The notes under the pieces were generated by a model. That model saw only the letters and a program-made list of their open reading frames with translations, did not search any database and had not been told where the DNA came from. DNA of 64,000 nucleotides from the NCBI GenBank assembly GCA_964544225.1, contig CAZIZK010000001.1, positions 207,477 to 271,476 on the forward strand, in the 5' to 3' direction. Source of the stretch: an uncultured Candidatus Saccharibacteria bacterium. GTDB taxonomy: Bacteria > Patescibacteriota > Minisyncoccia > Phycocordibacterales > UBA9973. This document shows, piece after piece, positions 1 through 64,000 of the stretch (positions within the stretch are counted from its first letter, which is position 1; each line of letters opens with the position of its first letter). Both the position numbers and the translations under genes were made by a program.

Positions 1-774
1 CAGAACTTTCTTAAATCAAAAGGGGCTTTGGTTACTATGTGTAAGTCTGGGGAGATAGACAAAAATGACACAATCCTGGAAATAGGCCCTGGTAAGGGTG
101 CCCTGACAGAATACCTACTAAAAGAAGCTAAAAAGGTGATAGCTGTCGAGAAGGACCACGACCTAGCCAGCTTCCTGTCTGAAAAGTTTGCAAAAGAGGT
201 ATCCGAGGGCCAATTGGTACTAGTACAAGGTGACATATTGGATAAAAGCCTTTATATATATGGATTAAAAGACGGGCAGTACAAATTGGTGGCCAATATC
301 CCATACAATATTACAGGCTCAATATTCCGAAAGTTCCTCTCTGGGCCTATAAAACCGTCAAATATGACCGTTTTAGTCCAAAAAGAGGTCGCCGAGAGGG
401 TGGTAGCCCGTGATGGCAAGGAAAGTATCCTATCTATTAGTGTCCAAGTATATGGCACCCCAAAATACATAACAAAAGTAAGCAAAAAGTACTTTTCACC
501 TGCACCAAAGGTGGATTCGGCCATATTGCAGATTAAAAACATAACAAATCACGTATTCAAGGACCGTAAGTCTGAAGACTGGTTCTTTGAGGTACTCAAG
601 GCTGGCTTTGCTCATAAAAGAAAGGTGTTGAGGAGCAACCTAACTGCGACAGCTTCAAATGAAAGTATCCAAAAAGCTTTTGAAAAGCTATCTATCGCCG
701 ATAAAGCTCGCGCCGAAGATGTAAGAGCGGTGCAATGGATACAATTGGCGCAAATATTGTCCACAGAAAAATAG
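1..774 (+). CDS. rsmA: 16S rRNA (adenine1518/1519-N6)-dimethyltransferase RsmA/KsgA. 5' end is truncated by the window edge; the reading frame is open from base 1 (QNFL...).
   Basis: QNFL motif at the extreme 5' end plus the EIGPGKGALT SAM-binding motif typical of the KsgA/Dim1 family. Length of ~258 aa is consistent. Confidence 0.85.
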   Translation, partial: QNFLKSKGALVTMCKSGEIDKNDTILEIGPGKGALTEYLLKEAKKVIAVEKDHDLASFLSEKFAKEVSEGQLVLVQGDILDKSLYIYGLKDGQYKLVANIPYNITGSIFRKFLSGPIKPSNMTVLVQKEVAERVVARDGKESILSISVQVYGTPKYITKVSKKYFSPAPKVDSAILQIKNITNHVFKDRKSEDWFFEVLKAGFAHKRKVLRSNLTATASNESIQKAFEKLSIADKARAEDVRAVQWIQLAQILSTEK

Positions 775-822
775 TATAAAAATAAAAAAAATTATATAAT
801 ATGTATACACAAAAGTGTACTC

Positions 823-1719
823 ATGAACAAGAACTTCTTACCAAGTAAACAATTTTTTAAAAAGGCTGGTGTAATACTTACATTGGTAATTGTTGTGCTA
901 CTCGTCACCCAAGTCACTCCTTCTATAAAAAGTAAGCTACAAAGAGGTAATACTAACAGGCAGTTGTCTGTTAGTGAGCTTGTTGGCCAAGACAGTAATA
1001 ACAATGGTATCCAAGACTGGGAGGAAACACTCTGGGGACTAGACCCGAAAGGTGACGGTTCAGAGAACAAGAACTACATCGTAAATAAAAAGAAGCAATT
1101 AAACAATGGTACTTTGCCAATAGAGGATAGTGCATCACTTACAAACAACGATAAGCTGGCTCGCGAATTCTTCGCTATGATTATATCACTACAGCAGAGT
1201 GGTAACTTGAACGAAGATGCTATTAAAAATATTTCTAACTCTGTTGGTGCTAATGTGGTAGCCGAAGATATAAAAGATATCTATACAAAGGATATGTTAC
1301 GTGTACAGAGCACAACAACAATCACCGTAGGGAGCTACCAAAATGCTATGCAAAAAATAATGAGGAAGTATAGTGGAACTGACATAGGTGATGAGCTGTC
1401 CTTTATAGGCCAAGCAGTAGCAGGCAATGATCCGCAAGTTCTACGTGTTGGAACATCAATAGCAAATTCCTACCGATCACTAGGTAAAGACATAATGACA
1501 GTATCAGTTCCGAGCTCTCTTGCCACAACTCACCTAGAACTTGCAAACAATATGGAGAAAACTGCTCGTTCTCTAGAAAACATGAATAGATTATTGGAAG
1601 ACCCCATGTCTGGTATGACAGCAATAGTTCAGTACAAGAGGTACAATGATGCACTACTTCTAAATATGGAACAAATCCAAACATTTTTTATAAAAAATGG
1701 TATAATAAGTAACAATTAA
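823..1719 (+). CDS. Hypothetical membrane-anchored protein (N-terminal TM helix). First gene of the T4SS-like island.
   Basis: 298-aa ORF with a hydrophobic N-terminal segment (VILTLVIVVLLV). Its stop codon abuts the start of the next gene. No recognisable family. Confidence 0.5.
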   Translation: MNKNFLPSKQFFKKAGVILTLVIVVLLVTQVTPSIKSKLQRGNTNRQLSVSELVGQDSNNNGIQDWEETLWGLDPKGDGSENKNYIVNKKKQLNNGTLPIEDSASLTNNDKLAREFFAMIISLQQSGNLNEDAIKNISNSVGANVVAEDIKDIYTKDMLRVQSTTTITVGSYQNAMQKIMRKYSGTDIGDELSFIGQAVAGNDPQVLRVGTSIANSYRSLGKDIMTVSVPSSLATTHLELANNMEKTARSLENMNRLLEDPMSGMTAIVQYKRYNDALLLNMEQIQTFFIKNGIISNN

Positions 1720-4686
1720 ATGAAGATCAGTAGATACAAAACAATAGTATCAGTCCTGACACTTACCATGTTTGTATTTTCTACTATATTTACACCACTA
1801 GCTTATGCTTTAACAACAGGTACTGATGAAGCTACTACCAACAAAGCTGTATACACAACAGGTAATCCAGCATATACATTTAACATGCAAAACATCTCCA
1901 ATGTGTTGCCAGCTATCGTAGGGTGTACTGGCATAGTAAACAAGGTGAAGAAGTTTATGTTAAATACTTTTGATGGCGGAGCAGGTGTTCTAGAAGATAG
2001 CATTCCAGTATTCAAAGCAGGAACAGGTAACTATAAGGCCGGATATGATGATGGCAATGGAAGTGCTGACCCTGATGGGTTTACTGGTGGATACGCAATA
2101 GAGGCTGTACCGATTAATTCTACACAAGCAAACAAAGATACAAGTAAAATCGATACAAGTACAGAAAAATCTGCAAAAGAAGCTGAACAAAAGAAATTAA
2201 AAGATGAATGTCTAAATGGTGTCGCCTATGCACTAGCAAAAGCTCAGCTAGCATCTATAACAAATAAAACAGTTAATTGGATCAATAGTGGTTTCAATGG
2301 TGACCCATTATTTATACGCGACAGGGAATCATATTTTAAAAGTCTAGGTGACCAAACACTTCAAAGTTTACTTGGTCCGCTTTCAAGTGTTACAAATGCT
2401 ACCATATACCCATTTGGTGCAGACTTTGCAAGAACTGCAATACTTTCGGCTAAGACCAGTTTCCTAGATAGATCCAAATCAACTCTGACCAACTCACTAA
2501 AGCCGGGGGCAACTACTGATAGCTTTGCCACAGACTTCAGCCAGGGTGGGTGGGATGGCTGGTTCTCTCTCACACAAAACCCTCAGAACAACCCTCTGGG
2601 CTTCGGAATACTTGCATCACAAGAGTTAGCTGATAAAACAAATGCAAAAAAACAAGGAGCAAAAGAAGAGTTGGATCAAGGTGACGGATTCCTCTCACAG
2701 AAGAGGTGTGTAGAGTATGCAAAGGTGGATAACGGCACAGACCTAACTACAACTTCATCGAAGAATTATAGTGTTGTGTCGAACGATCCGAACACTCGAT
2801 TAACAGGCTTCTATATCAATACTAATTCTGTGAGCCTGGCTATTAAGTATAATGCGGGGGAGACAGGCACTATGGCTGCCAGTATTACAGATGCATCAGG
2901 TAACTCAAAAGGTGCGCAGACACTAGGTAAAACAAAAAAGGGTGAGAATAATCTAGGCACAACATTCAACAGCTTGTCTGCGTCTTCCTCATACAAGATC
3001 AAGTTTGCATATCAACCAGACGCAGGTAGTGAGAAGGAAATAATAATTATCAATATAACAACCACAGACAAAACTACGGGGAACCAGACACCCGACAGGT
3101 CAACCAATACATCTACCACAAGCACTGCTACTCCTGAATGTGTAAGGTGGGAGACAGTTACCCCAGGTACTGTGATAGCTGACCAGCTAAAGGTAAACTT
3201 GGGTTCATCTGTGCGCCAACTCGAACTTGCTGATAGTCTGAACGAATCACTTAGTGCAGTGTTTGAAGCATTGGTAAACCAGCTTATAAATCAGGGACTA
3301 TCTAGTCTAAGCAAGATAAATAGTGCAAATACTAATGGTCTTGGTGGTGCAGGTAGTAATAAAGTGTATGACACTGGTGGCAATAATGTTTCTGGTAAGT
3401 TATTGTCCGAAGATGGTGCAGGTGTTGGCTTGTCTATAAACAAAGGCACTGGGTGGTATAACGTAAATAATACTTTTGATATTACAAAAGACCTGGGTGA
3501 TACTTATAAAATGGAAAAGGGTAAGAAGGTTGTAATAAAGAAAGGTATCATATCTATACAATCCGACTACATAACTGCCGTAAAAAGCTCTATGAAAGAA
3601 TTGGATCCTATAATACCAGCACTTGGCGAATTGGACTATTGTATACCGGGACCAAATCCAAAGTGGAAGTCTCTCGCTGTACCAAATGTAAACAACACAA
3701 TGGAGATCCTACGAAACATAGAATCAGGGAAGGTAACTCCTAGCCAACTCACTGGATACGGCAAAGCTTTACCATTCCTGAGAAAGTTCAGTCCTGGATT
3801 CAAAATTAGTGAAAATATATATCGTATTACATCTAGTAGAAGACTGGAAAGTGAAGCAAAACAATTAGACCAATCGATACTGGACTCAATATTTGTATCA
3901 GAACTATTGATGAAATTCAATATCAAATTAGTAGGTGATCAGTATATATCTTACCGAAACAAAATGGATGAGTTGTATGGGCCAAACTCACCAATGCGTG
4001 ATGCTACGAGCGAGTGGTACTTGCCTATGGCGGAAGCTGGGTTGAACCTAACAAAGAACTTGATAGCTTATGATCAGAGCATGGGCGAAGTTATAAGTGA
4101 TTACACTAGTCAAATAAACCAAACAAATGCAAATATCTATAAACTAAATCAAATAAAGAAAAAGGTAGATGCTATAGTCCTAGCTGCAAAGAAGAGGCAG
4201 TTGGCTGACATAAGAAGTGGCAAGATAAAATTGAGTCCAGAATGTGCAAACTTGGCCCCACAAGATACAAATGTAGTAAATGGTGGTATATACACAGGCA
4301 ACAATACAGGCACTGGCACAAACACTGGTCCATCAGGTGGTACCACTGTAAAGTTTAAGAGCCCTGTTCCAAACTTTACTGTAACAACAAAAGAGGATTT
4401 GAGTAATTGTACATTTACATTACAAACAAAGAACACTTCTACAGATACTGTTGGACCATACAGGTGGGATATTTCATGGGGTGCACCTGCTTCAACAGGA
4501 GGGGCTACGCCAGAATATTCTATGGCAAAAGATTTAAATATGGGGCTTGTATCAAATGTTCATTATGGTGATATGTCTATAAAGCTAACCATCTCTGATA
4601 TTTTTGGCCAAGATGTAAGTATTACAAAGAAAATATCGACACAAAAAAGAACAAAGACATTATCAGGTGAAGCGTGTCCAAGATAA
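1720..4686 (+). CDS. Large secreted/surface protein (988 aa) with an N-terminal signal peptide. Function unknown.
   Basis: Signal-peptide-like N-terminus (hydrophobic stretch ending ...LAYALTTG), Thr/Asn/Gly-rich composition, and a long uninterrupted ORF translationally coupled to neighbours. Confidence 0.6.
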   Translation: MKISRYKTIVSVLTLTMFVFSTIFTPLAYALTTGTDEATTNKAVYTTGNPAYTFNMQNISNVLPAIVGCTGIVNKVKKFMLNTFDGGAGVLEDSIPVFKAGTGNYKAGYDDGNGSADPDGFTGGYAIEAVPINSTQANKDTSKIDTSTEKSAKEAEQKKLKDECLNGVAYALAKAQLASITNKTVNWINSGFNGDPLFIRDRESYFKSLGDQTLQSLLGPLSSVTNATIYPFGADFARTAILSAKTSFLDRSKSTLTNSLKPGATTDSFATDFSQGGWDGWFSLTQNPQNNPLGFGILASQELADKTNAKKQGAKEELDQGDGFLSQKRCVEYAKVDNGTDLTTTSSKNYSVVSNDPNTRLTGFYINTNSVSLAIKYNAGETGTMAASITDASGNSKGAQTLGKTKKGENNLGTTFNSLSASSSYKIKFAYQPDAGSEKEIIIINITTTDKTTGNQTPDRSTNTSTTSTATPECVRWETVTPGTVIADQLKVNLGSSVRQLELADSLNESLSAVFEALVNQLINQGLSSLSKINSANTNGLGGAGSNKVYDTGGNNVSGKLLSEDGAGVGLSINKGTGWYNVNNTFDITKDLGDTYKMEKGKKVVIKKGIISIQSDYITAVKSSMKELDPIIPALGELDYCIPGPNPKWKSLAVPNVNNTMEILRNIESGKVTPSQLTGYGKALPFLRKFSPGFKISENIYRITSSRRLESEAKQLDQSILDSIFVSELLMKFNIKLVGDQYISYRNKMDELYGPNSPMRDATSEWYLPMAEAGLNLTKNLIAYDQSMGEVISDYTSQINQTNANIYKLNQIKKKVDAIVLAAKKRQLADIRSGKIKLSPECANLAPQDTNVVNGGIYTGNNTGTGTNTGPSGGTTVKFKSPVPNFTVTTKEDLSNCTFTLQTKNTSTDTVGPYRWDISWGAPASTGGATPEYSMAKDLNMGLVSNVHYGDMSIKLTISDIFGQDVSITKKISTQKRTKTLSGEACPR

Positions 4687-4698
4687 TATTATAAAAAT

Positions 4699-6039
4699 AT
4701 GGATAAAAACCCACGAAAAAGTAAAGCTCTCGTAATCACCTTTGTACTAGTACTAGGCCTATTAATAGGTATGTACTTTGTATTTACGAGTGACACCTTG
4801 TTTGGGGTGAACAATAGTGTTGGTAAGAAGTTCTCGCCATTCCTGATAACCCCAAAGGAGAAGGACTTGAACCTAGTAGAGGACCCAAATGCAATCAATA
4901 CAGACAATTCAACAAATACAGATACTGATAATCCGGACAACAATACAAACCCAGATGGTGGCCTTATCGCAGGGGGTAATGACTTCTCGGGTAATGTTGG
5001 TAGTGGTGGTGTAGGCACTGGTATATATATGAACCCGGCTGGTGGGTCAGTTGCCTTACCTGGTGGTAGGGGGACTATAACACCTTCGAACTTCGTAGCA
5101 CAATGTAAGGATGGTAGGGATAATGATGGGGACAGTCTTGTGGATACATCCGACCCAGGCTGTCATACAGATGGTGATGCAACAAATGCAAAAAGTTACA
5201 ACAAGGATCAGTATCTAGAATACAACTTTATACCAGCATGTAGCGACGGAGTAGACAATGATAAAGATAAGCTGATAGATGATAAAGATCCCGGCTGTCA
5301 TAGTGATAACAATGCGAAGAATACAAAGACTTATACACCCAATTACGGATATGAATCCGATAACCAACTGACCAAAGGCAGCTCTTCTGGCGAGTGTACT
5401 GTCGACGACCTGCCACTCATATTTACAGCAGAGGAACAGGCACAGCTCGATGAGCTGACTCGCCAGTTCTACCGCCTAGCACCAACACTGAAATCAATAG
5501 ATGATATATTAGTAGAAGAAAAAGCAAGACAAAGCTATATAGACATAACAGATAATGCAAACACTCTGACAAATGAATGTTACGAGCAAACATACAATGA
5601 TAAATACTTGGCAAACAGTGGTGTTGTTATAACAGAAGGACATGAGCAATTAAATACACGATTTGATCATAAAGAACAAAAAACGCCTTATACTGGTGAC
5701 ACGAAAGTATCAATAGACACAATGGTGCCTTATTTGTGGGATAATAACAAAACATTATTAACTGGAATGCCCGGACTAAACAATGCTACACAAATCCCTA
5801 TATATGATTATGCAAGCAAGAGCTGGATTAACAAGGGTAGGACAGAAAGACGAGGGAACCCTTATATTGATTTAAAACCAACATCTTCCTACTGGCAAAT
5901 ATATGAAACCAAAACAAATGCAAAGAATGGGGACAACGGTGTATATGTAAACCATCGTGGTGATGTATGGAACAATACTCCGATAGGTAATGCTTACTTC
6001 CCTTGGGCTGATTGGGAAAATATGATGGGTATATGGTAG
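4699..6039 (+). CDS. Membrane-anchored protein with two Cys-flanked Asp-rich repeats (C-x-DG-x-DND-x-D...DPGCH), putatively calcium-binding and thrombospondin-type-3-like.
   Basis: N-terminal TM helix. Duplicated motif CKDGRDNDGDSLVDTSDPGCH / CSDGVDNDKDKLIDDKDPGCH. Confidence 0.5.
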   Translation: MDKNPRKSKALVITFVLVLGLLIGMYFVFTSDTLFGVNNSVGKKFSPFLITPKEKDLNLVEDPNAINTDNSTNTDTDNPDNNTNPDGGLIAGGNDFSGNVGSGGVGTGIYMNPAGGSVALPGGRGTITPSNFVAQCKDGRDNDGDSLVDTSDPGCHTDGDATNAKSYNKDQYLEYNFIPACSDGVDNDKDKLIDDKDPGCHSDNNAKNTKTYTPNYGYESDNQLTKGSSSGECTVDDLPLIFTAEEQAQLDELTRQFYRLAPTLKSIDDILVEEKARQSYIDITDNANTLTNECYEQTYNDKYLANSGVVITEGHEQLNTRFDHKEQKTPYTGDTKVSIDTMVPYLWDNNKTLLTGMPGLNNATQIPIYDYASKSWINKGRTERRGNPYIDLKPTSSYWQIYETKTNAKNGDNGVYVNHRGDVWNNTPIGNAYFPWADWENMMGIW

Positions 6040-6115
6040 TTATAAACAACGCGTTATAAAAACGCGTTGTTTATGTATAGTAACAGCAAGCTTGAAATGC
6101 TATAATATTTAAAGC

Positions 6116-8878
6116 GTGAAGAAATTCTTGCCATACATTTTAATACTAGTTGTTGTCGTGAACCTCCTCGCGCCATTTAGTGTTGTATGGAAGGATAATC
6201 AACTCCCAAAAATCGCAAAGAATGAAGCAAAGGCAGAAGCTAACCGTTTTCCTGGAAGTAGTATTAAAACAAATGACATGTTGTCTGGGGGTGTTGACGG
6301 ACAATCTGTTAGTATTGATTTCGAAATAATACTAGATACTGGGTTAAAAAGTGGAGATGATACATCTGGTATATGGGATGATATACAACATGTAGGAGTA
6401 TGGAACCCGCTTACTACAAATAGTTTTGATGAGAAATCTTTTTGGTTAGAAATAATAAAAGCAGACTCAACAACTGTTATACCTGATACTTATATTGTTT
6501 CAGATAGTAATTTGGCAAACGATGGTTATGTAAGTTTAACTCGTCCATTATTAGGGAATAAGGTTGGTAACAATCTGGGGCAAGACTGGATAGATAGTTA
6601 TCCAAACGGGCCATCTAAAATTAAAATAGATTATCTAATTGGAAATAAAAGTCAGGGGTATCCTATTGATACTATAGATAATTTAAAACCTGATACAGAA
6701 TATTTAGCTAGGGTAATATACTACTTAGATGGTAATGCTGTACCTAACACGATGGCAGAAGTACGTTTTAAAACACCTGCTCCAACAAAACTTGAAGGGA
6801 AAATTGGTGATGGTAAAACATTAGTAGAGGGGGGTAAATTATTATTACCAGGATGTGAGATAATACCAGACTTTGATGACGGGACGAGCTTCTCTGGATG
6901 TTTTGTGCAGTTAGCTTATTGGGGTTTATATGCTCCGACTGCATATTTGTTTGGTTTAGCTGGAGTATTTTTTGATGCTGTTTTTAAATATTCAATAGAT
7001 GATTCCTCTTATAGAACTACATTTGTTACCCAAGGTTGGGCTATTGTACGTGATATGTGTAATATATTCTTCATATTTGTACTACTATATGCTGCATTCA
7101 AAATGATATTTGGTTCACACGGTGCTAAATCTGTAATTGTTAATGTGATAATTATAGGCTTGTTAATAAACTTTAGTCTACTAACAACCCAAATATTAGT
7201 AGACACTTCAAATATTCTAGCTAGGTTATTTTACAATTCACAAGCAATAAAAATAGAAACAGACAATGCATCTGGGGCTGTAACACACGGGGGACAAAAT
7301 TTAACTGAAAATTCAGGTAATAATCAGATATCTCTTTCATCTGCATTAATAAATAAAATAAACCCGCAGAACCTAATCCTCAGTGCTAGTAAAGTAACTG
7401 TTTCAGACGATGCTGGTCACACTGGTACAGCTTCTGCAACAGACGGGATAGGTGTAGGAGGATACTTCTTAGTAATATTTTTAGCCTCTATAGTAAACGT
7501 AATCGGCTTCTTTGTATTTATATCAGTTGGTTTAATATTTGTGGCCCGAGTTGTTAGTATTTGGATGGCTATGGTATTTGCACCCTTTGCATTCTTTAGT
7601 TATACAGTACCAGCACTTTCGAAAGCAAAAATTATCGGTTGGAAGAACTGGTGGAGTGACTTACTAGGTATTTGTTTTATTGCCCCACTATTCATGTTCT
7701 TTATGTATTTAATAATATTATTCCTAGAAAAAGGATTTGCGAACTTTCTTGATAGTACAAAGAATGGACCAAACTTCGTATTGGGTATCATTATTCCTTT
7801 TGCTTTCATTATGATTTTGCTTTTGACTGCAAAGAAGTTAGCAAAAGAATACGCAGGCTCTATTGGTCAAACTGTTACCGGTGCGGTAACAGCGGTCGGA
7901 GCAGCAGCACTCGGTGGTGCAGCGTTGGGTGCAGCAGTAATAGGAAGAAATACTGTTGGGTCTCTTGCAAAATTTACACAAAATGACGGTGCGAGAAAAA
8001 ATGCCTTAACATATCAAAATACGCAAAATGCGGCAGCTAAATTAAAAGGTTGGGGTGCAGTAAATCCATTTAATTATCTTAAGGTAGCAGGAAGTGCTGT
8101 AGGAGATACAGTAAAACTACCTGCGGCAAGTGCTGGTTATTTAGCTTCTAGGATTGGAAGAAAGAAAGATCCGCATACAGGGAAAGAAACAAGCTGGTTC
8201 CAAAGAGAGGGTTCAAAAGTTGTGGATAAAAGTCATGCAGCACATGTACTTGATGAAAAAGCACAAGCATTGAAAAATGATAAATCAGCTACATATAAAG
8301 ATCTTACTGATGATGAAAAGAAAACTGTACGTGAAAGAATAGACAGAGATATCGTATCCAAAGAAATGCATAATAAAGTGTATGAAAAACTTAATGGAAC
8401 AGAAAGAGCTAATGTCGATGGCATGAGAGTAGCAGGAGATCCAAATGGTGAGTGGTCTCAGGGAGCAAATATGGCAAAAGGTGTTGCCGCTACTAGAGGT
8501 GATCATGTTCACACTTCAGAAGATTTGGGTAAGGCAGTAAAAGTAGATACTGCTGTAAGTGAGTTTGTAAATGCACTGAGAAAAGGTAGTTATGATGTAA
8601 GAAATCTATCAAAAACAAAATCAGTAAGTGGTGGTTTAGCAAAACTAGGAGTTGGCCTTGCTGCATCTGTTGCATTAGGTGTTAGATCGGGTCTTAAATC
8701 ACTGGTTGGTATTAACCATGGAACAGGTCAAAAAGATGTCATGAAAGACTTAAAGGATGTTTTAACAGAAGCATTGAAGGGTGTGAAAATTCAGATGCCT
8801 AGTGGGGGAGGTGACCATGGAGGAGGGCATGATGATCACGGTGGTGGGCACGATGACCATGGTGGAGGGCATCATTAG
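6116..8878 (+). CDS. VirB6/TrbL-like polytopic inner-membrane T4SS channel protein (920 aa) with a large N-terminal extracytoplasmic domain and a C-terminal hydrophilic tail ending in a His-rich repeat.
   Basis: Multiple central hydrophobic helices (AYWGLYAPTAYLFGLAGVFF..., IFFIFVLLYAAF..., VIIIGLLINFSLL..., YFLVIFLASIVNVIGFFVFISVGLIF..., etc.). C-terminus is GGGDHGGGHDDHGGGHDDHGGGHH. Sits beside a VirB4 ATPase gene. Confidence 0.5.
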   Translation: MKKFLPYILILVVVVNLLAPFSVVWKDNQLPKIAKNEAKAEANRFPGSSIKTNDMLSGGVDGQSVSIDFEIILDTGLKSGDDTSGIWDDIQHVGVWNPLTTNSFDEKSFWLEIIKADSTTVIPDTYIVSDSNLANDGYVSLTRPLLGNKVGNNLGQDWIDSYPNGPSKIKIDYLIGNKSQGYPIDTIDNLKPDTEYLARVIYYLDGNAVPNTMAEVRFKTPAPTKLEGKIGDGKTLVEGGKLLLPGCEIIPDFDDGTSFSGCFVQLAYWGLYAPTAYLFGLAGVFFDAVFKYSIDDSSYRTTFVTQGWAIVRDMCNIFFIFVLLYAAFKMIFGSHGAKSVIVNVIIIGLLINFSLLTTQILVDTSNILARLFYNSQAIKIETDNASGAVTHGGQNLTENSGNNQISLSSALINKINPQNLILSASKVTVSDDAGHTGTASATDGIGVGGYFLVIFLASIVNVIGFFVFISVGLIFVARVVSIWMAMVFAPFAFFSYTVPALSKAKIIGWKNWWSDLLGICFIAPLFMFFMYLIILFLEKGFANFLDSTKNGPNFVLGIIIPFAFIMILLLTAKKLAKEYAGSIGQTVTGAVTAVGAAALGGAALGAAVIGRNTVGSLAKFTQNDGARKNALTYQNTQNAAAKLKGWGAVNPFNYLKVAGSAVGDTVKLPAASAGYLASRIGRKKDPHTGKETSWFQREGSKVVDKSHAAHVLDEKAQALKNDKSATYKDLTDDEKKTVRERIDRDIVSKEMHNKVYEKLNGTERANVDGMRVAGDPNGEWSQGANMAKGVAATRGDHVHTSEDLGKAVKVDTAVSEFVNALRKGSYDVRNLSKTKSVSGGLAKLGVGLAASVALGVRSGLKSLVGINHGTGQKDVMKDLKDVLTEALKGVKIQMPSGGGDHGGGHDDHGGGHDDHGGGHH

Positions 8879-8914
8879 ATAAATTAATTACGAATTAATA
8901 ATTACGAATTACGA

Positions 8915-10162
8915 ATGGATCAACAACAATTACAACAAAAGATCGCTGAATACTTTAGCAAGCTTCCACCAAATGCTCAAGAGTATTTCGCCAAGATGGA
9001 TTGGATGAATACTCTGCAAACTATTGCAGGTAAATACCAACTGAATGAACAACAAGTGGCAAGCCTAGGTACTGAAACAACACTATTACTACTAGGTATA
9101 GTACACCCAGATGAATATACAAGTTTCCTAAAGAAAGATATGGCTATGGAAGATGGTACAAGTATTCAGATGTTCAACGAGATAGATACTCAGATAGTAG
9201 GTGGCTTGCGTGGCGACTTGGCAGATACACATATGAAGAATTCTATCGAGCTTGCCGACAAGGAATACGGTGGCAGTATGAAGCTCGATGAGAGGCTAGC
9301 AAGCCTACCTGATGAAGTGAAGGACGCAATAGTTAACTCAGACTATCAAGCCAAGCTTTATGCTATTGCCGGTAAATATAAATTGTCTATCGAACAGATG
9401 GGAATGCTGGAAAATATTACAAACAAAGTCATGCTCGGAGTATTGCACCCAGATGAATACGCGAAGAGTGTCGCGGACAAGCTGGGTATGCCAAACGACA
9501 AGGTAAATGAATTGGTAGGGGAGGTAAACGAAGGTGTGTTCAAGAATATCAGAGAAGGATTGAAGTCCTATATGGAAGTAAACAGTTCCACTCCTGAGGC
9601 CCCTGTTCCACCTTATGCGCCTTATGCACCTGCATCTAGTATGCCCGAGGTGGCAAAAGTAGAGTTACCTGCACCTATGACTAAGAGTACTATACCCGAG
9701 GCTCCAATACCTGCTTACAAACCTGCCCCTGATGCAATAGCAAATGTGGCTATACCTGTTGTAGCCCCTGAAGCAAAGATAGTTGTAGAAACAGCATTGA
9801 ACAAAACAACTCCTAAAGATGATTCCAACATACTATCTGGTGCTGGTATCGAAATGGTACAAGACATGAATAGTAATAACACTATGGGTAGCCAGCCAAA
9901 AGTATCGCCATTGGTGGAAAGGGGGTTCAACACTGCCGACAGGTTCATGGAATCAGGTATCGATGTAATACCAGACCGTGTTGCTGATAAAGTTTATTCA
10001 ACCAACTCTGCCACAGGTGCCGAGACCCTGTCAGGTATCAACAACCCTACAGCTGGTGTCAGTAGTATGCTTGCCGACAAATTAGGTAAAACAACAATCA
10101 ACCCAACTCCTATAATAAATCAAAGTCTTACAAAGGACCCATATAAGGAGGTAATAGAATAA
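8915..10162 (+). CDS. Hypothetical protein with an internally duplicated ~100-aa N-terminal module and a Pro/Ala-rich C-terminal half.
   Basis: Repeats ...LQTIAGKYQLNEQQVASLGTETTLLLLGIVHPDEYTSF... and ...LYAIAGKYKLSIEQMGMLENITNKVMLGVLHPDEYAKSV.... Three TTACGAAT octamers overlap the start codon. Confidence 0.5.
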   Translation: MDQQQLQQKIAEYFSKLPPNAQEYFAKMDWMNTLQTIAGKYQLNEQQVASLGTETTLLLLGIVHPDEYTSFLKKDMAMEDGTSIQMFNEIDTQIVGGLRGDLADTHMKNSIELADKEYGGSMKLDERLASLPDEVKDAIVNSDYQAKLYAIAGKYKLSIEQMGMLENITNKVMLGVLHPDEYAKSVADKLGMPNDKVNELVGEVNEGVFKNIREGLKSYMEVNSSTPEAPVPPYAPYAPASSMPEVAKVELPAPMTKSTIPEAPIPAYKPAPDAIANVAIPVVAPEAKIVVETALNKTTPKDDSNILSGAGIEMVQDMNSNNTMGSQPKVSPLVERGFNTADRFMESGIDVIPDRVADKVYSTNSATGAETLSGINNPTAGVSSMLADKLGKTTINPTPIINQSLTKDPYKEVIE

Positions 10163-10200
10163 ACATTAAAATCCCCACAATATGTGGGGATTTTAATGTT
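10162..10200 (+). terminator. Perfect 18-bp inverted repeat hairpin (aacattaaaatccccaca / tgtggggattttaatgtt) immediately after the stop of the 8915..10162 gene.
   Basis: Read directly: the reverse complement of the left arm equals the right arm, with a 3-nt loop. Only a weak U-tract follows. Confidence 0.5.
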
Positions 10201-10211
10201 ATAATATTTAT

Positions 10212-10613
10212 ATGCAATTTAAAGTTCCACAATTTATCGACATAGAGGACAAGTTATTTGGTCCTTTTACATTCAAGCAATTTACCTATCTGGCCGGAGG
10301 TGGGGGTTTGGTATATGTATTGTATAAATTGTTGCCTATATATCTAGCTATCCCACTGATCATACCGGTTGCAATACTAGCAGGATTGCTAACATTCTAC
10401 AAAATAAATGGCAAACCCTTCCTTTACTACCTACAAGCAAGTATTACATACGCGGTAAAGAGCAAGCTGTATGTATGGAAGCAACGTTTGGAAAAACCAG
10501 AAATGAAGAAAGAGGTTCCCAGCTTGCCCAACCAGACATCTGTTGTGCCTACGCTTTCAGGTAGCAGACTAAAGGATTTATCGTGGAGCCTCGATGTTCT
10601 GGATAAAAAGTAA
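10212..10613 (+). CDS. Small two-TM membrane protein, PrgI/VirB3-like (T4SS inner-membrane component).
   Basis: 133 aa with two hydrophobic helices (LAGGGGLVYVLYKLLPIYLAIPLIIPVAILAGLLTF). Sits immediately upstream of VirB4-like genes, as in Gram-positive T4SS operons. Confidence 0.4.
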   Translation: MQFKVPQFIDIEDKLFGPFTFKQFTYLAGGGGLVYVLYKLLPIYLAIPLIIPVAILAGLLTFYKINGKPFLYYLQASITYAVKSKLYVWKQRLEKPEMKKEVPSLPNQTSVVPTLSGSRLKDLSWSLDVLDKK

Positions 10614-10658
10614 TTTCCCACTTATAAATTAAACCTTTTACATGTTACAATAAATATT

Positions 10659-11306
10659 ATGGCTCTGGATGCAAGAAGATCACAAGAATTTGTTCCAATA
10701 AAAGAAGTTCGCGATGGTATCATTATTTTAAAAGATGGTGGGCTTCGTGCTGTATTGGTAGCTTCTTCTATCAACCTATCTCTAAAGTCTAGCGACGAAC
10801 AGAAGGCGGTTATAGCCAACTTTCAAAACTTTCTAAACGGGCTCGACTTTTCTATACAGATAGTGGTCCAGTCACGTAGGCTCGATATCCGCCCTTATCT
10901 ACTAACTCTAGAAGAGAGGATGAAAGTCCAAGTAGAACCCCTGATCAAGATCCAGACAAAGGAATATATGGACTTTATCCAATCTTTTACAAATGAAGTA
11001 AACATTATGACAAAGAGCTTCTTTGTAGTGGTGCCATATAGTGGTAGTACATTTAAATCCGACGAGAGTATTGTCGAGAAGGTGTTAGATATGAAGAAGG
11101 CAAAGAAGGGTAGCACAAAGAAAGAGGAGGACCTAGCAAGTTTCGAGGAGAAGAGGTCACAATTGGACCAGCGTATTGCTATGATAAGCCAGGGTTTGGG
11201 TGGGTTTGGAGTTCGTAGTTCACAGCTTGGCACAGAGGAGATAATCGAGATGTTCTACAAGACATTCAACCCCGGTGATATTAGTCAGGGTATTAAATTA
11301 GAATAA
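10659..11306 (+). CDS. VirB4 N-terminal-domain-like protein (215 aa). Possibly the N-terminal fragment of a split VirB4.
   Basis: Pattern DGIIILKDGGLRAVLVASSINLSLKSSDEQKAVIANFQNFLNGLDFSIQIVVQSRRLD resembles the N-terminal region of Gram-positive VirB4/TraE-type proteins. It ends 7 nt before, and in a different frame from, the VirB4 ATPase ORF. Confidence 0.4.
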   Translation: MALDARRSQEFVPIKEVRDGIIILKDGGLRAVLVASSINLSLKSSDEQKAVIANFQNFLNGLDFSIQIVVQSRRLDIRPYLLTLEERMKVQVEPLIKIQTKEYMDFIQSFTNEVNIMTKSFFVVVPYSGSTFKSDESIVEKVLDMKKAKKGSTKKEEDLASFEEKRSQLDQRIAMISQGLGGFGVRSSQLGTEEIIEMFYKTFNPGDISQGIKLE

Positions 11307-11313
11307 TTATTAT

Positions 11314-13149
11314 ATGGGAATATTTTCATCAATTTTTGGCTCAAAGAAGACTGACACACCACAAGGCCGTGTTGTTTTACCTGTACTACCAAATGAAATA
11401 TACCAGGCGGCCACACTCGAACTCCAAGACATCATAGCCCCATCTGCGTTACAAATCAGTCCTAAATCACTGAACCTAGGCGACAAGATATCTCGCACAT
11501 TCTTCGTCATATCATACCCACGATACCTAACCGACAACTGGTTCTCACCAATCATTAACCTCGACAAGATATTCGATGTTTCTATATTTATACACCCTAT
11601 CGATACTGGGGAAATACTCCGCTCTTTCCAAAAGAAGGTGGCCGAAGTACAAAGTCAGATATCTATCCGTGAATCAAAAGGCCTCGTTCGTGACCCAATG
11701 CTAGACACTGCATACGGCGACCTCGAGGAACTTCGCAACAACCTGATGCAAGCCCAGGAAAAGATGTTCGATGTAGGCCTATATATCACTATCTATGCTG
11801 ATAATGAAGGCGAATTGTACAAAGCCGAAAACGAGATCAAATCACTACTAGAATCAAAGCTTATATATCTAAAGCCTGCACTTTTCCAACAAGAGGAGGC
11901 TTTTAAAAGTGCTATACCTACAGGCACCGACCTGCTAGAGATAGGGCAGAAATTAAATACTGAACCCCTTTCAAGCGTCTTTCCTTTTGTATCGTTCGAC
12001 CTTACTTCCGACAAGGGCATACTTTATGGAGTAAATAGGCATAACTCGAGCCTTATAATATTTGACCGTTTCTCACTACCAAACTATAACTCTATAACAT
12101 TTGCTACATCTGGTGCTGGTAAGTCATACGCTACAAAGCTCGAGATTATTCGTACACTCATGTTCGATACAGAAGTAATAGTTATCGACCCAGAAAGGGA
12201 GTACGAGTTCCTCGCTGAAGCTGTGGGTGGTAGGTATTTCAATATTGCCCTTTCTTCCGAGCACCATATCAACCCATTTGACCTACCGATACCTAGTGAG
12301 GATGAGACAGGTGCGGATGTCCTACGTTCCAACACTATCAACCTCGTAGGCCTATTCCGCATAATGCTCGGAGGACTAACTCCTGAGGAGGATTCCATTA
12401 TAGACCGTGCTATCACCGAAACATACGCACTCAAAGACATCACAGCCGAGAGCGACTTCCGTAACATCGAACCACCACTGTTGTCCGACTTCGAGATGGT
12501 TTTAGCCGGTATGGAGGGTAGCGAATCTGTAATACAAAGGCTTACTAAATACACTCGTGGAAGCTGGGCATCGTTCCTGAACCAGCCTTCAAATGTAGAT
12601 ATCAATAGGAAGTTCGTAGTGTTCTCAGTGCGCGACATGGAGGACGAGTTGAAGCCAGTAGCCATGTATATAGTCACACACTATATATGGAACGCGATAA
12701 GGAAGAACATAAAGAAACGTCTATTGGTGGTGGACGAGGCTTGGTGGATGATGAAGTCCGAGGACACAGCATCATTCCTATACTCTATAGCAAAGCGTGG
12801 CCGTAAATACTATCTGGGCCTTGCAACTATAACCCAAGACGTAGGCGACTTTATGAAGAGCCCGTATGGTATACCTATAGTTACCAACTCTTCACTCCAG
12901 TTACTACTGAAGCAGTCACCGTCAACTGTGGACCTATTGCAAAAGACTTTCAACCTAACCGATGAGGAGAAGTACCTACTGCTAGAAGCAAATGTAGGGG
13001 AGGGTATATTCTTTGCAGGACTCAAACACGTAGCGGTTAAAACTATCGCATCATATACCGAGGACCAGATCATTACATCTGACCCTTCGCAGATACTAGC
13101 TATAAAGAAGGCAAAGGATGATCTACTTTCGAACGAAACAGGGGCTTAA
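11314..13149 (+). CDS. virB4: Type IV secretion system ATPase, VirB4/TraE/TrsE family.
   Basis: Walker A FATSGAGKSYATK; Walker B LLVVDEAWWMM (the DEAW motif characteristic of VirB4). A CagE/TrbE-like region lies upstream of the P-loop. 611 aa. Confidence 0.8.
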   Translation: MGIFSSIFGSKKTDTPQGRVVLPVLPNEIYQAATLELQDIIAPSALQISPKSLNLGDKISRTFFVISYPRYLTDNWFSPIINLDKIFDVSIFIHPIDTGEILRSFQKKVAEVQSQISIRESKGLVRDPMLDTAYGDLEELRNNLMQAQEKMFDVGLYITIYADNEGELYKAENEIKSLLESKLIYLKPALFQQEEAFKSAIPTGTDLLEIGQKLNTEPLSSVFPFVSFDLTSDKGILYGVNRHNSSLIIFDRFSLPNYNSITFATSGAGKSYATKLEIIRTLMFDTEVIVIDPEREYEFLAEAVGGRYFNIALSSEHHINPFDLPIPSEDETGADVLRSNTINLVGLFRIMLGGLTPEEDSIIDRAITETYALKDITAESDFRNIEPPLLSDFEMVLAGMEGSESVIQRLTKYTRGSWASFLNQPSNVDINRKFVVFSVRDMEDELKPVAMYIVTHYIWNAIRKNIKKRLLVVDEAWWMMKSEDTASFLYSIAKRGRKYYLGLATITQDVGDFMKSPYGIPIVTNSSLQLLLKQSPSTVDLLQKTFNLTDEEKYLLLEANVGEGIFFAGLKHVAVKTIASYTEDQIITSDPSQILAIKKAKDDLLSNETGA

Positions 13150-13188
13150 TTAATTGTTTAGAACCTTTAATTATCGTATAATATAGTA

Positions 13189-14178
13189 GTGAAAAAAAGG
13201 TTGCTACAACTTACACTATTAATACTTATCCTAGTAAGTATTATGCCTATGTCTATAAATGCCGAGGCTCTTCAGGTAACATCTGCAGATATAAATATCG
13301 AGACAATACCCGACAACCCACAGCCCTATACTGACGTAACTATGACTATCACAAGTTATGCAACCGACCTAAATAAGGCCCTAATAACATGGAAGAGTGG
13401 TGACGACACTATACTATCGGGTATTGGTCGTACTAAATACGTTTTTAAAACAGGTGCTCCAAATATCAATACTTCCTTTACAGTATCTATAACACCAGCA
13501 GGGAGCTTTGCTTCTGTTGAAAAGAGCTTTGTAATCAGCCCTTCGGAGGTAGAGATGCTGTGGCAAGCCATTGACTCTTATACACCACCATTCTATAAGG
13601 GCAAGAGCTTCCCCACATCTGAGGGGTCAGTGCGTATTGTAGCTATGCCAAACACTGTGGGTATATCTAGTGGTAGTAACAAAAGTATGGCGTACTATTG
13701 GAAGCTGAACTACGATAGCGCCCAGGATGCATCGGGGTATGGCAAGGATTCCTTTACCTACAAGAACAGTTATCTAAATGATACCGATCATATTGGGGTA
13801 TCGGTATCTACAACCAATGGTTCCTACACAGGCAATGGCACAATAGACATACCTATGTACAATCCAGAGATGATCTTCTACAAGAAGTCTCCAACTGAAG
13901 GTATAAAGTACAACGAGGCTGTAACAGGCGAAGTCTACATGAATGAGGACGAGATGACTCTTGTAGCGGAGCCATACTTCCTAAACAATTCAAACGGTAC
14001 AAATGATCTAACTTATAAATGGAAGATAAACAACAACGACATCAGTACACCACGCAACCCTCGCGAACTGACAGTCCGCCCTACATCACGTGGGGGATAC
14101 GCCAACATAAATATTTCTATAAGTAGTATTAGTAAACTATTCCAAAACATTAATAAGTCTATAAAAATTAATCTGTAA
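13189..14178 (+). CDS. Secreted hypothetical protein (signal peptide) in the T4SS-like island.
   Basis: N-terminal MKKRLLQLTLLILILVSIMPMSINAEA signal. 329-aa ORF. Confidence 0.5.
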   Translation: MKKRLLQLTLLILILVSIMPMSINAEALQVTSADINIETIPDNPQPYTDVTMTITSYATDLNKALITWKSGDDTILSGIGRTKYVFKTGAPNINTSFTVSITPAGSFASVEKSFVISPSEVEMLWQAIDSYTPPFYKGKSFPTSEGSVRIVAMPNTVGISSGSNKSMAYYWKLNYDSAQDASGYGKDSFTYKNSYLNDTDHIGVSVSTTNGSYTGNGTIDIPMYNPEMIFYKKSPTEGIKYNEAVTGEVYMNEDEMTLVAEPYFLNNSNGTNDLTYKWKINNNDISTPRNPRELTVRPTSRGGYANINISISSISKLFQNINKSIKINL

Positions 14179-14183
14179 AAATA

Positions 14184-14611
14184 ATTAATGAAAAAAATAT
14201 TATTAATAATATTTATAGCAATAGCATTTTTAGGAAATTTTAATATTTCAAGTGCTGAATTCTTGGACCCTATACAAACACAAGCTGTACAAGAAGACTA
14301 TAGTTTATTGGCACCAATTCCAGGTGTAAATAAAATAGATAATACGAATACACTAGGCACATATCTTAACTTTTTCTTTAAATTCGCTATATCTGTGTGT
14401 GCTGGATTGGCAGTACTTATGATAGTTATATACGGGGTACAGTATATGGGAGATGGGTCAGTATTTGGCCATACAGAAGCAAAGAGTAAAATAGGTTCTG
14501 CTATTATGGGATTATTGTTAGCACTTGGTGCATATGCACTACTAAATACTATTAACCCAGATCTGGTGGGGAGTAATGGTATAAAGATTAAACAGGTGAC
14601 GATAAAACTCC
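14184..14611. repeat. Direct repeat copy 1 (~428 bp, 100% identical to 15100..15527). It covers the 5' 141 codons of the first hydrolase-like gene plus 4 bp upstream.
   Basis: Nucleotide-by-nucleotide comparison of the two segments in the sequence shows no difference. Divergence begins right after ...gtgacgataa. Confidence 0.85.
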
Positions 14612-15099
14612 AGTCGATGGATATCCCTCAAGAAGTACAAAAAGATGGAACATATGTTGGAACAACTTATAAAAAGGGTGAAATTTGGCCAGACGATCAA
14701 AAAACAAGAGATGACTTAAAAAAAATAAATATTTCAGTTTCTCCAACAAAATGCACAACAGTAGGACAAAGTGGTTGTACAACTGTTTACGGATTAAACA
14801 CTGCTTTTGTTTCAAAGTTAAAAACAACTTGCCCAACTTGTGATATAACCATAACAGAAGGTACTGGATTTTGGAAACACATAGCTAATGTGTATAAAAT
14901 ACATTATCCGGGTGGGTGGACTGTAGACATGCGTCAAACAACAACACTTTCTACATTTATACACTCAAAACCAAAAACTCCTTTTAGTTGGGGAATTTGT
15001 TATGATATTGGTAATGGTTTAGGTATAGTGGAAGAAAAAGACCATTTCCATGCATTTAGCTTAACAGGTGGATGTAATACTTCTAAGCAAGGTGTTTAA
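14188..15099 (+). CDS. Membrane-anchored putative peptidoglycan peptidase (LAS/M15-like zinc peptidase signature). N-terminus has a signal peptide plus two hydrophobic helices, i.e. VirB2/TrbC-pilin-like topology.
   Basis: The N-terminal 141 aa are shared identically with the next gene. The C-terminal domain has H-x7-D (IHYPGGWTVD) and HxH (DHFHAF) spacings reminiscent of LAS-family D,D/L,D-peptidases. Tentative. Confidence 0.5.
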   Translation: MKKILLIIFIAIAFLGNFNISSAEFLDPIQTQAVQEDYSLLAPIPGVNKIDNTNTLGTYLNFFFKFAISVCAGLAVLMIVIYGVQYMGDGSVFGHTEAKSKIGSAIMGLLLALGAYALLNTINPDLVGSNGIKIKQVTIKLQSMDIPQEVQKDGTYVGTTYKKGEIWPDDQKTRDDLKKINISVSPTKCTTVGQSGCTTVYGLNTAFVSKLKTTCPTCDITITEGTGFWKHIANVYKIHYPGGWTVDMRQTTTLSTFIHSKPKTPFSWGICYDIGNGLGIVEEKDHFHAFSLTGGCNTSKQGV

Positions 15100-15527
15100 T
15101 AATATGAAAAAAATATTATTAATAATATTTATAGCAATAGCATTTTTAGGAAATTTTAATATTTCAAGTGCTGAATTCTTGGACCCTATACAAACACAAG
15201 CTGTACAAGAAGACTATAGTTTATTGGCACCAATTCCAGGTGTAAATAAAATAGATAATACGAATACACTAGGCACATATCTTAACTTTTTCTTTAAATT
15301 CGCTATATCTGTGTGTGCTGGATTGGCAGTACTTATGATAGTTATATACGGGGTACAGTATATGGGAGATGGGTCAGTATTTGGCCATACAGAAGCAAAG
15401 AGTAAAATAGGTTCTGCTATTATGGGATTATTGTTAGCACTTGGTGCATATGCACTACTAAATACTATTAACCCAGATCTGGTGGGGAGTAATGGTATAA
15501 AGATTAAACAGGTGACGATAACTCTTT
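15100..15527. repeat. Direct repeat copy 2 (~428 bp, 100% identical to 14184..14611).
   Basis: See copy 1. Confidence 0.85.
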
Positions 15528-16213
15528 CTCCAGGTCAACAATACAGATTGTCTGAAACCCAAGCCACAACAAAAAAGTTTGCTAGGACTAAATACTATGA
15601 CACAATAAAAGCAACTGCTGCAAAAAAGGAGTACAACATTCCACACTGTTTGTTGCAAGTTGCAATACAAAGAGAGTCTGGTGGGGTAGCAGGTTTAGTT
15701 GGTCACGACGAAGAAGCTCCTGCTTTTGGTATCCCGTCCAGAAAGAATTTTGTAAATTCAGGTAAAAAGTATAGCGGGACAACATTTACATCTAGCCAAT
15801 CATTAATAACAGACAGGGGGTTCCATAACGACGATCATAAGGGAAATAATTTATTCTCTGCTTCCAAGCCAACAGCTGTTGATTTAGGGTTGGATTGGCG
15901 ATATTCACATGCAATAGGTATGTTTGGGGTAACATTTTACCCAGCAGGGGAAAGTTATGGTGATTATACTAAAGGTATATATATGGTAATATTAAAAAAG
16001 ACAGTCTTCCCAAAAGATTTGTTTAATACTAATACAGATATATTAGTAGCTGCTGAAATGATGAGTAGTAACTACAAACTTTGTAATAATAATGTGGAGC
16101 AAACATATAGGAAATATGGCTCTGGTCGTTGTGATGGGAGTAATGCATTTACTAATGTAGAAGCCCCTCTTAGAAAGAATTTATACGATCAGTGCGTAGC
16201 TCAAGATAAATAA
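15104..16213 (+). CDS. Membrane-anchored putative lytic transglycosylase (VirB1/SLT-like) sharing its N-terminal module with the preceding gene.
   Basis: Identical N-terminal 141 aa. C-terminal region IQRESGG...AIGMFGV resembles the SLT catalytic Glu and GLMQ-type motifs. The ORF-track start at 15068 is an upstream extension; the true start is inferred at the conserved MKKILL (15104). Confidence 0.5.
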   Translation: MKKILLIIFIAIAFLGNFNISSAEFLDPIQTQAVQEDYSLLAPIPGVNKIDNTNTLGTYLNFFFKFAISVCAGLAVLMIVIYGVQYMGDGSVFGHTEAKSKIGSAIMGLLLALGAYALLNTINPDLVGSNGIKIKQVTITLSPGQQYRLSETQATTKKFARTKYYDTIKATAAKKEYNIPHCLLQVAIQRESGGVAGLVGHDEEAPAFGIPSRKNFVNSGKKYSGTTFTSSQSLITDRGFHNDDHKGNNLFSASKPTAVDLGLDWRYSHAIGMFGVTFYPAGESYGDYTKGIYMVILKKTVFPKDLFNTNTDILVAAEMMSSNYKLCNNNVEQTYRKYGSGRCDGSNAFTNVEAPLRKNLYDQCVAQDK

Positions 16214-16214
16214 A

Positions 16215-17537
16215 ATGAAAAAAACAATTATCATTATAATACTTATACTAGCCACCGCAGGTGGGACACTTTGGTATATACAAAGTAAACAAGCTACAAA
16301 TAATACGAGTACCACTGACACTGGTACAGGATTTTTGAAATCTTTCTTTTCTTTCAATCAAAACAATACTTCAAACACAACAACTGATACTAACAGTACA
16401 GATGGCACAGGCACTGATACGGAAACAGGGGATGCAACAGATACCGAAACACCAAATACCACAAATACTAATAAACTTGTTCAAGTAACTGACTTTCCAA
16501 TATCAGGCCTTGCTAGCTTTATCGACACACGCCCTCTACCAGAAAGTGCTATCCCAGTAACAACTACACCAGTAAAAGATGCAAAGGGTAAGATTGTGCA
16601 GGCAAAAGTTATAGCCCCATCAGTCGAATCTGTATCTGCATTACGATATGCAGCCCGTGCAAATGGCCATATATATAGCCAGTACCTAGACACTGGTGCA
16701 AGTGCAAAGATATCTAACGCAACCATTCCAAGTATTTACGAAACATATTTCGGTGACAATGGTAAGGCTGTGGTGTATAGATACCTAAACAACAACGACC
16801 AAACTATCCAAACATTTCTAACACATACCGATGGGTCAAAGGGTGACTTTCTTCAGGAAGATATCTCTGGTATTGCAATATCACCAGACAGTAATTCACT
16901 CTTCTACCTGGCACCGCTTGGTAGTAATGTGGCAGGGTACTATATGAACTTTAAAGACAACAACAAGATACAGGTATTCACATCTGCATTTACCGAGTGG
17001 CTACCACAGTGGGCAGGGACTTCTACTATATTCCTAACTACAAAGCCTTCTTGGGACACTGTAGGCTCTATATACGCTACAAATATTGGGAAGAACAACT
17101 TTATAAAAGTATTTAGTGGGTTAAAAGGTTTAACGACTCTTGCATCTAATAATGCAGCCAATATCCTATATAGCAGTACTTCCAATATTGGCCCCGAGCT
17201 CGGTGTATACAATATCGACAAGCATGAGTTCACAAAGCTACCTGTAAGAACACTCGCAGACAAATGCGTATGGAGTCGTGATGGAGTACGTGCATATTGT
17301 GCAAAGCCAAATAATATAGAGGGTAATAAGTACCCAGACAATTGGTACAAAGGAATCGTGTCATTTAATGACAGTATTATATCTATAGACACTGCTAACA
17401 AATCATACTCTACTTTAGTAAATACAGAAGATGTACAAGCAATAGATGCGATCAACCTAACACTTTCCCAAGACGAGAAGATATTGTTCTTCTTAAACAA
17501 AAAAGACTCCACAATGTGGAGGCTAGACCTAGAATAG
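16215..17537 (+). CDS. Membrane-anchored protein with a Thr/Asp-rich linker and a possible beta-propeller (TolB/PD40-like) C-terminal region.
   Basis: N-terminal TM (IIIIILILATAGGTLWY), low-complexity TDT repeats, and recurring SPD/SRDG-type motifs. Weak assignment. Confidence 0.45.
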   Translation: MKKTIIIIILILATAGGTLWYIQSKQATNNTSTTDTGTGFLKSFFSFNQNNTSNTTTDTNSTDGTGTDTETGDATDTETPNTTNTNKLVQVTDFPISGLASFIDTRPLPESAIPVTTTPVKDAKGKIVQAKVIAPSVESVSALRYAARANGHIYSQYLDTGASAKISNATIPSIYETYFGDNGKAVVYRYLNNNDQTIQTFLTHTDGSKGDFLQEDISGIAISPDSNSLFYLAPLGSNVAGYYMNFKDNNKIQVFTSAFTEWLPQWAGTSTIFLTTKPSWDTVGSIYATNIGKNNFIKVFSGLKGLTTLASNNAANILYSSTSNIGPELGVYNIDKHEFTKLPVRTLADKCVWSRDGVRAYCAKPNNIEGNKYPDNWYKGIVSFNDSIISIDTANKSYSTLVNTEDVQAIDAINLTLSQDEKILFFLNKKDSTMWRLDLE

Positions 17538-17545
17538 GGGATAGA

Positions 17546-17577
17546 AAAAGAGGAGACTAAATCTCCTCTTTTTCTTT
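17546..17577. terminator. Bidirectional hairpin (aaaaagaggagactaaatctcctcttttt) between convergent genes.
   Basis: GC-rich stem flanked by A/T runs on both sides, between the 16215..17537(+) gene and the 3' end of jag(-). Confidence 0.55.
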
Positions 17578-18024
17578 GTATTTAATTACTACGTGTCTAC
17601 CTGGGCCCATACCTGCTGACTCTGTAACAATGTCTGGAATATTCTCTAGAAACATATGCACAATACGGCGTTCGTATGCTGGCATTGGCTCGAGCTCTAC
17701 ACTGTTCTTGAAATACCTTGCTCGCTCAGCTAGCATATGTGCTGTGGTCTTTAGGCTGTCGAAGCGCTTCTTATTATAACCATTTATATCTATCATTAAC
17801 ATTCCGGCTTCATCTTCGGATACAGTCTTCTCTATCATCTTACGGACAAGGTGGTTGAGTGATCGTAGGGTCTCACCCTCACGGCCAATCATGTATCGTG
17901 AGTCAGGTGTAGATATGGAACACCATATCATGGAACCCTCATCGGTAAATTCACAGGATGTGAGGGTACACGCTGTGTGTTTGAATATATCCTCTATTAT
18001 ATTTTTTATATAATCTTTATCCAT
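17557..18024 (-). CDS. khpB: Jag/KhpB RNA-binding protein (KH + R3H domains).
   Basis: GREGETLRSLNHLV (KH-like) and ERRIVHMFL...ESAGMGPGRHVVI (R3H). Canonical position next to yidC. Confidence 0.8.
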   Translation of the reverse strand: MDKDYIKNIIEDIFKHTACTLTSCEFTDEGSMIWCSISTPDSRYMIGREGETLRSLNHLVRKMIEKTVSEDEAGMLMIDINGYNKKRFDSLKTTAHMLAERARYFKNSVELEPMPAYERRIVHMFLENIPDIVTESAGMGPGRHVVIKYKEKEEI

Positions 18025-18037
18025 ATATTTTATAAAT

Positions 18038-18799
18038 TTATTTTACTTCTACGGCCTTTACCATAATAGTTCCATCCTCTTTCTTTAAGCTCCTCTTTAC
18101 ATACCACTCTTGGATTATTGTAAACACGTTACTTGTAACCCAATACAAAGCCACAGCTGCAGATATCTTGTAAGCTATAAAAGCTATAAATATAGGTAGT
18201 ATGTATTTCACATTCATGGACATACTGTCAGACATTTGTTCTTGGAAAGTCTTTGCCTTGGCTGGTATTGTTGGGTCAGCTTTTGGCTTCTTTGGAAACA
18301 TCAGGTATCCTTGGACAAATTGTGACACACCAGCAAGTATTGCAAGTACTAATGACTTGCCATGTATATCTATAACACCAAGGAACATTGTGTGTAAGTT
18401 CGTAGGCATACTAACGAATGAGTATAGCGGGTCAGTGCCAAGGGCCAAGCCTTTATAGAAAGCGTAATATAGGGCAAATATCACAGGAAGCTGTATCAGT
18501 AGAACAAGGCATCCAGAAAATGGGTTAACTTTGTATTGTTTATATAATTCGAAAGTCTTCTTTGCTTGTTCTTCTTTGTTTGGGTAATCTTCCTTGATCT
18601 TTTTGAGCATTGGCTCGATCTTCTTCATTAGAAACTGGCTACGGATAGACTTCTTTGAAAGAGGGAATAGTATAAGCTTTACAATAATAGTAAGGATTAT
18701 TACAGCAAAACCAACATCACCAAAGGTAATATTGTCTATAATAAAGATAAGTGCGTTATAAATAGGTTGATAAAATAGATTAGTCCAAATTGTTTGCAT
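18038..18799 (-). CDS. yidC: Membrane protein insertase YidC (short form).
   Basis: 253-aa polytopic membrane protein in the conserved rpmH-rnpA-yidD-yidC-jag array. Confidence 0.85.
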   Translation of the reverse strand: MQTIWTNLFYQPIYNALIFIIDNITFGDVGFAVIILTIIVKLILFPLSKKSIRSQFLMKKIEPMLKKIKEDYPNKEEQAKKTFELYKQYKVNPFSGCLVLLIQLPVIFALYYAFYKGLALGTDPLYSFVSMPTNLHTMFLGVIDIHGKSLVLAILAGVSQFVQGYLMFPKKPKADPTIPAKAKTFQEQMSDSMSMNVKYILPIFIAFIAYKISAAVALYWVTSNVFTIIQEWYVKRSLKKEDGTIMVKAVEVK

Positions 18800-18842
18800 T
18801 CAACCATTGTAACGCAATAAAGTCTAAAATCAAAATATTTCT

Positions 18843-19049
18843 TTATTTTAAAGGGTCTAAACGGTTTTTCTGCCACGGGTGGCAACGAAGAATCCTTTCC
18901 ACACCTTTATACACACCTTTAAAAGACCCATATTTCTCAATAGCCTGTTTGGTATATTCCGAGCAAGTTGGCACAAAAACACATGCATAGTGGGCACGGG
19001 TTGGGGTCTTTTGGTATATATTTATAAGCCAGATTAGTAATTTTTTCAA
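18843..19049 (-). CDS. yidD: Membrane protein insertion efficiency factor YidD.
   Basis: PTCSEY motif. ~68 aa. Confidence 0.8.
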
Positions 19050-19050
19050 T

Positions 19051-19380
19051 TTAAGCCTTTATTTTAGGGAATAATTGGGTCAGGTCGGCCTTGATTTCAG
19101 GAAAAGTGGCTTCTTTTGCCTGTTTTTTATAAAAAACTATATAAATAAAGCCTTTTTTAGGATTTATACCCGACATAGCCCTATAACCCTGTCTTCGCAG
19201 GGAAATACGCTTTGAAGCCAGCTTGGCTATGGATTTCGGGGCTACAAAAGCTAATTTATAGTCCGAATTACCAGAAAAAGCCTTATAACGCAAAGTAAAA
19301 AGAGGGCTATGTAGAACATTGCCTTCTTTTATTACAGAATCGAATAACCCTTTTGTTACCCGTCTATCCTTTGAAATCAT
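19051..19380 (-). CDS. rnpA: Ribonuclease P protein component RnpA.
   Basis: Basic ~109-aa protein immediately downstream of rpmH. Confidence 0.75.
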
Positions 19381-19382
19381 GA

Positions 19383-19523
19383 CTATTTTGAGACTGTGAG
19401 TTTTGCACGACCCTTTTGGCGTCGACGAGCAAGTATCTTGTTACCACCAGCTGTCTTTGTACGAGTCAGGAAGCCGTGAGTCTTTGCTCTTTTTCTTTTG
19501 TTTGGTTGGTATGTTTGAGACAT
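19383..19523 (-). CDS. rpmH: 50S ribosomal protein L34.
   Basis: [46 protein letters not shown]. The ORF-track start at 19574 is an upstream extension; the real start is at the MSQ Met. Confidence 0.9.
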
Positions 19524-19544
19524 ATAGGAAATATATACTATAAT

Positions 19545-19633
19545 GTACATTATTGCAAATCCACACGTTATCAACAGGTTAATTAAGAGTTTGTAATTAT
19601 TGGTTATAAGTAAATACGAGTATAATAAAAACT
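19545..19633. promoter_or_regulatory. rpmH-dnaA intergenic region with DnaA-box-like sites (AAATCCACA at 19557-19565, TTATCAACA at 19568-19576).
   Basis: Read directly. Each is one or two mismatches from TTATCCACA. Confidence 0.5.
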
Positions 19634-20980
19634 ATGAATAATGAAAAAGAGTTGTGGGAAACATGCCTAATAGATATCGAATCCAGTATTTCACGTGCCA
19701 ATTTCACAACATGGTTCAAGAACACTTCTATAGTAAAAGAGGATAGTGGCACACTACACATAGGTGTTCCGAACGAGTTTGTAAAGGATTGGTTGTATAA
19801 CAAGTTCCACAAGCTTATATTAAAAACTCTTATGACACACAAGGACGATATCCGAGGTGTGGAATATGTAATTGTTAGACACGATTCAAGTAAAGCTCAA
19901 GCTGTCACAGTACCAACACAAACAAACAACAAAGAGCTTCCACTAAACGATCTATATATTAATAAAGACGACAATCTAAATCCGAAATACACATTCAACT
20001 CTTTTATTGTTGGGCCATTCAACGAACTTGCTTATGCTGTATGCCAAGCCATAATAAACAGTCCAGGGCAGAGTTATAATCCATTCTTTGTATATGGAGG
20101 AACAGGCTTGGGTAAAACTCATATGATCCAAGCAGTAGGGAACACTATCAAAGCAAAATTTCCAAACAAGAAAATATTTTATGTTAGTCTAGAGAGGTTC
20201 TCTATAGACTATATAAATTCTTTAGCGAACAAGACTCCAAATGCTTTCAAGGAAAAGTATAGAAAATACGATGTAATAATCATGGATGATATCCAGTTCA
20301 TATCAGGTAAAGATAAAACTCAAGAGGAGTTGTTCCACCTATTCAACACATTACACGAGAGTAATAGGCAGATCATATTCTCATCCGACAAACACCCAAA
20401 CTTTATCCAAGGGTTAGAGGAGAGGTTGCAATCACGATTCGCTTCTGGTATGACAGTGCAGATAACCGAGCCAGATTATGAATCACGGATAGCTATAATA
20501 AAGGCTAAGTTACAGAATAATAACTGTGATGTGGATGAAGACGTGGTTTCTTACCTCGCAGCGTCTCTTGAGGGAAATATACGCGAATTAGAGGGTAGTC
20601 TGAACGCTATTGTCTGCCAATCACAACTAAAAAACAAAAGTATTAGCCTAACAGAAGCAAAACAACTTATAAAAAACAATATCAAACCAAAAAAGACTGT
20701 AGCTATAAAAGATGTTGTAAAGATAATAGCTGATTATTATGGTATAGAGGAGGAAACTATCTATGATAAAACAAGAAGGAAGGAGATAGTTCGTGCCCGC
20801 CAAGTAACAATGTATATATTGCGTGAAGATTTCAATGTGTCATATCCATTAATAGGTCAGAAGATGGGTGGTAAGGATCACACAACGGTTATACATTCAC
20901 ACCTAAAGATAAAAAAGGATTTAACAACAGACCCATCATTAGTACAAGAAGTGGAGAAGATTCGGATCATGTTTAAATAG
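19634..20980 (+). CDS. dnaA: Chromosomal replication initiator DnaA.
   Basis: AAA+ Walker A GGTGLGKTHMIQAVGN, and the C-terminal helix-turn-helix region ...RARQVTMYILRE.... Confidence 0.95.
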   Translation: MNNEKELWETCLIDIESSISRANFTTWFKNTSIVKEDSGTLHIGVPNEFVKDWLYNKFHKLILKTLMTHKDDIRGVEYVIVRHDSSKAQAVTVPTQTNNKELPLNDLYINKDDNLNPKYTFNSFIVGPFNELAYAVCQAIINSPGQSYNPFFVYGGTGLGKTHMIQAVGNTIKAKFPNKKIFYVSLERFSIDYINSLANKTPNAFKEKYRKYDVIIMDDIQFISGKDKTQEELFHLFNTLHESNRQIIFSSDKHPNFIQGLEERLQSRFASGMTVQITEPDYESRIAIIKAKLQNNNCDVDEDVVSYLAASLEGNIRELEGSLNAIVCQSQLKNKSISLTEAKQLIKNNIKPKKTVAIKDVVKIIADYYGIEEETIYDKTRRKEIVRARQVTMYILREDFNVSYPLIGQKMGGKDHTTVIHSHLKIKKDLTTDPSLVQEVEKIRIMFK

Positions 20981-21194
20981 TTGTGGATAAGTTGGTATAA
21001 AGTTGTTTATAAATGTTAATAAAATTAATTTATTAAGTATTATTAAAAATAAAAGTATTTAAATTAAAAGTTATCAACATTTCAAAATATTAAAAATTCA
21101 AAAATATATTTATAAATAAAGGTTTAAAAAGTAATCCACATAATACAGACAATAATAGTAATAATAATGTATTAATAGATAATATAAACAATAT
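20981..21194. promoter_or_regulatory. Candidate oriC: an AT-rich dnaA-dnaN spacer with DnaA boxes.
   Basis: tgtggataa at 20982-20990 is the reverse complement of a perfect TTATCCACA. TTATCAACA at 21071-21079 and TAATCCACA at 21132-21140 are each one mismatch. The surrounding sequence is extremely AT-rich. Confidence 0.6.
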
Positions 21195-22292
21195 ATGAAA
21201 ATCGAAACAACAATAGAAAAAATAAAAAAAGCTTTAAACATATCAGAAAGGATGACTGGTAAGAACCTAACACTACCAGTATTAAACTCCATACTAATGG
21301 TTGTTGAAAACAATAACCTAATACTAAGAGCTACTAACTTAAGTATTGGTGTGCAAATATCAATACCAGTAAAAGTTGAAAGCACTGGAACCGTAGCCAT
21401 AAAAGGTGATGTATTGAGTTCTATGTTTTCAAATATAAATACCGATACAAATGTTGTATTTACACAAAAAGATAATAATCTAAATATTAAAACAAAAAGT
21501 AATAATATAACACTAAAGACACTTCCACACGAAGACTTCCCAACACTACCGACAGTTACTGGTGAGAGCTGTACTATACCAGTAAATAAATTTGTAGAAG
21601 GTTTGAAGTCTGTTTATTTTAGTGCATCTGTTTCAGATATTAAACCAGAGATAGGCAGTGTTTATATTTACCCACAAGACGACAATCTTGTGTTTGTTGC
21701 CACTGATTCGTTCAGATTAGCCGAAAAGAAAGTAAAAATAAAACAGAACTTGAATTTTAATGGAATACTAATACCATTTAAAAATACAATAGAACTTATA
21801 AGGGTGTTCGAAGGTGAGTCTGGTGATCTAGATATTGTATTTAATAAAAACCAAGCATCATTTACTCTAGGTAATGTGTATATAACATCACGTGTTATTG
21901 ATGGAGTGTTTCCAGACTATAAACAAATAATACCTAAACAACCAACCACAGAAGTTGTTATATTAAAACAAGACATAATAAATGCATTAAAGGTGGCAAA
22001 TGTTTTATCTGATAAATTCAATCAAATAATATTCTCTATAAATCCAAAAGAAAAAAAGTTTGAAATAGAATCAAAGAATACTGATGTGGGGGAGAATATA
22101 ACAATAGTTGCTGGAGCTCTAAAAGGGGAAGAGGTAAACGCTTCATTTAATTATAGGTATATATTAGACTCGTTTCAATCAATATCAGCAGATAGTGTAT
22201 CTTTTGAATTAACAGGTGGTAATAAGGCAATGGTTATACGCCCTGTGAGTGATAATACATTCCTATACCTAGTTATGCCTATGAATAGGTAA
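21195..22292 (+). CDS. dnaN: DNA polymerase III beta sliding clamp.
   Basis: 365 aa, downstream of dnaA. Three-domain clamp-like organisation. Confidence 0.85.
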   Translation: MKIETTIEKIKKALNISERMTGKNLTLPVLNSILMVVENNNLILRATNLSIGVQISIPVKVESTGTVAIKGDVLSSMFSNINTDTNVVFTQKDNNLNIKTKSNNITLKTLPHEDFPTLPTVTGESCTIPVNKFVEGLKSVYFSASVSDIKPEIGSVYIYPQDDNLVFVATDSFRLAEKKVKIKQNLNFNGILIPFKNTIELIRVFEGESGDLDIVFNKNQASFTLGNVYITSRVIDGVFPDYKQIIPKQPTTEVVILKQDIINALKVANVLSDKFNQIIFSINPKEKKFEIESKNTDVGENITIVAGALKGEEVNASFNYRYILDSFQSISADSVSFELTGGNKAMVIRPVSDNTFLYLVMPMNR

Positions 22293-22296
22293 ATAT

Positions 22297-22557
22297 ATGG
22301 ATTACAGGCCAATATCAAGCCTTTTAGATAGGGTAAAGAATATTATCTCGGCAGGAGATATACAACAAGATCTAATACAAAGTATTATAAAAGATTCAAT
22401 CAAAAAGGAGATTCCACGCGAGAAGATTGTTTTCAAGAGGGGAGTATTGAGTTTCAATAACCTAAGCCCTGTTTATAAAAACGAAATTTTCATAAACAAA
22501 AAAAAGATTATAGAGAATGCAAAAATAGTAAATATTAATATTATTGATATTAAATAA
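22297..22557 (+). CDS. Small hypothetical protein downstream of dnaN.
   Basis: 86-aa ORF, tightly spaced after dnaN. No family recognised. Confidence 0.35.
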   Translation: MDYRPISSLLDRVKNIISAGDIQQDLIQSIIKDSIKKEIPREKIVFKRGVLSFNNLSPVYKNEIFINKKKIIENAKIVNINIIDIK

Positions 22558-22558
22558 T

Positions 22559-25063
22559 CTACTCTACTTGCATTACAACTTCAGCTACACCAGTGTTACC
22601 ATAAGAGTCATATATTAGGGCTCTTATTTTATTTATATTAGATACACCAGGGATTTCGCTCGGGGTAATAGAGAATGTTCCAGGAGTTGAACGCATAGAT
22701 GTTATATATGAATTATTCATAAAAATATCTATCTTTTGTATTGGTATAGAACTTGTAGATGTTACTGTAAAATTTTGCTTTGTAGATTTATTGTAAACAA
22801 CACTTTCGTCTATTCCAGATATATAAACAACAGGTTTACTGTTGTTTGTGTGTATTGTGTCGTAAGTTGTTGGTATATCAGTATTTGTTATTATTGGGTA
22901 TTTGTGTTTATTGTTGTTCCACCATTTCTGCACCCCGTACTCCCACCGACTGTATTGTGAGTCACTTTCTGGGTTATTTGGTTTACCACCTGTTGGATTG
23001 TTTTTATTGATCCAATACAGTATTGTGTGCACGTTTGTAACCGATGTTTCCTTCTTTGTTGACTCTGGAGTATTAATTGTTGCAAGTTTGCCAGAGATAG
23101 TGTCTATTGTAAATGTATCACCACCTTGCCAGTAGCCACGTAGTATTGGTGACAGATTGTTGTCTATTTGGTCTGGTTTATTAAAGCTACCTCCTGGGTA
23201 CAATATTGAACCCTCTGTTATTATTTTGTTCCATATTGGACCCGCAAGCGCCGCACCACCTTTCTTCATTGGAGTATTTTCGTTATTACCAACCCAAGCA
23301 CCCACAACAATAGATGGGGTATAACCAATAGTCCAAGCGTCTTTGTTGTTGTTTGTTGTACCAGTTTTTACTGCACTTGCAATACTACCTGTGTACAAGC
23401 TCGAGTGCGTACCAAATGTGGGCACACGAGCCGAGTCATCTGACAAGATGTCAGATATTATCCTTGTTGTGTTTACTGGTAGAACAGTTGAATTATTGTC
23501 GGTGTATTCTTCCATCTTTACACCCTCTTTATTTTCAACTGAAAGTATACCCGTGTATGGGTGGCGGATACCCTCGGTAGCAAATACTCCATAGGCAGAT
23601 GTCATATCAAGTAGACTTACCTCACCACCTCCGATCACAAGTGATAGACCATAACGAGTCGGGTCATTTAGGCTGGTTACACCCATGTCGTGTGCAAGCT
23701 TGATAGAGTCTGTTACACCGACAAGATACAACAACTTCACAGCCACAACGTTGATAGATTGTGCTAATGCATCACGTAGACTAATCGGCCCTCGGAAAGC
23801 GTTATCATAGTTGTCAGGCATATAACAATTTGTTTTAGTGTTACCTCTCAGTGGGTTACCAACAGCATCACAAGAGTCTGAGAACTGGGTTTGGACATCG
23901 AACAACACAGTCTTCTCGGTATAGCCATTATTAAATGCGAGTGCATATACAAAAGGCTTGAATGATGAACCTGGTTGCCTCTGGGCTGTTACCACATTGA
24001 AGTTACCCTCTATTTCCTTGTCGAAATAATTGCGTGAACCAACCATAGTTAATATTTGGCCGGTCTTTGAATCTATTACTACTGCTGCAGCGTTCTTACC
24101 ATTTGCACTTTTCTCATTTTCTTTTGCTGCTTGTGCAACTATTGCCTCGGCCTTTTCTTGGAGCTTTGTATCTATCGTTGTTATAACTTTCAAGCCACCA
24201 ATATCCAAAGCTTCAGCACCATACTTATTCTCTAAGTAATCTTTTATAAAGAATACAAAGTGTGGAGCCTTTATATTTACTGGTTGTTCTGGTAGAAAGA
24301 CAACAACTTCGTTCTTTGCTTTTTCATAATCTGCACTGTTTATGTAACCCAAGTCCAACATTCTTTTTAGAACCAAGTTCTTTCTGTTGTCTAATTCGGC
24401 CTTGTGTTTTCTGTATGGTGAGTAGTATGTAGGGGAGTTAGGTATAGCAGCCATGTATGCAGATTCTGCTAGGGTTAGGTCTGCTGGTTTCTTACCAAAG
24501 AACATTCGGGATCCTTCTTCTACACCATAAACAGTTCCTCCATAAGGAGCTTCGTTTAGATAAAGACTCAATATGTCGTCTTTACTCATAATACGCTCAA
24601 GTTTTATAGCTAGTATCCACTCCTTTACCTTTCTTGTTAGAGTTTTTTCTTGGGTTAGAAGAGTGTTCTTTATAAGTTGCTGAGTTATAGTTGAGCCACC
24701 TTGTACTTTACCACCGAGGAACCGTGTCCAGACTGCTCGTATAATAGATGTGATACGTATGCCTTTATGGTTATAGAATTCAGAGTCTTCGATGGCTATA
24801 GTTGCGTTCTTTATGTAGGTACCCATTTCATTGTATGGGATTACAGTACGTCGGATATCTTTGTGTACATCGTATAGAAGTATTTGGCCTGTGCGGTCGT
24901 ATATCTTGGTAGAGTTAGCTACTTTTCTGTCGGTAAAGGATTTGAAATCTGGAAGCTGAAGAGTACTCAATAGTATTATTAATAATCCAAGGAATAGACA
25001 TATTGCCCCTCCTACAAGCATAAGCCAGAAGCCTTTTTTATGAGATTGTTTATTTATTTTCAT
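22559..25063 (-). CDS. mrcA: Class A penicillin-binding protein (PBP1A-type bifunctional transglycosylase/transpeptidase) with an extra C-terminal domain.
   Basis: N-terminal TM. GT51 region (RIMSKDDILSLYLNEAPYGG). Transpeptidase motifs SSFKPFVY (SxxK), SRN and KTGTT. Confidence 0.9.
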   Translation of the reverse strand: MKINKQSHKKGFWLMLVGGAICLFLGLLIILLSTLQLPDFKSFTDRKVANSTKIYDRTGQILLYDVHKDIRRTVIPYNEMGTYIKNATIAIEDSEFYNHKGIRITSIIRAVWTRFLGGKVQGGSTITQQLIKNTLLTQEKTLTRKVKEWILAIKLERIMSKDDILSLYLNEAPYGGTVYGVEEGSRMFFGKKPADLTLAESAYMAAIPNSPTYYSPYRKHKAELDNRKNLVLKRMLDLGYINSADYEKAKNEVVVFLPEQPVNIKAPHFVFFIKDYLENKYGAEALDIGGLKVITTIDTKLQEKAEAIVAQAAKENEKSANGKNAAAVVIDSKTGQILTMVGSRNYFDKEIEGNFNVVTAQRQPGSSFKPFVYALAFNNGYTEKTVLFDVQTQFSDSCDAVGNPLRGNTKTNCYMPDNYDNAFRGPISLRDALAQSINVVAVKLLYLVGVTDSIKLAHDMGVTSLNDPTRYGLSLVIGGGEVSLLDMTSAYGVFATEGIRHPYTGILSVENKEGVKMEEYTDNNSTVLPVNTTRIISDILSDDSARVPTFGTHSSLYTGSIASAVKTGTTNNNKDAWTIGYTPSIVVGAWVGNNENTPMKKGGAALAGPIWNKIITEGSILYPGGSFNKPDQIDNNLSPILRGYWQGGDTFTIDTISGKLATINTPESTKKETSVTNVHTILYWINKNNPTGGKPNNPESDSQYSRWEYGVQKWWNNNKHKYPIITNTDIPTTYDTIHTNNSKPVVYISGIDESVVYNKSTKQNFTVTSTSSIPIQKIDIFMNNSYITSMRSTPGTFSITPSEIPGVSNINKIRALIYDSYGNTGVAEVVMQVE

Positions 25064-25132
25064 GTATTTATCATACCATAAACAACAAGGCTACAAAGGA
25101 CAACAAAAGTAAAATATGTTAAAGTAGTTTAT

Positions 25133-26335
25133 ATGACAAAAGATGAAATTCAAAACAATACTTTATTGACCAGAGGGGTTTCTGCTGTTTACCCATCTGT
25201 TGATTATGTTTCTGCTCGTATTAATCGTGGGGAAAAACTGACTATATACTTAGGTATCGACCCAACAGGCCCAACACTACACTTGGGTCATGCTATTGCT
25301 TTGCGTAAATTGGGTGAGTTCCAGCGTGCAGGGCACAAGATCATAATGCTACTTGGGGATTTTACAGCTATGATCGGTGACCCAACAGACAAGGCCGCTA
25401 CTCGCAAACAACTTACTCATAAAGACGTAATGAAGAACCTGAAGAATTACAAGAAGCAAGCTTCGAAATTGATATCTTTTACTGGCAAGAATAAGGCTGA
25501 GGTGAAATACAACTCAAAGTGGCTAGGCCGTATGAAGTTCGAAGATGTTCTGAACCTGGCATCTAATATGACAGTTAGTCAGATGCTAGAGCGTGATATG
25601 TTCGAGAAGAGGATAGAGGAAGGTAAGCCAGTGTTTATACACGAGTTCATGTACCCACTTATGCAGGGGTATGACTCTGTGGCTATGAATGTAGATGGTG
25701 AGATAGGTGGTAATGATCAGACATTTAACATGCTTGCAGGGCGTGACCTTATGAAGTTATTGAAGAATAAAGAGAAGTTCGTGATCACTATGAAGTTGCT
25801 CGAAGATAACACAGGCAAGAAGATGGGTAAGACCGAGGGTAACATGATCGCCCTTTCAGATTCATATACAGACATGTTCGGTAAGGTAATGAGCTGGAAT
25901 GACAACCTAATAATCCCAGGGTTTGAACTATGCACTGATGTACCTATGGAAACTGTTGCATCTATCGCAGGTGATATTACACGCGGAGCGTTGAATCCCC
26001 GCGATGCAAAGATGCACCTTGCTCGTGAAATAATAAAGATGTTTTATTCTGAAGACCAGGCTACTTTTGCTCAAGAAAGTTTTACAGCAACATTCTCTAA
26101 AAAAGAAATCCCAGACAATATAGAAAGTGTTGTTGTAGGTGCTGATGAATTACTCATAGACGTATTTGTAAAAGAGAAGTTGATAACTTCAAAGAGTGAT
26201 TTCCGTAGGCTTGTAGAGGAGGGTGCTATAACAAACCTAACTACTGATCACAAGATCACTGATAGTAATGCAAAGGTAGGTTCTGGTGTTTATCGAATAG
26301 GGAAGAAGAGGTTTATAAAAATTGAAATCAAATAA
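25133..26335 (+). CDS. tyrS: Tyrosine--tRNA ligase.
   Basis: HIGH motif PTGPTLHLGHAIAL. KMSKS-type KMGKTEG. C-terminal S4-like region. Confidence 0.92.
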   Translation: MTKDEIQNNTLLTRGVSAVYPSVDYVSARINRGEKLTIYLGIDPTGPTLHLGHAIALRKLGEFQRAGHKIIMLLGDFTAMIGDPTDKAATRKQLTHKDVMKNLKNYKKQASKLISFTGKNKAEVKYNSKWLGRMKFEDVLNLASNMTVSQMLERDMFEKRIEEGKPVFIHEFMYPLMQGYDSVAMNVDGEIGGNDQTFNMLAGRDLMKLLKNKEKFVITMKLLEDNTGKKMGKTEGNMIALSDSYTDMFGKVMSWNDNLIIPGFELCTDVPMETVASIAGDITRGALNPRDAKMHLAREIIKMFYSEDQATFAQESFTATFSKKEIPDNIESVVVGADELLIDVFVKEKLITSKSDFRRLVEEGAITNLTTDHKITDSNAKVGSGVYRIGKKRFIKIEIK

Positions 26336-26337
26336 AT

Positions 26338-26362
26338 AAAAAATCCCCATATGGGGATTTTT
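26338..26362. terminator. Rho-independent, probably bidirectional, terminator hairpin aaaatccccatatggggatttt followed by a T-run.
   Basis: Perfect stem with flanking A and T runs, between convergent tyrS(+) and the 26366..26554(-) ORF. Confidence 0.7.
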
Positions 26363-26365
26363 TAT

Positions 26366-26554
26366 TTAGTACATGTCGTCTTCACTTAGTAGTCCTGTGT
26401 CTTCTGCTAGATCGTCTTCATCTTCTGCTAACAAATCTGGTGCCAAGTCATCGTCTAGAAAGGCATCATCAAGAACGTCCTCTGATAAATCTAAATCAGC
26501 ATCATCTACACCTTCTTCATCTTTTATCTCATCATCACTATAACTCATGTTCAA
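26366..26554 (-). CDS. Small (62 aa) extremely acidic protein downstream of ruvC. Function unknown.
   Basis: About 50% Asp/Glu with periodic DD/EE. Shares a bidirectional terminator with convergent tyrS. The opposite-strand ORF is a His-rich shadow. Confidence 0.4.
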   Translation of the reverse strand: MNMSYSDDEIKDEEGVDDADLDLSEDVLDDAFLDDDLAPDLLAEDEDDLAEDTGLLSEDDMY

Positions 26555-26644
26555 TATTTTTATTTAAAATAAACGACCCCATTAATATGCACTATTTGTA
26601 TCAAAATAGGAAACTCTTTGCAACTCTTGTATATTGTGGAAAAC

Positions 26645-27124
26645 TTATTTAAACCTCTCTCGGGCACAACATGTCAGGGCAATAGCCACCGCGTCGAGCT
26701 CGTCGTCTGAGTTGGTCACCTTATCCATCTTACACAATTTGGGTACCATAGCCATAACCATGTCTTTTGTAGCCTTGCCATAGCCTGTGATGGCTATTTT
26801 GATCTCACCTGGAGTGTATTCATATATACCCAGACCTGCACGGCTAGCCTCGTATATTACGACCCCACGGGCCTCGGCCACATTCATGGCGGTCTTTTGG
26901 TTGTTGGTTATATACAATTTTTCTATTGCCAGAGCCTTTGGCTTGTAGCTTTCTATTATCTTTCGGATCTCTTCACCCAATAGGGCCAATCTTTCATGGA
27001 AGGGTATAAGGGGTGATGTATGGAAGCATTCAGAGTGAATAACCACCTCTTTACCAGTAAGGGGTTTGTCTATTATTGCTATGCCGAGCCTTTCAAAGCC
27101 AGGATCTATTCCAAGGATTCTCAT
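26645..27124 (-). CDS. ruvC: Holliday junction resolvase RuvC.
   Basis: [19 protein letters not shown]-terminus. 159 aa. Confidence 0.9.
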
Positions 27125-28125
27125 TTTTCAATAAACTCGAAACCCAAATGCTCGTACGCTTTCTTTGTAGCTGTGCGTCCACGAGGTGTACGCTCTAGAA
27201 AGCCCATTTGGATCAAGTACGGTTCTATCACTTCTTCTATAGTTGCCTCTTCTTCACTTGTAGCGGCTGCGATAGTTTTCAGCCCTACTGGTCCACCATT
27301 GAACTTCTCTATTATTATTTCTAGTACTTTTCTATCTGAGTATGTTAGTCCGTACTCATCTATCTCCAATAGTGCCAATGCCTTCTTTACTGAATCTTTT
27401 GTCATGTTTGTTTTGTGGACTTGGGCAAAGTCGCGACAGCGCTTTAGGAAGTAGTTGGCTGTACGTGGTGTGAAGCGCGCACGCAGTGCTATCTCGTCGA
27501 GGGCTTCGTCTTCCAGAGTGATGCCGAGTATCTTCGCAGAGCGAGCCAATATCTTCTTTATCTCATCATGTGTGTAGAACTCTAGGCGAAAGACTCCACC
27601 CGAGAAGCGTGATCGTAATGGGGAAGAGAGTAGTGCAATACGAGTCGTCGCTGCGATCATTGTAAATGGTGGCAGTTCGAGCTGGATAGTTCGTGCCGAT
27701 GGACCCTTGCCGATAATGATATCAAGCACTCCAGACTCCATAGCAGGGTACAGGACCTCTTCTACCATTTTGTTTAGCCTGTGTATCTCGTCGATAAAGA
27801 CAATATCACCCGGTGAAAGGTTCGTAAGTATGGATGCCAGGTCACCCACCTTCTCTATTGCAGGGCCGGAGGTGATCTTCATCTGCCTACCTGTTTCTTT
27901 GGCTATTAGGTGGGCCAAAGTTGTCTTGCCCAGGCCTGGTGGACCATAGAAAAGTATATGTTCTGGTGGGTGGTTGCGCTCGCTCGCCGCTTGCAATAGT
28001 ATTCGCAAGTTCTCCTTTATGTTATTTTGGCCTATATAATCGTCCCATATAGAAGGTCGAAGAGTATGGTCTAGAAACCCTTCATCTTTTGGCTCAATAT
28101 TTACTTTTTCATCAGGACTTGACAT
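27121..28125 (-). CDS. ruvB: Holliday junction branch-migration ATPase RuvB.
   Basis: [15 protein letters not shown] Walker A. AAA+ fold. A 4-nt overlap with ruvC indicates an operon. Confidence 0.95.
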
Positions 28126-28390
28126 AAAAATATTAATATGCTATACTCTTTTCAGATTGGTTTAAGTATTTTATATATAAAGAAGTATATCACTTCTTGT
28201 TCAAAATTTCATATCAATGCAAAGAGGACATTAATCTCTAAGCAATCAGCCCCTGGCTCTATATTTGTGCGTAGGACGCCCTGGTTTATTTTTAATATTA
28301 CTGGGACCATCCTGCAATCCTGTGTTACTTTAGTGGTCTTGTATCATTAAAGGATTGTTTAGAGATTTATGTCTTTTTTAGTTTCTGTTT

Positions 28391-28425
28391 AAATAAAAAC
28401 ACCAACAAATTTTGTTGGTGTTTTT
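28391..28425. terminator. Hairpin aaaaacaccaacaaaatttgttggtgttttt downstream of pilB.
   Basis: 10-bp stem flanked by A and T runs. Confidence 0.6.
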
Positions 28426-28441
28426 ATTTTTGTATAATATT

Positions 28442-30142
28442 TTAGGCTTCGTAGAAGTCGACGACACTAGCTACCTCTTCGTATGAGGTGATACCTGTTA
28501 GGATCTTTACCACACCGTCCTCCTTCATATTTAGTATGCCTTGGTTTGCAGCTACTTCGCGGATCTCGCGTTCGCTTGGGTTCTTTGGAATTATTGCTTC
28601 TATATTTGCATCGTTTTGGATTGCTTCGAATAGTCCCATACGGCCTTTGTATCCTGTCATGTTGCATTTGTCGCAACCAACGGCTTCGTACAATTTAATA
28701 CCAGATTCGATATTTACCCCATAATCCGCAACATTTTTATTGTGAGCTTTGGCGTCAGTGATGATATCATTTATTATTTTCAATTCTTCTTCAGTTGCTA
28801 CCTTTTCCTTCTTACAATTTACACAAAGCTTGCGGACAAGACGCTGAGCGATAGATAGTGAGAGTGCAGATACCAATATCTTTGGGTTTACATCCAGATC
28901 TATAAGGCGGGGGATCACACCAGCAGCGTTGTTAGTGTGAAGTGTTGAGAATACTAGGTGACCAGTAAGGGCAGACTCCACAGCGATCTTTGCTGTTTCT
29001 GCGTCACGGATTTCACCCACCATGATTACATCTGGGTCTTGGCGAAGTGATGAACGTAAACCTTCGAGGAATGTATAACCCTTTTCATCGCTTGTCTGTG
29101 TCTGGGTAATACCTGGTAGGTGGTATTCGATAGGGTCTTCGATAGTTATTATCTTGATCTCGCTTGAATATATTCTTTGCAAGAATGCATAGAGTGTGGT
29201 TGTCTTACCAGAGCCTGTTGGACCAGTTAGTAGGATCATACCATTTGGCTTTTTGATCTCGCGCATGAATATTTCGAAAAGTTTTGGTTCGATACCCATA
29301 TCCTCGAGCTTCACCCTTATAGATTTCGGATTCAATATACGCATTACTACACCCTCGCCATATGCGCCTGGTATAAGTGATACACGCACACTGATCTCTT
29401 CATTACCTAGCATGATACTGAATCGGCCGTCTTGGGCTGTGCGCTCGCTACTTATCTTGACCCCTGACAATATTTTTATACGAGAGTTTAGGAAGCGGTG
29501 GATCTCGTGAGGGATCTCGGTAACTTCTTGCAATACACCGTCGAGGCGGTATCGAAGTCGGACTGTACCTTCTTCGGGTTCAAAGTGTATGTCGGATGCG
29601 TCGATAGCGATAGCACCAGCCAGTATTACTTCGAGTATGTGTGATGTGGTGTGTACTTTATCCTTCTCGACTTCTTCCACCTTCTTCTTCACATCCTCGA
29701 GGTTCTTTATGTTTTTACCTATTTCAGTTAGGACATCGCCAGATATATCAATACTACCTGCGTGAGATTGTTCTGCATAAGACATTTCTTTGTATCTTTC
29801 CCAAGCTTTAGTCAGGCTTGCGAGTGACGCCATGTAAAAGTGGGGGACAAAGCCGTGACTTTTGAAATACTCAGTGAGCTTTGTGATATGTTCAGGCATG
29901 GGTGAGCGTACAGCTACGTGTAGCTCGTGGCCGAGCACCTTGAAAGGGGCGACTTGCTCCTCCAGAGCGTCTTTTTCCTTCATGGCACGGAGTGCATCGT
30001 TCTCTATCGGTAGGTTGGCTAGGTTAATATGGGGGATATTGTACTTACTTTCGGCAAGCATCGCCACCAGCTCCTCCTCTTCATCTTTTCTTAAATCTTC
30101 GAGCTCTTTTTCGCTCTTGTCGTCGTCAAATTGAATGGTCAT
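28442..30142 (-). CDS. pilB: Type IV pilus assembly/extension ATPase, PilB/GspE family.
   Basis: Walker A LLTGPTGSGKTTTLYA. GEIRD motif. C-terminal tetracysteine (CVNCK...CDKCN). Confidence 0.9.
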   Translation of the reverse strand: MTIQFDDDKSEKELEDLRKDEEEELVAMLAESKYNIPHINLANLPIENDALRAMKEKDALEEQVAPFKVLGHELHVAVRSPMPEHITKLTEYFKSHGFVPHFYMASLASLTKAWERYKEMSYAEQSHAGSIDISGDVLTEIGKNIKNLEDVKKKVEEVEKDKVHTTSHILEVILAGAIAIDASDIHFEPEEGTVRLRYRLDGVLQEVTEIPHEIHRFLNSRIKILSGVKISSERTAQDGRFSIMLGNEEISVRVSLIPGAYGEGVVMRILNPKSIRVKLEDMGIEPKLFEIFMREIKKPNGMILLTGPTGSGKTTTLYAFLQRIYSSEIKIITIEDPIEYHLPGITQTQTSDEKGYTFLEGLRSSLRQDPDVIMVGEIRDAETAKIAVESALTGHLVFSTLHTNNAAGVIPRLIDLDVNPKILVSALSLSIAQRLVRKLCVNCKKEKVATEEELKIINDIITDAKAHNKNVADYGVNIESGIKLYEAVGCDKCNMTGYKGRMGLFEAIQNDANIEAIIPKNPSEREIREVAANQGILNMKEDGVVKILTGITSYEEVASVVDFYEA

Positions 30143-30294
30143 AATAGGCTTATTATACAGTATTATTTCACTTTTTTAGTACTTGACAAATCCTTTAAAT
30201 TTGATATAATAGGTGGTGAAAGTGATTCTACTATTTGTATTGGTAAAGACAACGAGCCTTTTCGCTGTTTTTGCCAATATAAATACTAGACATC

Positions 30295-31452
30295 ATGAAA
30301 AATAAAATCGCGATCTTCGTAATCACGCTTCTCTCCCTTTTTGGGATCGATGGAGCACAAACACTCAAAGCAGAAAGTGCCGAAAGCGACAATGGACAAT
30401 GGTTCCGTTTTGCTGATCAAAATTACCAGGTAACAATGGACGATGTTAATGACATTGCATTGTTATCAGACCAAGGTAACTTGGTAGCTGGTAAACTGTT
30501 CCAGACTCGGTCTGGTATGAAATTCTACACCAAATACCCAAATCAATGGAGGACCAGAGAGCTGGCAATATTGAGCAAGGTACGTGGTACACAAGTAAAC
30601 TCTCTGGTTGATGGTTTCAGCGGTGGAACTATCGTACCGTTCCAGAATTTATCAAAAACTAAAAATTACTACATCAACAATGGAGTAGAAGGTTTTTTTG
30701 ATAATTACAATGGAGGTATTGGAATACGCACTGTGGTGATCAACGGGTATCCTGTTATGAAAGTTGGAGCACCTTGCTTCAACCCAAATGACCCGTACAT
30801 AACCACAACTACCGTTGCAACACCACCACCTACTGTGGTATACGTACCTGCCCCTAGGGTAGACACTGTATATCAACCTGCGCAAACAGGTTGCCCGTGT
30901 AGCACTTATGTTGCTTGTACCACTTGTGGAGGTAATCTTCCGATGAGTGCTGTAAGTGGCATGAGCTTCAATCAGTATTACCAGTTGCAACAGACCACTT
31001 TTGGTCAGTTGCCAACAAGTAGTACCGACAGATGGGGGTCTTTCCAAGGTGCATACGGTAATATGTATACATCTTTAGGACAGACACCTGGTTATCAGAA
31101 TGCAGTTTACTCTGCGACATCTGGACAGAACATGGTTCTAGCTTTCAATGGTCAGTACTCACAACAATGTTGCGTAACGCAACAACCAATTGTTGTGCAA
31201 AATCCTTGCCCGCAACCATGTCCGTGTGGAAGTACAGTACAACCGTGCCCATGTAACAATCAACCCGCCGCACCCGCACCTGTTGTAAAACAGAAACGTG
31301 GAATTGGTGGATGGATCGTTGCTGGAGTTGTTGTTACAGCTGTTGCATTGTATGCAATACTAACTGGACAAAAAACTGGTACAGACACTGGTGGCCCTGG
31401 AACACAAGGTGGAGGACTCTCTACCGGTGGCCCTGGAACACAAGGTCCGTAA
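30295..31452 (+). CDS. Secreted Cys- and Pro-rich protein with a C-terminal TM anchor and GGPGTQG repeats.
   Basis: Signal peptide. Many Cys (CPCSTYVACTTCGG, CPQPCPCG). TM anchor WIVAGVVVTAVALYAIL. Confidence 0.5.
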   Translation: MKNKIAIFVITLLSLFGIDGAQTLKAESAESDNGQWFRFADQNYQVTMDDVNDIALLSDQGNLVAGKLFQTRSGMKFYTKYPNQWRTRELAILSKVRGTQVNSLVDGFSGGTIVPFQNLSKTKNYYINNGVEGFFDNYNGGIGIRTVVINGYPVMKVGAPCFNPNDPYITTTTVATPPPTVVYVPAPRVDTVYQPAQTGCPCSTYVACTTCGGNLPMSAVSGMSFNQYYQLQQTTFGQLPTSSTDRWGSFQGAYGNMYTSLGQTPGYQNAVYSATSGQNMVLAFNGQYSQQCCVTQQPIVVQNPCPQPCPCGSTVQPCPCNNQPAAPAPVVKQKRGIGGWIVAGVVVTAVALYAILTGQKTGTDTGGPGTQGGGLSTGGPGTQGP

Positions 31453-31572
31453 TTTGAGTGTGAAATTATTCGTTGGAGCTACGTCATTGTATGTAGTTCC
31501 AACACTTTTTTAAGTCTTGAACCGAAAAGTCGTCGTGTTAAAGATTTAAAATTGTAATTAAGTAAAAAAATT

Positions 31573-34161
31573 ATGAATAAATTTATTAAAAAAGTCGTAT
31601 TTATCTTTGCATTTGCTGTACTATTCAGTGCACCAAGTGTTTTTGCCGCGCCATTCAACACAGATCCAAAAGATTGTGCAACTGGTGCTATTGGCAATGC
31701 AACCACTGGCGCAGGAGTTCCTCCTAGTTGGTTAATGGATTGTCAGAACTGGAATTTAACAAATGTTTCAGCAAGTGCTGGCGATACTATAAAGGTCCAT
31801 GTTTATTTCCACAACACGAGTTCTTCTCCTGCTACTAATGTAACTATTAGGCTAAGTCAGTCACCTTCAAGTGGAGCCTCAAACAACTTTAACTTTGCTG
31901 GTGTGTTGAGTTCAGCTCAAGGTTCAATACCATTTAATCTAAGTACTAACATTTCTACTTCTCAGACACTTAGTGTTGTAAGTGCAACATTGGCAAAAAC
32001 TCAGGCAGATTTAGCTACCCCAACAACTGTGTCAGCGTCACAAATAATGTCTAGTGGTATAAATATTGGGACTGTTGGTACAGGCTGGGCGAACCAAGGT
32101 GACCTTGTGGTTACATTCCGCGTTGGTAGTACTGTTGTAAACAACTGTAATCTAACAAGCTTTACTGCGAACCCATCATCTATAAATGCTGGAGCTTCAA
32201 GTGTATTGTCTTGGACAAGCACTGGTTGTACATCGGTAACTATCCCAGGAGTTGGAACATTTGGTCCAAACGGTAGTACAACAGTAACACCAAGTAACAC
32301 GACGACATATTCTGCAACAGGTGGCCCAAGTGGCAACACCCTATCTACAACTGTATCAGTTAACTCTGTATCTGCTTGTTACATTACATCATTCTCTGCA
32401 TCACCTACATACATTACATCTGGACAGGCAAGTACACTGTACTGGTCTACAACTGGTGCAACAAATGTGACTATTAGTTCTATCGGAACATTTGGTCCAA
32501 CAGGCAGTCAGACAGTATACCCAACAAGTACAACAACCTACACACTAACAGCTAACTGTATTAATGGTTCCACTGCTGTACAAACAGTTGTAGTTACTGT
32601 AAATGGTAATAATGGCACTGACCCATCTGTACGTACAGACTCACCAACAGGTGTAGATGAAGACAGTGCGACACTTCGTGGCTATGCCGATGGTAACGGT
32701 AGCCTGATAGATGCATGGCTCGAGTTCCCATGTCGTGGTACACGCTATGACTATACTTATGGTGTGTCAGATACAAACCTACGCTATACAATATACTCAC
32801 TATCACCTAACACAACATACTACTATTGTGCAGCTGCGCAGAACTCTTACTCTGGCCGTGTAATACGTGGCAGGGAAGTATCGTTCACTACAGATGGTCA
32901 GAATAATAACAACAACGATCCAGATGTGGTAACAAACCCAGCTACAAATGTAGGTACAACATATGGAACTATCAACGGTGACGTAGATGGTAACGGTAAC
33001 TATACAACTACATGGTTCCGCTACGGAACAAGCTCTGGAGCTTTGACTATGTATACAAATACTGTTAGTCATGGATCAGGTTCTGGTGGAATATCTGCCA
33101 ACCTTACAAACCTTGCACCCAACACAACATATTATTTCCAAGCTGTTGCGAACACTACAACAGGTGGAACAATATATGGAAATATAAGAAATTTCACAAC
33201 CAATGCCTCTGTTATAGTTAACAGTTCAACGAGCGTAGTCACAACAATAGCTACAAATGTTTCTCGCAACAATGCGACACTAAACGGTATATTACTAGAC
33301 ACATCAGGTCTTTCAACAGACGTTTACTTTGAGTACGGTACTAGTGTTAACTTGGGTGCACGTACAAATTCAAAGAACCTAGGTGCTGGTACATCACTAC
33401 CATTCAATGAATACATCGGTAACTTGGCACCGAACACTATATACTTCTTCCGTGCAATGGCAAACAATGCAAATGGTATTGCAAAGGGTAATATCGAAGT
33501 ATTTCGTACACCAGGTGGCGGTGTAACACCACCACCAGTAAACCCACCAACTGTGGATTCAAAGATAATGTTAAAGATCGAGAACCGTTACCAGTTCGTA
33601 TCAGTTGGTGACACTATCGACTACACAATTACTTATCAGAACATCAGTAAGACAAAGATCACAAAGCCACTATTGCAAGTAATAGTTCCACGCTATGTAG
33701 CGTACTTGAACTCTTCACGCGGTACATTTGCAGCCGACACTAACACACTCAATGTACAGGTGGAGGACCTTGCCCCAGGTGCGGGCGGAGTAGTATATCT
33801 ACAAGGCCGTGTACTGTCACTTCCTGAGAATAATGCAGATATAGTAACAACAGCATATATTGCTTATACTAACGGATCAGGTGCACAAGACTCTGCCATG
33901 GCTTATGTACTGAACAGTCCACGTGCGGGTAACAACCTAACTGCATCAGCATTTGGTGCTGGGTTCTTCCCAGGTTCACTTTGTGGATGGTTGCTATGGG
34001 TGGTGATAATACTACTTATACTATGGGCATTGCGCGAAATATTCCGCAGTCGTAATATGAGAAAGAATTATTATTACAACAACAATGTGCCAGCACAACC
34101 CCCACGCCCAATAGGTGCGAACCCTGAACATTCAGATTCACAGGGTGTGCCACATACTTAA
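31573..34161 (+). CDS. Large surface adhesin-like protein (862 aa): signal peptide, tandem Ig/fibronectin-like repeats, a DUF11-like region and a C-terminal TM anchor with a basic tail.
   Basis: Tandem homologous modules (CNLTSFTANPSS...TYSATG / CYITSFSASPTY...TYTLTA). Repeated ...YGTS...L modules. Anchor CGWLLWVVIILLILWAL + RSRNMRK. Confidence 0.6.
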   Translation: MNKFIKKVVFIFAFAVLFSAPSVFAAPFNTDPKDCATGAIGNATTGAGVPPSWLMDCQNWNLTNVSASAGDTIKVHVYFHNTSSSPATNVTIRLSQSPSSGASNNFNFAGVLSSAQGSIPFNLSTNISTSQTLSVVSATLAKTQADLATPTTVSASQIMSSGINIGTVGTGWANQGDLVVTFRVGSTVVNNCNLTSFTANPSSINAGASSVLSWTSTGCTSVTIPGVGTFGPNGSTTVTPSNTTTYSATGGPSGNTLSTTVSVNSVSACYITSFSASPTYITSGQASTLYWSTTGATNVTISSIGTFGPTGSQTVYPTSTTTYTLTANCINGSTAVQTVVVTVNGNNGTDPSVRTDSPTGVDEDSATLRGYADGNGSLIDAWLEFPCRGTRYDYTYGVSDTNLRYTIYSLSPNTTYYYCAAAQNSYSGRVIRGREVSFTTDGQNNNNNDPDVVTNPATNVGTTYGTINGDVDGNGNYTTTWFRYGTSSGALTMYTNTVSHGSGSGGISANLTNLAPNTTYYFQAVANTTTGGTIYGNIRNFTTNASVIVNSSTSVVTTIATNVSRNNATLNGILLDTSGLSTDVYFEYGTSVNLGARTNSKNLGAGTSLPFNEYIGNLAPNTIYFFRAMANNANGIAKGNIEVFRTPGGGVTPPPVNPPTVDSKIMLKIENRYQFVSVGDTIDYTITYQNISKTKITKPLLQVIVPRYVAYLNSSRGTFAADTNTLNVQVEDLAPGAGGVVYLQGRVLSLPENNADIVTTAYIAYTNGSGAQDSAMAYVLNSPRAGNNLTASAFGAGFFPGSLCGWLLWVVIILLILWALREIFRSRNMRKNYYYNNNVPAQPPRPIGANPEHSDSQGVPHT

Positions 34162-34190
34162 TAAGTAGAAAGTAGTAGGTAGTAAGTACA

Positions 34191-34230
34191 AACAAAAAAT
34201 CCTCTTTATTTTAAAGAGGATTTTTTGTTT
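34191..34230. terminator. Hairpin aaaaaatcctctttattttaaagaggatttttt after the adhesin-like gene.
   Basis: Perfect stem with symmetric A/T flanks. Confidence 0.65.
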
Positions 34231-34242
34231 GTGTGTATAAAC

Positions 34243-34278
34243 CCATTGACGTCACATCTGTGTGTGGTACGATTTATG
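34243..34278 (+). promoter_or_regulatory. Candidate sigma70-type promoter (TTGACG, 17-nt spacer, TACGAT) upstream of the acyltransferase gene. The -35 element sits within a TGACGTCA palindrome.
   Basis: Read directly. Spacing and hexamers fit the consensus moderately. Confidence 0.3.
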
Positions 34279-34303
34279 CAAACAAAATTGAAAATTAAAT
34301 ATC

Positions 34304-35272
34304 ATGAGACATATAAGTAAAAAAACATCGAGCCTTGAAACTCGAGTCGCCGACTTTGTTGTTGTTAACCTGACATTCTTCATTGTTATTGTTTTAATAC
34401 CAATGATTTTAAGGGAAAACACAATTAGAGTTACCCAATACATATTCCTAGGACTAGTTCTTGAGGGTGTGTTTACAAACAATTTTAAGGAGGTTTTTCA
34501 TGTAATTCCTTATTCTAAGAAAGAAGTAATTTTTGACAAATGTGTAACCCCATTTTTGTGGTTATCTTTTATCACACTTTTGCTTTTTTCAGTACTAATA
34601 ATTCCAGCTATGATAGTTTTTCTCGTTTCTAAACAAACAAGAAAAATAAATGATGGAATTCTTTTCTACTTAGACAAAGCATGCTTGCGTACATTGGCTA
34701 TCAAAGTTCGTATACACGGATCTTTCCCAAAAGGTTTATTTGTTGGAGCAGCTGATCACGAGTCATCTTTTGATTACTTTTGGATTATTTTAGCTTTACG
34801 CTTTGCGGCTTCAAAAGTTGTTGCTGGTAGTAATTTATTAAAATTACCGATCTTCAATATTTTTATTGGACTCAAGTGTTTATTTGTAAACAGACACGAC
34901 AGAAAATCAAAATATAGAATAGTTGATAAGGCAATAAAATGCTTGAATCAGTTTATGTCTGTTATATTTTTTGTTGAAGGCACAAGGAAACGTAAAAAAG
35001 ACATAGACAACGGAATTGTTTTAAAAGATTTTTTACCTGGTGCGTTTGAGGTTGCAGTAAATACAAACACTCAGATCGTGCCTATTGTTGTTCACGGTGC
35101 GGCAAAGTGCAAACCCCCCATGAAGGGTGATGCTACTAATAAACAATGGTGGAGCTCTCCTGGAATAATTGATGTTTACATTTTAGACTCAATACAAATT
35201 GAATCAAGAAATAAAACTCAACTAAAGGAATTTACTCGCGAAGTCATGTTGGACTTCAAGAGTAAGATTTAA
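34304..35272 (+). CDS. Membrane-bound acyltransferase, PlsC/LPLAT family (1-acyl-sn-glycerol-3-phosphate acyltransferase-like).
   Basis: H-x4-D motif (ADHESSFD) and the FFVEGTRK motif. N-terminal TM helices. Confidence 0.6.
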   Translation: MRHISKKTSSLETRVADFVVVNLTFFIVIVLIPMILRENTIRVTQYIFLGLVLEGVFTNNFKEVFHVIPYSKKEVIFDKCVTPFLWLSFITLLLFSVLIIPAMIVFLVSKQTRKINDGILFYLDKACLRTLAIKVRIHGSFPKGLFVGAADHESSFDYFWIILALRFAASKVVAGSNLLKLPIFNIFIGLKCLFVNRHDRKSKYRIVDKAIKCLNQFMSVIFFVEGTRKRKKDIDNGIVLKDFLPGAFEVAVNTNTQIVPIVVHGAAKCKPPMKGDATNKQWWSSPGIIDVYILDSIQIESRNKTQLKEFTREVMLDFKSKI

Positions 35273-35302
35273 AAAATAAAATATTTGCATAAAAGGCAGC
35301 CC

Positions 35303-35331
35303 TATCGGACTGCCTTTTTTTATACCTGAAA
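35303..35331 (+). terminator. Hairpin aggcagccctatcggactgcct followed by a T-run.
   Basis: Read directly after the acyltransferase stop. Confidence 0.55.
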
Positions 35332-37763
35332 TGCTATACTGGGGGTATATGGCAAAGGATAAAGACAATAGAAAGAGGTTAGTATTGCTCGATGTGCACG
35401 CTATTATTCACCGTGCCTATCACGCCCTCCCAGACTTTATGAACAGCCGTGGCGAGCCTACAGGGGCCTTGTATGGCCTGTCTACAATGCTGATGAAGAT
35501 AGTATCTGAGTTGAAGCCCGACTATATAGTGGCTTGCTACGACCTGCCAAAGAAGACTTTTCGCCACGAAGCCTATGATGGCTACAAGGCTGGCCGTGCA
35601 AAGACCGACGATGCCCTAGTTGCCCAGCTGATCAATTCACGCAAAGTGTTCAAGGCCTTCTCCATACCTATGTACGAATGCGAAGGGTTTGAAGCCGACG
35701 ATCTGCTCGGTACTATCACCTCACACATATTAGAAGACAAGAAACATTCAAAAGAAGTTCAAGTGATTATTGCATCCGGCGACATGGACACTATGCAGCT
35801 AATCGATGGTGACAATGTGTTGGTATATACACTAAAGAAGGGTATCAATGACACTATATTATATAACGAGAAGGCGGTGACCGACCGCTTTGGCTTTGTG
35901 CCAAGTTTGTTGCCAGACTACAAGGGCCTGCGTGGTGACCCGTCAGACAATATTATCGGCATAAAGGGTATCGGCGAGAAGACTGCTACAACTATCATCA
36001 CAGCATTTGGAACTATCGAGAATTTATATAAAGCTCTGGCTAAGAAAGGTGCAGATGAGGAATTCAAAAAAATAGGTTTAACTGATCGTATCATTAATTT
36101 ATTGAAGGAAGGGGAAGAGGAGGCCCTGTTCTCTAAAACTTTGGCTACTATCCGTCGTGATGCACCTATTGATTTCCATTTGCCTACACAGACATGGCAA
36201 GAAGGGGTACAAGTGCCCGAGGTGGAAGCATTGTTCCGCGATCTAGAATTCAAAAGTCTAATGACACGCTTCCACCAAGCCCTAGGTAGCACAGGCGCCA
36301 ATAATACAGAGGAGGGTGGTAAGGTTGAGGTAAAGAAGGAGGTGCAGGATTTTGATATACAAAAAATGGCCGAGGCAAAGATAGCACTTTGGATACTGAA
36401 CTCTGAAGTAACCAACCCAAGTGACGACGATGTTTTGTATTACAAAGGGGCAAAAGATTTTGCCGATGCATATGACAAGATCCACAAAGACATCATCGAC
36501 ACACACCAAGACTTTGTCTTCAATAATATCGAGCTACCTATTATGCCGATAATAAAGTCTATGCAAGATAGGGGTATTGAGGTAGATGTAAAATATCTCA
36601 ATAAACTTTCTGCCGACTACCACACCGAACTATCAAAGCTCGAAGGCGAAATATGGGGGATGGCTGGTCAGGAATTCAATATCAATTCACCAAAACAATT
36701 AGGGGAGATAATCTTCGACAAGATGGGCCTAACTGCAAAAGGTTTGAAGAAGTCTGCAGGGGGTGCCCGATCCACACGCGAGAGCGAGCTTGAAAAGTTG
36801 CGCGACTTGCACCCGATCATCGGCAAGATATTTGCCTATCGTGAATTGCAGAAATTATTGTCCACATATATAGACACTATCCCAAGTCAGGTCAGTGCCG
36901 ATGGCAGGCTACATGCCGAGTTTATCCAGGCAGGGACAACTACTGGACGCTTCTCGTCAGCGAATCCAAACTTGCAGAACATACCAGTAAAGAGCGAGTT
37001 GGGTAAGAACATTCGTTACGCTTTTGTCGCATGCCAGGGGCACACACTTATGTCCTTTGACTATTCACAGATCGAGTTGCGTGTAGCCGCCCTATTATCT
37101 CAGGACTCATATTTCATACAAGTTTTCAAGGACGGTAAGGATATTCATGCAGCTGTTGCTTCACGTGTGTTTGGTGTAGAGGAGGCTGATGTTACAGCCG
37201 ACATGCGTCGTCGTGCAAAGGTGATCAACTTCGGTATCCTATACGGCATGGGGGTCAATGCTTTGCGTCAGAACCTAGGTGGCGAAAGGAAGGATGCGCA
37301 AATATTCTACGACAATTATTTCGCCCAGTTTCCAACTATCGCAAACTATCTGGAAAGTGTAAAAGACTATGCAAAAGAGTATGGCTATACAAAGACTTTA
37401 TTTGGGCGCCGCCGATACTTCCCAGGTATAAAGTCGAAAATTCCTTTTATAAAGGCCATGGCCGAGAGGATGGCTATCAATGCCCCTATCCAGGGCACAG
37501 CCACTGCTGACATAATAAAGATAGGTATGAAGAAGGCCCACGACGCACTCGTAGCCGAAGGCCTAATCGATGATGTGCATATGGTTCTACAGGTTCATGA
37601 CGAATTGGTATACGAGGTCAGGGATAGTGCTATTGATAAAGCAAAGGAAATCATTGCCAACTCTATGCGTAATGCTGTTCCTGAAGAGTTCCTAAAGGGT
37701 ATAGAGGCCGTGCCACTAGAGGTGAGTGTCGGAGTAGGGCACTCCTGGGGTGACCTGAAGTAG
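35331..37763 (+). CDS. polA: DNA polymerase I (5'-3' exonuclease + family A polymerase domains). It appears to lack a full 3'-5' exonuclease domain.
   Basis: N-terminal FEN-like region. Pol A motifs RRRAKVINFGILYGMG and VHDELV. 810 aa. Confidence 0.92.
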   Translation: MLYWGYMAKDKDNRKRLVLLDVHAIIHRAYHALPDFMNSRGEPTGALYGLSTMLMKIVSELKPDYIVACYDLPKKTFRHEAYDGYKAGRAKTDDALVAQLINSRKVFKAFSIPMYECEGFEADDLLGTITSHILEDKKHSKEVQVIIASGDMDTMQLIDGDNVLVYTLKKGINDTILYNEKAVTDRFGFVPSLLPDYKGLRGDPSDNIIGIKGIGEKTATTIITAFGTIENLYKALAKKGADEEFKKIGLTDRIINLLKEGEEEALFSKTLATIRRDAPIDFHLPTQTWQEGVQVPEVEALFRDLEFKSLMTRFHQALGSTGANNTEEGGKVEVKKEVQDFDIQKMAEAKIALWILNSEVTNPSDDDVLYYKGAKDFADAYDKIHKDIIDTHQDFVFNNIELPIMPIIKSMQDRGIEVDVKYLNKLSADYHTELSKLEGEIWGMAGQEFNINSPKQLGEIIFDKMGLTAKGLKKSAGGARSTRESELEKLRDLHPIIGKIFAYRELQKLLSTYIDTIPSQVSADGRLHAEFIQAGTTTGRFSSANPNLQNIPVKSELGKNIRYAFVACQGHTLMSFDYSQIELRVAALLSQDSYFIQVFKDGKDIHAAVASRVFGVEEADVTADMRRRAKVINFGILYGMGVNALRQNLGGERKDAQIFYDNYFAQFPTIANYLESVKDYAKEYGYTKTLFGRRRYFPGIKSKIPFIKAMAERMAINAPIQGTATADIIKIGMKKAHDALVAEGLIDDVHMVLQVHDELVYEVRDSAIDKAKEIIANSMRNAVPEEFLKGIEAVPLEVSVGVGHSWGDLK

Positions 37764-37784
37764 GTCTATTAATATTTATATTTT

Positions 37785-38303
37785 GTGGTATTATTGTTCT
37801 GTATGAGTAATCCTAACGAAGTTTGTATAATTCCAAAAGAAGAGAAGAAGGGTATGATCCATGTAGTACTAACGCATTCGTATTTCATGTACCTACTGGC
37901 TATAATATTTGGCCTTATTTTAGATAAGGTATTGAATACATCATACAACTCGAATACTTTTACTATTGCAGGGTTCGTTACCATGACACTCGGTTCATTA
38001 CTGATATATTGGGCACAAAAGACTACAAACTGCACAAAGAAAGAGGTGATGTCTGGTGCAAAGAAGGAGCGTGATTTTGAACGTGGTCCGTATAAATACA
38101 GTCGCAACCCTACACATATAGGGTTATCACTATTAACACTCGGCTTTGGATTGTTGGCTGGCAGTGTGTTTGTAGTAGTGCTTATGGTTTTTACTTTTAT
38201 TCTTACAAAGACAGTATTCTTGCAACAAGAAGAAAGTATTCTAGAGAAGAAATACGGCCAAGCTTATTGTGAATACAAAGCAAAGGTTAACACTTGGTTA
38301 TGA
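37785..38303 (+). CDS. Isoprenylcysteine carboxyl methyltransferase (ICMT/PEMT)-family membrane methyltransferase.
   Basis: Polytopic. ERGPYKYSRNPTHIGL motif typical of this family. Confidence 0.6.
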   Translation: MVLLFCMSNPNEVCIIPKEEKKGMIHVVLTHSYFMYLLAIIFGLILDKVLNTSYNSNTFTIAGFVTMTLGSLLIYWAQKTTNCTKKEVMSGAKKERDFERGPYKYSRNPTHIGLSLLTLGFGLLAGSVFVVVLMVFTFILTKTVFLQQEESILEKKYGQAYCEYKAKVNTWL

Positions 38304-38932
38304 TAACTTTCATCTACGGCAACGATACAAAGTCTAAAAGCCTCGAAATAAATAAAATCTCAAAAGGGGTGATACCACTTGTAATACCGGCAAAGCAAAT
38401 ATCAAAAGATTTGGTTTTGTCTTATGCATCACAGAGCTCACTATTCGGTGAAAAGCAGATAGTGGTCATGGAAAATGTATTGAATGAGTCCGAGATAGTA
38501 TTCGATGAAGACCTATTAAAAATATTAAAAGATTCCGAGACACAATTCATATTCAGCGAAGACGCGATCACTGCAACCGAGCTAAAGAAGTATAAGAAAT
38601 ATTTCGACAAGGAAATAAAATTTGAATTAGAAAAAGTTGTATCAAAGAAGTCCAACCCATTCGATATAGCTAATGCATATGGTGCAAAGGACAAGATCAA
38701 AGCTTGGACATTGTATGTATCTATCATCGAAGGTGGGGAAGCCCCCGAGGCTGTGGCTGGCATGCTGTTCTGGAAGATCAAGACTCTTTTGTCTGGGTAC
38801 TCACCGAAGCCTTTTACAAAAGATGAATTATTGCAGGCTTCAGCCGAGCTCGTAGATATATATCACAAGTCACATAGGGGGCAGTGCGATATGGAACAGG
38901 CTCTCGAGCAGTTCATATTGAAAACTTTATAG
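38294..38932 (+). CDS. Hypothetical protein, possibly a short DNA polymerase III delta (HolA)-like protein.
   Basis: N-terminus ITFIYGND resembles the HolA start. Otherwise unassigned. 212 aa. Confidence 0.35.
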   Translation: MVMITFIYGNDTKSKSLEINKISKGVIPLVIPAKQISKDLVLSYASQSSLFGEKQIVVMENVLNESEIVFDEDLLKILKDSETQFIFSEDAITATELKKYKKYFDKEIKFELEKVVSKKSNPFDIANAYGAKDKIKAWTLYVSIIEGGEAPEAVAGMLFWKIKTLLSGYSPKPFTKDELLQASAELVDIYHKSHRGQCDMEQALEQFILKTL

Positions 38933-39262
38933 AAATAAAAAGACAATAGAAAAAGGCCTGGAGTATAATTCTGAATTCCTTCAGAAACATGCTCCAGGCC
39001 TTTGCCTTAATTTAGTCGTGTATAGCCTCTATCTTATGCCTACACATAATGTACAAATTTTAATCAGTTTTTACTCATTCCCAATATTTATATTTTCCCT
39101 AGTCGAGGGACACGTTGGAAGATACATAAAACTTTTAACTTGCTTACATTATATGACGCTTATGCTAGAATAGCAAATGTTAGCTGTGGATAATATAATT
39201 GTGGTCAGGCATATTTTTCTGGTGAAAAATTGCACGACCCTGGCTCGCGTCGTCACGCTCCG

Positions 39263-39290
39263 CCTCGCACAAAATATCCCATATTTTGTG
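39263..39290 (-). terminator. Hairpin gcacaaaatat-ccc-atattttgtgc directly 3' of tRNA-Lys.
   Basis: 11-bp perfect stem adjacent to the tRNA 3' end. Confidence 0.5.
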
Positions 39291-39361
39291 CGCCCGGTAG
39301 GAATCGAACCTACGACCATCTCCTTAAAAGGGAGCTGCTCTACCGACTGAGCTACGGGCGC
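39289..39361 (-). tRNA. tRNA-Lys (anticodon TTT).
   Basis: Manual cloverleaf: acceptor GCGCCCG/CGGGCGC, T-arm GGTTCGATTCC, anticodon loop CTTTTAA. Confidence 0.85.
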
Positions 39362-39431
39362 ATATGTGAACTTTATATTAAAGTGTTGTAAAATATCAGT
39401 ATTCGGTTGACCCGCTACAACTAGCTACGGG

Positions 39432-39956
39432 GTGCATAAGGTGATACATCAAAAAGTACCATATTTAATGACAAAAATCAATAAAAACAAACAAATAATA
39501 CTTATCCTGCCGGATATAAGGAGTGCCCAGAATGTGGGGGCTATCTTCCGTACATCTGATGCGGTAGGGGTAAACAAGATATATCTGACAGGCTACACAC
39601 CGCAACCATTGGATAAATACGGGCGCCCTCGAACCGATATTGCCAAAGCAGCGCTTGGCGCTGAACTTTCTGTACCATGGGAGTACAAGAAGTCTCTAAC
39701 AATACTAGTAAAGAAGTTAAAGAAAGATGGTTATAAGATAGTAGCTCTAGAACAGAGTGATAAATCTATAGATTATAAAAAGTTAAAGATAGGGGATAAG
39801 ACAGTTTTGATATTGGGCAACGAGGTAGATGGTGTAAATAATAAAATCCTAAACCAGTGCGACACAGTCATCGAGATCCCTATGCTAGGAATAAAAGAAT
39901 CATTGAATGTATCGGTTGCCACAGGGGTGGCATTGTTTAGGATTTTAAATATTTAA
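39432..39956 (+). CDS. SpoU/TrmH-family RNA 2'-O-methyltransferase.
   Basis: SAQNVGAIFRTSDAVGV motif. 174 aa. Confidence 0.8.
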   Translation: MHKVIHQKVPYLMTKINKNKQIILILPDIRSAQNVGAIFRTSDAVGVNKIYLTGYTPQPLDKYGRPRTDIAKAALGAELSVPWEYKKSLTILVKKLKKDGYKIVALEQSDKSIDYKKLKIGDKTVLILGNEVDGVNNKILNQCDTVIEIPMLGIKESLNVSVATGVALFRILNI

Positions 39957-40129
39957 TTACCATAAGGCTCCAGTGGGCCTGTTGGGTCTGTGTACGGTTT
40001 GATGAATGGGCCTTGTTTGGTTGCTTCACGGTTCTGGCCACCACTGGCTAACCATACAAAAAACAATATTAATAATACAATTATTAATATTCCTAGATCG
40101 CTAATACCTCCGCCTCCTCCGTGTGACAT
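39953..40129 (-). CDS. Possible small (58 aa) Gly-rich single-TM membrane protein. Below the ORF-track size cutoff.
   Basis: Hand translation of the minus strand gives MSHGGGGGISDLGILIIVLLILFFVWLASGGQNREATKQGPFIKPYTDPTGPLEPYGN. Confidence 0.25.
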   Translation of the reverse strand: MSHGGGGGISDLGILIIVLLILFFVWLASGGQNREATKQGPFIKPYTDPTGPLEPYGN

Positions 40130-40241
40130 ATATATTGTATTACTACATAAAATATTATTTATTTCTTAAAACAATATTTTATTTCGCGAATAGTTATTTG
40201 GATGTAAATAATTAATAAAAAATATTTTACTTCACATCTTA

Positions 40242-41171
40242 TTAATAAAATATTTGGTGCTTGGGGCAGAAGTGTGCACTTCGGCCACCGATGACCTTTC
40301 TTATTATAACACCACCACAACGCGCCTTGCTACACTTGTGTGCAAGCTTCCTGTATACATTGTGCTGGTTCTGAAAGTCACCCCTCTTGCCATCTATGTC
40401 CCTGTAGTCACTCATCGAGTCACCACCAAAGTCTATGCCTTTGTTCAATACATCACGCATAGCTTTGTATAGAATCTTTAATTTATCTTTTGGTATCTTA
40501 TTTGTTTTTGACTCTGGGTGAATACCTGACGCCCATAGCATCTCGTCGGAATATATATTGCCAATCCCTGCGATAACTTTTGGGTCCATTAATACAGACT
40601 TTATCACACCACTCTTTTTACCTGATATTATTTTTATAAATTTATCTACAGTAAAGTCGGCATCTAGTGGCTCGGGGCCGATACCTTTTAGGTGGATGCT
40701 GTCATGAGCTGTGTCGCTAGGGACTATGGTAACCTTGCCGAACTTGCGTGAGTCGCAGAATGCTAATTGTTTATTGTTATTGAAAGTAAATACAAAATGC
40801 ACAAACCTATTGTAGGGGTCATGTAGTGCTTCGCGTTCATCTTTGGCTGGGGTCCAGGTATTCTTACTTTTGTTGTATACGTACTTGCCAAATATTAGGT
40901 GCCCAGTCATCTTCATGTGGATGATGATGGTTTTTTTATTGGATAGGTGTATTAGTATGTTCTTTGCACGGCGTTCTACACTTGTAACTTTTGAATTGGT
41001 CACCACTTCTTTGAACTGGTTAAAGAAGGCCAGGCTCTTTATAGTGTGCTTGAAGTCTGGGCGGGAAACTTTATTCTTTGCCAGGTCTGTCCAGACATCT
41101 TTTATCATAAGTTTGGGCAAGACACGCTTCAGGCCATTTACGGTTGTTGTGACTTCTGGAAGTTCGGGCAT
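40242..41171 (-). CDS. mutM: Formamidopyrimidine-DNA glycosylase (Fpg/Nei family).
   Basis: MPELPEV N-terminus and C-terminal zinc finger (C...C...CPKHQ). Confidence 0.85.
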   Translation of the reverse strand: MPELPEVTTTVNGLKRVLPKLMIKDVWTDLAKNKVSRPDFKHTIKSLAFFNQFKEVVTNSKVTSVERRAKNILIHLSNKKTIIIHMKMTGHLIFGKYVYNKSKNTWTPAKDEREALHDPYNRFVHFVFTFNNNKQLAFCDSRKFGKVTIVPSDTAHDSIHLKGIGPEPLDADFTVDKFIKIISGKKSGVIKSVLMDPKVIAGIGNIYSDEMLWASGIHPESKTNKIPKDKLKILYKAMRDVLNKGIDFGGDSMSDYRDIDGKRGDFQNQHNVYRKLAHKCSKARCGGVIIRKVIGGRSAHFCPKHQIFY

Positions 41172-41172
41172 A

Positions 41173-41745
41173 CTATTTGTTACTCAATAACTTTAGAGCT
41201 TCTTTCACGCGTGCACCTGTGTCGACAATATTTGTCGGAACCTCTTTCAGTGCTTCACGTGCTTCACGCTGGGCATAGCCTAGGGATTGTAGTGCTTCGA
41301 GGGCATCGGCTTCATCACGAAGTGAATAGTCGTTATCATTTGTATTTGCAGACATTTTGTCGCGGAGTTCGATAACAATTTTTTCGGCAGTCTTCTTACC
41401 TATACCAGATACTTTGGTTAGGTAGCTAGTGTCACCAGTGGCAATAGCCCGTGATAGTGTGGTAACAGTGGTAATACCCATGATACCTAGGCCGGATCGT
41501 GGGCCAATACCAGATACAGATATAATCAGCTCAAAGAAGTCGAGCTCGGCCTTGGTCTTGAACCCAAATAGTTCTATCGAATTCTCACGAACAGCCATAT
41601 ATGTCCACAGGCTACAGGCCTGTTCGGGTGTAACCTCCAGCAGGACATCTGGGGTGGTGTATACATTGTACCCAACACCGTTTACGTCCAATACGAGCCT
41701 TTTCTCATCTGCGTATATGCAATTGCCTGAAATGTATGAAATCAT
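41173..41745 (-). CDS. ruvA: Holliday junction DNA helicase subunit RuvA.
   Basis: MISYISGNCIYADEKRLVLDVNGVGYNVYTT and an HhH region. Adjacent to and co-oriented with fpg. Confidence 0.85.
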   Translation of the reverse strand: MISYISGNCIYADEKRLVLDVNGVGYNVYTTPDVLLEVTPEQACSLWTYMAVRENSIELFGFKTKAELDFFELIISVSGIGPRSGLGIMGITTVTTLSRAIATGDTSYLTKVSGIGKKTAEKIVIELRDKMSANTNDNDYSLRDEADALEALQSLGYAQREAREALKEVPTNIVDTGARVKEALKLLSNK

Positions 41746-41877
41746 GATTTTATTATATCAGATTTGATAATTATGTGCTTTTCTGTTATAGTAACCATAT
41801 TCAAATGTGCCTGTGTCTCGGGTCTTTGGGTAACAAAATTCGTAAATCTTAATTAATAACTAGTAATTTAAATAAAT

Positions 41878-42132
41878 ATGCCAATAACAAAATCAGCAAA
41901 AAAGGCTCTTCGTGGTTCAATGAAGAAGAAGATGGTAAATGACCGCAAGAAGAAAGCTATGAAGGATACTATCAAGAATGTTGAGAAGCTAGTAAAGGAC
42001 AAGAACAAGGATGAAGCAAAGAAGCTTCTACCAAAGGCTTACAGTGCTATCGACAAGGCTGCGAAGACTGGAGTATTGAAGAAGAATACTGCATCTCGCA
42101 AGAAGGCTCGTCTTTCAAAGATCACTAAATAA
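41878..42132 (+). CDS. rpsT: 30S ribosomal protein S20.
   Basis: Lys-rich 84-aa protein (SAKKALRGS...ASRKKARLSKI). Confidence 0.85.
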   Translation: MPITKSAKKALRGSMKKKMVNDRKKKAMKDTIKNVEKLVKDKNKDEAKKLLPKAYSAIDKAAKTGVLKKNTASRKKARLSKITK

Positions 42133-42133
42133 T

Positions 42134-42166
42134 AAAAACCCCTGCAGAAATGCAGGGTTTTTATTT
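42134..42166 (+). terminator. Rho-independent terminator aaaaacccctgcagaaatgcagggttttt.
   Basis: Perfect stem plus T-run after the rpsT stop. Confidence 0.7.
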
Positions 42167-42177
42167 ATAATATTATT

Positions 42178-42465
42178 TTGTATAATACACATATGACTAA
42201 CGATAATCATTTACTTTTCTTTTACGGTGACGGTTGCCCGCACTGCAAGAGGATGGAGGTACATTTAAACAAGCTCGAGTCTGACCACGGGGTAAAAGTG
42301 GCAAAGCACGAGACTTGGAATAACGAAGACAATATTACTTTTATGGAAACTCTGGATAAGGAACCTTGTGGGGGAGTCCCGTTCTTCTGTAATACAAAGA
42401 CCGGCAAGACCATCTGCGGGGAAGCCAGCTTCGATGAGATAAAGGATTGGGCCGATTGTAAATAA
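42178..42465 (+). CDS. Small thioredoxin/glutaredoxin-like protein (CPHC active site).
   Basis: FFYGDGCPHCKRM motif. 95 aa. Confidence 0.6.
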   Translation: MYNTHMTNDNHLLFFYGDGCPHCKRMEVHLNKLESDHGVKVAKHETWNNEDNITFMETLDKEPCGGVPFFCNTKTGKTICGEASFDEIKDWADCK

Positions 42466-42473
42466 AAAAAAGA

Positions 42474-42503
42474 AAACGAACCTGAGAGGGTTCGTTTTTT
42501 TTT
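42474..42503 (+). terminator. Rho-independent terminator aaacgaacc-tgagag-ggttcgttt followed by a T-run.
   Basis: Read directly. Confidence 0.7.
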
Positions 42504-42519
42504 GAATGGGGGGTGAAGG

Positions 42520-42897
42520 TTACATAAATATAGACCTTAATAGTAGTTTCCATTGTAGGCTATCGTCTAACTTTATAAGTTCCATGTTTATTTTTTTGAA
42601 AAATACAAACATGTTCTTAAATGGAAAATTTTCATTTGCGCTATCCGCAACAAAAGGCCCAATCTTTACATCTACACTTGCCCTTTTGATCGCTATCTTC
42701 ACATTGGTTTCGTGATGGTAGGAATCAGCCGAGGATTTTTGAATCTCCCCAGGTATTTCTACCTTGAAGTCTTTTGGTCTTATGATTCTGTTTAGAAAAA
42801 CAAGAATCCAAATAATAGGGTTCGAGAGTTTCTTCTCAATAGATTCTTTTAAAAGACGGTACTTACTAAAAGAAGTTATTTTTTGCTCATTGTCCAT
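42520..42897 (-). CDS. Hypothetical protein (125 aa).
   Basis: ORF only. No motif recognised. Confidence 0.35.
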   Translation of the reverse strand: MDNEQKITSFSKYRLLKESIEKKLSNPIIWILVFLNRIIRPKDFKVEIPGEIQKSSADSYHHETNVKIAIKRASVDVKIGPFVADSANENFPFKNMFVFFKKINMELIKLDDSLQWKLLLRSIFM

Positions 42898-42983
42898 GGT
42901 AAAAAGTATTAAATTTGTTTGTATAAAATTCTACGCTTTTATAATGGGAAGTCAAATACAAAAAGCCCCGAAGGGCTTTATTT

Positions 42984-43055
42984 GTGATCCCGGCAGGAAT
43001 CGAACCTGCATCGCAACTTCCGCAAAGTTGCGTCCTATCCATTGAACGACGGGAC
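42984..43055 (-). tRNA. tRNA-Arg (anticodon GCG).
   Basis: Manual cloverleaf: acceptor GGTCCCG/CGGGATC, T-arm GCAGGTTCGATTCCTGC, anticodon stem CAACT/AGTTG, loop TTGCGGA. Confidence 0.7.
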
Positions 43056-43097
43056 CATTACCCGTCTAATTTATAACAAAAATCACGTTTTGGCAAG

Positions 43098-43559
43098 TTA
43101 TAACCCTAATTTGTCTGCGAGCATCATTGATTTGGATTCAGATATCTCTACTTCTGGCAGGTGGCTTGGGAGCATGAGCTTCACCTCATTCTCGGCATAT
43201 TGTGGTAGTGGGATAGTCAGTATAGGCAGGAAGTATTTAGATGTTTCTACTAATAGCTTTGGCTTTTCACCTTCGATTATTTTATAACCCTTGAGGCTTT
43301 TAAATTCATACATATTGTCATCCATCTTGATACCAGTTTCATTGATCTCTATATTGTATTCGTGTGGGGGAGTGACTTTGAAATAAATTAGTAAGAACCC
43401 AGATATAAGTATAAAGATAGCGAACAGATATGTGTGGAAATATACTGCCACCCCTGCACCCACCACAGCCACAAGCCCTAGTGTCCATAGCCAGTCGTTC
43501 GACTTTGGTTTGTGTTCATACTCGAAAGCTTTCCAAGTTAAAGTTTGTTTGTTGTCCAT
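43098..43559 (-). CDS. Hypothetical membrane protein (two TM helices).
   Basis: WLWTLGLVAVVGAGVAVYF...FAIFILISGFLLIYF. Confidence 0.45.
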   Translation of the reverse strand: MDNKQTLTWKAFEYEHKPKSNDWLWTLGLVAVVGAGVAVYFHTYLFAIFILISGFLLIYFKVTPPHEYNIEINETGIKMDDNMYEFKSLKGYKIIEGEKPKLLVETSKYFLPILTIPLPQYAENEVKLMLPSHLPEVEISESKSMMLADKLGL

Positions 43560-43629
43560 ATTTATAATTATATCAGTATATGTACAAAAGGCTATACCTA
43601 ATTATTTAATATGTTATAATCTTCGTATT

Positions 43630-44055
43630 ATGAAGCATATAGTAAAAAGTGATGTTGTAAAAGGTTTTAGGGAGTTTGTGATCAGAGGGAACGCTATTGA
43701 TCTAGCTGTTGGTATTGTTGTAGGAGCAGCCTTTACGTCGGTTGTAAATGCTCTAGTAAAGGGCCTGATTACTCCGCTTATTGGTGCCATTGCTCGGGTT
43801 CCTGATTTTTCTGGATTGTATTTCACATTTCGTGATAGTAAGTTTATGTATGGCGATTTTATCAATACTCTTATTTCTTTTGTTCTATCCGCGGCAGCTA
43901 TATATTTCTTTGTTATTGTACCTATGAATAGTTTGAAGAAGAGAATAGATAAAAACAAACCCAAAGAGGATCCAACAACAAAGGATTGTGCTGAGTGTAT
44001 GAGTACTATACACATAAAGGCAAAGCGCTGCGCACATTGTGGGCAGGCGGTTTAG
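43630..44055 (+). CDS. mscL: Large-conductance mechanosensitive channel MscL, with an unusual C-terminal CxxC...CxxC zinc-ribbon-like tail.
   Basis: GFREFVIRGNAIDLAVGIVVGAAF signature. The ORF-track start at 43432 is an extension overlapping the convergent gene; the true start is the MKHIVK Met. Tail is DCAECMSTIHIKAKRCAHCGQ. Confidence 0.85.
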   Translation: MKHIVKSDVVKGFREFVIRGNAIDLAVGIVVGAAFTSVVNALVKGLITPLIGAIARVPDFSGLYFTFRDSKFMYGDFINTLISFVLSAAAIYFFVIVPMNSLKKRIDKNKPKEDPTTKDCAECMSTIHIKAKRCAHCGQAV

Positions 44056-44187
44056 GGGAAGTAGGGGAGATTCGCCGATACTTTAAAAACGGGTGGACCG
44101 CGAGTATGCTTTTCGAACCTTACAGGTTCAGCACACCTTTTCCATTCGCGAATACACTCATAAGGAAAAGGTTTTCGAATCCCCCAC

Positions 44188-44260
44188 GCAAGCAAATAAA
44201 TTTGCTTGCTCGCCGCAAAAAGAAAAAGCTCGACATGATGTCGAGCTTTTTCTTTTTGCG
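44188..44260. terminator. Two consecutive hairpins: a 9-bp stem (gcaagcaaa/tttgcttgc) and a perfect 20-bp stem (cgcaaaaagaaaaagctcga / tcgagctttttctttttgcg) abutting the tRNA-Ser 3' end.
   Basis: Read directly. They lie between mscL(+) and tRNA-Ser(-). Confidence 0.6.
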
Positions 44261-44345
44261 GAGGCGGGGGGATTCGAACTCCCGGACCGCGTAAACGGTC
44301 TCTTGTTTTCAAGACAAGTGCCTTCAACCACTCAGCCACACCTCC
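44259..44345 (-). tRNA. tRNA-Ser (anticodon TGA), long variable arm.
   Basis: GGAGGTG acceptor, anticodon loop CTTGAAA, long extra arm, T-arm GGAGTTCGAATCC. Confidence 0.85.
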
Positions 44346-44367
44346 GTATTAACACCATACTATTTAT

Positions 44368-44595
44368 TTATACCTTTCTTTTAAATATTGCCTTTATGTC
44401 TGACATTTTCTTATTTGCTACTTTAAACAAATAATATATGTCCAAGATACTAAAAGTATTCAATACTATCAAGGCTATAAACCAACGCTTGTGGCCCATA
44501 CGAGCTGCTGTCCATACAGCGTAACCCTTCCAAAACAGTACCCAAATTACTATTAATACAAGACCTATAGAAATATCTATATTTGTTGGTATCAT
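44368..44595 (-). CDS. Small hypothetical membrane protein (75 aa).
   Basis: Two hydrophobic segments. ORF only. Confidence 0.3.
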   Translation of the reverse strand: MIPTNIDISIGLVLIVIWVLFWKGYAVWTAARMGHKRWFIALIVLNTFSILDIYYLFKVANKKMSDIKAIFKRKV

Positions 44596-44649
44596 GGGGC
44601 TACTATACCAAAAATAACCTTTTTCTGCAATTATGCTAGACTAATACAT

Positions 44650-45075
44650 ATGAAAACTTTGGGAATCGATTATGGGTCTAAAAGGGTGGGGGTGGCCATG
44701 TCTGACGACGGTGGAACTATGGCTTTTCCATTTGGGGTCCTTTCTAATAATCCAGAACTAATAAATGATATAGCAAAACTGGTTACCGAGCATGAAGTTA
44801 CCGCAATAGTACTCGGCGAGTCTACTGACAGTAGTGGCAAGGCCAATAAAATAATGGGTAGCATCGAGAAGTTTAAGCAGAATATAGAAGCCGACCTAGA
44901 CGTACCTGTTTATTATCAAAAAGAGTTCATGACCAGCCTGCATTCTGGTAATACACTGACCAAAGATATCTTTTCCGACCGACAAATGAAGAAGGATAAG
45001 GAGGTAAAGGATGACTCCAAATCCGCCGCCCTAATATTGCAAAGATATTTAGACAAGAAGAATATAAATAAGTAG
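44650..45075 (+). CDS. ruvX: Putative pre-16S rRNA nuclease / Holliday junction resolvase-like YqgF (RuvX).
   Basis: MKTLGIDYGSKRVGVAMSD N-terminus. 141 aa. Confidence 0.85.
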   Translation: MKTLGIDYGSKRVGVAMSDDGGTMAFPFGVLSNNPELINDIAKLVTEHEVTAIVLGESTDSSGKANKIMGSIEKFKQNIEADLDVPVYYQKEFMTSLHSGNTLTKDIFSDRQMKKDKEVKDDSKSAALILQRYLDKKNINK

Positions 45076-45083
45076 TAAGGAAA

Positions 45084-46832
45084 ATGAATCAAAAATCAGA
45101 AACAAAATCATGCCAAAATTGTAAAAATGACTTTACTATCGAGCCGGAGGATTTTGTGTTTTATGACAAGATGGCTGTACCTGCTCCAACATTCTGCCCG
45201 CAGTGTCGCTTTCAAAGGCGATTGGCTCATAGGAATGACAGGTCTTTATACAGAAGGGAATGTGGACTATGTAATAAGAAAATTTTAAGTATTTACCACA
45301 AGGATTCTGTGATTAAAAATGTATTTTGTCCCGAGTGCTGGTGGGGTGACGGCTGGGACCCATTTAATTACGGAGTAGATTATGATTTTTCGAAAGATTT
45401 CTTTACTCAATATTTTGAATTTAAAAAGAATTCTCCACACCAAAGTGTGTATCATGTTAATTTTGTGAATAGTGAGTATTGTAATTTTGGCCACAGTTAT
45501 AAGAACTGCTATTTAGTTTTTGGTGGATATAATAATGAAAATGTTTCGTATGGAAATTTGATAGGGGATATTATGGATTCCTCTGATGTTTCTTTGTCTA
45601 CCAACTTAGAGATGTGTTATGAGGTGAATAATTGTTTCCACTCATCGAAGCTAAGATTTTGTAATAGTTGCGAGGATTCCAGCGACCTTACTTTCTGTAC
45701 AGATTGCCGAGGGTGCGTATCTTGCTTTGGTTGTGCTGGTTTGCGAAATAAACAATACAATATCTTCAATCAACAATATTCTAAAGCTGAATATGAAGAA
45801 AAATTAAAAGATCTAAACATATCAAGTTTTAAAAATAAAATAGAAATAGAAAATTATTTTAAAAATTTTGCATTACAATACCCGTATCGATATACCAGAA
45901 CTCGTAATGTTGTAGATTGTACTGGGGATGATATTACCAACTCTAAGAACTGTAAAGATGGTGTTTGGGGCCACGGGATGGAGGATTCCAGGTATGTATT
46001 CTTTACTGTAAATGCAAAAGAATGTTATGACATTACCGCTGTTGGTACGTTAACAGGCGGAACAGAACTATTATACGAAGTATCGAGCTCATTTGGTGGA
46101 CACAGGCAGATGGTGGGTATACGTACAGTGGGTGATAGAAATTCTTTTTACAGTGAAGACTGTCATAATTGTAATGATATTTTTGGTTGTATTGGGTTGA
46201 AGAAAAAGTCTTATTGTATCTTTAATAAACAATACTCAAAGGAAGAGTATGAAGAATTGTTACCAAAGATTATTGAACAAATGAAGGCTATGACTTATAC
46301 AGATAAGATGGGGCGTGTTTACGGATTTGGCGAATTTTGGCCTATTGAATTGTCACCGTTTGGCTACAATGAAACAAAGGCTATGGAGTATTTTATTTTA
46401 AATAAAAATGGAGTTCTGGATAAAAGGTTCAATTGGTATGAAAAAGAAGTAAATACTTATGAAGTTACAATGCAGAATATTAATATACCAGACGACAGTA
46501 GTAATGTAGACGAATCAATATTAAATGAAATAATAGAATGTGCACATAGTGAGTGCAATCATGGCTGTACAAAAGCTTTTAAGATAAACCCAAATGAATT
46601 CCAGGTTATAAAACAGTTAGGGGCACCACTACCGAGGGCTTGTCCTAATTGTCGTCATTATGAAAGATTGGACAAACAACAACCTATACAATTCTGGCAG
46701 CGTTCTTGTATGTGTGAACTAACGAACCATGAGCACGAAGGCAAGTGTCAGGTTGAGTTCCAAACTACTTACTCACCTGACAGACCTGAAAAGGTGTATT
46801 GTGAAAAGTGTTATCAACAGGAGGTGGTATAA
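45084..46832 (+). CDS. Cys-rich multi-zinc-ribbon protein, paralog 1 of 3 (582 aa). Family unknown.
   Basis: N-terminal CQNCKNDFTIEPEDFVFYDKMAVPAPTFCPQCRFQRRLAHRN...CGLC. An internally repeated module C-x2-C...FGC-GL-[RK]NK-Y-[CN]-IFN-[KQ]-QYSK-[AE]-EYEE occurs twice. A C-terminal ribbon homologous to the N-terminal one (FKINPNEF...PLPRACPNCRHYERL...CEKCYQQEVV). Confidence 0.6.
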   Translation: MNQKSETKSCQNCKNDFTIEPEDFVFYDKMAVPAPTFCPQCRFQRRLAHRNDRSLYRRECGLCNKKILSIYHKDSVIKNVFCPECWWGDGWDPFNYGVDYDFSKDFFTQYFEFKKNSPHQSVYHVNFVNSEYCNFGHSYKNCYLVFGGYNNENVSYGNLIGDIMDSSDVSLSTNLEMCYEVNNCFHSSKLRFCNSCEDSSDLTFCTDCRGCVSCFGCAGLRNKQYNIFNQQYSKAEYEEKLKDLNISSFKNKIEIENYFKNFALQYPYRYTRTRNVVDCTGDDITNSKNCKDGVWGHGMEDSRYVFFTVNAKECYDITAVGTLTGGTELLYEVSSSFGGHRQMVGIRTVGDRNSFYSEDCHNCNDIFGCIGLKKKSYCIFNKQYSKEEYEELLPKIIEQMKAMTYTDKMGRVYGFGEFWPIELSPFGYNETKAMEYFILNKNGVLDKRFNWYEKEVNTYEVTMQNINIPDDSSNVDESILNEIIECAHSECNHGCTKAFKINPNEFQVIKQLGAPLPRACPNCRHYERLDKQQPIQFWQRSCMCELTNHEHEGKCQVEFQTTYSPDRPEKVYCEKCYQQEVV

Positions 46833-46839
46833 TCATCTT

Positions 46840-48555
46840 ATGGTTCGAGAAACAAGAAATTGCCAAAACTGTAAGAATGACTTTACTATCGAGCCGGAGG
46901 ATTTTGTGTTTTATGACAAGATGGCTGTACCTGCTCCAACATTCTGCCCAGATTGTAGGCTTCAACACCGCCTTGCTATTTACAATGAACGATTCCTGTA
47001 TCACTCAAATTGTGAAAATTGTTCTAAAAAAATAATAACAATATATAAAACAGATTCAGGATTCAGGCCATTTTGTGAAGAATGTTTTTCTTCTGACAGC
47101 TGGGATGCAATTGACCAGGGGAGAGATTTTGATTTTTCTCGAGATTTTTTTACCCAATACAGAGATTTGCAAAGGAGCATTCCGGTGAATTATCGTGCCC
47201 ACCTAAATGATATTAATAGTGACTTTTCTAATCAATGTTTCCGTACTAAAAATGCGTACCTTTCTTTTAGTGTTATTGGGGTAGAAGATGTTTTGTATTC
47301 TAAACTAATCAATAGGCCATCTAGGCAGATAATAGATTCATTAAATGTTCGTGAATGTGAAATGTGTTACGAGCTTGTAAATACAACGAGTTCATACGGA
47401 TCCACTTTCTTAACAAATTGTAGGCAATGTGTGACATCACACTTCCTGATCGACTGTGTTGGATGCACTGATTGTTTTATGTCATACAACCTTCGTAATA
47501 AAAGTTATGTGTTTAGAAACAAACAACTTTCAAAAGAAGAGTATTATGAAGCTTTAAATGGGTTAAATAAGAATAAATACTCAGCTCACAAAGAACTTTG
47601 TGAGGAATATAAGGAAATGGCAAATAAAGTTATATATAAATTTTCCACTATTGTTAAGTCAGATGATTGTACTGGTAATATGATAGAAAATTCTCACAAT
47701 GCTAAAAATACTTTTAACTCCTTTTCTGTTGTAGATAGTAAATATATAGGTTTTTCTACAAAGCCAATAAGTGACTCTTATGACGTAACTATAATCGGGC
47801 AAACTGATCAGTGTATAGACATTATTGCTTCTGGTCGTGGTAATTATAAAGTAAAATTTACTTCTGGGGCAGGAGCTTCTTCATCTATGGAATATACTGA
47901 TTGGTGCAATGATTGCCAAGATGTATTTGGTTGTGTGGGATTGCGCAATAAAAAATATTGTATCTTAAATAAACAATACACAAAGGAGGATTATTTTGAA
48001 ATGCGTGAAAAAATAATAGAGCATATGAATAGCAATCCTTTTGTCGACAAGCGAGGTGTTGTTTATAAATACGGAACGTTTTTCCCAATACAACTCTCAC
48101 CATTTGCATATAATGAAACAGTAGCTTTTGAAGAATTTCCACTCTCAAAAGAGGAAACGATAGATTCTGGTTTTGTTTGGTATGAGCAGACAAAGAAGGA
48201 ACATATTCCAACAATACTTAGTACGGATTTGCCAGACAGTATTCCAGTAGATGAAAGTGAAATTCTGAATGAAATCATATCTTGTCCAAATAACGGAGAT
48301 ACAATACGTAATTGTACAGGGGCGTATCGTATTATAAAAGACGAACTTATGTATTATGATAAACTAGGGTTACCATTACCAAGATTCTGTCCTAACTGCA
48401 GATATTATGAAAGAAATGGAAGAACTTTACCATGGAGACTATGGGATAGAAAATGTATGAATAATGGGTGCGAAAATAAATTCCAAACCCCATATGCACC
48501 CGATCGGGCAGAGTTGGTTTATTGTGAAAAGTGTTATCAGCAGGAGGTGGTATAA
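46840..48555 (+). CDS. Cys-rich multi-zinc-ribbon protein, paralog 2 of 3, in tandem with paralog 1.
   Basis: Same architecture. The start is chosen at MVRETRN because the ORF-track extension overlaps paralog 1. A 74-bp block is 100% identical with paralog 1 (45126..45199 vs 46876..46949) and the last ~36 nt are near-identical. Confidence 0.6.
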   Translation: MVRETRNCQNCKNDFTIEPEDFVFYDKMAVPAPTFCPDCRLQHRLAIYNERFLYHSNCENCSKKIITIYKTDSGFRPFCEECFSSDSWDAIDQGRDFDFSRDFFTQYRDLQRSIPVNYRAHLNDINSDFSNQCFRTKNAYLSFSVIGVEDVLYSKLINRPSRQIIDSLNVRECEMCYELVNTTSSYGSTFLTNCRQCVTSHFLIDCVGCTDCFMSYNLRNKSYVFRNKQLSKEEYYEALNGLNKNKYSAHKELCEEYKEMANKVIYKFSTIVKSDDCTGNMIENSHNAKNTFNSFSVVDSKYIGFSTKPISDSYDVTIIGQTDQCIDIIASGRGNYKVKFTSGAGASSSMEYTDWCNDCQDVFGCVGLRNKKYCILNKQYTKEDYFEMREKIIEHMNSNPFVDKRGVVYKYGTFFPIQLSPFAYNETVAFEEFPLSKEETIDSGFVWYEQTKKEHIPTILSTDLPDSIPVDESEILNEIISCPNNGDTIRNCTGAYRIIKDELMYYDKLGLPLPRFCPNCRYYERNGRTLPWRLWDRKCMNNGCENKFQTPYAPDRAELVYCEKCYQQEVV

Positions 48556-48639
48556 TATAAAATCAATTCGATAGGAATAGGACGGCCGTCTCTATTAAGA
48601 ATACTTTGATTTATATAGAGTAAGTTGTAATATGGATAT

Positions 48640-49014
48640 ATGGAATACGTAAAATACGAAGAATTTAAAAAGATGGATATAAGGGTAGGTACTATAAAAG
48701 AGGTAGAGGCCGTGCCTGATACTGACAAGCTACTAAAATGCATGATCGACTTTGGCGAGGTGGAAGAGATTGGTGAGGGGGAGGATGTAACTGCAACATC
48801 GAAATTGCGCCAGATAGTTTCTGGGATCAAGGAGTATTACCCAGATATTGAGAATCTTGTTGGTAAACAAGTTCTATATATAGTGAACCTAGAACCACGA
48901 AAGATAAAAGGCTACGACAGCAACGGCATGCTCATGGCTGTAGATGGGTTAGATGGCAAGCCTGTATTCCTAATTCCTGAGGGCGAGGTTGCCCCAGGTG
49001 CACAAGTAAGATAA
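48640..49014 (+). CDS. tRNA-binding protein (CsaA/Trbp111/EMAP-like OB-fold domain).
   Basis: MDIRVGTI...DKLLKCMIDFG...RQIVSGI...LVGKQV...NLEPRKIKGYDSNGM matches the tRNA-binding Myf domain. Confidence 0.75.
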   Translation: MEYVKYEEFKKMDIRVGTIKEVEAVPDTDKLLKCMIDFGEVEEIGEGEDVTATSKLRQIVSGIKEYYPDIENLVGKQVLYIVNLEPRKIKGYDSNGMLMAVDGLDGKPVFLIPEGEVAPGAQVR

Positions 49015-49604
49015 TGCTCGACCCAATACAAATAGTTCAAACAGCTGGATTGATAGGAATATTTCTGATTATATTTGCTGAGTCTGGAGTGTTCTTTGGG
49101 TTCTTCTTACCTGGCGACTCACTCCTTTTTACGGCAGGAGTATTTGCCCATCTTGGATTCTTTAATATTGAAGTACTTATTTTTGGATGCATTGTGTCTG
49201 CCATACTTGGTGGATTTGTCGGTTATTATACCGGTAAAAAGTTGGGACCAAGGTTGTTTGTCAAAGAAGCATCTATTTTCTTTAAAAAGAAATATGTTTT
49301 AGAAGCTGAATATTTTTATAAAAAACATGGGAATGCGGCCATACTTTTAGCCCGATTTATTCCTATTGTACGTACTTTTGCACCGATTATGGCCGGTGTA
49401 GGCAAGATGAAATCATCAACTTTTTCTATATTAAACATAATAAGTGGAATCATTTGGCCACTTGTTGTAACAGGATTGGGTTATTATATTGGAAGCAAGA
49501 TACCGAATGCCCAACACTATCTACTACCTATAAGCTTGGGTATCATACTATTATCGGTAACACCTGTGATATTACGATTCACACGAAAGTTTTTTTCTAA
49601 GTAA
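49014..49604 (+). CDS. DedA/VTT-family membrane protein.
   Basis: LPGDSLLFTAGVFA motif. Polytopic. 196 aa. Confidence 0.8.
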   Translation: MLDPIQIVQTAGLIGIFLIIFAESGVFFGFFLPGDSLLFTAGVFAHLGFFNIEVLIFGCIVSAILGGFVGYYTGKKLGPRLFVKEASIFFKKKYVLEAEYFYKKHGNAAILLARFIPIVRTFAPIMAGVGKMKSSTFSILNIISGIIWPLVVTGLGYYIGSKIPNAQHYLLPISLGIILLSVTPVILRFTRKFFSK

Positions 49605-49646
49605 ATTTACTTCATATCTTTGTATTATTATCGTATAATAATAAGG

Positions 49647-50723
49647 ATGAAGAGTCTTCATAATAAAAACTTTCCTATACCACGATACTTGTCGATGTCG
49701 TCATGCGCTTTGGACATATCTGACAAGTCTATTAAGTATGGGCGCCTTGTACCTGACTCACAGGGCTTACGATTAGAAAATTATGACAGCGTTAAGATCG
49801 CCGACGGTATAATATCTGCAGGTAAGATAATAGATGAACTAAAATTGATTGAAGTATTGAAGTCTATTCGTATCAAACACAATCTAAATTTTGTCCGTAT
49901 TGCTCTCCCCGAAGAACAGATGTATATATTCAACCTGGTCCTTCCAAAGACTGATGGGGTAGACATACAGGAGACAATCCTACTCCAACTCGAAGAACAT
50001 ATCCCTATCTCTGCATCCGAAGCAGTCTTTGACTTTGATATTATTAGTGAGACAGACTCAAATGTTCTTGTTCAAATAGCCGCATCCGACGCTTCATTTT
50101 TAGAGAGCTACCTTTCTGTATTTGAAAGGGCGGGACTACATCCACTATCCTTTGAACTCGAGGACCAGGCTATTGCGCGCGCAGTAGTGCCATTTGATTC
50201 TACCGAGACAGTCATGATCGTCGACTTTGGTCAGACACGTACAGGTATATCTATTGCTTCCGCTGGACGAGTCATGTTCTCATCTACATTTGACATGGGT
50301 GGTCATGGGCTGACAGACATGGTGGCCAAAGCTTTCAATGTGTCATTCGACGAAGCCGAGAAGCTAAAGAGGGCATACGGTAAGAACCAAGGCACCCCGA
50401 ACGACTTGCTACCTATTATCATTAGCAATATTTCAGTTTTGCGCGATGAGTTGAATAAACACTATTCGTATTGGCACAGCCATGATAGTGAGGATGGCAA
50501 GCCTCATCCAAAGATTGAGCGAATATTATTGTGTGGTGGCGACTCGAACTTGATAGGTATTGTGCAGTACCTCGGCGCAAGTATGAAAGTGCCCGTAGAG
50601 TATGTGAATACTTGGGTCAATGTTATGAATATAGAAAGAGATGTCCCACAAATGCCTTTTGTGGACTCACTTAGTTATACTACAGTTATAGGGCTTGCAT
50701 TAAATGATTTTATGCACGAATAA
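49647..50723 (+). CDS. pilM: Type IV pilus assembly protein PilM (actin-like ATPase fold).
   Basis: N-terminus ...ALDISDKSIKYGRLV. Size. Followed by pilN/pilO-like genes. The start is placed at the MKSLHNK Met. Confidence 0.7.
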   Translation: MKSLHNKNFPIPRYLSMSSCALDISDKSIKYGRLVPDSQGLRLENYDSVKIADGIISAGKIIDELKLIEVLKSIRIKHNLNFVRIALPEEQMYIFNLVLPKTDGVDIQETILLQLEEHIPISASEAVFDFDIISETDSNVLVQIAASDASFLESYLSVFERAGLHPLSFELEDQAIARAVVPFDSTETVMIVDFGQTRTGISIASAGRVMFSSTFDMGGHGLTDMVAKAFNVSFDEAEKLKRAYGKNQGTPNDLLPIIISNISVLRDELNKHYSYWHSHDSEDGKPHPKIERILLCGGDSNLIGIVQYLGASMKVPVEYVNTWVNVMNIERDVPQMPFVDSLSYTTVIGLALNDFMHE

Positions 50724-50726
50724 TTT

Positions 50727-51266
50727 ATGATCAACGTATTACCTACAGAAGAAAAGCAATCAATAAAGAAAGAGTATTATCTGCGCCTAGCGACAATACA
50801 CTTTTTCTTCATAGCATTGATGGCGCTTGTAGCTTCCGGTTTATTAGTACCATCATACTTGTATTCCAACACAAAGATAGATTTATTAAAAAATAGACTA
50901 GCTGAAATGAACAAGACCCAGCCGGACCTGAATGAAGAAGATCTATCAAAGATAATTAGCGATATCAACAACACACTATTGTTGCTATACAAAGGCAATA
51001 GTAAGTACGATATATCCAACAATGTTCTAGGTACTATCCTCGCATTACGTACACCTGGAGTAACCTTTAATCATATTGGTTATATAGAGCGCAATGATGC
51101 CAATAGAATAGTAGAAGTATTAGGTATTGCCCAGAGTCGCGAGGCCTTGCGTGTATTCCAAGACAAGCTCGAGAAGGACCCACGTATTGCAGGGGTAGAC
51201 TTGCCGATATCGAACTTTACAAAACGTACCAATATCGACTTTAAAGTTACAATAAAGATGAAATAA
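50727..51266 (+). CDS. pilN: Type IV pilus assembly protein PilN-like.
   Basis: MINVLPTEEK (the INLLP-type motif) followed by a single TM helix. Confidence 0.65.
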   Translation: MINVLPTEEKQSIKKEYYLRLATIHFFFIALMALVASGLLVPSYLYSNTKIDLLKNRLAEMNKTQPDLNEEDLSKIISDINNTLLLLYKGNSKYDISNNVLGTILALRTPGVTFNHIGYIERNDANRIVEVLGIAQSREALRVFQDKLEKDPRIAGVDLPISNFTKRTNIDFKVTIKMK

Positions 51267-51267
51267 T

Positions 51268-51819
51268 ATGCCAAACAAGAAAACATATATAATATTTACA
51301 ATATCATTATTTGCCACCTTACTAATGTTGGGAGTTTTGATATTTGTATTTTTACAAGTAAAGACAAAGAACGAACAGGCTTCAGTAATATCACAACAAA
51401 TTAGCAGAAAGGTAACCGAAGGTGAGAATGTGGAAACATTGAGGAATGTAATAGAAGATACAAAGGAAAAGAGGCAACAATTAAAGTCTTATGTTGTAGA
51501 CGAAAGTCGTATCGACGAATTCGTAGGCCAGATAGAGAGTGAGGGCGAGTTGATAGGTTTACCGATAACTATCAATAGCGTAGCACTGTCACCAACAAAG
51601 AAGAATGTTCTAGCCGTATCATTCTCTGGATCTGGAAGCTTTGATAAAGTTATGAAGATGGTGTCACTCGTGGAATATTCACCTTATCAGATACATATAA
51701 ATAATCTTGCTTTGAATAAATATACAAAGTCACTAGGTGATGCAAAGAAAGAGATAATCATCACCGAGTGGGATTTCCAAGTCGACTTCGAAGTAGTTAG
51801 TGATAATTCATTTAAATAA
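51268..51819 (+). CDS. pilO: Type IV pilus assembly protein PilO-like.
   Basis: N-terminal TM plus coiled-coil region. Synteny after pilM-pilN. Confidence 0.5.
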   Translation: MPNKKTYIIFTISLFATLLMLGVLIFVFLQVKTKNEQASVISQQISRKVTEGENVETLRNVIEDTKEKRQQLKSYVVDESRIDEFVGQIESEGELIGLPITINSVALSPTKKNVLAVSFSGSGSFDKVMKMVSLVEYSPYQIHINNLALNKYTKSLGDAKKEIIITEWDFQVDFEVVSDNSFK

Positions 51820-52144
51820 TATGAAATTACCAGATTTTAAAAACATTTTTCATAATAAGCCAAAGAAAGCTAAATTGGCAAAAGGTATAAATCCGCAACA
51901 TGATTGGGGGGTAACACTAAAGACGTACATGATAGTAGGTATAGTACTAATTATTTTTAGTTTGTATTTCCTAGCCAAGCTGAAAAATGACGAATTCTTT
52001 AATTCCAACGGATCTGGCAACAGTAGTCCAGCTACAATAGATCAGAAAATGCTCGATACAATACTTTCATCTTTCCAGAACAAGGCAAAGATGGTAAATG
52101 ATATCAAACTAGGGGACAAGGTCTTCGTAGACCCAAGTAGGTAA
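51800..52144 (+). CDS. Hypothetical single-TM protein downstream of pilO (possible PilP-like accessory).
   Basis: TM helix TYMIVGIVLIIFSLYFLA. ORF only. Confidence 0.35.
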   Translation: MIIHLNNMKLPDFKNIFHNKPKKAKLAKGINPQHDWGVTLKTYMIVGIVLIIFSLYFLAKLKNDEFFNSNGSGNSSPATIDQKMLDTILSSFQNKAKMVNDIKLGDKVFVDPSR

Positions 52145-52148
52145 ATTG

Positions 52149-52220
52149 TGCCCTCGGCAGGAATCGAACCTGCAATAACGGCTTAGAAGTCCGCAGTTAT
52201 ATCCATTTAACTACAAGGGC
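52149..52220 (-). tRNA. tRNA-Arg (anticodon TCT). One non-canonical pair in the anticodon stem.
   Basis: Manual fold: acceptor GCCCTTG/CGAGGGC, T-arm GCAGGTTCGATTCCTGC, anticodon loop CTTCTAA with stem GCGGA/GCCGT (an A·G at position 31-39). Confidence 0.6.
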
Positions 52221-52233
52221 AAGGGGTTTGGAT

Positions 52234-52309
52234 TGGTGCGCGATGCAAGACTCGAACTTGCGACCTTCCCGGTGTAAACGGGTTGCTCTACCAACTGAGC
52301 TAATCGCGC
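52234..52309 (-). tRNA. tRNA-Val (anticodon TAC), CCA encoded.
   Basis: GCGCGAT acceptor, D-arm GCTCAGTTGGTAGAGC, anticodon loop TTTACAC, T-arm GCAAGTTCGAGTCTTGC, 3' CACCA. Confidence 0.8.
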
Positions 52310-52334
52310 ATATTTACATTTATCTTAAAACTAA

Positions 52335-52400
52335 AGCACTTTACGCTCTTTGGTCCCATACCTACCAAGACAGCTAATCGCGCATATTTACATTTGTACT
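52335..52400 (-). pseudogene. Decayed 5' fragment of a tRNA-Val-like gene, including a 24-bp direct repeat (agctaatcgcgcatatttacattt) of the tRNA-Val 5' end plus its upstream flank.
   Basis: 52375..52386 repeats the first 12 nt of tRNA-Val. The adjacent sequence retains a D-arm-like GTCTTGGTAGGT, but no T-arm or acceptor is present. Confidence 0.45.
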
Positions 52401-52483
52401 AAAACAGCTAATAACACATAAGCACAAGATAGATAATAGCATATTTTTAATATATTTCAACCTTATGCTAGTATGTAACTATA

Positions 52484-53281
52484 ATGAAAATAACTACACT
52501 ATATGAAGATGCAAATGTTTTGGTTATAAACAAACCAGCGGGTATTGCTGTGCATGGTGATGGCAAGCCCACAAAGTCCATGACTGTTGCTGACTTTGTA
52601 TTGGAAAACTACCCAAAATTGAAAAATGTTGGCGAGCCGATGGAGGTGGCCCGTGCCGGTGGAAAGGTGGAGAAGATCCCTCGCCCTGGTATTGTGCACC
52701 GTATCGACAAGGAAACTTCAGGGTGCTTAATAATAGCAAAGAACAATAAAACTTTTGAATTACTAAAGGAACAGTTCCAGAACCATGAAGTAAAGAAGGT
52801 GTACCGAGCTTTTGTGTATGGTAAAGTTGCGGACCCACGTGCATCACTTGCTACAGGTATGAGGGGTAAGATATCGGCCCCTATTGGCCGTAGCCCAAAC
52901 GATGTTCGTATGTGGACAGCAGGGCGCGGTGCACGTGAGCCGGTTCGTGATGCCACAACCGAGTATATTGTATTGGACAGGTTCTATGACACAGATAGTG
53001 CGGTGGATATGAAGTCTGCTGACCACCAGTTTTCATACATTGAGGCGTATCCAAGGACAGGGCGTACCCACCAAATACGTGTACATTTCCGATATATCAA
53101 TCACCCAATAGTCTCCGACCCACTTTACCGCAGTAGCAAGGACATGGCCCTCGGCATGAAGCGCCTCGCATTGCATGCAATGAAGATCACCTTTACCTTA
53201 CCTAATGGCAAGCCTATAACAGTCGAGGCTCCACTACCGACAGACTTCAAAAAGGTCATAAAAGAGCACAATCTTGCTTAA
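52484..53281 (+). CDS. RluA-family 23S rRNA/tRNA pseudouridine synthase.
   Basis: HRIDKETSG catalytic-Asp motif. 265 aa. Confidence 0.85.
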
Positions 53282-53723
53282 AATAGGCATATATGCTAAA
53301 GTGGGCCTTATGGAAAAAGGAAATATAATACTAACTCCAGTAGACATATCAGATCGCAAAAAGCTTGATTTCAAGGCTGGTGACACTGTTCGTGTATGGA
53401 GTAAAATCATAGAAAAGGGTAAAACTCGTCTTCAAGCATTTGAAGGTCTAGTTTTGGCTCGTAAACATGGTACAGAAATAGGTGGTACATTTACAGTTCG
53501 CAAGGTAGCAAGTGGTGTAGGCGTAGAACGTATCTTTCCACTATATTCACCAAACATCGACAAGATAGAAATAATCAAGAAATCAAAGACTCGCAAGAGC
53601 AAACTATATTACATCCGTACAAAGGCTGTGAAGGAAGTAAAGAAGAGACTAAAGAGTATCACGCTTTCAAAAGAGGAATCAGCTGAACAATCATCTACAT
53701 CTGAGGAATCAAAATCTGAATAA
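53274..53723 (+). CDS. rplS: 50S ribosomal protein L19.
   Basis: [34 protein letters not shown]...[21 protein letters not shown]...KLYYIR. The start may be at the internal Met (MEKG, 53310). Confidence 0.85.
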
Positions 53724-53729
53724 TAAATA

Positions 53730-53765
53730 AACCACCCCGACGAAAGTCGGGGTGGTTTTGTATTT
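53730..53765 (+). terminator. Rho-independent terminator aaccaccccgac-gaaa-gtcggggtggtt followed by a T-run.
   Basis: Read directly after the rplS stop. Confidence 0.75.
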
Positions 53766-53815
53766 ATTGAAAAATATTACCAAAAAGGCTATACTCATAC
53801 CGTTGTTTATAAAAT

Positions 53816-53899
53816 GCACGGGTGGCGAAACTGGTAGACGCACTACCTTGAGGTGGTAGCGGGAGCAATCCCATGGAAGTTCAAGTCTTCTCTCGTGCA
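53816..53899 (+). tRNA. tRNA-Leu (anticodon GAG), long variable arm.
   Basis: Acceptor GCACGGG/CTCGTGC, anticodon stem CTACC/GGTAG with loop TTGAGGT, long extra arm. Confidence 0.8.
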
Positions 53900-53935
53900 C
53901 AAAATAAAAATAAATATTTATGTTACACTTCTTTT

Positions 53936-55681
53936 ATGACCCAAGAGGAAGCTTTAACAATTCTAAAAACTGGAGCCAATGTGTTCCTCACTGGTGAGCC
54001 TGGTGCGGGTAAGACTCATACTATAAATGAATATATAAATTATTTGCGGGCTCATGAAATAGAGCCGGCTATTACTGCATCCACCGGTATTGCTGCGACG
54101 CATATTGGGGGCCTGACTATTCACTCATGGAGCGGTATTGGTATAAAGCCGAAACTAACCAGGTACGATATAGACAAGATAGCTACAAATGAACACTTGG
54201 TGCGCCGTATATCTAAAACCCACGTTCTAATTATCGATGAAGTTTCCATGTTGCCACCCGACACACTAACATCTGTGGATATGGTATGTAGGGAGATAAA
54301 GCAGACTAACGAGCCTTTTGGTGGCATGCAGATAATATTTGTCGGCGACTTCTTTCAGCTCCCACCCATCATGAAGAAGGAGCCCGTGGTTAGTAAAAGT
54401 GACCCATATAATCAAGACATATTCGAAGATGGTGCCATGCCGAATCAGAGCGTCCGCTTTGCCTATGGATCAAGTGCATGGGAGAGTGCCCGGCCGATTA
54501 TCTGCTATATATCTGAACAGCACCGCCAAGATGATGATACATTCCTATCGCTACTGTCAGCTATCCGTCGCAACGAGTTCAACGAGGACCATATGGAATA
54601 TATACAGGAACGTGTGGTGGAAAGGGAGGAGTCAAAGAAGCATTATCCAAAGCTTTTCTCACACAATGTAGATGTGGATACTGTAAATACCGAAATGCTA
54701 GGCAAGATAGATGCCACCCAACAAAGCTACCAAATGAAGTCCGCTGGCAATACAACGCTCGTTGCAATATTGAAGAAGGGGTGCTTGTCACCAGAACTTT
54801 TACATCTGAAAGTTGGGGCCGAGGTAATGTGTACAAAGAATAATATTAAAGATGGATATGTAAACGGAACATTGGCCAATGTTGTAGGCTTTGCGCCAGA
54901 TTCGAAATACCCAATTATTAAAACTCCAAATAATAAGATCATTACTATCGAGCCTGCCGAGTGGTTAGTAGAGGAGAACGGCAAGATAAAGGCAAGTATT
55001 AGTCAGATACCCCTGCGTCTTGCTTGGGCCATAACTGTGCACAAGAGTCAGGGTATGAGTATGGATAAAGCGGTGATGGATTTATCTGGCGTCTTTGAAT
55101 ATGGTCAGGGCTATGTAGCACTTTCCCGTGTTCGCAATCTGGCAGGGTTATATATCCTAGGCTACAACGCCCGTGCATTCCAGGTACACCCTGAAGTGCT
55201 GAAGAAGGATATCGAGTTCCATACACTTTCCGATATTGCCGAGGAGAAGTTTGCCAACCTGCCGAAAGATGAATTGCAAAAAATGCACGAGAATTTTATC
55301 TTGGTATCTGGTGGGGTAGTGGTGCCAAAAAATAATTATAAAAAGAAAGATTACCTTACCAAAGAGAAAAAGCTTCACACCACAGAAGTTACCTTGAACT
55401 TGTGGAAAGAGGGGAAGGATGTATACCAGATAGCTGACGCGAGGGCCCTTTCTGCCAAGACTATTTGGGGGCATATTGAAGAACTAATAGAGGATGGCAA
55501 GATAGTCTACCCGGATATGAATAGGTTAATAACAAAAGAGATAAAGAAGTCCATGCCTGAAATAATCAAAGCTTTCAAGAAGCTCGATACCGACAAGCTC
55601 TCGCCATTATTTGAGCACTTTGATGGCAAATATTCCTACGACGATATACGTGTAGTGAGGATGTTGATGAATGTACACTAA
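53936..55681 (+). CDS. PIF1/RecD-family (AAA_30 + UvrD_C_2-like) ATP-dependent DNA helicase.
   Basis: Walker A LTGEPGAGKTHTI, a DEAS-like box (LIIDEVSM), and the family-typical C-terminal ITVHKSQGMS. The start is placed after the tRNA-Leu because the ORF-track start overlaps the tRNA. Confidence 0.75.
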   Translation: MTQEEALTILKTGANVFLTGEPGAGKTHTINEYINYLRAHEIEPAITASTGIAATHIGGLTIHSWSGIGIKPKLTRYDIDKIATNEHLVRRISKTHVLIIDEVSMLPPDTLTSVDMVCREIKQTNEPFGGMQIIFVGDFFQLPPIMKKEPVVSKSDPYNQDIFEDGAMPNQSVRFAYGSSAWESARPIICYISEQHRQDDDTFLSLLSAIRRNEFNEDHMEYIQERVVEREESKKHYPKLFSHNVDVDTVNTEMLGKIDATQQSYQMKSAGNTTLVAILKKGCLSPELLHLKVGAEVMCTKNNIKDGYVNGTLANVVGFAPDSKYPIIKTPNNKIITIEPAEWLVEENGKIKASISQIPLRLAWAITVHKSQGMSMDKAVMDLSGVFEYGQGYVALSRVRNLAGLYILGYNARAFQVHPEVLKKDIEFHTLSDIAEEKFANLPKDELQKMHENFILVSGGVVVPKNNYKKKDYLTKEKKLHTTEVTLNLWKEGKDVYQIADARALSAKTIWGHIEELIEDGKIVYPDMNRLITKEIKKSMPEIIKAFKKLDTDKLSPLFEHFDGKYSYDDIRVVRMLMNVH

Positions 55682-55731
55682 TTGACAAAGGCACCCCTTT
55701 TCTATAAGCTGAGCAAAAAAGAACATAGAAA

Positions 55732-57066
55732 ATGGTAGAAAAACTAAAAGATGTCGTCATCGCCAAATTTGGTGGTACTTCAAATGCAAATGCGGAACAG
55801 ATTCAAAAAGTTCTGGGGATTTTAAAAAATTATTCCAAGGCCAAGACTGTTGTGCTTTCTGCACCAGGGAAAGAAACATCTGACGATGTAAAAGTTACCG
55901 ATTTGTTAATTCAAATTGCAGATAAAGCTTGCGCTGGTGAGCCTTGGGATTATGTTTGGGAAGATGTTGCAAAACGCTTCCATAATATAATCGACGAGCT
56001 CGGGTTACCAGATGGACTGAAAAGCTTCGTTGATAGAACCAAAAAACAGATTGCCAAAACGCCTTATAGAGATTTTATTTTAAGTCGAGGAGAGTTTCTT
56101 CAGGCTTATATATTTTATTTCTTTTTGGAAGATGTAGGAATCGATACTAAGTTCGTTGATGCAAAGAAGTGTATTTTTTTTACAAATTCTGGAGAGTTAG
56201 ATGAAAAATCTATTTCGATTAATATCAGACGGTTTAAAAATACTGATTCTTTCCATATCGTGCCTGGTTTCTATGGGTTAGATTTTTTCAATCGAATAAA
56301 GACTTTTTCACGTGGAGGGTCGGATCTAACTGGTGCAATTATTGCCTCTTTTGCTAAAGCTTCCGTTTACGAAAACTGGACTGATGTTGACGGCTTCTAC
56401 ACAGCTGACCCAAGACATGTGCCAAACGCACGTCCTAACAAAGAGATGACTTACGAAGAGGTAAGCATACTTTCCTATGCGGGCTCGAATGTTTTACATG
56501 AAGATACTATGACGATTCTTCAGGAGCATAATATTGTTCTCCACATTCGTAACACCAATAACCCAGAAGCTCCTGGCACAAAGATAGTGCCCAAGATGCA
56601 AGTTCGTAATAAAGGCTTGGTTGGTGTTGTTGGTCAGGAAGGTTTTACTGTTATCAATATCAGTAAGATCGGGGCTCAGTATCAAACAGGCTTTGGTGCA
56701 GGGATATTGGATACACTTGTTGAGTTCGATATTTCGTATTCGTATGAATTACCATCTGGGCGCGACAATTCCAAATTTGCTATTAAGTCTGAGTTACTGG
56801 AAAAGGTTGATGTGTTTGCACTTCAGGAAAGAATTAAAGAAGTTGTGAACCCTAAAACTATTTCAATCGTGGAAGAAGTGGGTGTAATAAATGCAATTGC
56901 ATATAACCCTACCGATTTTACCGACATTTTGTTGGTGTTGGAACGCAACGCTATCCCCGTGCGTACAAAAAGTCATGACGATGACACAGGCCAGATTATT
57001 ATCACACTACCCGAAGGGTATGTGAATAGGGCTGTATGTTTGATCCATGATCGATTTTTTCATTAA
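55732..57066 (+). CDS. lysC: Aspartate kinase (amino-acid kinase domain plus C-terminal ACT-like region).
   Basis: N-terminal VVIAKFGGTS motif. 444 aa. Confidence 0.7.
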   Translation: MVEKLKDVVIAKFGGTSNANAEQIQKVLGILKNYSKAKTVVLSAPGKETSDDVKVTDLLIQIADKACAGEPWDYVWEDVAKRFHNIIDELGLPDGLKSFVDRTKKQIAKTPYRDFILSRGEFLQAYIFYFFLEDVGIDTKFVDAKKCIFFTNSGELDEKSISINIRRFKNTDSFHIVPGFYGLDFFNRIKTFSRGGSDLTGAIIASFAKASVYENWTDVDGFYTADPRHVPNARPNKEMTYEEVSILSYAGSNVLHEDTMTILQEHNIVLHIRNTNNPEAPGTKIVPKMQVRNKGLVGVVGQEGFTVINISKIGAQYQTGFGAGILDTLVEFDISYSYELPSGRDNSKFAIKSELLEKVDVFALQERIKEVVNPKTISIVEEVGVINAIAYNPTDFTDILLVLERNAIPVRTKSHDDDTGQIIITLPEGYVNRAVCLIHDRFFH

Positions 57067-57886
57067 AATTTCATTTTACATTATCACAACGGTTGCCTAT
57101 ATGGTGACCGTTTTTTATTTATGGTATTATTTTTCTATGGATAAATTAGATTCAATAGAACAAATAAAGCAAAAATGGGGTAAAAATAAAGTAGTCCCAG
57201 TTCACCTTGAGGAGGAGTTCTACAATGTAATACAATATTACCCAGAACTTGAAAATACTTATATTGTTGTTATCGAGACCATTTTCTATGGAACATCAAA
57301 TACTTTGCGTGCGTACCCACCGCTCCTTACTTATTTTTATAAAAACAAAGACAGGGTGTATTCAATAGTTATAAATTTGAATAAAAAAGTACCGATACCA
57401 TTTTATTCACTTTCGAAAAAAGACAAAGAGGGGATGCTGGCTCACGAGCTTGCCCATGTTTCTGATTATGCAAAGAGGACTCAATTTAGCCTAATATGGA
57501 TGGGGATTCATTTTTTGATTTCAAAAAGATACGTTCGCGAGATGGAGCATTCTGCAGACAGGAAAGTTGTAGAAATGGGGTGTGGAGATTTACTTCTTTC
57601 ATATAGAAAATATTTGCTTGAAAAATCTGACTACGCTCATGCAAGCTATATAAGGAATATGTACCTTACTCCAAAAGAAATATTAGATGAAATGAAAAAG
57701 TATCCTTCTTTATATAAAATCGATTTATATAAAATAGATTTACAATACGAGTCTTTAAATCTTAAGATTCATAAAAAAAGTTTATTAAATAGAATAAAGC
57801 ACATGTTTAAAGTGATATTAGGTTTTATCCCTGCTATTGCTGAAATGATGTATCTACTACATATCAAAAGGATACATAGAAATTAA
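57047..57886 (+). CDS. Putative membrane-anchored zinc metalloprotease (HExxH...ExxAD, M48/HtpX-like).
   Basis: N-terminal TM. HELAHV followed by EHSADRK. Confidence 0.45.
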   Translation: MIDFFIKISFYIITTVAYMVTVFYLWYYFSMDKLDSIEQIKQKWGKNKVVPVHLEEEFYNVIQYYPELENTYIVVIETIFYGTSNTLRAYPPLLTYFYKNKDRVYSIVINLNKKVPIPFYSLSKKDKEGMLAHELAHVSDYAKRTQFSLIWMGIHFLISKRYVREMEHSADRKVVEMGCGDLLLSYRKYLLEKSDYAHASYIRNMYLTPKEILDEMKKYPSLYKIDLYKIDLQYESLNLKIHKKSLLNRIKHMFKVILGFIPAIAEMMYLLHIKRIHRN

Positions 57887-57934
57887 TATATAGAATTATC
57901 TAATAACTTTCACTCATGTGTTAGAATAATCTAT

Positions 57935-58492
57935 ATGCAAATCTTGTATCTATTTTTAATTGTTGTATCACTTGGGCTTGTAACTCTCATGGCCTTATGG
58001 GCATGGACAGGGCTCACTGCTCGCGTGCCTTTTGTGCCAGTACCTACTTCGATGTTAAAAGATATCAACAAAAGCCTCGATGCACATACTGGTGATGTTG
58101 TTTATGACCTGGGTTGTGGTGATGGCCGAGTTTTATTGTATATGGCACGGCTCAATAAAGGTATTCAGTACATAGGTATCGAGAACGGGCCCTTCCCGTA
58201 TATATTGGCCAAATTCAGCGCATGGCTTGATCGTGTACGGGGCAAGTCCGATGTACAGATTATATATGGCGACTTCTTCAATCACGATATATCTTCCGCT
58301 ACACACATATATACATATTTATATCCACAAGTTATGGATGACCTACTCGGTAAGTTTGACAGGGGGTTGAAGCCAGGTTCACGACTTGTATCTAAAGCTT
58401 TTAAATTTACTTTAAAGAAGGAAGTGGGGGAGGTGGACTTGGCTCGTAGCAATAATCAACTTGCACACAAATTATATATTTATGAATTCTAA
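57935..58492 (+). CDS. Class I SAM-dependent methyltransferase with an N-terminal TM helix.
   Basis: Motif I VVYDLGCGDGRVLL. Confidence 0.65.
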   Translation: MQILYLFLIVVSLGLVTLMALWAWTGLTARVPFVPVPTSMLKDINKSLDAHTGDVVYDLGCGDGRVLLYMARLNKGIQYIGIENGPFPYILAKFSAWLDRVRGKSDVQIIYGDFFNHDISSATHIYTYLYPQVMDDLLGKFDRGLKPGSRLVSKAFKFTLKKEVGEVDLARSNNQLAHKLYIYEF

Positions 58493-58498
58493 TTCATA

Positions 58499-60499
58499 GT
58501 GTATAATATAAATATGATTAATGATGAAGTACTTTCTTATATAACTACGCAGAAGATGCGTGGAGTATCTCGCGAAGTAATACTCGGCAAGCTTCTATCT
58601 GCTGGATGGTTGCCAGGTGATGCACAAGAAGCAATGGACAAAGTATTTGTTGTGGTAAATGCCACACCTGTTATCAGTACACCTTCATCTATATACAATG
58701 CAAATATCAATACTAATATATCTGAAAGTATTAGTACTAAACCAAAGGTTGATGATAAATATCTAGAACCAATCGAGGAGGTGGCCAAGCCTGCCGCAAA
58801 GGAGCAAGTGTTTGCTATACCAAAACGTGAGGAATTTATCCCCACACTTATGCCAAAGGCACAGTTTATACCACCAGTTCGACCTTTGTCTAACAACCAA
58901 GTTTCACCAAAGACAAGTGAGCCCGTTGCTAATACTTCTTTCCAGTCATTTCGCCCAGCTGCTGCCCCAGTGCCAACTGCCGAGATACTGACTCCAGACA
59001 CATACTCACCAAACCCAAAGATGGCCGTAACTTCTTCGTATCAGAATGATTATAAAGTTGCCCAAGCTACAAATTCGAAGGTGAATGCTTTTAGGTTTAT
59101 AAAGAAGCTAGGCTTGATTGTGGTGATACTTGGTATTATCGGTGGTGGTGCGTGGGCGTATACAAAAGGGTACATAAAGCTACCATTCAATATACCTCTT
59201 ATGAGGCCTGACCCTCATCAGGTATTGGCATTGGTACCACAAGCCCAAAGCAAGGTTACAACTTTCAAATTCGAAGGGGATATTGAGTTTACTTTCCCAT
59301 CTGTATATAGCCTGATCGGCATGATGATGTCTGAAAATAGTGCCAAAGCTTCTGATATGGACAACTTGTCTTTGCGTAATACTGGATCGTTCGGACGAGG
59401 GGACAATAGTATGCCAATATTTAATATGAACTTTGCAATCAACTCATCCTTACTAGATTCAAAGATAGAGTCCGAGGTGCACACCAAAGATGGCAATATA
59501 TATATGCTGTTCCCAGATCTTTCTAGCGCAATACCACGCATACCATTACAGAGTGGGTGGGTTTCCATGAATGCCAATGACACAGACGCAGTCATCAACA
59601 TGCTACCGATGAATGTAAACAAGTTTCAGCTACGCATGCAAAAAGACTTTTTACTAAAGTCTAACAAAGATGCAATGTGGCAAAGTGTTATGAAGATTTT
59701 GGCGGACACAATGTCCCAGGCCGAGATAACTGACAAGGGTGACGAAGTGGTGCGAGGAGTTGATGTGTCACACTATAGTATTACACTCGACACACAAGTG
59801 GTAAAAGACACAATACTCTCTGTTATGAAGGCAACCCCTGACTTATTTACCGAAGAGGATACTAACCAACTTTCAGATGTTTTGAATACATTGTCTGTAA
59901 AGAGTATGGAAGTGTGGATAGGTAAGACAGATAATTTGATATACAAGTACTCTTTCGAATTATCACTACCAATGAGTAAGTTGCTAAGTATCGATGCACA
60001 GAATCTTTCAGAAAGCATGGCCACAGTAAAAGTAACACAGACTTATTATGATTATGGTTCAGTTGTATCGCCAAATATTCCAGACTCTGCAACTTCAGTA
60101 CTTCAATCATTGCAAGATGCACGTAATGAATCTATAGACAATCAGAACCGTGTTGCATTGCAGGTTAACTTGCCAAATGCTATCCGCGACCTAAAGAAGG
60201 TACAAGGTAGTTATGGTACCAAATCTAACAAAACAGGGGACTGTACCAACCCTGTATCAGGGTCAGTGTTCTCACCACTGGGCCACAAGGCTGGTGCTAT
60301 CAATGCTGTTGGCTCAATATCTGAGCAAATATTATTAATACTTGGTAATACTGATGGAGTTGGTTCATGTTACTCTACGCCTAGCGCTTGGGCAGTGGCA
60401 GTACCATTGAAGGCAAAGACCGACACAATGTTCTGTGTAGACAGTTCTGGCAAAGCCCTAGAATTATCAAAGCCTATTACCGGCGCAATGTGTAAATAA
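58499..60499 (+). CDS. Hypothetical protein (666 aa) with a central TM helix.
   Basis: ORF plus TM LGLIVVILGIIGGGAWAY. No family recognised. Confidence 0.5.
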   Translation: MYNINMINDEVLSYITTQKMRGVSREVILGKLLSAGWLPGDAQEAMDKVFVVVNATPVISTPSSIYNANINTNISESISTKPKVDDKYLEPIEEVAKPAAKEQVFAIPKREEFIPTLMPKAQFIPPVRPLSNNQVSPKTSEPVANTSFQSFRPAAAPVPTAEILTPDTYSPNPKMAVTSSYQNDYKVAQATNSKVNAFRFIKKLGLIVVILGIIGGGAWAYTKGYIKLPFNIPLMRPDPHQVLALVPQAQSKVTTFKFEGDIEFTFPSVYSLIGMMMSENSAKASDMDNLSLRNTGSFGRGDNSMPIFNMNFAINSSLLDSKIESEVHTKDGNIYMLFPDLSSAIPRIPLQSGWVSMNANDTDAVINMLPMNVNKFQLRMQKDFLLKSNKDAMWQSVMKILADTMSQAEITDKGDEVVRGVDVSHYSITLDTQVVKDTILSVMKATPDLFTEEDTNQLSDVLNTLSVKSMEVWIGKTDNLIYKYSFELSLPMSKLLSIDAQNLSESMATVKVTQTYYDYGSVVSPNIPDSATSVLQSLQDARNESIDNQNRVALQVNLPNAIRDLKKVQGSYGTKSNKTGDCTNPVSGSVFSPLGHKAGAINAVGSISEQILLILGNTDGVGSCYSTPSAWAVAVPLKAKTDTMFCVDSSGKALELSKPITGAMCK

Positions 60500-60500
60500 T

Positions 60501-60920
60501 ATGAAAGTCCTAATCATACACGCAATCATAATTGCTTTAGGACTTTTTGGATTTTTGTTGGCATCTTATATCCACCGCAAAAAGTCTGCAAAGAAGAAGT
60601 TAGTGTGCCCAATGCGTAGCAACTGTGAGACAGTGATACATAGTGACTATTCAAAGATCTTGGGTGTTCCCGTCGAGGTCTTGGGTATGTGCTACTATGC
60701 ATTTATTGCATTGTCGTATGGGGTGTACCATATCACATATACATCACCAATATTCCTAATTGTATTGTCTGGGATTAGTCTGTCTGCTGTTATATTCTCA
60801 ACATATCTTATATCTCTACAAGCATTTGTTATAAAGCAATGGTGCACTTGGTGCCTATGCTCGGCTATGACATCGGCTATTATATTTGGCTTGTCATCAC
60901 TAGCAACATCTTGCCAATAA
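60501..60920 (+). CDS. Vitamin K epoxide reductase (VKOR)-family / DsbB-like disulfide-bond-forming membrane protein.
   Basis: CPMRSNCETVIHSDYSKILGVPVEVLGMCYY (the VKOR loop motif) and the C-terminal CxxC WCTWC. Confidence 0.7.
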   Translation: MKVLIIHAIIIALGLFGFLLASYIHRKKSAKKKLVCPMRSNCETVIHSDYSKILGVPVEVLGMCYYAFIALSYGVYHITYTSPIFLIVLSGISLSAVIFSTYLISLQAFVIKQWCTWCLCSAMTSAIIFGLSSLATSCQ

Positions 60921-60982
60921 GCTTTCTTTTTAAACGTTTTTCTGGTATAAAAGAGTAACTTGAGTAAAATCAAGAACAATAT

Positions 60983-61055
60983 GGGGGTTATGGTGTAACG
61001 GTTAACACTGAGGTTTGTGGAACCTTCGATCTGGGTTCGATTCCCAGTAGCCCCC
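60983..61055 (+). tRNA. tRNA-His (anticodon GTG) with the characteristic extra 5' G(-1) paired to C73.
   Basis: Manual fold: G-1, acceptor GGGGTTA/TAGCCCC, D-stem GTGT/ACAC, anticodon loop TTGTGGA, T-arm CTGGGTTCGATTCCCAG. Confidence 0.85.
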
Positions 61056-61097
61056 CAATAAAAAAGCCGCTTTCGAGCGGTCTTTTTTATTGGGGGG
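61051..61097 (+). terminator. Long composite hairpin (outer 16-bp stem ccccccaataaaaaag / cttttttattgggggg enclosing ccgct-ttcg-agcgg) overlapping the tRNA-His 3' end.
   Basis: Read directly. The reverse complement of the left arm equals the right arm. Confidence 0.6.
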
Positions 61098-61114
61098 CTA
61101 AGAAAGACACTTGA

Positions 61115-61320
61115 GTGTCTTTCGTCTGGGTGAGCTGTGTTAAGGGGAACCCTTTAGGGAAACACAGCGCAAGACCTTGAACATTTTGTACTCAAAAAGT
61201 GAAAGGTGTACAGTTTCTGTAAGAAAACGAAAGACCGTTAGCGATGTAATCGCCGATACGCGTACTCGCGGTCCCAGTTTCTCCTGTAAGGTTCGATAAG
61301 CGTACTCGCGGTCCCAGTCT
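61115..61320 (+). ncRNA. Candidate structured RNA or regulatory leader. The region is GC-richer than its surroundings, shows long-range pairing (gtctttcgt ... acgaaagac), nested hairpins (gctgtgtt...aacacagc; ccc-ttta-ggg), and a 2x direct repeat gcgtactcgcggtcccagt.
   Basis: No ORF of meaningful size. Multiple complementary segments were read directly. Class unassigned; no match to the tmRNA, RNase P, SRP or riboswitch consensus I can recall. Confidence 0.3.
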
Positions 61321-61374
61321 GTGTATTTTATGCTATAATTGTTCCATTAACAGTTTATTTCAATTTTTATTTAT

Positions 61375-61770
61375 ATGACAACAGGATTATTGATCGCATT
61401 GCTCGGAGCTGTAGTTAGCTTCCTTTTGGGCTGGTTGTGGTATTCAAAGTTTATGTTTGGTAAGTTCTGGATGGCCGAGATGGGCATAACAGCAGAACCA
61501 ACAAAGGCCGAGAAGAAGGCTATGATGCCAAAGATGCTTGCCCTAGGTTTATTCGGTGACTTTGTAAGGTCTTTTGTTTTTCTATTACTTGTGGCTACAC
61601 TTCGTGCTAACCAGTTCTACCTTGGTGCATTTATCTGGCTTGGATTTATATTGCCAATGTTATTGAACGCAGTTATGTACGAGAAGAAGTCATGGAGACT
61701 ATTCCTAATCCACGCTGGTTACTACCTAGTATCTATCATGGCTATTGGTTTCGTATTTTCATTCTTCTAA
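61375..61770 (+). CDS. Polytopic membrane protein of unknown function (131 aa).
   Basis: Four hydrophobic helices. ORF with a downstream terminator. Confidence 0.55.
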   Translation: MTTGLLIALLGAVVSFLLGWLWYSKFMFGKFWMAEMGITAEPTKAEKKAMMPKMLALGLFGDFVRSFVFLLLVATLRANQFYLGAFIWLGFILPMLLNAVMYEKKSWRLFLIHAGYYLVSIMAIGFVFSFF

Positions 61771-61800
61771 TAGCTAAACAATCTTAAAAAACACAATGTC

Positions 61801-61856
61801 CCACAATAGCCACGGCCGTGGCTATTGTGGTGTTTGCATTGTATTTGCTTTATTTT
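61801..61856 (+). terminator. Perfect 15-bp palindrome ccacaatagccacgg/ccgtggctattgtgg followed by a T-rich tract.
   Basis: Read directly after the 61375..61770 stop. Confidence 0.7.
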
Positions 61857-61878
61857 GGGCGAGTTGTAATATGGAGAT

Positions 61879-63555
61879 ATGGAATACAATAGTGAAAATA
61901 AGATATGTCAGAACTGCAAAAACGACTTCCAAATCGAGCCGGATGATTTTGGCTTTTATGATAAGATCGGGGTCCCAGCACCGACTTGGTGTGTAGATTG
62001 TAGGCAGCTTCGCCGTTATGCATGGAGAAATGAGAGGACACTATATAGGCGCAATTGTGACTTGTGTAGTAAATCTACAGTAACAATATATTCAGCCGAC
62101 AAACCATACAAAGTATATTGTGTGTCTTGCTGGTGGAGCGACAGCTGGGATGAAAGTGAGTACGGAAGGGACTTTGATTTTACCCGACCCTTCTTCGAGC
62201 AGTTTGCCGAACTGCAAAGGGATGTTCCTCGTATGGCACTTCTGACAAAGAACAGTACAAACTCAGAATATACAAATCACTCAGGTAACAACAAGAATGC
62301 TTATATCTCTTTTGCTACTTTTGATAGTGAAAATATTTTATATGGAACATGGGTTATGGACTCACGCGATTGTACCGACTGTAGCTTTGTTTATGAAAAA
62401 GGCGAGAAGTTGTACGAGTGTATCGATACGCATAATTGCTATAAATCACAGTACTCTGTCTTTATGAACAGCTCTACCGACTGTATGTACTGCTTTGATG
62501 TGAATGGTTCTGGCAATTGTTTTATGTCTTGCAATCTACGTAGTCAGAATTATGTTTTTAGAAATCAGAAATATAGCAGAGAAGAATATTTAGAATTGGT
62601 GGGCCAATACGACTTATCATCTTATGCTGTCCGCCAAGAATTGTTCAAGGAATATATAGATATGGTTAGGAACCAGGCTATACATAAATACATGCAAGGG
62701 GAGAGGAATATAAATTCTTTTGGGAACTTACTATTTTCTTGCAAGAATACGATCAATTGTTTCGAGCTTGATCGTGCCGAGGATTGTAAAAATCTTTATA
62801 GTGGTTTAGACATCAAGGATTCTATGGATCTGTACCATGTAGGGCGCAAAGTAGAACTATGTTATGAATGCCAAGGGTCTGTTGGAATTTACAATACACA
62901 ATTTTGCCACCTTTGTTATGACAATTCACACCTGATGTATTGTGACTCTTGCCAGAATAGCCAGAACTTATTTGGCTGTGTATCTGTAAAGAAGGGCGAG
63001 TACATGATATTTAATAAAAAGTATTCAAAGGAAGAGTACACAGAGTTAAAGAATAAGATAATTGAACACATGAAAAGTACTGGCGAGTTTGGCGAATTTT
63101 TCCCTATAGAGATTGCCCCAGTATATTTCAACGAGACTCGTGCGATGATATATATGCCAATGGGAAAAGACGCAGTTCTGGCTAAAGGTTGGAACTGGGA
63201 GGAAAAGGCCCCAGGAGTATTTGGCAAAGGCACGACAGATATGAATGAAGTTCCAGACAGTATCAATGATGTTGATGAGGAATATATAAAGAATATTTTT
63301 ACCTGTATAGATTGTGATAAAAATTATAATATAACAGCTGAAGAGTTTGCCTTTTATAAGAGGGAGGTTGTGCCACTTCCACACAAATGTCCAGATTGTA
63401 GAGAGAAGGGTAGAATAGCTCAGAGGATGGAAAGGCACCTATGGCATCGTGGTTGTTCCAATGATGGATGTACAAATGAATTCGAAAGTCCTTACGAGCC
63501 AAACCGGCCCGAGAAGGTGTATTGTGAGGATTGTTATAAAAAGGAAGTATTATAA
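61879..63555 (+). CDS. Cys-rich multi-zinc-ribbon protein, paralog 3 of 3 (558 aa).
   Basis: N-terminal CQNCKNDFQIEPDDFGFYDKIGVPAPTWCVDCRQLRRYAWRNERTLYRRNCDLC. Two internal modules (...CFMSCNLRSQNYVFRNQKYSREEYLEL / ...FGCVSVKKGEYMIFNKKYSKEEYTEL). C-terminal FAFYKREVVPLPHKCPDCREKGRIAQRMERHLWHRGC...RPEKVYCEDCYKKEVL. Confidence 0.6.
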   Translation: MEYNSENKICQNCKNDFQIEPDDFGFYDKIGVPAPTWCVDCRQLRRYAWRNERTLYRRNCDLCSKSTVTIYSADKPYKVYCVSCWWSDSWDESEYGRDFDFTRPFFEQFAELQRDVPRMALLTKNSTNSEYTNHSGNNKNAYISFATFDSENILYGTWVMDSRDCTDCSFVYEKGEKLYECIDTHNCYKSQYSVFMNSSTDCMYCFDVNGSGNCFMSCNLRSQNYVFRNQKYSREEYLELVGQYDLSSYAVRQELFKEYIDMVRNQAIHKYMQGERNINSFGNLLFSCKNTINCFELDRAEDCKNLYSGLDIKDSMDLYHVGRKVELCYECQGSVGIYNTQFCHLCYDNSHLMYCDSCQNSQNLFGCVSVKKGEYMIFNKKYSKEEYTELKNKIIEHMKSTGEFGEFFPIEIAPVYFNETRAMIYMPMGKDAVLAKGWNWEEKAPGVFGKGTTDMNEVPDSINDVDEEYIKNIFTCIDCDKNYNITAEEFAFYKREVVPLPHKCPDCREKGRIAQRMERHLWHRGCSNDGCTNEFESPYEPNRPEKVYCEDCYKKEVL

Positions 63556-63558
63556 TTT

Positions 63559-64000
63559 ATGAAAAAGTTTATAAACATAGAAAATAGTGAAAAGATTGAA
63601 TTTAACTCCAGCGATTTACCAATGCTTATTCATGGCAAGGATAAAACAGGTTCTTCACTTTTTTCTATTACTGTTGCTGTGCATCTGCATACTCAAGGTA
63701 ATAAGCTTTTAATATTTACTGCATATTCAATGGCAAAGGATGAATTCCTACTTCAGGTAGGGAGCGATGCTTCTGTTTTTTATTTAGAAAATATAGATGA
63801 CATATCTAAAGCGCAAGAATATCAAACTATAATAACTAAAAGTGGGAACAAGGATTTATGTGAAAAAACTCTGGCCAAGATTGCAGATATTGATTCAAGA
63901 ATACTTTTTATAAAGAACGTTGATCAGATGCTAAGTAGTGATATAGTAGAAAATATGAAGCAGGGGAGTGGACTATTAATTTCTGGTGACATTGATTTAT
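63559..64000 (+). CDS. Hypothetical protein, 3' end truncated by the window edge.
   Basis: Open frame with no stop from the ATG at 63559 to the window end (hand translated: MKKFINIENSEKIEFNSSDLPMLIHGKDKTGSSLFSITVAVHLHTQGNKLLIF...). Confidence 0.45.
   Translation, partial: MKKFINIENSEKIEFNSSDLPMLIHGKDKTGSSLFSITVAVHLHTQGNKLLIFTAYSMAKDEFLLQVGSDASVFYLENIDDISKAQEYQTIITKSGNKDLCEKTLAKIADIDSRILFIKNVDQMLSSDIVENMKQGSGLLISGDIDL

Follow-up and report, generated by a model that had tools for sequence, protein, structure and literature searches.

A type IV secretion system-like locus with pilin-enzyme fusions beside the origin genes of an uncultured patescibacterium

Genes and features of the locus

We identified twelve co-directional open reading frames (ORFs) on the + strand at positions 823-17537 of the window, that is, the whole 64-kb stretch of DNA that was analysed. 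They encode a VirB4 ATPase, a TrsD-like N-domain, a PrgI/VirB3 protein, a 920-aa polytopic protein, two pilin-hairpin fusions and six accessory proteins. The sequence-only reading had counted 13 genes in this block; its co-directionality was confirmed but the count was not, since the gaps between the genes are at most 77 bp and leave no space for a thirteenth. The block is bordered by ksgA on one side and by jag-yidC-rnpA-rpmH-dnaA-dnaN on the other, and three DnaA-box-like sites lie at 20982-21140, in line with the earlier remark that it sits next to the origin region. Within the window the cumulative GC skew has no minimum at dnaA, so that it is solely gene context and the DnaA boxes that place the block near the origin. 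Between the 415-aa gene and prgI lies a hairpin with a perfect 18-bp stem (10162-10200) that resembles a terminator or attenuator; it may split the block into two transcription units. A second, terminator-like hairpin with a 14-bp stem (17543-17575) lies at the block end, between the convergent 440-aa gene and jag. The locus is identical in two independent assemblies. Additionally, 80 related Paceibacteria species-level loci were fetched, selected by VirB4 similarity.

The VirB4-family ATPase (11314-13149, + strand) scored above cutoff against both NCBIfam NF045971 (CD1110-type; E=1.3e-111, 374 bits, cutoff 325) and Pfam PF19044 (P-loop_TraG; E=1e-24, 87 bits, cutoff 25.8). Its Walker A (ATSGAGKS) and Walker B (VVDEAWW) motifs agree with the initial assignment, which had pointed to a DEAW Walker B. 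Identity to the VirB4 of the 80 other species is 75-97%, and all 80 VirB4-bearing genome loci are CPR MAGs. The named entries among the best 120 database matches (87-100% identity) are all Paceibacterota, Nomurabacteria or Patescibacteria. Judged from these best matches rather than from an outgroup phylogeny, this VirB4 appears to group with Patescibacteria homologues and not with those of plasmids or ICEs. Directly upstream, a TrsD/TraD-like ORF of 215 aa (10659-11306, + strand; NF041427, E=3.6e-8; PF26593, TraC-like) aligns with positions 2-120 of the CD1110 model for VirB4, and virB4 itself with positions 183-732; going by this partition, the 215-aa ORF is the VirB4 N-terminal domain encoded as a separate gene. 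The split is kept in at least 77 loci, with 77 complete TrsD ORFs of 209-234 aa in relatives, and a TrsD-like gene adjoins virB4 in 79 of the 80. The small membrane protein proposed to be PrgI/VirB3-like (10212-10613, + strand) is above cutoff for PF12666 (E=6.2e-11, 43 bits, cutoff 27) and recurs in 75/80 loci with a median identity of 51%.

The 920-aa protein (6116-8878, + strand) had been called VirB6/TrbL-like. Its polytopic topology holds: we count about 7 hydrophobic helices, and the layout is that of a variable extracytoplasmic N-domain, a transmembrane (TM) core at ~255-600, a helical region towards the C-terminus and a tail rich in Gly and His. Sequence profiles did not bear the name out. 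VirB6, TrbL and PrgH profiles gave no Pfam/NCBIfam match, nor did Pfam find a VirB6-type match in any of 36 homologues searched individually, and a PDB profile search returned nothing. Precomputed PF19590 tags on a few homologues were irreproducible even at E=10. An exhaustive profile search collected 14,219 clusters at 50% identity, and the best 150 of these offered no bridge to annotated VirB6/TrbL. In a Foldseek search against the PDB, the only matches with a probability above 0.5 were to TrwI/VirB6 of R388, namely 8rt9_F (probability 0.85, TM 0.49, E 0.65, hence not significant by E-value) and 8rtd_L (probability 0.60). The gene lies upstream of prgI in 66/80 loci. On its topology, gene position and this weak fold match, we regard the protein as a candidate 'extended' VirB6.

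The remaining genes encode the accessory proteins, six of the twelve, to which our searches assigned no function; five of them (298, 988, 415, 329 and 440 aa) were placed in no family or fold either. The first is a 298-aa membrane-anchored protein (823-1719, + strand) with one N-terminal TM helix (residues 17-35), an acidic, calcium-binding-like D-x-D-x-DG..DWEE..G.DP motif and a helical domain. A homologue is found at the same position in 38 related loci (median identity 27%). The protein has no match in Pfam/NCBIfam, and the family yielded a weak PDB profile match to the acidic motif and nothing significant. It is followed by an anchored or secreted 988-aa multidomain protein (1720-4686, + strand), which starts with a TM/signal and has a helical core that is conserved, along with two Ig/FN3/PKD-like beta-sandwiches (~350-450 and ~885-975). 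Its gene occurs in 52/80 loci; it has no match in Pfam/NCBIfam, and every one of its 77 homologues is hypothetical. Adhesin or pilus-tip folds had been named as something to look for in the giant surface proteins of 988 and 446 aa. The predicted structure of the 988-aa protein gave no support for them: in its AF2 model (mean pLDDT 64.5) Foldseek recognised generic Ig/FN3-like beta-sandwich domains alone (E about 5e-4), and no adhesin, pilus-tip or VirB5-like fold. The Ca-binding-like repeats noted in the 446-aa anchored protein (4699-6039, + strand; TM at residues 11-29) proved to be two acidic double-disulfide repeats (NF033662, E=8.6e-15). This can be regarded as a variable accessory gene, detected in only 11/80 related loci.

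The 415-aa protein (8915-10162, + strand) had been described as secreted or anchored, with an internal duplication. The duplication is real (27% identity over 91 aa, E=2e-15) and gives tandem helical domains of ~90 aa, followed by a Pro-rich low-complexity tail; the location is not, as there is neither signal peptide nor TM, and the protein is thus probably cytoplasmic. Its gene is present in 48/80 loci and its length is very variable (132-438 aa). The secreted 329-aa protein (13189-14178, + strand) probably consists of three Ig-like domains; by sequence it looks all-beta, and the 298-aa protein helical. The gene of the 329-aa protein is present in 78/80 loci and directly downstream of virB4 in most of these 78, the exceptions being an inserted ORF or a swapped order in a few (e.g. 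L007, L070, L077). Some relatives have weak Ig/PKD matches, and the family has no significant PDB profile match. The last gene of the block (16215-17537, + strand; 68/80 loci) encodes a 440-aa anchored protein with a TM helix, a Thr/Asn-rich linker and a conserved C-domain of ~330 aa that may be a beta-propeller. Its relatives carry PG_binding_1 in 4/41 cases and a weak PD40 match in 2/41, and there is no significant PDB profile match for the family. VirB8, PrgL and TcpC profiles had no Pfam/NCBIfam match in any ORF of the block.

Pilin-hairpin enzyme fusions and the 418-bp repeat

Between the 329-aa and 440-aa genes lie the two anchored peptidoglycan hydrolase-like proteins of the sequence-only reading, of 303 aa (14188-15099) and 369 aa (15104-16213), both on the + strand. 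They are real, and their anchor is more precisely described as a predicted VirB2/TrbC-like pilin hairpin (PF18895). In the two proteins themselves PF18895 stays below its gathering score of 26.6 bits (19.8 bits, E=8.7e-4, and 19.2 bits, E=1.3e-3, respectively); among their positional homologues it was found in 68/76 (best E=9e-10), and TrbC/VirB2 in 19. By topology, the 303-aa protein has a signal peptide, the hairpin (TMs 66-84 and 102-120) and a C-terminal domain in which four Cys plus H..H-x7-D...H-x-H are invariant across 9 homologues. We consider this domain a putative LAS/M15-like zinc peptidase, an assignment not confirmed by Pfam or PDB searches, which gave no match. The 369-aa protein has the same signal peptide and hairpin, followed by a lytic-transglycosylase-like (VirB1-like) domain; its SLT match is weak (PF01464, E=9e-3, 16 bits, cutoff 21.3), and a 'QRESGG' catalytic-Glu context is present.

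The first 139 codons of both genes form a perfect 418-bp direct repeat (copy 1 at 14188-14605, copy 2 at 15104-15521, + strand), with the ATG at 15104 as the start of copy 2. An assembly artefact was rejected, because the sequence directly upstream of each copy differs, because four other MAGs have the same repeat pattern and because in an independent assembly (L081) the break falls precisely within the repeat, at window position 14217. In genomes with two pilin-fusion genes, the module DNA was 100% identical between the paralogues in 5/5 cases. Behind the module, the positional homologues carry clear NlpC/P60, VanY, M15_4, SLT, Amidase_2/5, CHAP and YkuD domains, and several further types are unassigned; altogether 25 unrelated C-terminal types follow the module in 72 proteins. 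Their distribution on the VirB4 tree is almost random (42 changes, where the minimum is 24 and shuffling gives a mean of 47.8), and the pilin domain occurs here solely in fusion with enzyme domains. The exchangeable-module pattern itself is a direct observation. The fusion-only pilin domain, the swappable C-domains and the 100% identical module between paralogues are not found in PMC12102498; the latter two are also absent from what we found published on the Patescibacteria T4SS (Wang 2023; Quinonero-Coronel 2025), and the set of swappable wall enzymes on the pilin-like module is apparently undescribed.

Food for speculation is what this arrangement is for. We tentatively suggest that the VirB2-like hairpin is a constant carrier or docking module, onto which cell-wall-active domains are swapped by recombination at the module boundary while gene conversion keeps tandem modules identical. 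The T4SS would thereby have a polymorphic, cassette-like effector arm, plausibly adapted to the host's peptidoglycan chemotype. Recombination as the mechanism and the host as the target are both conjectural, and we hold this reading with somewhat less than even confidence. An analogy can be drawn with polymorphic toxins (CdiA-CT, Rhs): there too, a constant N-terminal trafficking part is followed by enzymatic C-terminal domains that are unrelated and can be exchanged, identity drops sharply at the junction, and alternative copies stand in tandem. It is no more than an analogy. No immunity genes were identified here, the domains are directed at the wall and are not cytotoxic nucleases, each of the two genes is complete, and the hairpin that carries the domains is that of a T4SS pilin.

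Alternatively, the pilin-fused enzymes might do the housekeeping of a VirB1, opening the cell's own wall for assembly of the machine, in which case their diversity would reflect functional redundancy and not host targeting. In monoderm T4SSs the VirB1-type hydrolases have several domains and vary, a gap in the own wall could in principle come from any bond-cleaving activity, and the 440-aa neighbour has a peptidoglycan-binding domain in some relatives. We see this as a real possibility that falls somewhat short of an even chance. The near-random spread of enzyme types on the VirB4 tree, and the presence of YkuD L,D-transpeptidase domains, which are non-hydrolytic, among the fusions, make diversifying replacement look likelier than neutral redundancy; neither is decisive.

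Conservation, mobility and rival readings

The order ksgA-[block]-jag-yidC-rnpA-dnaA-dnaN recurs across the related loci. Both ends are visible in 24/80, where the span is 13.1-17.7 kb; dnaA was reached in 51 of the 57 loci with enough downstream sequence, and ksgA was found upstream in 31 of the 50 that have the full 10 kb upstream and was not detected in the other 19. Median identities are 80% for VirB4, 64.5% for DnaA, 60% for TrsD, 56% for DnaN, 52% for YidC, 51% for PrgI and 50% for KsgA, so that VirB4 exceeds DnaA, DnaN, YidC and KsgA, a ranking slightly biased by the choice of loci by VirB4 similarity. Given this recurring gene order, and a VirB4 better conserved than DnaA, the block is a fixed core locus rather than an ICE, and the early suggestion of a chromosomally fixed apparatus gains support from its stable position and order. 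In its lineage, the locus is conserved on a par with the adjoining replication genes.

The search for mobility genes points the same way. Pfam and NCBIfam profiles, run on all block ORFs and 20 others, found no VirD4, relaxase, VirB11-type ATPase or integrase in the 64-kb window, as had been stated from the outset, and the only P-loop proteins in it are VirB4, DnaA, RuvB, a PilB of the type IV pilus kind and a helicase, Pif1. A search for flanking att-type direct repeats gave only short AT-rich chance matches. The view that this is not a classical conjugative element therefore stands for these 64 kb, in which neither relaxase or T4CP nor att flanks were found. We consider it very probable that this is the chromosomal locus of a 'Patescibacteria clade' T4SS (MPF_FATA-derived, monoderm type), in a Paceibacteria/Nomurabacteria-like arrangement and inherited vertically as a core locus between ksgA and the origin cluster. 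The argument of the sequence-only reading for a non-conjugative, T4SS-like contact or secretion apparatus beside the origin, belonging to an episymbiont with a small genome, is supported.

In such a machine, PrgI and the 920-aa VirB6-like protein would dock a VirB4 hexamer, and together they would form a minimal translocon in the cytoplasmic membrane. The pilin-anchored enzymes would open peptidoglycan at the machine, be it the own wall, the host wall or both, and the Ig-like and anchored accessory proteins (298, 988, 329 and 440 aa) could build or decorate an extracellular part at the host contact site. The substrate would be protein or host-derived macromolecules, and not conjugative DNA. 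This functional picture leans on the homologous, essential cluster of Saccharibacteria and may be transferable from there.

The machine might instead work inwards, in the manner of ComB or Ced, and bring DNA, nucleotides or further macromolecules of the host through the contact zone. Such an uptake has been proposed as a source of the nucleotides that Patescibacteria require (PMC11665869; PMC12857230), and wall-cutting enzymes on a pilin module would suit a breach of the host wall. The ATPase has a weak similarity to the archaeal DNA importers CedB (E=1.9e-7) and CedD (E=0.022), but these matches are confined to the P-loop region and reach 30 bits against a cutoff of 700, and the block has no DNA-binding or ComEC-type component. 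The direction of transport is unreadable from sequence, and we deem import unlikely, if worth keeping in mind. Less probable still is a conjugation or DNA-export machine served by a T4CP, together with an unrecognised relaxase, whose genes would lie at other places on the chromosome. The present data cover 64 kb of the genome, and VirD4-like T4CP homologues occur in the majority of Patescibacteria genomes (5,713 in 2,918 genomes), almost all of them at a distance from virB4 (PMC12102498), so that the statement that there is no coupling protein holds for the window only. Relaxases, however, occur in only 103/3,035 genomes (PMC12102498), the T4CP homologue of Southlakia epibionticum is non-essential, unlike its T4SS genes (PMC12102498; PMC10633639), and a conjugation system is not expected to exceed DnaA in conservation. 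Finally, an ICE or its decayed remnant, a mobile island inserted near the origin that has lost its relaxase, T4CP and integrase, is barely credible: the nearest curated NCBIfam families of this VirB4 (CD1110, Mbov_0397 ICE and TrsD of pGO1/pSK41) are conjugative ATPases of monoderm ICEs and plasmids, and the ancestral acquisition of the T4SS has been proposed to be horizontal (PMC12102498), but for the present-day locus synteny and conservation largely refute it, with position and order unchanged across dozens of species, a VirB4 conserved above DnaA, no integrase, no att-like repeat, no adjacent tRNA (the nearest is at least 39 kb away) and no compositional step, the G+C of the block matching that of its flanks. 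If the block was acquired, this happened long ago at the base of the clade; it is not a recent island.

Relation to described systems and significance

The observation of such a locus is correct but not new, as the system has been described since 2023-2025 (Wang 2023; Quinonero-Coronel 2025). A VirB4 clade nested in MPF_FATA, without relaxase and near dnaA/dnaN/rnpA/ksgA in Paceibacteria, is known (PMC12102498), and the block is an instance of it with nothing essential different: it shares VirB4, TrsD, PrgI/VirB3, a candidate VirB6-like protein, VirB2-like pilin domains and putative VirB1-like enzymes by virB4, and it is likewise chromosomal, adjoining origin genes, with neither a relaxase nor a T4CP close by. 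Functional data exist for one member alone, the cluster SEML1_0006-0019 of Southlakia epibionticum ML1, a T4SS that is essential for epibiotic growth and in which neither a coupling protein nor a relaxase is recognisable (PMC10633639). Like the block, it has monoderm-type subunits, pilin genes within the cluster and, where the block has its putative wall enzymes, peptidase and lysozyme genes downstream of virB4. It differs in belonging to the class Saccharimonadia and in having about six small, free-standing, divergent pilins instead of one or two pilin-enzyme fusions, and its accessory genes are not comparable by sequence with those of the block. With the conjugative MPF_FATA T4SSs of monoderms (pGO1/pSK41 Trs, pCF10 Prg, CTn2/CD1110-type ICEs) the block has in common a VirB4 above the CD1110 cutoff, a separate TrsD gene before VirB4 as in pGO1, PrgI, and putative wall hydrolases in the operon. 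Unlike them, it is chromosomally fixed and non-mobile, it lacks a T4CP (PcfC/TrsK type), relaxase, oriT and PrgB-type adhesin, and it has the VirB2-like pilin domains that monoderm conjugation systems lack.

The window therefore adds no new kind of system. Few machines have been shown to be essential to epibiotic life in these ultra-small bacteria; the Patescibacteria T4SS is among them, and its role in Saccharibacteria has been termed 'completely unknown' (PMC11665869). The pilin-enzyme fusions give a testable handle on what this T4SS touches: if the enzyme type tracks the wall chemistry of the host, that would speak for the host wall as a target, and the fusions might aid host prediction for uncultured Paceibacteria.

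A fixed gene block beside dnaA

The type IV secretion (T4SS) gene block at 823-17537 comprises 12 plus-strand ORFs, all in the same direction and with no more than 77 bp between neighbouring genes; the sequence-only reading had counted 13. It is preceded by ksgA (28-774). Downstream, jag (17557-18024), yidC (18038-18799), rnpA (19051-19380) and rpmH (within 19383-19574) occupy the minus strand, followed on the plus strand by dnaA (19634-20980) and dnaN (21195-22292), whose spacer contains three clustered DnaA-box-like sites (20982-21140), of which one is perfect. By gene context and DnaA boxes the block adjoins the origin region, as had been proposed. If oriC is in this spacer, the 17-kb block is transcribed toward the origin, head-on to replication. 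Relatives keep the same direction of transcription, toward the dnaA side. Between the 415-aa gene and prgI, a hairpin with a perfect 18-bp stem (AACATTAAAATCCCCACA / TGTGGGGATTTTAATGTT; 10162-10200) may act within the block as a terminator or attenuator and divide it into two units.

The block is not mobile. In Pfam and NCBIfam searches of each ORF in the block and of 20 more in the window, no type IV coupling protein (T4CP), relaxase, VirB11-type ATPase or recombinase was detected, in line with the sequence-only reading, which had seen no VirD4-type ATPase, relaxase, VirB11 or integrase in the window. No att-like repeats flank the block, its G+C (0.35-0.43) is similar to that of the remaining window, and the closest tRNA is 39 kb away. 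The cumulative GC skew rises over the entire window (1-64000), with no minimum at dnaA.

A search with each species represented by a single genome yielded at least 591 VirB4 relatives, of which the top 80 (75-97% identical) all come from MAGs of Patescibacteria (CPR) labelled Paceibacteria, Nomurabacteria or Parcubacteria, RAAC4_OD1_1 among them. With proteins named by length in aa, the order ksgA-298-988-(446)-920-415-prgI-trsD-virB4 recurs in these relatives, continuing as virB4-329-pilin fusion-440-jag-yidC-rnpA-dnaA-dnaN. Both block ends are visible in 24 loci, spanning 13.1-17.7 kb, and dnaA is reached in 51 of the 57 with enough downstream sequence. A single clear local inversion was seen among the 80 loci, with prgI and trsD on the strand opposite to virB4 (L027, 8873-9923). 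Median identity to the window across the 80 species' loci is 80% for VirB4, 64.5% for DnaA, 56% for DnaN, 52% for YidC and 50% for KsgA, against 27-40% for the accessory proteins. VirB4 identity exceeds that of DnaA in every locus, a contrast somewhat inflated by the choice of loci on VirB4 similarity. Together with the recurrent order and the lack of mobility genes and att repeats, this bears out the view of a chromosomally fixed rather than classical conjugative system. The block is also identical in two independent assemblies from unrelated sequencing runs (L081, Logan SRR13208906; L082, SRR26856460); one of these has a UvrD-type helicase upstream of ksgA, on a contig ending within the pilin-gene repeat.

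Conserved core and accessory proteins

VirB4 (11314-13149) exceeds the curated cutoff for NCBIfam NF045971 (CD1110-type VirB4; 374 bits against 325, E=1.3e-111) and also matches Pfam P-loop_TraG, while PrgI (10212-10613) matches PF12666 above the gathering score; both assignments of the sequence-only reading are confirmed. The 215-aa ORF at 10659-11306 matches the TrsD/TraD family. Since it covers positions 2-120 of the NF045971 model and the VirB4 gene covers 183-732, it is a separately encoded VirB4 N-terminal domain, an arrangement shared with pGO1-type systems. A frameshift does not account for the split, since relatives have 77 complete TrsD ORFs (209-234 aa).

The 920-aa protein is likely, though not demonstrably, VirB6-like. 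It is polytopic (about seven helices), its gene precedes prgI in 66 of the 80 loci, and it has the layout of an 'extended VirB6' (PMC12857230). With 36 sequences as input, AlphaFold2 gave a model that is confident in the TM core (pLDDT 70-90 at about residues 255-600; overall mean 61). Foldseek against 350,542 PDB chains gave no match significant by E-value, and probabilities above 0.5 for just two, both TrwI/VirB6 chains of the R388 T4SS (8rt9_F, 0.85, TM 0.49 normalised to the target; 8rtd_L, 0.60). The earlier VirB6/TrbL call is therefore favoured by topology, position and a weak fold match, but not by sequence profiles: no VirB6, TrbL or PrgH match was obtained directly, via 36 homologues or in a PDB profile search. 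The protein ends in a Gly/His/Asp-rich tail (8800-8878; GGGDHGGGHDDHGGGHDDHGGGHH), whose G..G-H-H ending is almost invariant in the 36 homologues. This tail may bind metal on the cytoplasmic side.

Among the accessory proteins, the one of 446 aa has a pair of acidic double-disulfide repeats and occurs in only 11 of 80 relatives. The 415-aa protein has the clear internal duplication ascribed to it, but neither a signal peptide nor a TM segment was found, contrary to the suggestion that it is secreted or anchored. Where adhesin or pilus-tip folds had been considered for the 988-aa protein, its model (pLDDT 64.5) matched just two generic Ig/FN3/PKD-like sandwiches. No PDB or Pfam relatives were found for the 298-, 329- and 440-aa proteins; some 440-aa relatives have PG_binding_1 or weak PD40 repeats, and 329-aa relatives have weak Ig matches. 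Profile searches identified no VirB8-like protein in the block.

Elsewhere, the window's P-loop proteins are limited to VirB4, DnaA, RuvB, the type IV pilus PilB and a Pif1 helicase. PilB (28442-30142, minus strand; T2SSE E=3e-116, MshEN domain) adjoins two secreted proteins that may be additional surface proteins, one of 385 aa (30295-31452) with no family match and one of 862 aa (31573-34161) with FN3/DUF11-type domains. At 49620-52144 (plus strand), PilM (PF11104) precedes three small single-TM ORFs (50727-52144), which we read as PilN/O-like by position only. Three paralogues of about 560-610 aa (45084-46832, 46729-48555 and 61879-63555) share the N-terminal zinc-ribbon motif CQNCKNDF.IEP.DF.FYDK..VP.PT.C..CR, and have only weak treble-clef zinc-finger matches in Pfam.

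Polymorphic pilin-enzyme fusions

The genes at 14188-15099 (303 aa) and 15104-16213 (369 aa) both encode a signal peptide followed by a hairpin of two helices that weakly matches T4SS_pilin (PF18895). Positional homologues match PF18895 in 68 of 76 cases and TrbC/VirB2 in 19 of 76, which identifies the anchor as a VirB2-like pilin module. The sequence-only reading had rightly seen two anchored hydrolase-like proteins, but the pilin nature of the anchor went unrecognised. No free-standing pilin gene was found in the window, unlike the small-pilin arrays of Saccharimonadia. The C-domain of the 369-aa protein is weakly SLT-like. That of the 303-aa protein has no database match; across nine homologues its Cys4 and H..H-x7-D...H-x-H residues are invariant, and we read it as a putative LAS/M15-like zinc peptidase.

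The two genes are identical over 418 bp, a perfect direct repeat (14188-14605 = 15104-15521) that begins exactly at both ATGs and stops just past the pilin hairpin, with unrelated sequence beyond. It is not an assembly artefact, as the sequences upstream of the copies differ from position -1 and an independent assembly breaks inside the repeat (window position 14217).

One pilin-module gene is present at the locus in 66 species, and two in five species and the window. Between the 329- and 440-aa homologues, the enzyme domain of this gene differs from species to species, with some types unknown (L001-L080). The proteins are 140-774 aa long, with the module at varying depth. Fused domains include NlpC/P60 (16), VanY (8), Amidase_5 (7), SLT/SLT_2 (7), YkuD (5), Peptidase_M15_4 (3), CHAP (2), Amidase_2 and 3D, and N-terminal Ig, TIG or FN3 domains also occur. 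The C-terminal parts of 72 proteins form 25 clusters without mutual relationship, distributed close to randomly on the VirB4 NJ tree (42 changes; minimum 24; shuffled mean 47.8, shuffled minimum 42). In the nearest relative (L001, VirB4 97%), a single 484-aa gene differs in both N- and C-domain. Paralogues in all five two-gene genomes share 395-820 bp of module DNA at 99-100% identity, against at most 79.4% between species (191 pairs). Four other two-gene species (L017, L050, L064, L066) repeat the window's identical-module pattern. Identical modules within a genome, joined to unrelated C-domains, point to recombination anchored on the module, either as gene conversion or through successive replacement of cassettes. 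The topology, if like that of VirB2 (N-out, C-out), would place the enzyme domains outside the membrane, where they could cut the cell's own wall (a VirB1 role), that of the host, or both.

Relation to described systems

Southlakia epibionticum has an essential, monoderm-conjugative-like T4SS with pilin genes and without recognisable coupling or relaxase proteins (Wang et al., 2023; PMC10633639). In a survey of 3,035 genomes (Quinonero-Coronel et al., 2025; PMC12102498), Patescibacteria VirB4 formed a monophyletic clade within the monoderm T4SS class MPF_FATA, with TrsD, PrgI, VirB6, VirB2-like pilins and VirB1 encoded nearby; relaxases occurred in just 103 genomes, T4CP homologues in most, distant from virB4, and the Paceibacteria virB4 neighbourhood contained dnaA, dnaN, rnpA, ksgA and rpmH. 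A 2025 FEMS review counts these systems among the recognised T4SS types (PMC12857230), and their function is still called unknown (PMC11665869). The component set, fixed position and lack of mobility genes match these accounts, so the sequence-only interpretation was right and already known: the block is a typical Paceibacteria member of a described system. The pilin-module repeat, swapped C-domains and identical paralogue modules were not found in these papers. What is new lies in the polymorphic pilin-enzyme fusions, their concerted evolution, and the conserved but fold-less accessory proteins.

Follow-up and report, generated by a model that had tools for sequence, protein, structure and literature searches.

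Among the described systems closest to the locus reported here are two groups of proteins. The first is that of the VirB2-like pilins (PF18895) of the type IV secretion systems (T4SSs) of Patescibacteria (Wang et al., 2023, PMC10633639; Quinonero-Coronel et al., 2025, PMC12102498). The T4SS is essential for epibiotic growth in Southlakia, the single species in which this was tested (PMC10633639). The described arrays contain 2–11 small pilins, which share a mean of 25% and a maximum of 54% amino acid identity (PMC12102498, PMC10633639). The present loci have the same Pfam family and the same chromosomal T4SS, by virB4 near dnaA, and their genes likewise stand in tandem or one gene apart. However, their pilin modules are 98–100% identical in DNA within each genome, and C-terminal enzyme domains are attached to them; in the literature searched, neither pilin–enzyme fusion nor homogeneity of the modules is mentioned. 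The second group is that of the VirB1-like hydrolases, such as PrgK of pCF10, TraG of pIP501, CwlT of ICEBs1 and TcpG, which are also membrane-anchored, encoded in T4SS clusters and able to cut both glycan and peptide.

The window, i.e., the whole stretch of 64,000 nucleotides that was analyzed, contains two adjacent genes of this kind, here called A and B. We propose with moderate confidence that they encode polymorphic, pilin-anchored, VirB1-like wall hydrolases of a chromosomal T4SS of the Gram-positive type, whose modules are homogenized by recombination. As part of this best explanation, the two proteins would be paralogous T4SS components of a Paceibacteria (CPR) bacterium. The features of the locus are as follows.

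10162..10200, no strand: strong hairpin of 18 pairs, upstream end of the seven-gene unit
10212–10613, + strand: PrgI/VirB3-like protein, T4SS core (Pfam, NCBIfam)
10659–11306, + strand: TrsD-like protein, T4SS core (Pfam, NCBIfam)
11314–13149, + strand: VirB4 ATPase of the CD1110 family, T4SS core (Pfam, NCBIfam)
13189..14178, + strand: up329, conserved secreted protein immediately upstream of the slot (synteny in nearly all related loci)
14188..15099, + strand: gene A (ORF), 303 aa, pilin module and A-type C-terminal domain
14188..14605, + strand: repeat copy 1, signal peptide and two-helix VirB2-like pilin module of gene A (identity; PF18895, E 8.7e-4; hydropathy; module HMM)
14606..15096, + strand: A-type C-terminal domain, ~164 aa, Cys-rich
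15104..16213, + strand: gene B (ORF), 369 aa from ATG, pilin module and B-type C-terminal domain
15104..15521, + strand: repeat copy 2, signal peptide and pilin module of gene B (identity; PF18895, E 5e-4; module HMM)
15522..16210, + strand: B-type C-terminal domain, ~230 aa, lytic-transglycosylase/goose-type-lysozyme fold
16215..17537, + strand: dn440, conserved membrane-anchored protein immediately downstream of the slot (synteny, junction sequences)
17543..17575, no strand: strong hairpin of 14 pairs between the convergent dn440 and jag, downstream end of the seven-gene unit

Between the two strong hairpins the order is PrgI–TrsD–VirB4–up329–A–B–dn440, and the PrgI, TrsD and VirB4 genes lie 1–4 kb upstream of the pilin-module genes on the same strand. 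The start of gene B was set at the ATG at 15104, which was preferred over the GTG at 15068 reached in the ORF list because of its identity with the start of A. With this start, the gaps are 4 nt from A to B and 1 nt from B to dn440. No terminator was found between A and B in a hairpin scan, and the two genes are probably co-transcribed. A Pfam search gave no confident match for up329. In the window as a whole, an Rfam scan detected only tRNAs, all away from the A/B locus, and the count of promoter-like sites was not above that of shuffled sequence. The synteny PrgI–TrsD–VirB4–up329–slot–dn440 was found in ~80 genomes, and in the window the unit sits between ksgA and jag–yidC–rnpA–dnaA, beside oriC. 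The locus is thus a conserved chromosomal T4SS of Patescibacteria and not the “T4SS-like island” suggested by an earlier, sequence-only reading of this DNA; a mobile island is ruled out by the conserved chromosomal synteny beside dnaA.

That reading had placed open reading frames at 14188..15099 and 15104..16213, where both were indeed found, and had claimed perfect identity between them over 425 bp, or 141 aa. The identity is real but slightly shorter: an exact direct repeat of 418 bp (14188–14605 = 15104–15521) runs from the ATG of both genes to the end of the two-helix pilin module and comprises 139 identical codons plus one base, after which A has K and B has T at residue 140, and both have L at residue 141. 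Past the end of the repeat, similarity between A and B falls to background (26–50% per 60-nt bin); upstream of the ATG, it extends for 5–7 nt when one gap is allowed. An exact repeat of this length cannot have arisen by chance in a 64-kb window with 39% GC. A search with the module HMM detected no copy of the module in the window besides those of A and B.

A repeat of 418 bp exceeds typical assembler k-mers, and the related examples are taken from metagenomes assembled from short reads; moreover, the contig of one relative begins within the module and that of another has a run of N immediately after it. These points would fit an assembly artefact in the tandem order or in the perfect identity, with, for example, two strain alleles (module–A and module–B) stitched into one contig. 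We consider such an artefact very improbable. The junction from the stop of A to the start of B (GGTGTTTAATAAT followed by ATGAAAAAAATATT) is a unique sequence that has only ~10 nt in common with other gene starts, including the alternative junction, so it cannot be a shortcut in the assembly graph, in which no such edge would exist without reads. The window contains no N. In addition, the same architecture is present in six other independent assemblies, three of which (L067, L101, and L132) retain 1–8 differences between the copies, showing that each copy was resolved on its own. Proteins identical to A (P0015) and B (P0003) are recorded in NCBI from a contig of 344,230 bases. The identity of the window copies is nevertheless identity as assembled, with ~98–100% possible and an exact 100% needing reads; every locus with a pair is from a short-read assembly of a metagenome, in which small differences between copies can be erased, and any value of “100%” may therefore overstate identity.

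Hydropathy confirmed that the shared region consists of a signal peptide (aa 1–23) followed, after ~35 exported residues, by two hydrophobic helices (~aa 60–85 and 103–121) joined by a short loop, as in VirB2/TrbC pilins; the two-helix module ends in LLNTINPDLVGSNGIKIKQVTI. As expected for such pilins, it is encoded alongside VirB3 and VirB4 in a T4SS cluster. The two window proteins match the T4SS_pilin family PF18895 with 19.8 and 20.5 bits (E 9e-4 and 5e-4), below the curated cut-off of 26.6 bits; the likeness to VirB2/TrbC pilins proposed from the sequence was borne out in the wider family, where PF18895 matches at E <= 1e-3 were obtained for 56 of 62 A-type homologues (best 1.4e-11) and matches to TrbC/VirB2 (PF04956) for seven of the 62. 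An HMM of the module, built here by jackhmmer, recognized the window copy with an E-value of 7e-39. By analogy with VirB2 topology, the C-terminal cargo of the module would be located outside the membrane.

The cargo of gene A has as invariants three C residues, GGTExW-H, H-x7-D, E and HxH, and both H-x7-D and E-x2-H-x-H are invariant across 63 A-type sequences. The zinc ligands of M15 peptidases follow the pattern H-x6-D ... H, and the A-type spacing is one residue longer. The domain is probably a zinc peptidase, with a putative Hedgehog/DD-peptidase (LAS) fold. Of the LAS/M15 likeness claimed for A, the H-x7-D...HxH motif is present as candidate zinc ligands, but no sequence-profile relation to M15/VanY was found; hhalign comparisons with the VanY-type and M15_4-type domains from the same slot gave probabilities below 1%. 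The A C-terminus had no match in Pfam, NCBIfam or PDB sequence searches, and a Foldseek search of the A model against the PDB returned no significant match. A query with this C-terminus alone gave two relatives; with a profile of ten locus-derived sequences, 74 A homologues were collected, of which the complete ones have ~280–330 aa and mostly contain PF18895.

The B-type domain has a lysozyme-like alpha-helical fold, a RESGG motif with the catalytic Glu, and a family-specific insert of ~70 aa with an invariant DLGLDWRxSH. The Glu of QVAIQRESGG is conserved in at least 90% of 12 aligned B-type sequences. The match of B to SLT (PF01464) reaches 16.1 bits (E 0.008), below the curated cut-off of 21.3, and two B homologues have a precomputed match to this family. 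The suggested likeness to SLT lytic transglycosylases therefore holds for the fold and for the catalytic Glu of the E-S motif but not at the level of the Pfam cut-off. The B-type family is a variant of SLT whose insert carries DLGLDWRxSH, and B would be a glycan cutter of the lytic-transglycosylase/lysozyme fold. PDB sequence searches with single sequences and with profiles gave nothing meaningful for either C-terminus. In the searches of this analysis, every A-type or B-type domain found was either joined to a pilin module or itself an incomplete fragment.

The slot between up329 and dn440 holds a pilin-module gene in ~150 related loci. A metagenome scan with a single module sequence had produced only low-complexity matches, and a scan with the module alignment was used instead. 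The C-terminal domains in the slot fall into no fewer than 12 unrelated families, for the most part peptidoglycan enzymes (NlpC/P60, VanY, YkuD, Peptidase_M15_4, SLT, SLT_2, SLT_3-like, 3D, Amidase_2, A-type, B-type, and others), and one sub-clade has non-enzymatic coiled-coil C-termini. The cargo families are scattered over the VirB4 tree, and the closest relative (VirB4 97%) has a different C-terminal domain. In two pairs of loci, L107 and L109, and L101 and L112, the flanks are ~90% identical and the members differ only between the end of the module and the stop codon, at which homology returns in the first pair. Alleles with a single gene also exist: L002 has only A, upstream of dn440, and L001 has only B, with P0004 as the B orthologue in the same slot. 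The cassette-like organization that the two window genes had suggested is thus far more general than the window showed, and the comparison of orthologous loci revealed two-gene arrays in six other loci or contigs, as well as exact swaps of cargo.

Including the window, seven loci or contigs contain two pilin-module genes, i.e., ~5% of the loci. In all seven pairs, the DNA of the modules is 98–100% identical within the genome; between genomes, module identity has a median of 55% and a maximum of 73% (n = 2998). The likeliest explanation is that the modules are kept identical by recombination. A tentative alternative, to which we give a minor share of belief, is that there is no ongoing homogenization in this genome, and that one very recent event made a short-lived array whose copies are too young to differ. 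Its routes, which we hold to be possible to the same limited degree, would be tandem duplication followed by replacement of the cargo, or unequal crossover of A-bearing and B-bearing alleles at ATGAAAAAAA, a microhomology that a comparison of junction sequences found to be common to the starts of dn440 and of the pilin module. In the window, L053 and L101, the identity begins at the start of the gene, as a duplicated unit predicts, and this reading would also suit the microhomology at the junctions, the single-gene alleles of the relatives (A in L002, B in L001) and the presence of two genes in so few of the loci. However, seven arrays out of seven that are all so young would demand a high rate of birth and death. 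Furthermore, in L020, L067 and L069 the identical tract is internal, with an N-terminal flank that is ~50% identical and unrelated C-termini; duplication of a whole unit cannot give this pattern, so recombination limited to the module is needed there.

Under our preferred explanation, each protein would be exported by its Sec signal peptide and inserted in the membrane by the VirB2/TrbC-like two-helix module, with the C-terminal domain outside. B would then cut the glycan and A the peptide part of peptidoglycan, and together they would do the work of the multi-domain VirB1-like hydrolases PrgK, TraG of pIP501 and CwlT, making an opening in the wall for the machine or its pilus, with the pilin module itself as the anchor. 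The slot between up329 and dn440 would be a recombination hot spot in which cargo from a pool comprising at least 12 domain families takes the place of the catalytic end, the exchange running from where the module ends as far as the stop codon. Where one genome has two genes, recombination may keep or make their pilin modules identical, with the tract ending where homology ends; gene conversion and unequal crossing-over between near-identical alleles with different cargo are the candidate mechanisms.

If opening the producer's own wall is the sole job, it is difficult to see why cleavage specificities turn over so very fast, because the chemistry of that wall should be stable among close relatives. 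The fusions could instead be weapons or tools directed at the host, the pilin module carrying the enzyme into or onto a T4SS pilus, or to the contact site, where it would breach the wall of the bacterium or archaeon that hosts the epibiont; we regard this as a possibility with less than even prospects, and the same holds for its corollary, that the polymorphic C-termini follow the chemistry of the host wall, in the manner of polymorphic toxin systems. Consistent with it, cargo turns over extremely rapidly among close relatives while the rest of the locus is conserved, the cargo pool spans glycan, stem-peptide and cross-link specificities, and in most of these loci no stand-alone pilin was detected within +/-10 kb. 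The T4SS and its pilins are essential for the epibiotic growth of Southlakia (PMC10633639), in Patescibacteria that parasitise archaea, genes for proteins with T4SS-pilin domains rank with the most highly expressed of those whose function is unknown (PMC10936435), and a role in compromising host envelopes has been proposed for lytic transglycosylases (PMC11665869). However, the cargo travels without a cognate immunity gene although the producer makes peptidoglycan, as follows from a class A PBP gene at 22559–25063, and a domain of 160–230 aa on each pilin subunit would probably hinder packing of the filament.

A broader proposal, which we think unlikely as a whole, is that of a pilin-templated cassette system in Paceibacteria, in which the module would serve both as export and display scaffold and as homology arm, and wall-degrading domains from a population-wide pool would be shuffled into the T4SS operon. 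The enzyme set would fix which host walls can be breached, and so the host range, and concerted evolution would keep the copies compatible with one pilus or machine. More generally, these loci link a T4SS pilin directly to putative peptidoglycan cleavage, and the predicted catalytic specificity is the fastest-changing trait of an otherwise rigidly conserved operon. They provide a natural example in which a constant module stays identical while the cargo is exchanged, and they define two uncharacterised domain families, the A-type (74 members) and the B-type (an SLT variant). A defined set of ~15 small domains is thereby offered for assay on producer and host sacculi, and cargo type becomes a marker that co-occurrence data can relate to host identity.

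The comparison with the two-domain hydrolases of Gram-positive T4SSs, already made from the sequence alone, is reasonable. However, PrgK, TraG, CwlT and TcpG carry both domains on one polypeptide with a simple TM anchor, whereas A and B have one domain per gene and a VirB2-like pilin hairpin, and in the A/B slot the catalytic domain is swapped between close relatives, with at least 12 families involved. The present genes resemble polymorphic toxins of the CdiA, Rhs, WapA and MafB type in that the N-terminal trafficking part is constant, the junction is sharp, close relatives have unrelated C-terminal domains, and additional copies contain the same constant part. They differ in that the variable domain has no immunity gene behind it (the gaps being 4 nt between A and B and 1 nt between B and dn440), the cargo consists of cell-wall enzymes and not of nucleases or pore formers, and the constant part is a T4SS pilin; a toxin–immunity pair is ruled out, as there is no intervening ORF. 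Similarly, the pilE/pilS system of Neisseria and the VirB2 paralogue arrays of Bartonella and Anaplasma contain several pilin copies that recombine with one another. Since both genes are complete and have their own starts, they cannot form a system of silent cassettes like pilE/pilS. In those bacteria, it is the exposed pilin part itself that varies, from silent partial cassettes or divergent paralogues, whereas in A and B the pilin part is constant and complete genes differ in the appended enzyme.

Genes A and B, two adjacent genes with a common pilin-like 5' half and differing C-terminal domains, belong to a seven-gene unit on the plus strand, in the order PrgI/VirB3-like, TrsD-like, VirB4 (CD1110 family), up329, A, B, and dn440. 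The genes up329 and dn440 directly flank the slot that holds A and B.

10162-10200, readable on both strands: unusually strong bracketing hairpin, 18 pairs
14188..15099, plus strand: gene A, 303 aa (ORF list)
15104..16213, plus strand: gene B, 369 aa counted from ATG (ORF list)
17543-17575, readable on both strands: unusually strong bracketing hairpin, 14 pairs

The hairpins flank the whole unit from PrgI to dn440, and no terminator lies between A and B. Outside the unit, ksgA lies beyond one end, and jag, yidC, rnpA, dnaA, dnaN, and a class A PBP gene lie beyond the other. With such neighbors, what the sequence-only reading called a T4SS-like island is not mobile but a chromosomal, origin-proximal locus, of the kind known from Patescibacteria (PMC12102498). 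VirB4 is split over two adjacent genes here, as in the related locus L001: 10659-11306 encodes a TrsD/TraC-like product of 215 aa that matches the N-terminal part of VirB4 models, and 11314-13149 a product of 611 aa that bears the ATPase. The T4SS-side cluster also includes a 446-aa protein (4699-6039; NCBIfam "acidic double-disulfide repeat," E 8.6e-15). Upstream of the T4SS core are two proteins without Pfam match (1720-4686, 988 aa; 6116-8878, 920 aa); L001 has a 1325-aa protein at a similar position.

A repeat search and base-by-base comparison identified an exact 418-bp direct repeat (14188-14605 and 15104-15521), whose 5' end is the ATG of each gene; past codon 139, similarity between A and B is at background level. 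The common 5' part is thus as first described, its extent of 425 bp and 141 aa having been slightly overstated. The window contains two module copies in 64 kb and no N, and both proteins are recorded at NCBI on a contig of 344 kb. The junction between the A stop and the B start is unique sequence, sharing only ~10 nt with alternative junctions, and is therefore derived from reads. In three other arrays, 1-8 differences between copies were retained, so assemblers resolve module copies separately; short-read assemblers may nevertheless smooth rare differences, and "100%" is therefore best taken to mean at least about 98-100%. Assembly breaks tend to fall at the module (an N run directly 3' of it in L055, 7122-7221; a contig start within it in L002), consistent with repeats or strain polymorphism at this site. 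Each repeat copy has a promoter-like site, TTGGCA-17-TAAAAT (10/12 matches; 14308-14336 and 15224-15252), which is probably due to chance, because the region is no richer in such sites than shuffled sequence.

In the part shared by A and B, hydropathy places a signal peptide at aa 1-23 and hydrophobic helices at ~60-85 and ~103-121. The Pfam family PF18895 (T4SS_pilin) matches A and B at E 5e-4 to 9e-4, under the curated cut-off, and 56 of 62 gene A homologues (best 1.4e-11), seven of which also match TrbC/VirB2 (PF04956). The pilin-like N-terminus that had been proposed is thereby supported, and these profile matches make assignment to the T4SS pilins firm at family level.

Seven loci or contigs carry two module genes (the window, L020, L053, L067, L069, L101, and L132). 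In all seven, the paired modules are 98-100% identical in DNA, whereas between genomes module identity has a median of 55% and a maximum of 73% (2998 pairs). Identical modules are therefore the rule where the module is duplicated, and not an accident. In six of the seven pairs the identical tract stops at the module 3' end and the C-termini are unrelated; the exception is L132, where identity extends through the C-terminal domain and the N-terminal extensions differ. The tract runs from the gene start in the window, L053, and L101; it is internal in L020 (720 nt) and in L067 and L069 (~400 nt), with N-terminal flanks ~50% identical. Internal tracts are incompatible with simple gene duplication and require recombination confined to the module. 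Between the window and L002, the module differs by 16% in DNA, as do the flanking genes; conservation of the module is therefore unexceptional, and the lack of any difference over 418 bp thus indicates a very recent event in the window.

Searching with VirB4 gave 80 loci in MAGs of Paceibacteria/Nomurabacteria type, whose VirB4 is 75-97% identical; with few exceptions, their gene order is VirB4, up329, pilin-module gene, dn440, jag. In the pilin-module gene, the module (~85 aa, terminating in ...NTINPxL) lies between two variable parts, an N-terminal extension of 40-480 aa and a C-terminal domain, or cargo, from at least 12 unrelated clusters. Pfam-named cargo includes NlpC/P60 (16 loci), VanY (8), YkuD (5), Peptidase_M15_4 (3), and SLT_2 (3), as well as SLT, 3D, and Amidase_2; others are SLT_3-like domains under the Pfam cut-off, the families of gene A (A-type, 11) and gene B (B-type, 5), an unnamed cluster (4), and coiled coils. 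The cargo of a further 73 metagenome loci comes from this pool as well. Cargo types are scattered across the VirB4 tree: L001 has B alone, L002 has A followed directly by dn440, and the closest relative of the window (L004, VirB4 97%) has neither type. The L004 cargo (12906-14360) belongs to cluster 5, without Pfam match and with the motif ...AQAFFEGFYPGS...NNPGNIG..., also found in L009, L011, and L053. In one sub-clade (L058, L066, L073, L075, L081, and L082), the slot after up329 encodes long coiled-coil C-termini without enzyme domain, which is at odds with a role of the pilin fusion in hydrolysis alone.

In two pairs of close relatives, the difference begins precisely at the module end, which upholds the modular, cassette-like organization suggested earlier. 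L107 and L109, from one metagenome, are ~91% identical on both flanks and differ only from the module end to the stop codon (SLT_3-like vs. NlpC/P60); L101 and L112 differ likewise (SLT_3-like vs. B-type), and in neither pair does an additional gene accompany the domain. In L150 (5363-5908), compared with L152 and L154, the extension before the module is replaced between flanks ~93% identical; the gene is therefore exchangeable at both ends, with a constant module between them.

Both C-termini had been read as hydrolases. In line with this, the RESGG motif in the putative lytic-transglycosylase domain of B contains the expected catalytic Glu. Residues ~200-270 of gene B (15700-15910) form a family-specific insert of ~70 residues, poorly modeled by AlphaFold, in which GHDE and SR are conserved and DLGLDWRxSH is invariant. 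The C-terminal domain of A has no sequence match in Pfam, NCBIfam, or PDB. A profile from ten relatives recovered 74 proteins (complete ones ~280-330 aa, most with the module), and within these searches the domain occurs solely as a pilin fusion or incomplete fragments. An alignment of 63 sequences shows invariant cysteines, GGTExW-H, H-x7-D, E, and HxH, and the structural model is confident (pLDDT 90.4). A-type is likely a LAS-like zinc peptidase; low scores, a non-significant Foldseek result, and a failed profile-profile comparison with the VanY and M15_4 domains of the same slot leave this identity unproven.

On the best-supported hypothesis, A and B would be wall hydrolases that are attached to the T4SS and anchored by their pilin modules; by predicted activity, one would cut glycan and the other, most likely, peptide. 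The module would serve as an anchor or docking element and also as a homology arm for cargo exchange. Paired modules may be homogenized by gene conversion, or may have been created by unequal crossing-over of near-identical alleles, with ATGAAAAAAA, common to the starts of the module and of dn440, as a plausible crossover point. Self-remodeling of the producer's own wall fits the class A PBP gene, a sign that the producer makes peptidoglycan, and the absence of an immunity gene. The fast turnover of cargo specificities is more readily reconciled with a target that varies, host walls for example; the same is true of the essential part that the T4SS and its pilins play in epibiotic growth (PMC10633639) and of the high expression of T4SS-pilin-domain proteins in a parasitic Patescibacteria culture (PMC10936435).

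In the literature searched, of which coverage was incomplete, no description was found of pilin-hydrolase fusions, polymorphic C-termini, or identical modules. For Patescibacteria, published work describes VirB2-like pilins, including arrays whose members diverge (at most 54% aa identity; PMC12102498), and VirB1 homologues are associated with virB4 chiefly in Paceibacteria (published Patescibacteria T4SS literature). The locus is rated as a combination of known kinds, namely a T4SS pilin, a VirB1-like hydrolase, and polymorphic C-terminal domains, in which A and B together would correspond, in split form, to PrgK, TraG, and CwlT.

Follow-up and report, generated by a model that had tools for sequence, protein, structure and literature searches.

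A large unannotated family of cysteine-rich Paceibacteria proteins with predicted zinc modules at both ends and putative gene-conversion tracts between tandem copies

Introduction

The Pfam families zf_Tbcl (PF13451) and zf_Tbcl_2 (PF23477) and the NCBIfam family TIGR04272 (the CxxC-x17-CxxC domain) comprise short treble-clef zinc domains with two CxxC pairs, and they resemble the first and last fingers of the proteins described here. However, they are only about 40 residues long and have no assigned function, and they leave the central segments of our proteins (M, M′ and L, about 65% of the length) unmatched. LIM domains, which are eukaryotic protein-binding modules (e.g., CRP1, 1ctl/1b8t), consist of two consecutive treble-clef-type fingers with eight ligands and end in YC-x2-CY, as does the Z module of the present family. 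In LIM domains the finger spacer has 2 residues and one ligand is a His, whereas the Z module has an 18-residue spacer and all-Cys ligands. The M and M′ modules can be compared with β-solenoids, including the Tenebrio antifreeze protein (1ezg), curli CsgA (8c50), ryegrass IRI (3ult) and the left-handed β-helix acyltransferases. In genomic terms, arrays of PPR- or TPR-type paralogues likewise hold many old paralogues per genome, with a common scaffold and a differing repeat-built surface. The parallel is no more than an analogy. The two are not related in sequence or fold, and target recognition by the present family is putative.

A large part of bacterial diversity belongs to the CPR/Patescibacteria, whose genomes are drastically reduced and of which almost none have been cultured. 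We found no description of the family in the literature searched. Parcubacteria-enriched families are mostly hypothetical, which is all that is said on them by Meheust et al. (2019, PMC6744442), and the analysis of Kuroda et al. (2024, PMC10936435) was restricted to secreted proteins.

Results

The window, i.e., the whole 64-kb stretch of DNA analysed, was predicted to carry three related genes, and all three were found as intact ORFs on the + strand at the coordinates given for them. Paralogue 1 (45084..46832; 582 aa, 36 Cys) and paralogue 2 (46840..48555; 571 aa, 31 Cys) are adjacent, and paralogue 3 (61879..63555; 558 aa, 34 Cys) is located further downstream. The ATG of paralogue 2 at 46840 matches the N terminus of the family, and 7 nt separate it from the preceding stop codon of paralogue 1; a second in-frame start is listed at 46729 and would make the gene overlap paralogue 1. 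The three proteins share 44, 38 and 38% identity in pairwise comparisons, and their genes share 51 to 55% at the nucleotide level. No additional copies were detected inside the window by tblastn, and a fourth copy 1 kb beyond its end brings the total to four in about 22 kb. A protein identical to paralogue 1 is present in NCBI, on a contig of 344,230 bp.

A ruvX/yqgF-type gene (44650..45075, + strand; Pfam RuvX, E = 2.8e-27) ends 8 nt upstream of paralogue 1 and is probably part of the same transcription unit. A tRNA-binding-domain gene of the CsaA/Trbp111 type (48640..49014, + strand; Pfam tRNA_bind, E = 1.1e-23) follows paralogue 2 after 84 nt. The ruvX neighbourhood recurs in another sampled locus, L010, and the tRNA-binding-domain gene also adjoins family genes in L010 and L023. 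Paralogue 1 is the orthologue, by position, of the single L010 copy, which lies between ruvX and the tRNA-binding-domain gene (49% identity, compared with 39% for paralogue 2). Paralogue 2 is a divergent extra copy, its nearest relative across the sampled loci being only 45% identical. Paralogue 3 is 79% identical to the L082 copy and 61 to 69% identical to those in L069, L044, L030 and L046, and it represents a different old subfamily.

The original prediction spoke of a three-member family. The family in fact has thousands of members. They form 5,042 clusters at the 50% identity level and over 6,300 at 90%, all from Patescibacteria/Paceibacteria and all annotated “hypothetical”; by these cluster counts it is one of the largest unannotated families of Paceibacteria. 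Copy number ranges from 1 to 9 per locus, 47 of 84 loci contain two to nine copies, and up to nine copies are found per 20 kb in co-directional arrays. Of the spacers between family genes, half measure 12 nt or less or are overlaps, and the copies are often arranged head to tail within one operon. The copies are ancient, because the closest relative of a copy is in the same locus in just 8 of 148 cases. Nine-copy arrays contain five to seven different subfamilies. Individual paralogues retain their chromosomal positions across genomes, as in the recurring gene orders purL-X-purQ, X-nrdAB and ruvX-X-csaA, where X denotes the family gene.

A recent lineage-specific burst is rejected by this same distribution of nearest neighbours. 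The idea of a polymorphic family is unlikely as well, given ancient paralogues with positional orthologues and a variable centre between termini that are the most conserved parts. We also rejected a link to purine synthesis in which the family protein would substitute for PurS, since PurL in the purL-X-purQ loci already has an N-terminal/linker domain. The window has no pur genes, and its 988-aa ORF is not PurL. The recurring purL-X-purQ order is treated here as a conserved position, and any functional reading of it is speculative.

The family proteins are about 570 residues long, with a median of 34 Cys, of which 16 are in the terminal modules, and they have the layout Z-M-M′-L-Z′. In paralogue 1, the Z module (45084..45383, + strand; residues 1 to 100) comprises two sequential putative treble-clef zinc fingers with the Cys sets C10/C13/C38/C41 and C60/C63/C82/C85, and it was modelled by AF2 with pLDDT values of 92 to 97. 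The M1 module (45384..45818, + strand; residues 101 to 245) is made up of a head helix, a Cys-rich region of putative β-solenoid class that ends in CxxCxxCxxC-FGC-GL, the motif NKQY-IFN-QYSKEEY and a capping helix, and M2 (45819..46289, + strand; residues 246 to 402) is a second copy of the M module. We took stacked coils of short strands in a confident model as the criterion for a β-solenoid, and the class assignment of M and M′ is putative. The L domain (46290..46523, + strand; residues 403 to 480) is acidic (median net charge of −6) and well conserved (GEFFP-E-SPF-YNET-A), and no relatives of it were detectable, including by a search of PDB sequences with its profile. The Z′ module (46524..46829, + strand; residues 481 to 582) is a C-terminal copy of the double treble-clef module, with the Cys sets C486/C495/C520/C523 and C542/C555/C573/C576.

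Profile comparisons by hhalign bear out both predicted repeats, namely that of the terminal ribbon module near the C terminus (Z versus Z′, E = 1.3e-20) and that of the internal Cys-rich module (M1 versus M2, E = 7.3e-28). The order of the modules is mirror-like, unlike that expected of a Z-M unit repeated in tandem. AF2 models of a family protein had pLDDT values of 81 and then 87 (pTM 0.90). Sampled members have no hydrophobic segment, signal peptide or TM segment, and the proteins are predicted to be soluble and cytoplasmic.

In a combined alignment of selected N- and C-terminal modules, all eight Cys residues of the terminal module are invariant, with the spacing C-x2-C-x24-C-x2-C-x18-C-x2(-13)-C-x18-C-x2-C. 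Four Cys4-type sites are strongly conserved across the family (90 to 99% kept, except the second N-terminal site at about 57%), and one or two more are possible in the central modules. The six to eight Zn sites per protein first proposed are therefore an upper estimate. Mean column identity is 0.57 and 0.55 in the outermost parts of the zinc modules and 0.30 and 0.28 in the solenoids.

No match to the family was found in Pfam, NCBIfam, PADLOC or PDB. Recurrent Pfam/NCBIfam matches are limited to the first finger (10/46 members), which in Z and Z′ reads CxxC...F-I...DF-FY-K...P-P..C..CR, and to the last (6/46), which reads C...F-T-Y-P-R-E-VYC-x-CY. For zf_Tbcl, the best scores were 19.0 bits (paralogue 3) and 14.9 bits (paralogue 2) against a gathering cut-off of 24 bits, with no match for paralogue 1; E < 0.01 was obtained for 10 of 46 family members, none of which reached the cut-off. 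The best scores for zf_Tbcl_2 (17.4 bits, cut-off 27) and TIGR04272 (18.7 bits, cut-off 36) came from the last zinc knuckle only, and sub-threshold matches to all three profiles were found in the Z′ module. The best PDB sequence matches of the Z-module profile were LIM domains, with a borderline E value of 9e-4 (range, 9e-4 to 0.1). The module departs from the LIM signature C-x2-C-x16-23-H-x2-C-x2-C-x2-C-x16-21-C-x2-(C/H/D), and the resemblance is a borderline likeness in sequence, with homology only putative. The original prediction had named, as grounds against itself, a match to a known family combined with evidence that multi-copy families are routine in the lineage; the arrays are indeed routine, and no such match exists in the databases searched. 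The family thus has no name, curated profile or solved relative.

The abundance of Cys residues raises the question of whether the central clusters bind additional metal or Fe-S, in which case its members would be redox, catalytic or metal-handling proteins that differ in substrate. Ferredoxin-type cluster motifs have CxxCxxC at their core, and the Cys residues of the M1 CxxCxxCxxC are 82 to 96% conserved and accompanied by further semi-conserved Cys. Invariant polar residues are also present outside the zinc sites, among them N-E in the YNET motif. In addition, the gene for CutA1, a divalent-ion tolerance protein, adjoins a family gene in 9/9 loci that have it (3.9 expected), and one lies near the fourth family copy in this genome. 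However, the CutA1 association stems from a small number of related syntenic blocks. Not all paralogues keep the central Cys, part of the M1 cluster being absent from paralogues 2 and 3, and the M2 set is degenerate. The M1 motif also lacks the CP of the ferredoxin-type CxxCxxCxxxCP, and no Pfam Fer4, radical-SAM or other enzyme match was found even at E = 1. We thus regard a metal or Fe-S role as unlikely.

We next consider the stretches shared by the two adjacent genes. The predicted block of exact identity was reproduced: 74 nt at 45126..45199 in paralogue 1, encoding NDFTIEPEDFVFYDKMAVPAPTFCP of the first zinc finger, match 46876..46949 in paralogue 2 exactly, both on the + strand. This is the longest exact run between the two genes. 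In 5,000 permutations of their aligned sites, the longest run had a mean of 11.6 nt and a maximum of 24 nt, and in the pairs with paralogue 3 the longest exact runs are 14 and 13 nt. Since an exact run of this length stands out against a 55% background and the permutation maximum, the block is best read as a gene-conversion tract, as had been proposed. The alternative proposal of selection at the nucleotide level is unneeded. Among codons for the same amino acid within the block, 23/24 are identical between paralogues 1 and 2, and only 9/18 in each pair with paralogue 3, which has nearly the same peptide; in the rest of the gene, 50% are identical. The identity of the block is thus not due to constraint on codons.

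The last 36 nt of paralogue 1 (46797..46832, + strand) match positions 48520-48555 of paralogue 2 at 35/36 sites. The near-identity reported for this end is thus correct, but it is only weakly beyond chance, with 10/12 same-amino-acid codons identical, and the segment may be a second short conversion tract. A Shine-Dalgarno-like GGAGG in the last codons (CAGGAGGTGGTATAA) was considered as a cause of 3′-end conservation, as it could serve the next tandem gene. This was rejected because the motif is not enriched there, being found in 7/45 genes that closely precede a family gene and in 49/146 others.

In many independent assemblies, tandem copies share exact tracts of 30 to 408 nt at matching positions in the gene, which supports gene conversion and indicates that neighbouring family copies probably exchange short tracts occasionally. 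The tracts are located in the stretches that are most alike, i.e., the first zinc finger, the FGC...NKQYSKEEY motif and the last codons. The contig is metagenome-assembled and short repeats can mislead assemblers, so that the block might be a collapse or chimera of paralogues 1 and 2. The recurrence of tracts in independent assemblies of other genomes argues against this, both genes are intact and in frame, diverged sequence flanks the block on either side, and typical reads exceed the block in length. An independent Logan assembly is 100% identical to the last 3 kb of the window, a stretch that does not include paralogues 1 and 2. An artefact is hardly credible.

Analysis of the other loci revealed a soluble P-loop ATPase of the FtsK/HerA/VirD4 type (roughly 510 to 540 aa; Pfam TrwB_AAD_bind, TraG-D_C, T4SS-DNA_transf and DUF87), with 40 occurrences in 26/85 family loci. 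It adjoins a family gene in 20 of these, and blocks such as dnaK-ATPase-X(n)-ATPase-dnaJ recur. The family proteins could then be its cargo or adaptors, in one version effectors that a machine for secretion or DNA translocation would receive during episymbiosis. Nevertheless, the 20 adjacencies barely exceed those obtained by shuffling gene order within loci (mean 13.9, maximum 21), and no such ATPase is found near the family copies of the window. In 35 of 36 cases the enzyme has no N-terminal membrane anchor as found in true coupling proteins. The family proteins have no signal peptide, they end in a folded zinc knuckle and not in a disordered secretion signal, and zinc-stabilised folds would be poor translocation substrates. 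Functional coupling to the ATPase was downgraded on the basis of the adjacency figures and its absence from the window, and we consider it improbable.

This ATPase of other loci, which is unrelated to the family, matches the PADLOC HerA and mad8 models, and no other protein did so. Together with the multiple copies, central variability, conversion tracts and insertions between housekeeping genes (purL|purQ, upstream of nrdA, dnaK|dnaJ), this might point to a conflict system, such as an anti-phage defence, a polymorphic toxin/immunity set or selfish homing-type genes within conserved operons. The three paralogues themselves have no PADLOC-DB match at E ≤ 0.1, and no family copies were found in IMG/VR viral contigs, INPHARED phages or PLSDB plasmids; a defence, phage or plasmid origin was rejected on these grounds. 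The lone PHROG match, with M2 of paralogue 3, is a weak one to a function-less entry (E = 1.5e-6). No nuclease or toxin domain was found, and the proteins differ from polymorphic toxins or effectors by their lack of signal or TM segments and by a variable centre with conserved termini, without a C-terminal “warhead.” Old paralogues in stable positions, with orthologues across many lineages, are the opposite of patchy, fast turnover. A conflict system is therefore highly improbable.

Discussion

We tentatively propose that the family members serve inside the cell as a panel of recognition or adaptor proteins, a role that is possible but still rather doubtful; the description given above and this mechanism, taken jointly, are somewhat easier to defend, though short of probable. 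The conserved zinc modules at both ends would be constant “handles” for a partner common to the paralogues, either nucleic acid or a shared protein, and the two fast-diverging solenoid modules would offer a surface that gives each paralogue its own target. Nucleic acid is a possible partner because the second CxxC is followed by an Arg-rich helix, CRFQRRLxFRNNR, that is conserved. However, the terminal modules are only mildly basic (net charges of +1 and +3) and the protein as a whole is slightly acidic (about −4), which is weak for such a binder, and the closest resemblance of the Z module is to the protein-binding LIM domain, with the borderline E value given above. The absence of the second N-terminal zinc site in about 43% of members also counts against the proposal, and the many residues that are invariant outside the zinc sites across domains would also fit a compact enzyme.

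Tight operonic arrays of old paralogues would also fit the subunits of one complex. The paralogues would then form a heteromeric intracellular scaffold, filament or cage, in which the homologous N- and C-terminal zinc modules make head-to-tail contacts between different paralogues and gene conversion keeps the contact modules compatible. We consider this unlikely. The AF2 monomer is predicted as one compact body and not an open, extended unit, and many loci have a single copy in an unrelated operon, e.g., purL-X-purQ, which is odd for an obligate subunit. Copy number also varies between loci.

Returning to recognition or adaptor proteins, Paceibacteria have genomes of about 1 Mb that largely lack conventional regulators. 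A more far-reaching idea, which we consider a long shot, is that these genomes maintain a dozen or more ancient paralogues, of an architecture found in no other group, as either a lineage-specific set of target-specific nucleic acid or protein recognition factors that replace such regulators, or a heteromeric, zinc-clamped β-solenoid machine of a kind not seen before. In the former case, individual members would be embedded in the operons on which they act, i.e., pur, nrd and dnaK-dnaJ.

In this family, short-tract gene conversion can be seen cleanly in a natural setting, between tandem paralogues that have diverged deeply, and the family is a ready marker of Paceibacteria-type genomes. Its definition gives structural and biochemical studies a concrete target. 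As streamlined genomes keep it in many old copies, it is very likely central to their biology. Should its members turn out to be specificity factors linked to operons, or parts of a new cellular assembly, this would fill part of the large gap in our knowledge of how CPR cells are regulated and organized.

Three related genes in the window and a fourth beyond it

The three Cys-rich genes on the plus strand of the window, paralog 1 (45084-46832, 582 aa), paralog 2 (46840-48555, 571 aa) and paralog 3 (61879-63555, 558 aa), align end to end, with 38 to 44% protein identity and 51 to 55% nucleotide identity, confirming that they form a family as originally proposed. The reading frames of paralogs 1 and 3 are intact. 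For paralog 2 we chose the family-consistent start, the ATG at 46840, which lies 7 nt past the stop codon of paralog 1 and gives the N terminus MVRETRNCQNCK. No further copies were found by tblastn inside the 64 kb. An independent Logan assembly (L085), whose positions 1-3000 equal 61001-64000 of the window at 100%, adds 9.5 kb beyond the window and carries a fourth family gene (L085 4038-5753, 571 aa; 39% identical to paralog 1, E=4e-142), approximately 1.0 to 2.8 kb past the 3′ end of the window. It is directly followed by nrdA-nrdB, encoding class I ribonucleotide reductase, and then by genes for a thioredoxin-like protein, DsbB, CutA1 and an HD-domain protein.

A 44-nt stretch (48605-48648) from the 5′ region of the gene for the tRNA-binding-domain protein, which closely follows paralog 2, is 84% identical to 61844-61887 in the 5′ region of paralog 3. 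The pair spans the ATG and the next two codons (ATGGAATA[TC]), and may represent a promoter/RBS cassette common to both genes or be left over from a rearrangement that had brought paralog 3 next to paralog 2.

Gene conversion between paralogs

Positions 45126-45199 of paralog 1 are identical to 46876-46949 of paralog 2, a maximal exact run of 74 nt. In 5,000 shufflings of the aligned sites, the mean length of the longest run was 11.6 nt and its maximum 24 nt, and the longest runs in the pairs with paralog 3 (14 and 13 nt) are at chance level. Synonymous codon usage provided the decisive control. Within the block, 23 of 24 same-residue codons are identical between paralogs 1 and 2, whereas paralog 3, which encodes nearly the same peptide, shares only 9 of 18 with either of them; the background codon identity elsewhere in the genes is 50%. 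Thus, the identity of the block does not result from protein- or nucleotide-level constraint, arguing against the selection on nucleotide sequence that had been put forward as an alternative to conversion. The block is best read as a recent gene-conversion tract. That it might instead be an assembly artefact, i.e., a collapse, is hardly credible, because similar tracts recur in independent assemblies, the reading frames are intact and the block is short. The last 36 nt of paralogs 1 and 2 match at 35 positions, and 10 of their 12 synonymous codons are the same, which is only suggestive as a trace of conversion.

We surveyed exact runs in 226 within-locus pairs of family genes from genomes other than that of the window. 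Runs of at least 30 nt were present in 17 pairs, of at least 50 nt in 5, and of 408 nt in a single one. Nineteen of the 34 tracts of at least 25 nt are located within the first 10% of the gene, and the others in the FGC...NKQYSKEEY region or the last 10%. These positions are also the most conserved protein segments; in the simplest reading, conversion would start where residual identity is highest, with no need for selection on the DNA itself. The 408-nt block, by far the longest tract seen, occurs in a locus (L066) with two family copies (9998-11695 and 12776-14503) separated by one ORF; it begins at approximately nt 1110 of the gene, within its second half.

Size and distribution of the family

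The original prediction counted three members; in addition to the fourth copy just past the window, at 50% identity the family comprises 5,042 clusters with E≤1e-3, and 2,131 of them reach E≤1e-30. The best 150 clusters are mostly near full length, at approximately 430 to 610 aa. At 90% identity, more than 6,300 of the 8,000 candidate clusters scored belong to the family; all of them are unnamed or 'hypothetical', and none has a precomputed Pfam domain. Among GTDB species representatives, at least 557 stretches contain the family, with titles naming Nomura-, Giovannoni-, Lipton-, Staskawicz-, Sungi-, Jorgensen- and Niyogibacteria, Paceibacterota and Minisyncoccia, a few of these labels being evidently generic or mis-binned. 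No copies were found in IMG/VR viral contigs, phage genomes or plasmids, and PADLOC returned no match for the family proteins, making it very improbable that they constitute a conflict system.

Domain architecture and metal sites

Profile-profile comparisons (hhalign) of segments of a 46-sequence alignment showed that the N-terminal 90 or so residues match the C-terminal 100 or so (probability 99.3%, E=1.3e-20), and residues 101 to 250 match residues 251 to 400 (E=7.3e-28), establishing the two internal duplications that had been noticed in the sequence. Cross-comparisons were negative. The domain order is Z-M-M′-L-Z′, with terminal zinc modules (Z, Z′), central modules (M, M′, or M1, M2) and an acidic linker domain (L); this mirror-like layout indicates two separate duplications rather than a tandem Z-M repeat. 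AlphaFold2 yielded a model with a pLDDT of 81 and a pTM of 0.85 from 46 sequences, and of 87.2 and 0.90 from 122 sequences, with pLDDT values of 90 to 97 in the zinc modules and the L domain and 62 to 92 in the central modules. In the models, each half of a terminal module has the knuckle, hairpin, helix order of a treble clef. M and M′ would tentatively fall into the beta-solenoid class, but the scores are no indication of homology.

When selected N- and C-terminal modules were aligned together, eight Cys residues were invariant, in the pattern C-x2-C-x24-C-x2-C-x18-C-x2(-13)-C-x18-C-x2-C. We scored ligand conservation across 185 family members (paralog 1 numbering). The first N-terminal site (C10/C13/C38/C41) is 97 to 99% conserved and the second is complete in only approximately 57% of members, while the C-terminal module has a first site (C486/C495/C520/C523) conserved at 90 to 99% and a second (C542/C555/C573/C576) at 97 to 99%. 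M1 contains a cluster, C208-x2-C211-x2-C214-x2-C217 (82 to 96%), and M2 a degenerate set, C360 (79%), C363 (41%), C369 (96%) and C378 (84%). The proteins have a median of 34 Cys residues (range 22 to 45). Of the six to eight zinc sites first envisaged, four per protein are well supported, and one or two further putative metal sites may lie in the central modules. A hydrophobic segment fitting a signal peptide or membrane helix was absent from every member examined. Net charges are +1 for Z, -3 for M1, 0 for M2, -6 for L and +3 for Z′, or approximately -4 for the whole protein.

Pfam and NCBIfam gave sub-threshold matches only, the terminal fingers matching zf_Tbcl, zf_Tbcl_2 and TIGR04272, themselves families without known function, and PHROGs gave a single weak match, to an entry of unknown function. 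Against PDB sequences, the Z-module profile matched LIM domains best, at a borderline E=9e-4, but their finger spacing differs; the L-domain profile had no match. The family's sequences are already public, as 'hypothetical proteins'. It has no curated model, solved or recognizably similar structure or described function, nor any account in the literature searched, and in this respect its original description as undescribed holds. Structurally, its parts are of known types, treble-clef zinc fingers and a probable beta-solenoid; the architecture and the family itself fall outside any known kind.

Arrays and conserved gene neighborhoods

In 84 fetched loci (gene ± 10 kb), one copy was present in 37, two in 20, three in 13, four in 7, five in one, six in 3 and nine in 3. 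Multi-copy arrays are therefore routine in this lineage (47 of 84 loci with at least two copies). Copies within a locus are nearly all on the same strand, and half of the family-to-family spacers are at most 12 nt or overlapping (e.g., ATGA), indicating operons with translational coupling. Only 8 of 148 copies from multi-copy loci are most closely related to another copy of their own locus, the 185 proteins form 63 clusters at 50% identity, and each nine-copy array contains five to seven different clusters (45%-identity level). Judged from these relationships, the arrays are not recent bursts.

Individual paralogs hold their chromosomal position across genomes; with the age of the paralogs, this speaks against the polymorphic family that had been suggested. 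The order ruvX-X-csaA-dedA..., where X is the family gene, is common to the window and to a locus of another genome (L010) with one copy. That copy is 49% identical to paralog 1 and 39% to paralog 2, making paralog 1 its positional ortholog; paralog 2 is an additional copy and unusually divergent, with no relative in the sampled loci closer than 45% identity. X lies directly upstream of nrdA-nrdB in loci L030 and L044 and in the window's genome, and purL-X-purQ-purF-purN-purD recurs, with X copies from one orthologous group. Relative to shuffled gene order, a family gene adjoins purL in 7 loci (1.1 expected) and purQ in 6 (0.7 expected); these statistics, like those for the ATPase below, ignore common ancestry of the loci and show conserved position, not function.

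A soluble FtsK/HerA/VirD4-type ATPase occurs in 40 copies in 26 family loci, with dnaK-ATPase-X(n)-ATPase-dnaJ as a recurring block. However, its adjacency to family genes is barely above expectation (20 observed, shuffled mean 13.9) and it is absent from the window, so that we consider it quite unlikely that the family proteins are partners or cargo of this ATPase. In many Paceibacteria (L015, L023, L048, L058, L061, L076, L081 and other loci), dnaK and dnaJ are split by one or two soluble ATPase copies and one to four family genes. A gene for a PaaX-like regulator (Cas2-like domain) lies divergently upstream of dnaK in dnaK-ATPase-X-dnaJ loci.

Other features of the window

The MscL mechanosensitive-channel gene (43585-44055, plus strand; Pfam MscL, E=2.7e-32) encodes an extra terminal CAEC-x13-CAHC tail, which looks like a predicted small zinc ribbon added at the cytoplasmic end of the channel. 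Two 34-nt direct repeats (61245-61278 and 61285-61318; 85% identical, spacing 40 nt), G+C-rich in an A+T-rich genome, lie between tRNA-His (60984-61056) and a DUF1761 gene (61375-61770) and have no Rfam match. A 44-nt repeat (52288-52331 and 52362-52405; 86% identical, copies 74 nt apart) overlaps the 5′ part and upstream region of a minus-strand tRNA-Val with its first copy, and no called tRNA with its second; a duplicated promoter or the remnant of a tRNA gene may account for it. Large co-directional ORFs (298 to 988 aa) form a run (823-17537) around a VirB4/TraG-type P-loop ATPase (11314-13149; PF19044, E=1e-24). Nine of 10 scanned ORFs (823-16213) had no Pfam match at E≤1e-5, and the run resembles a divergent cluster of type IV secretion or conjugation-like genes.

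Possible function of the family

Any hypothesis must accommodate cytoplasmic proteins with four structural zinc sites in two homologous end modules that both have a conserved Arg-rich helix, two variable, putatively solenoid modules and a conserved acidic L domain with invariant residues (N-E of YNET). It must also accommodate many old, fixed-position paralogs, some within housekeeping operons, tight operonic arrays, and confinement of the family to one reduced-genome lineage. As a tentative candidate role, we propose that the paralogs together make up a panel of proteins serving in recognition or as adaptors, in which the zinc end modules would be constant handles and the putative solenoid modules variable surfaces. 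A heteromeric assembly made of the paralogs appears less likely, and metal/Fe-S or catalytic proteins less likely still. The family is no anomaly peculiar to the window; it represents a major component of the dark matter of CPR bacteria, and is by now well defined and open to testing.
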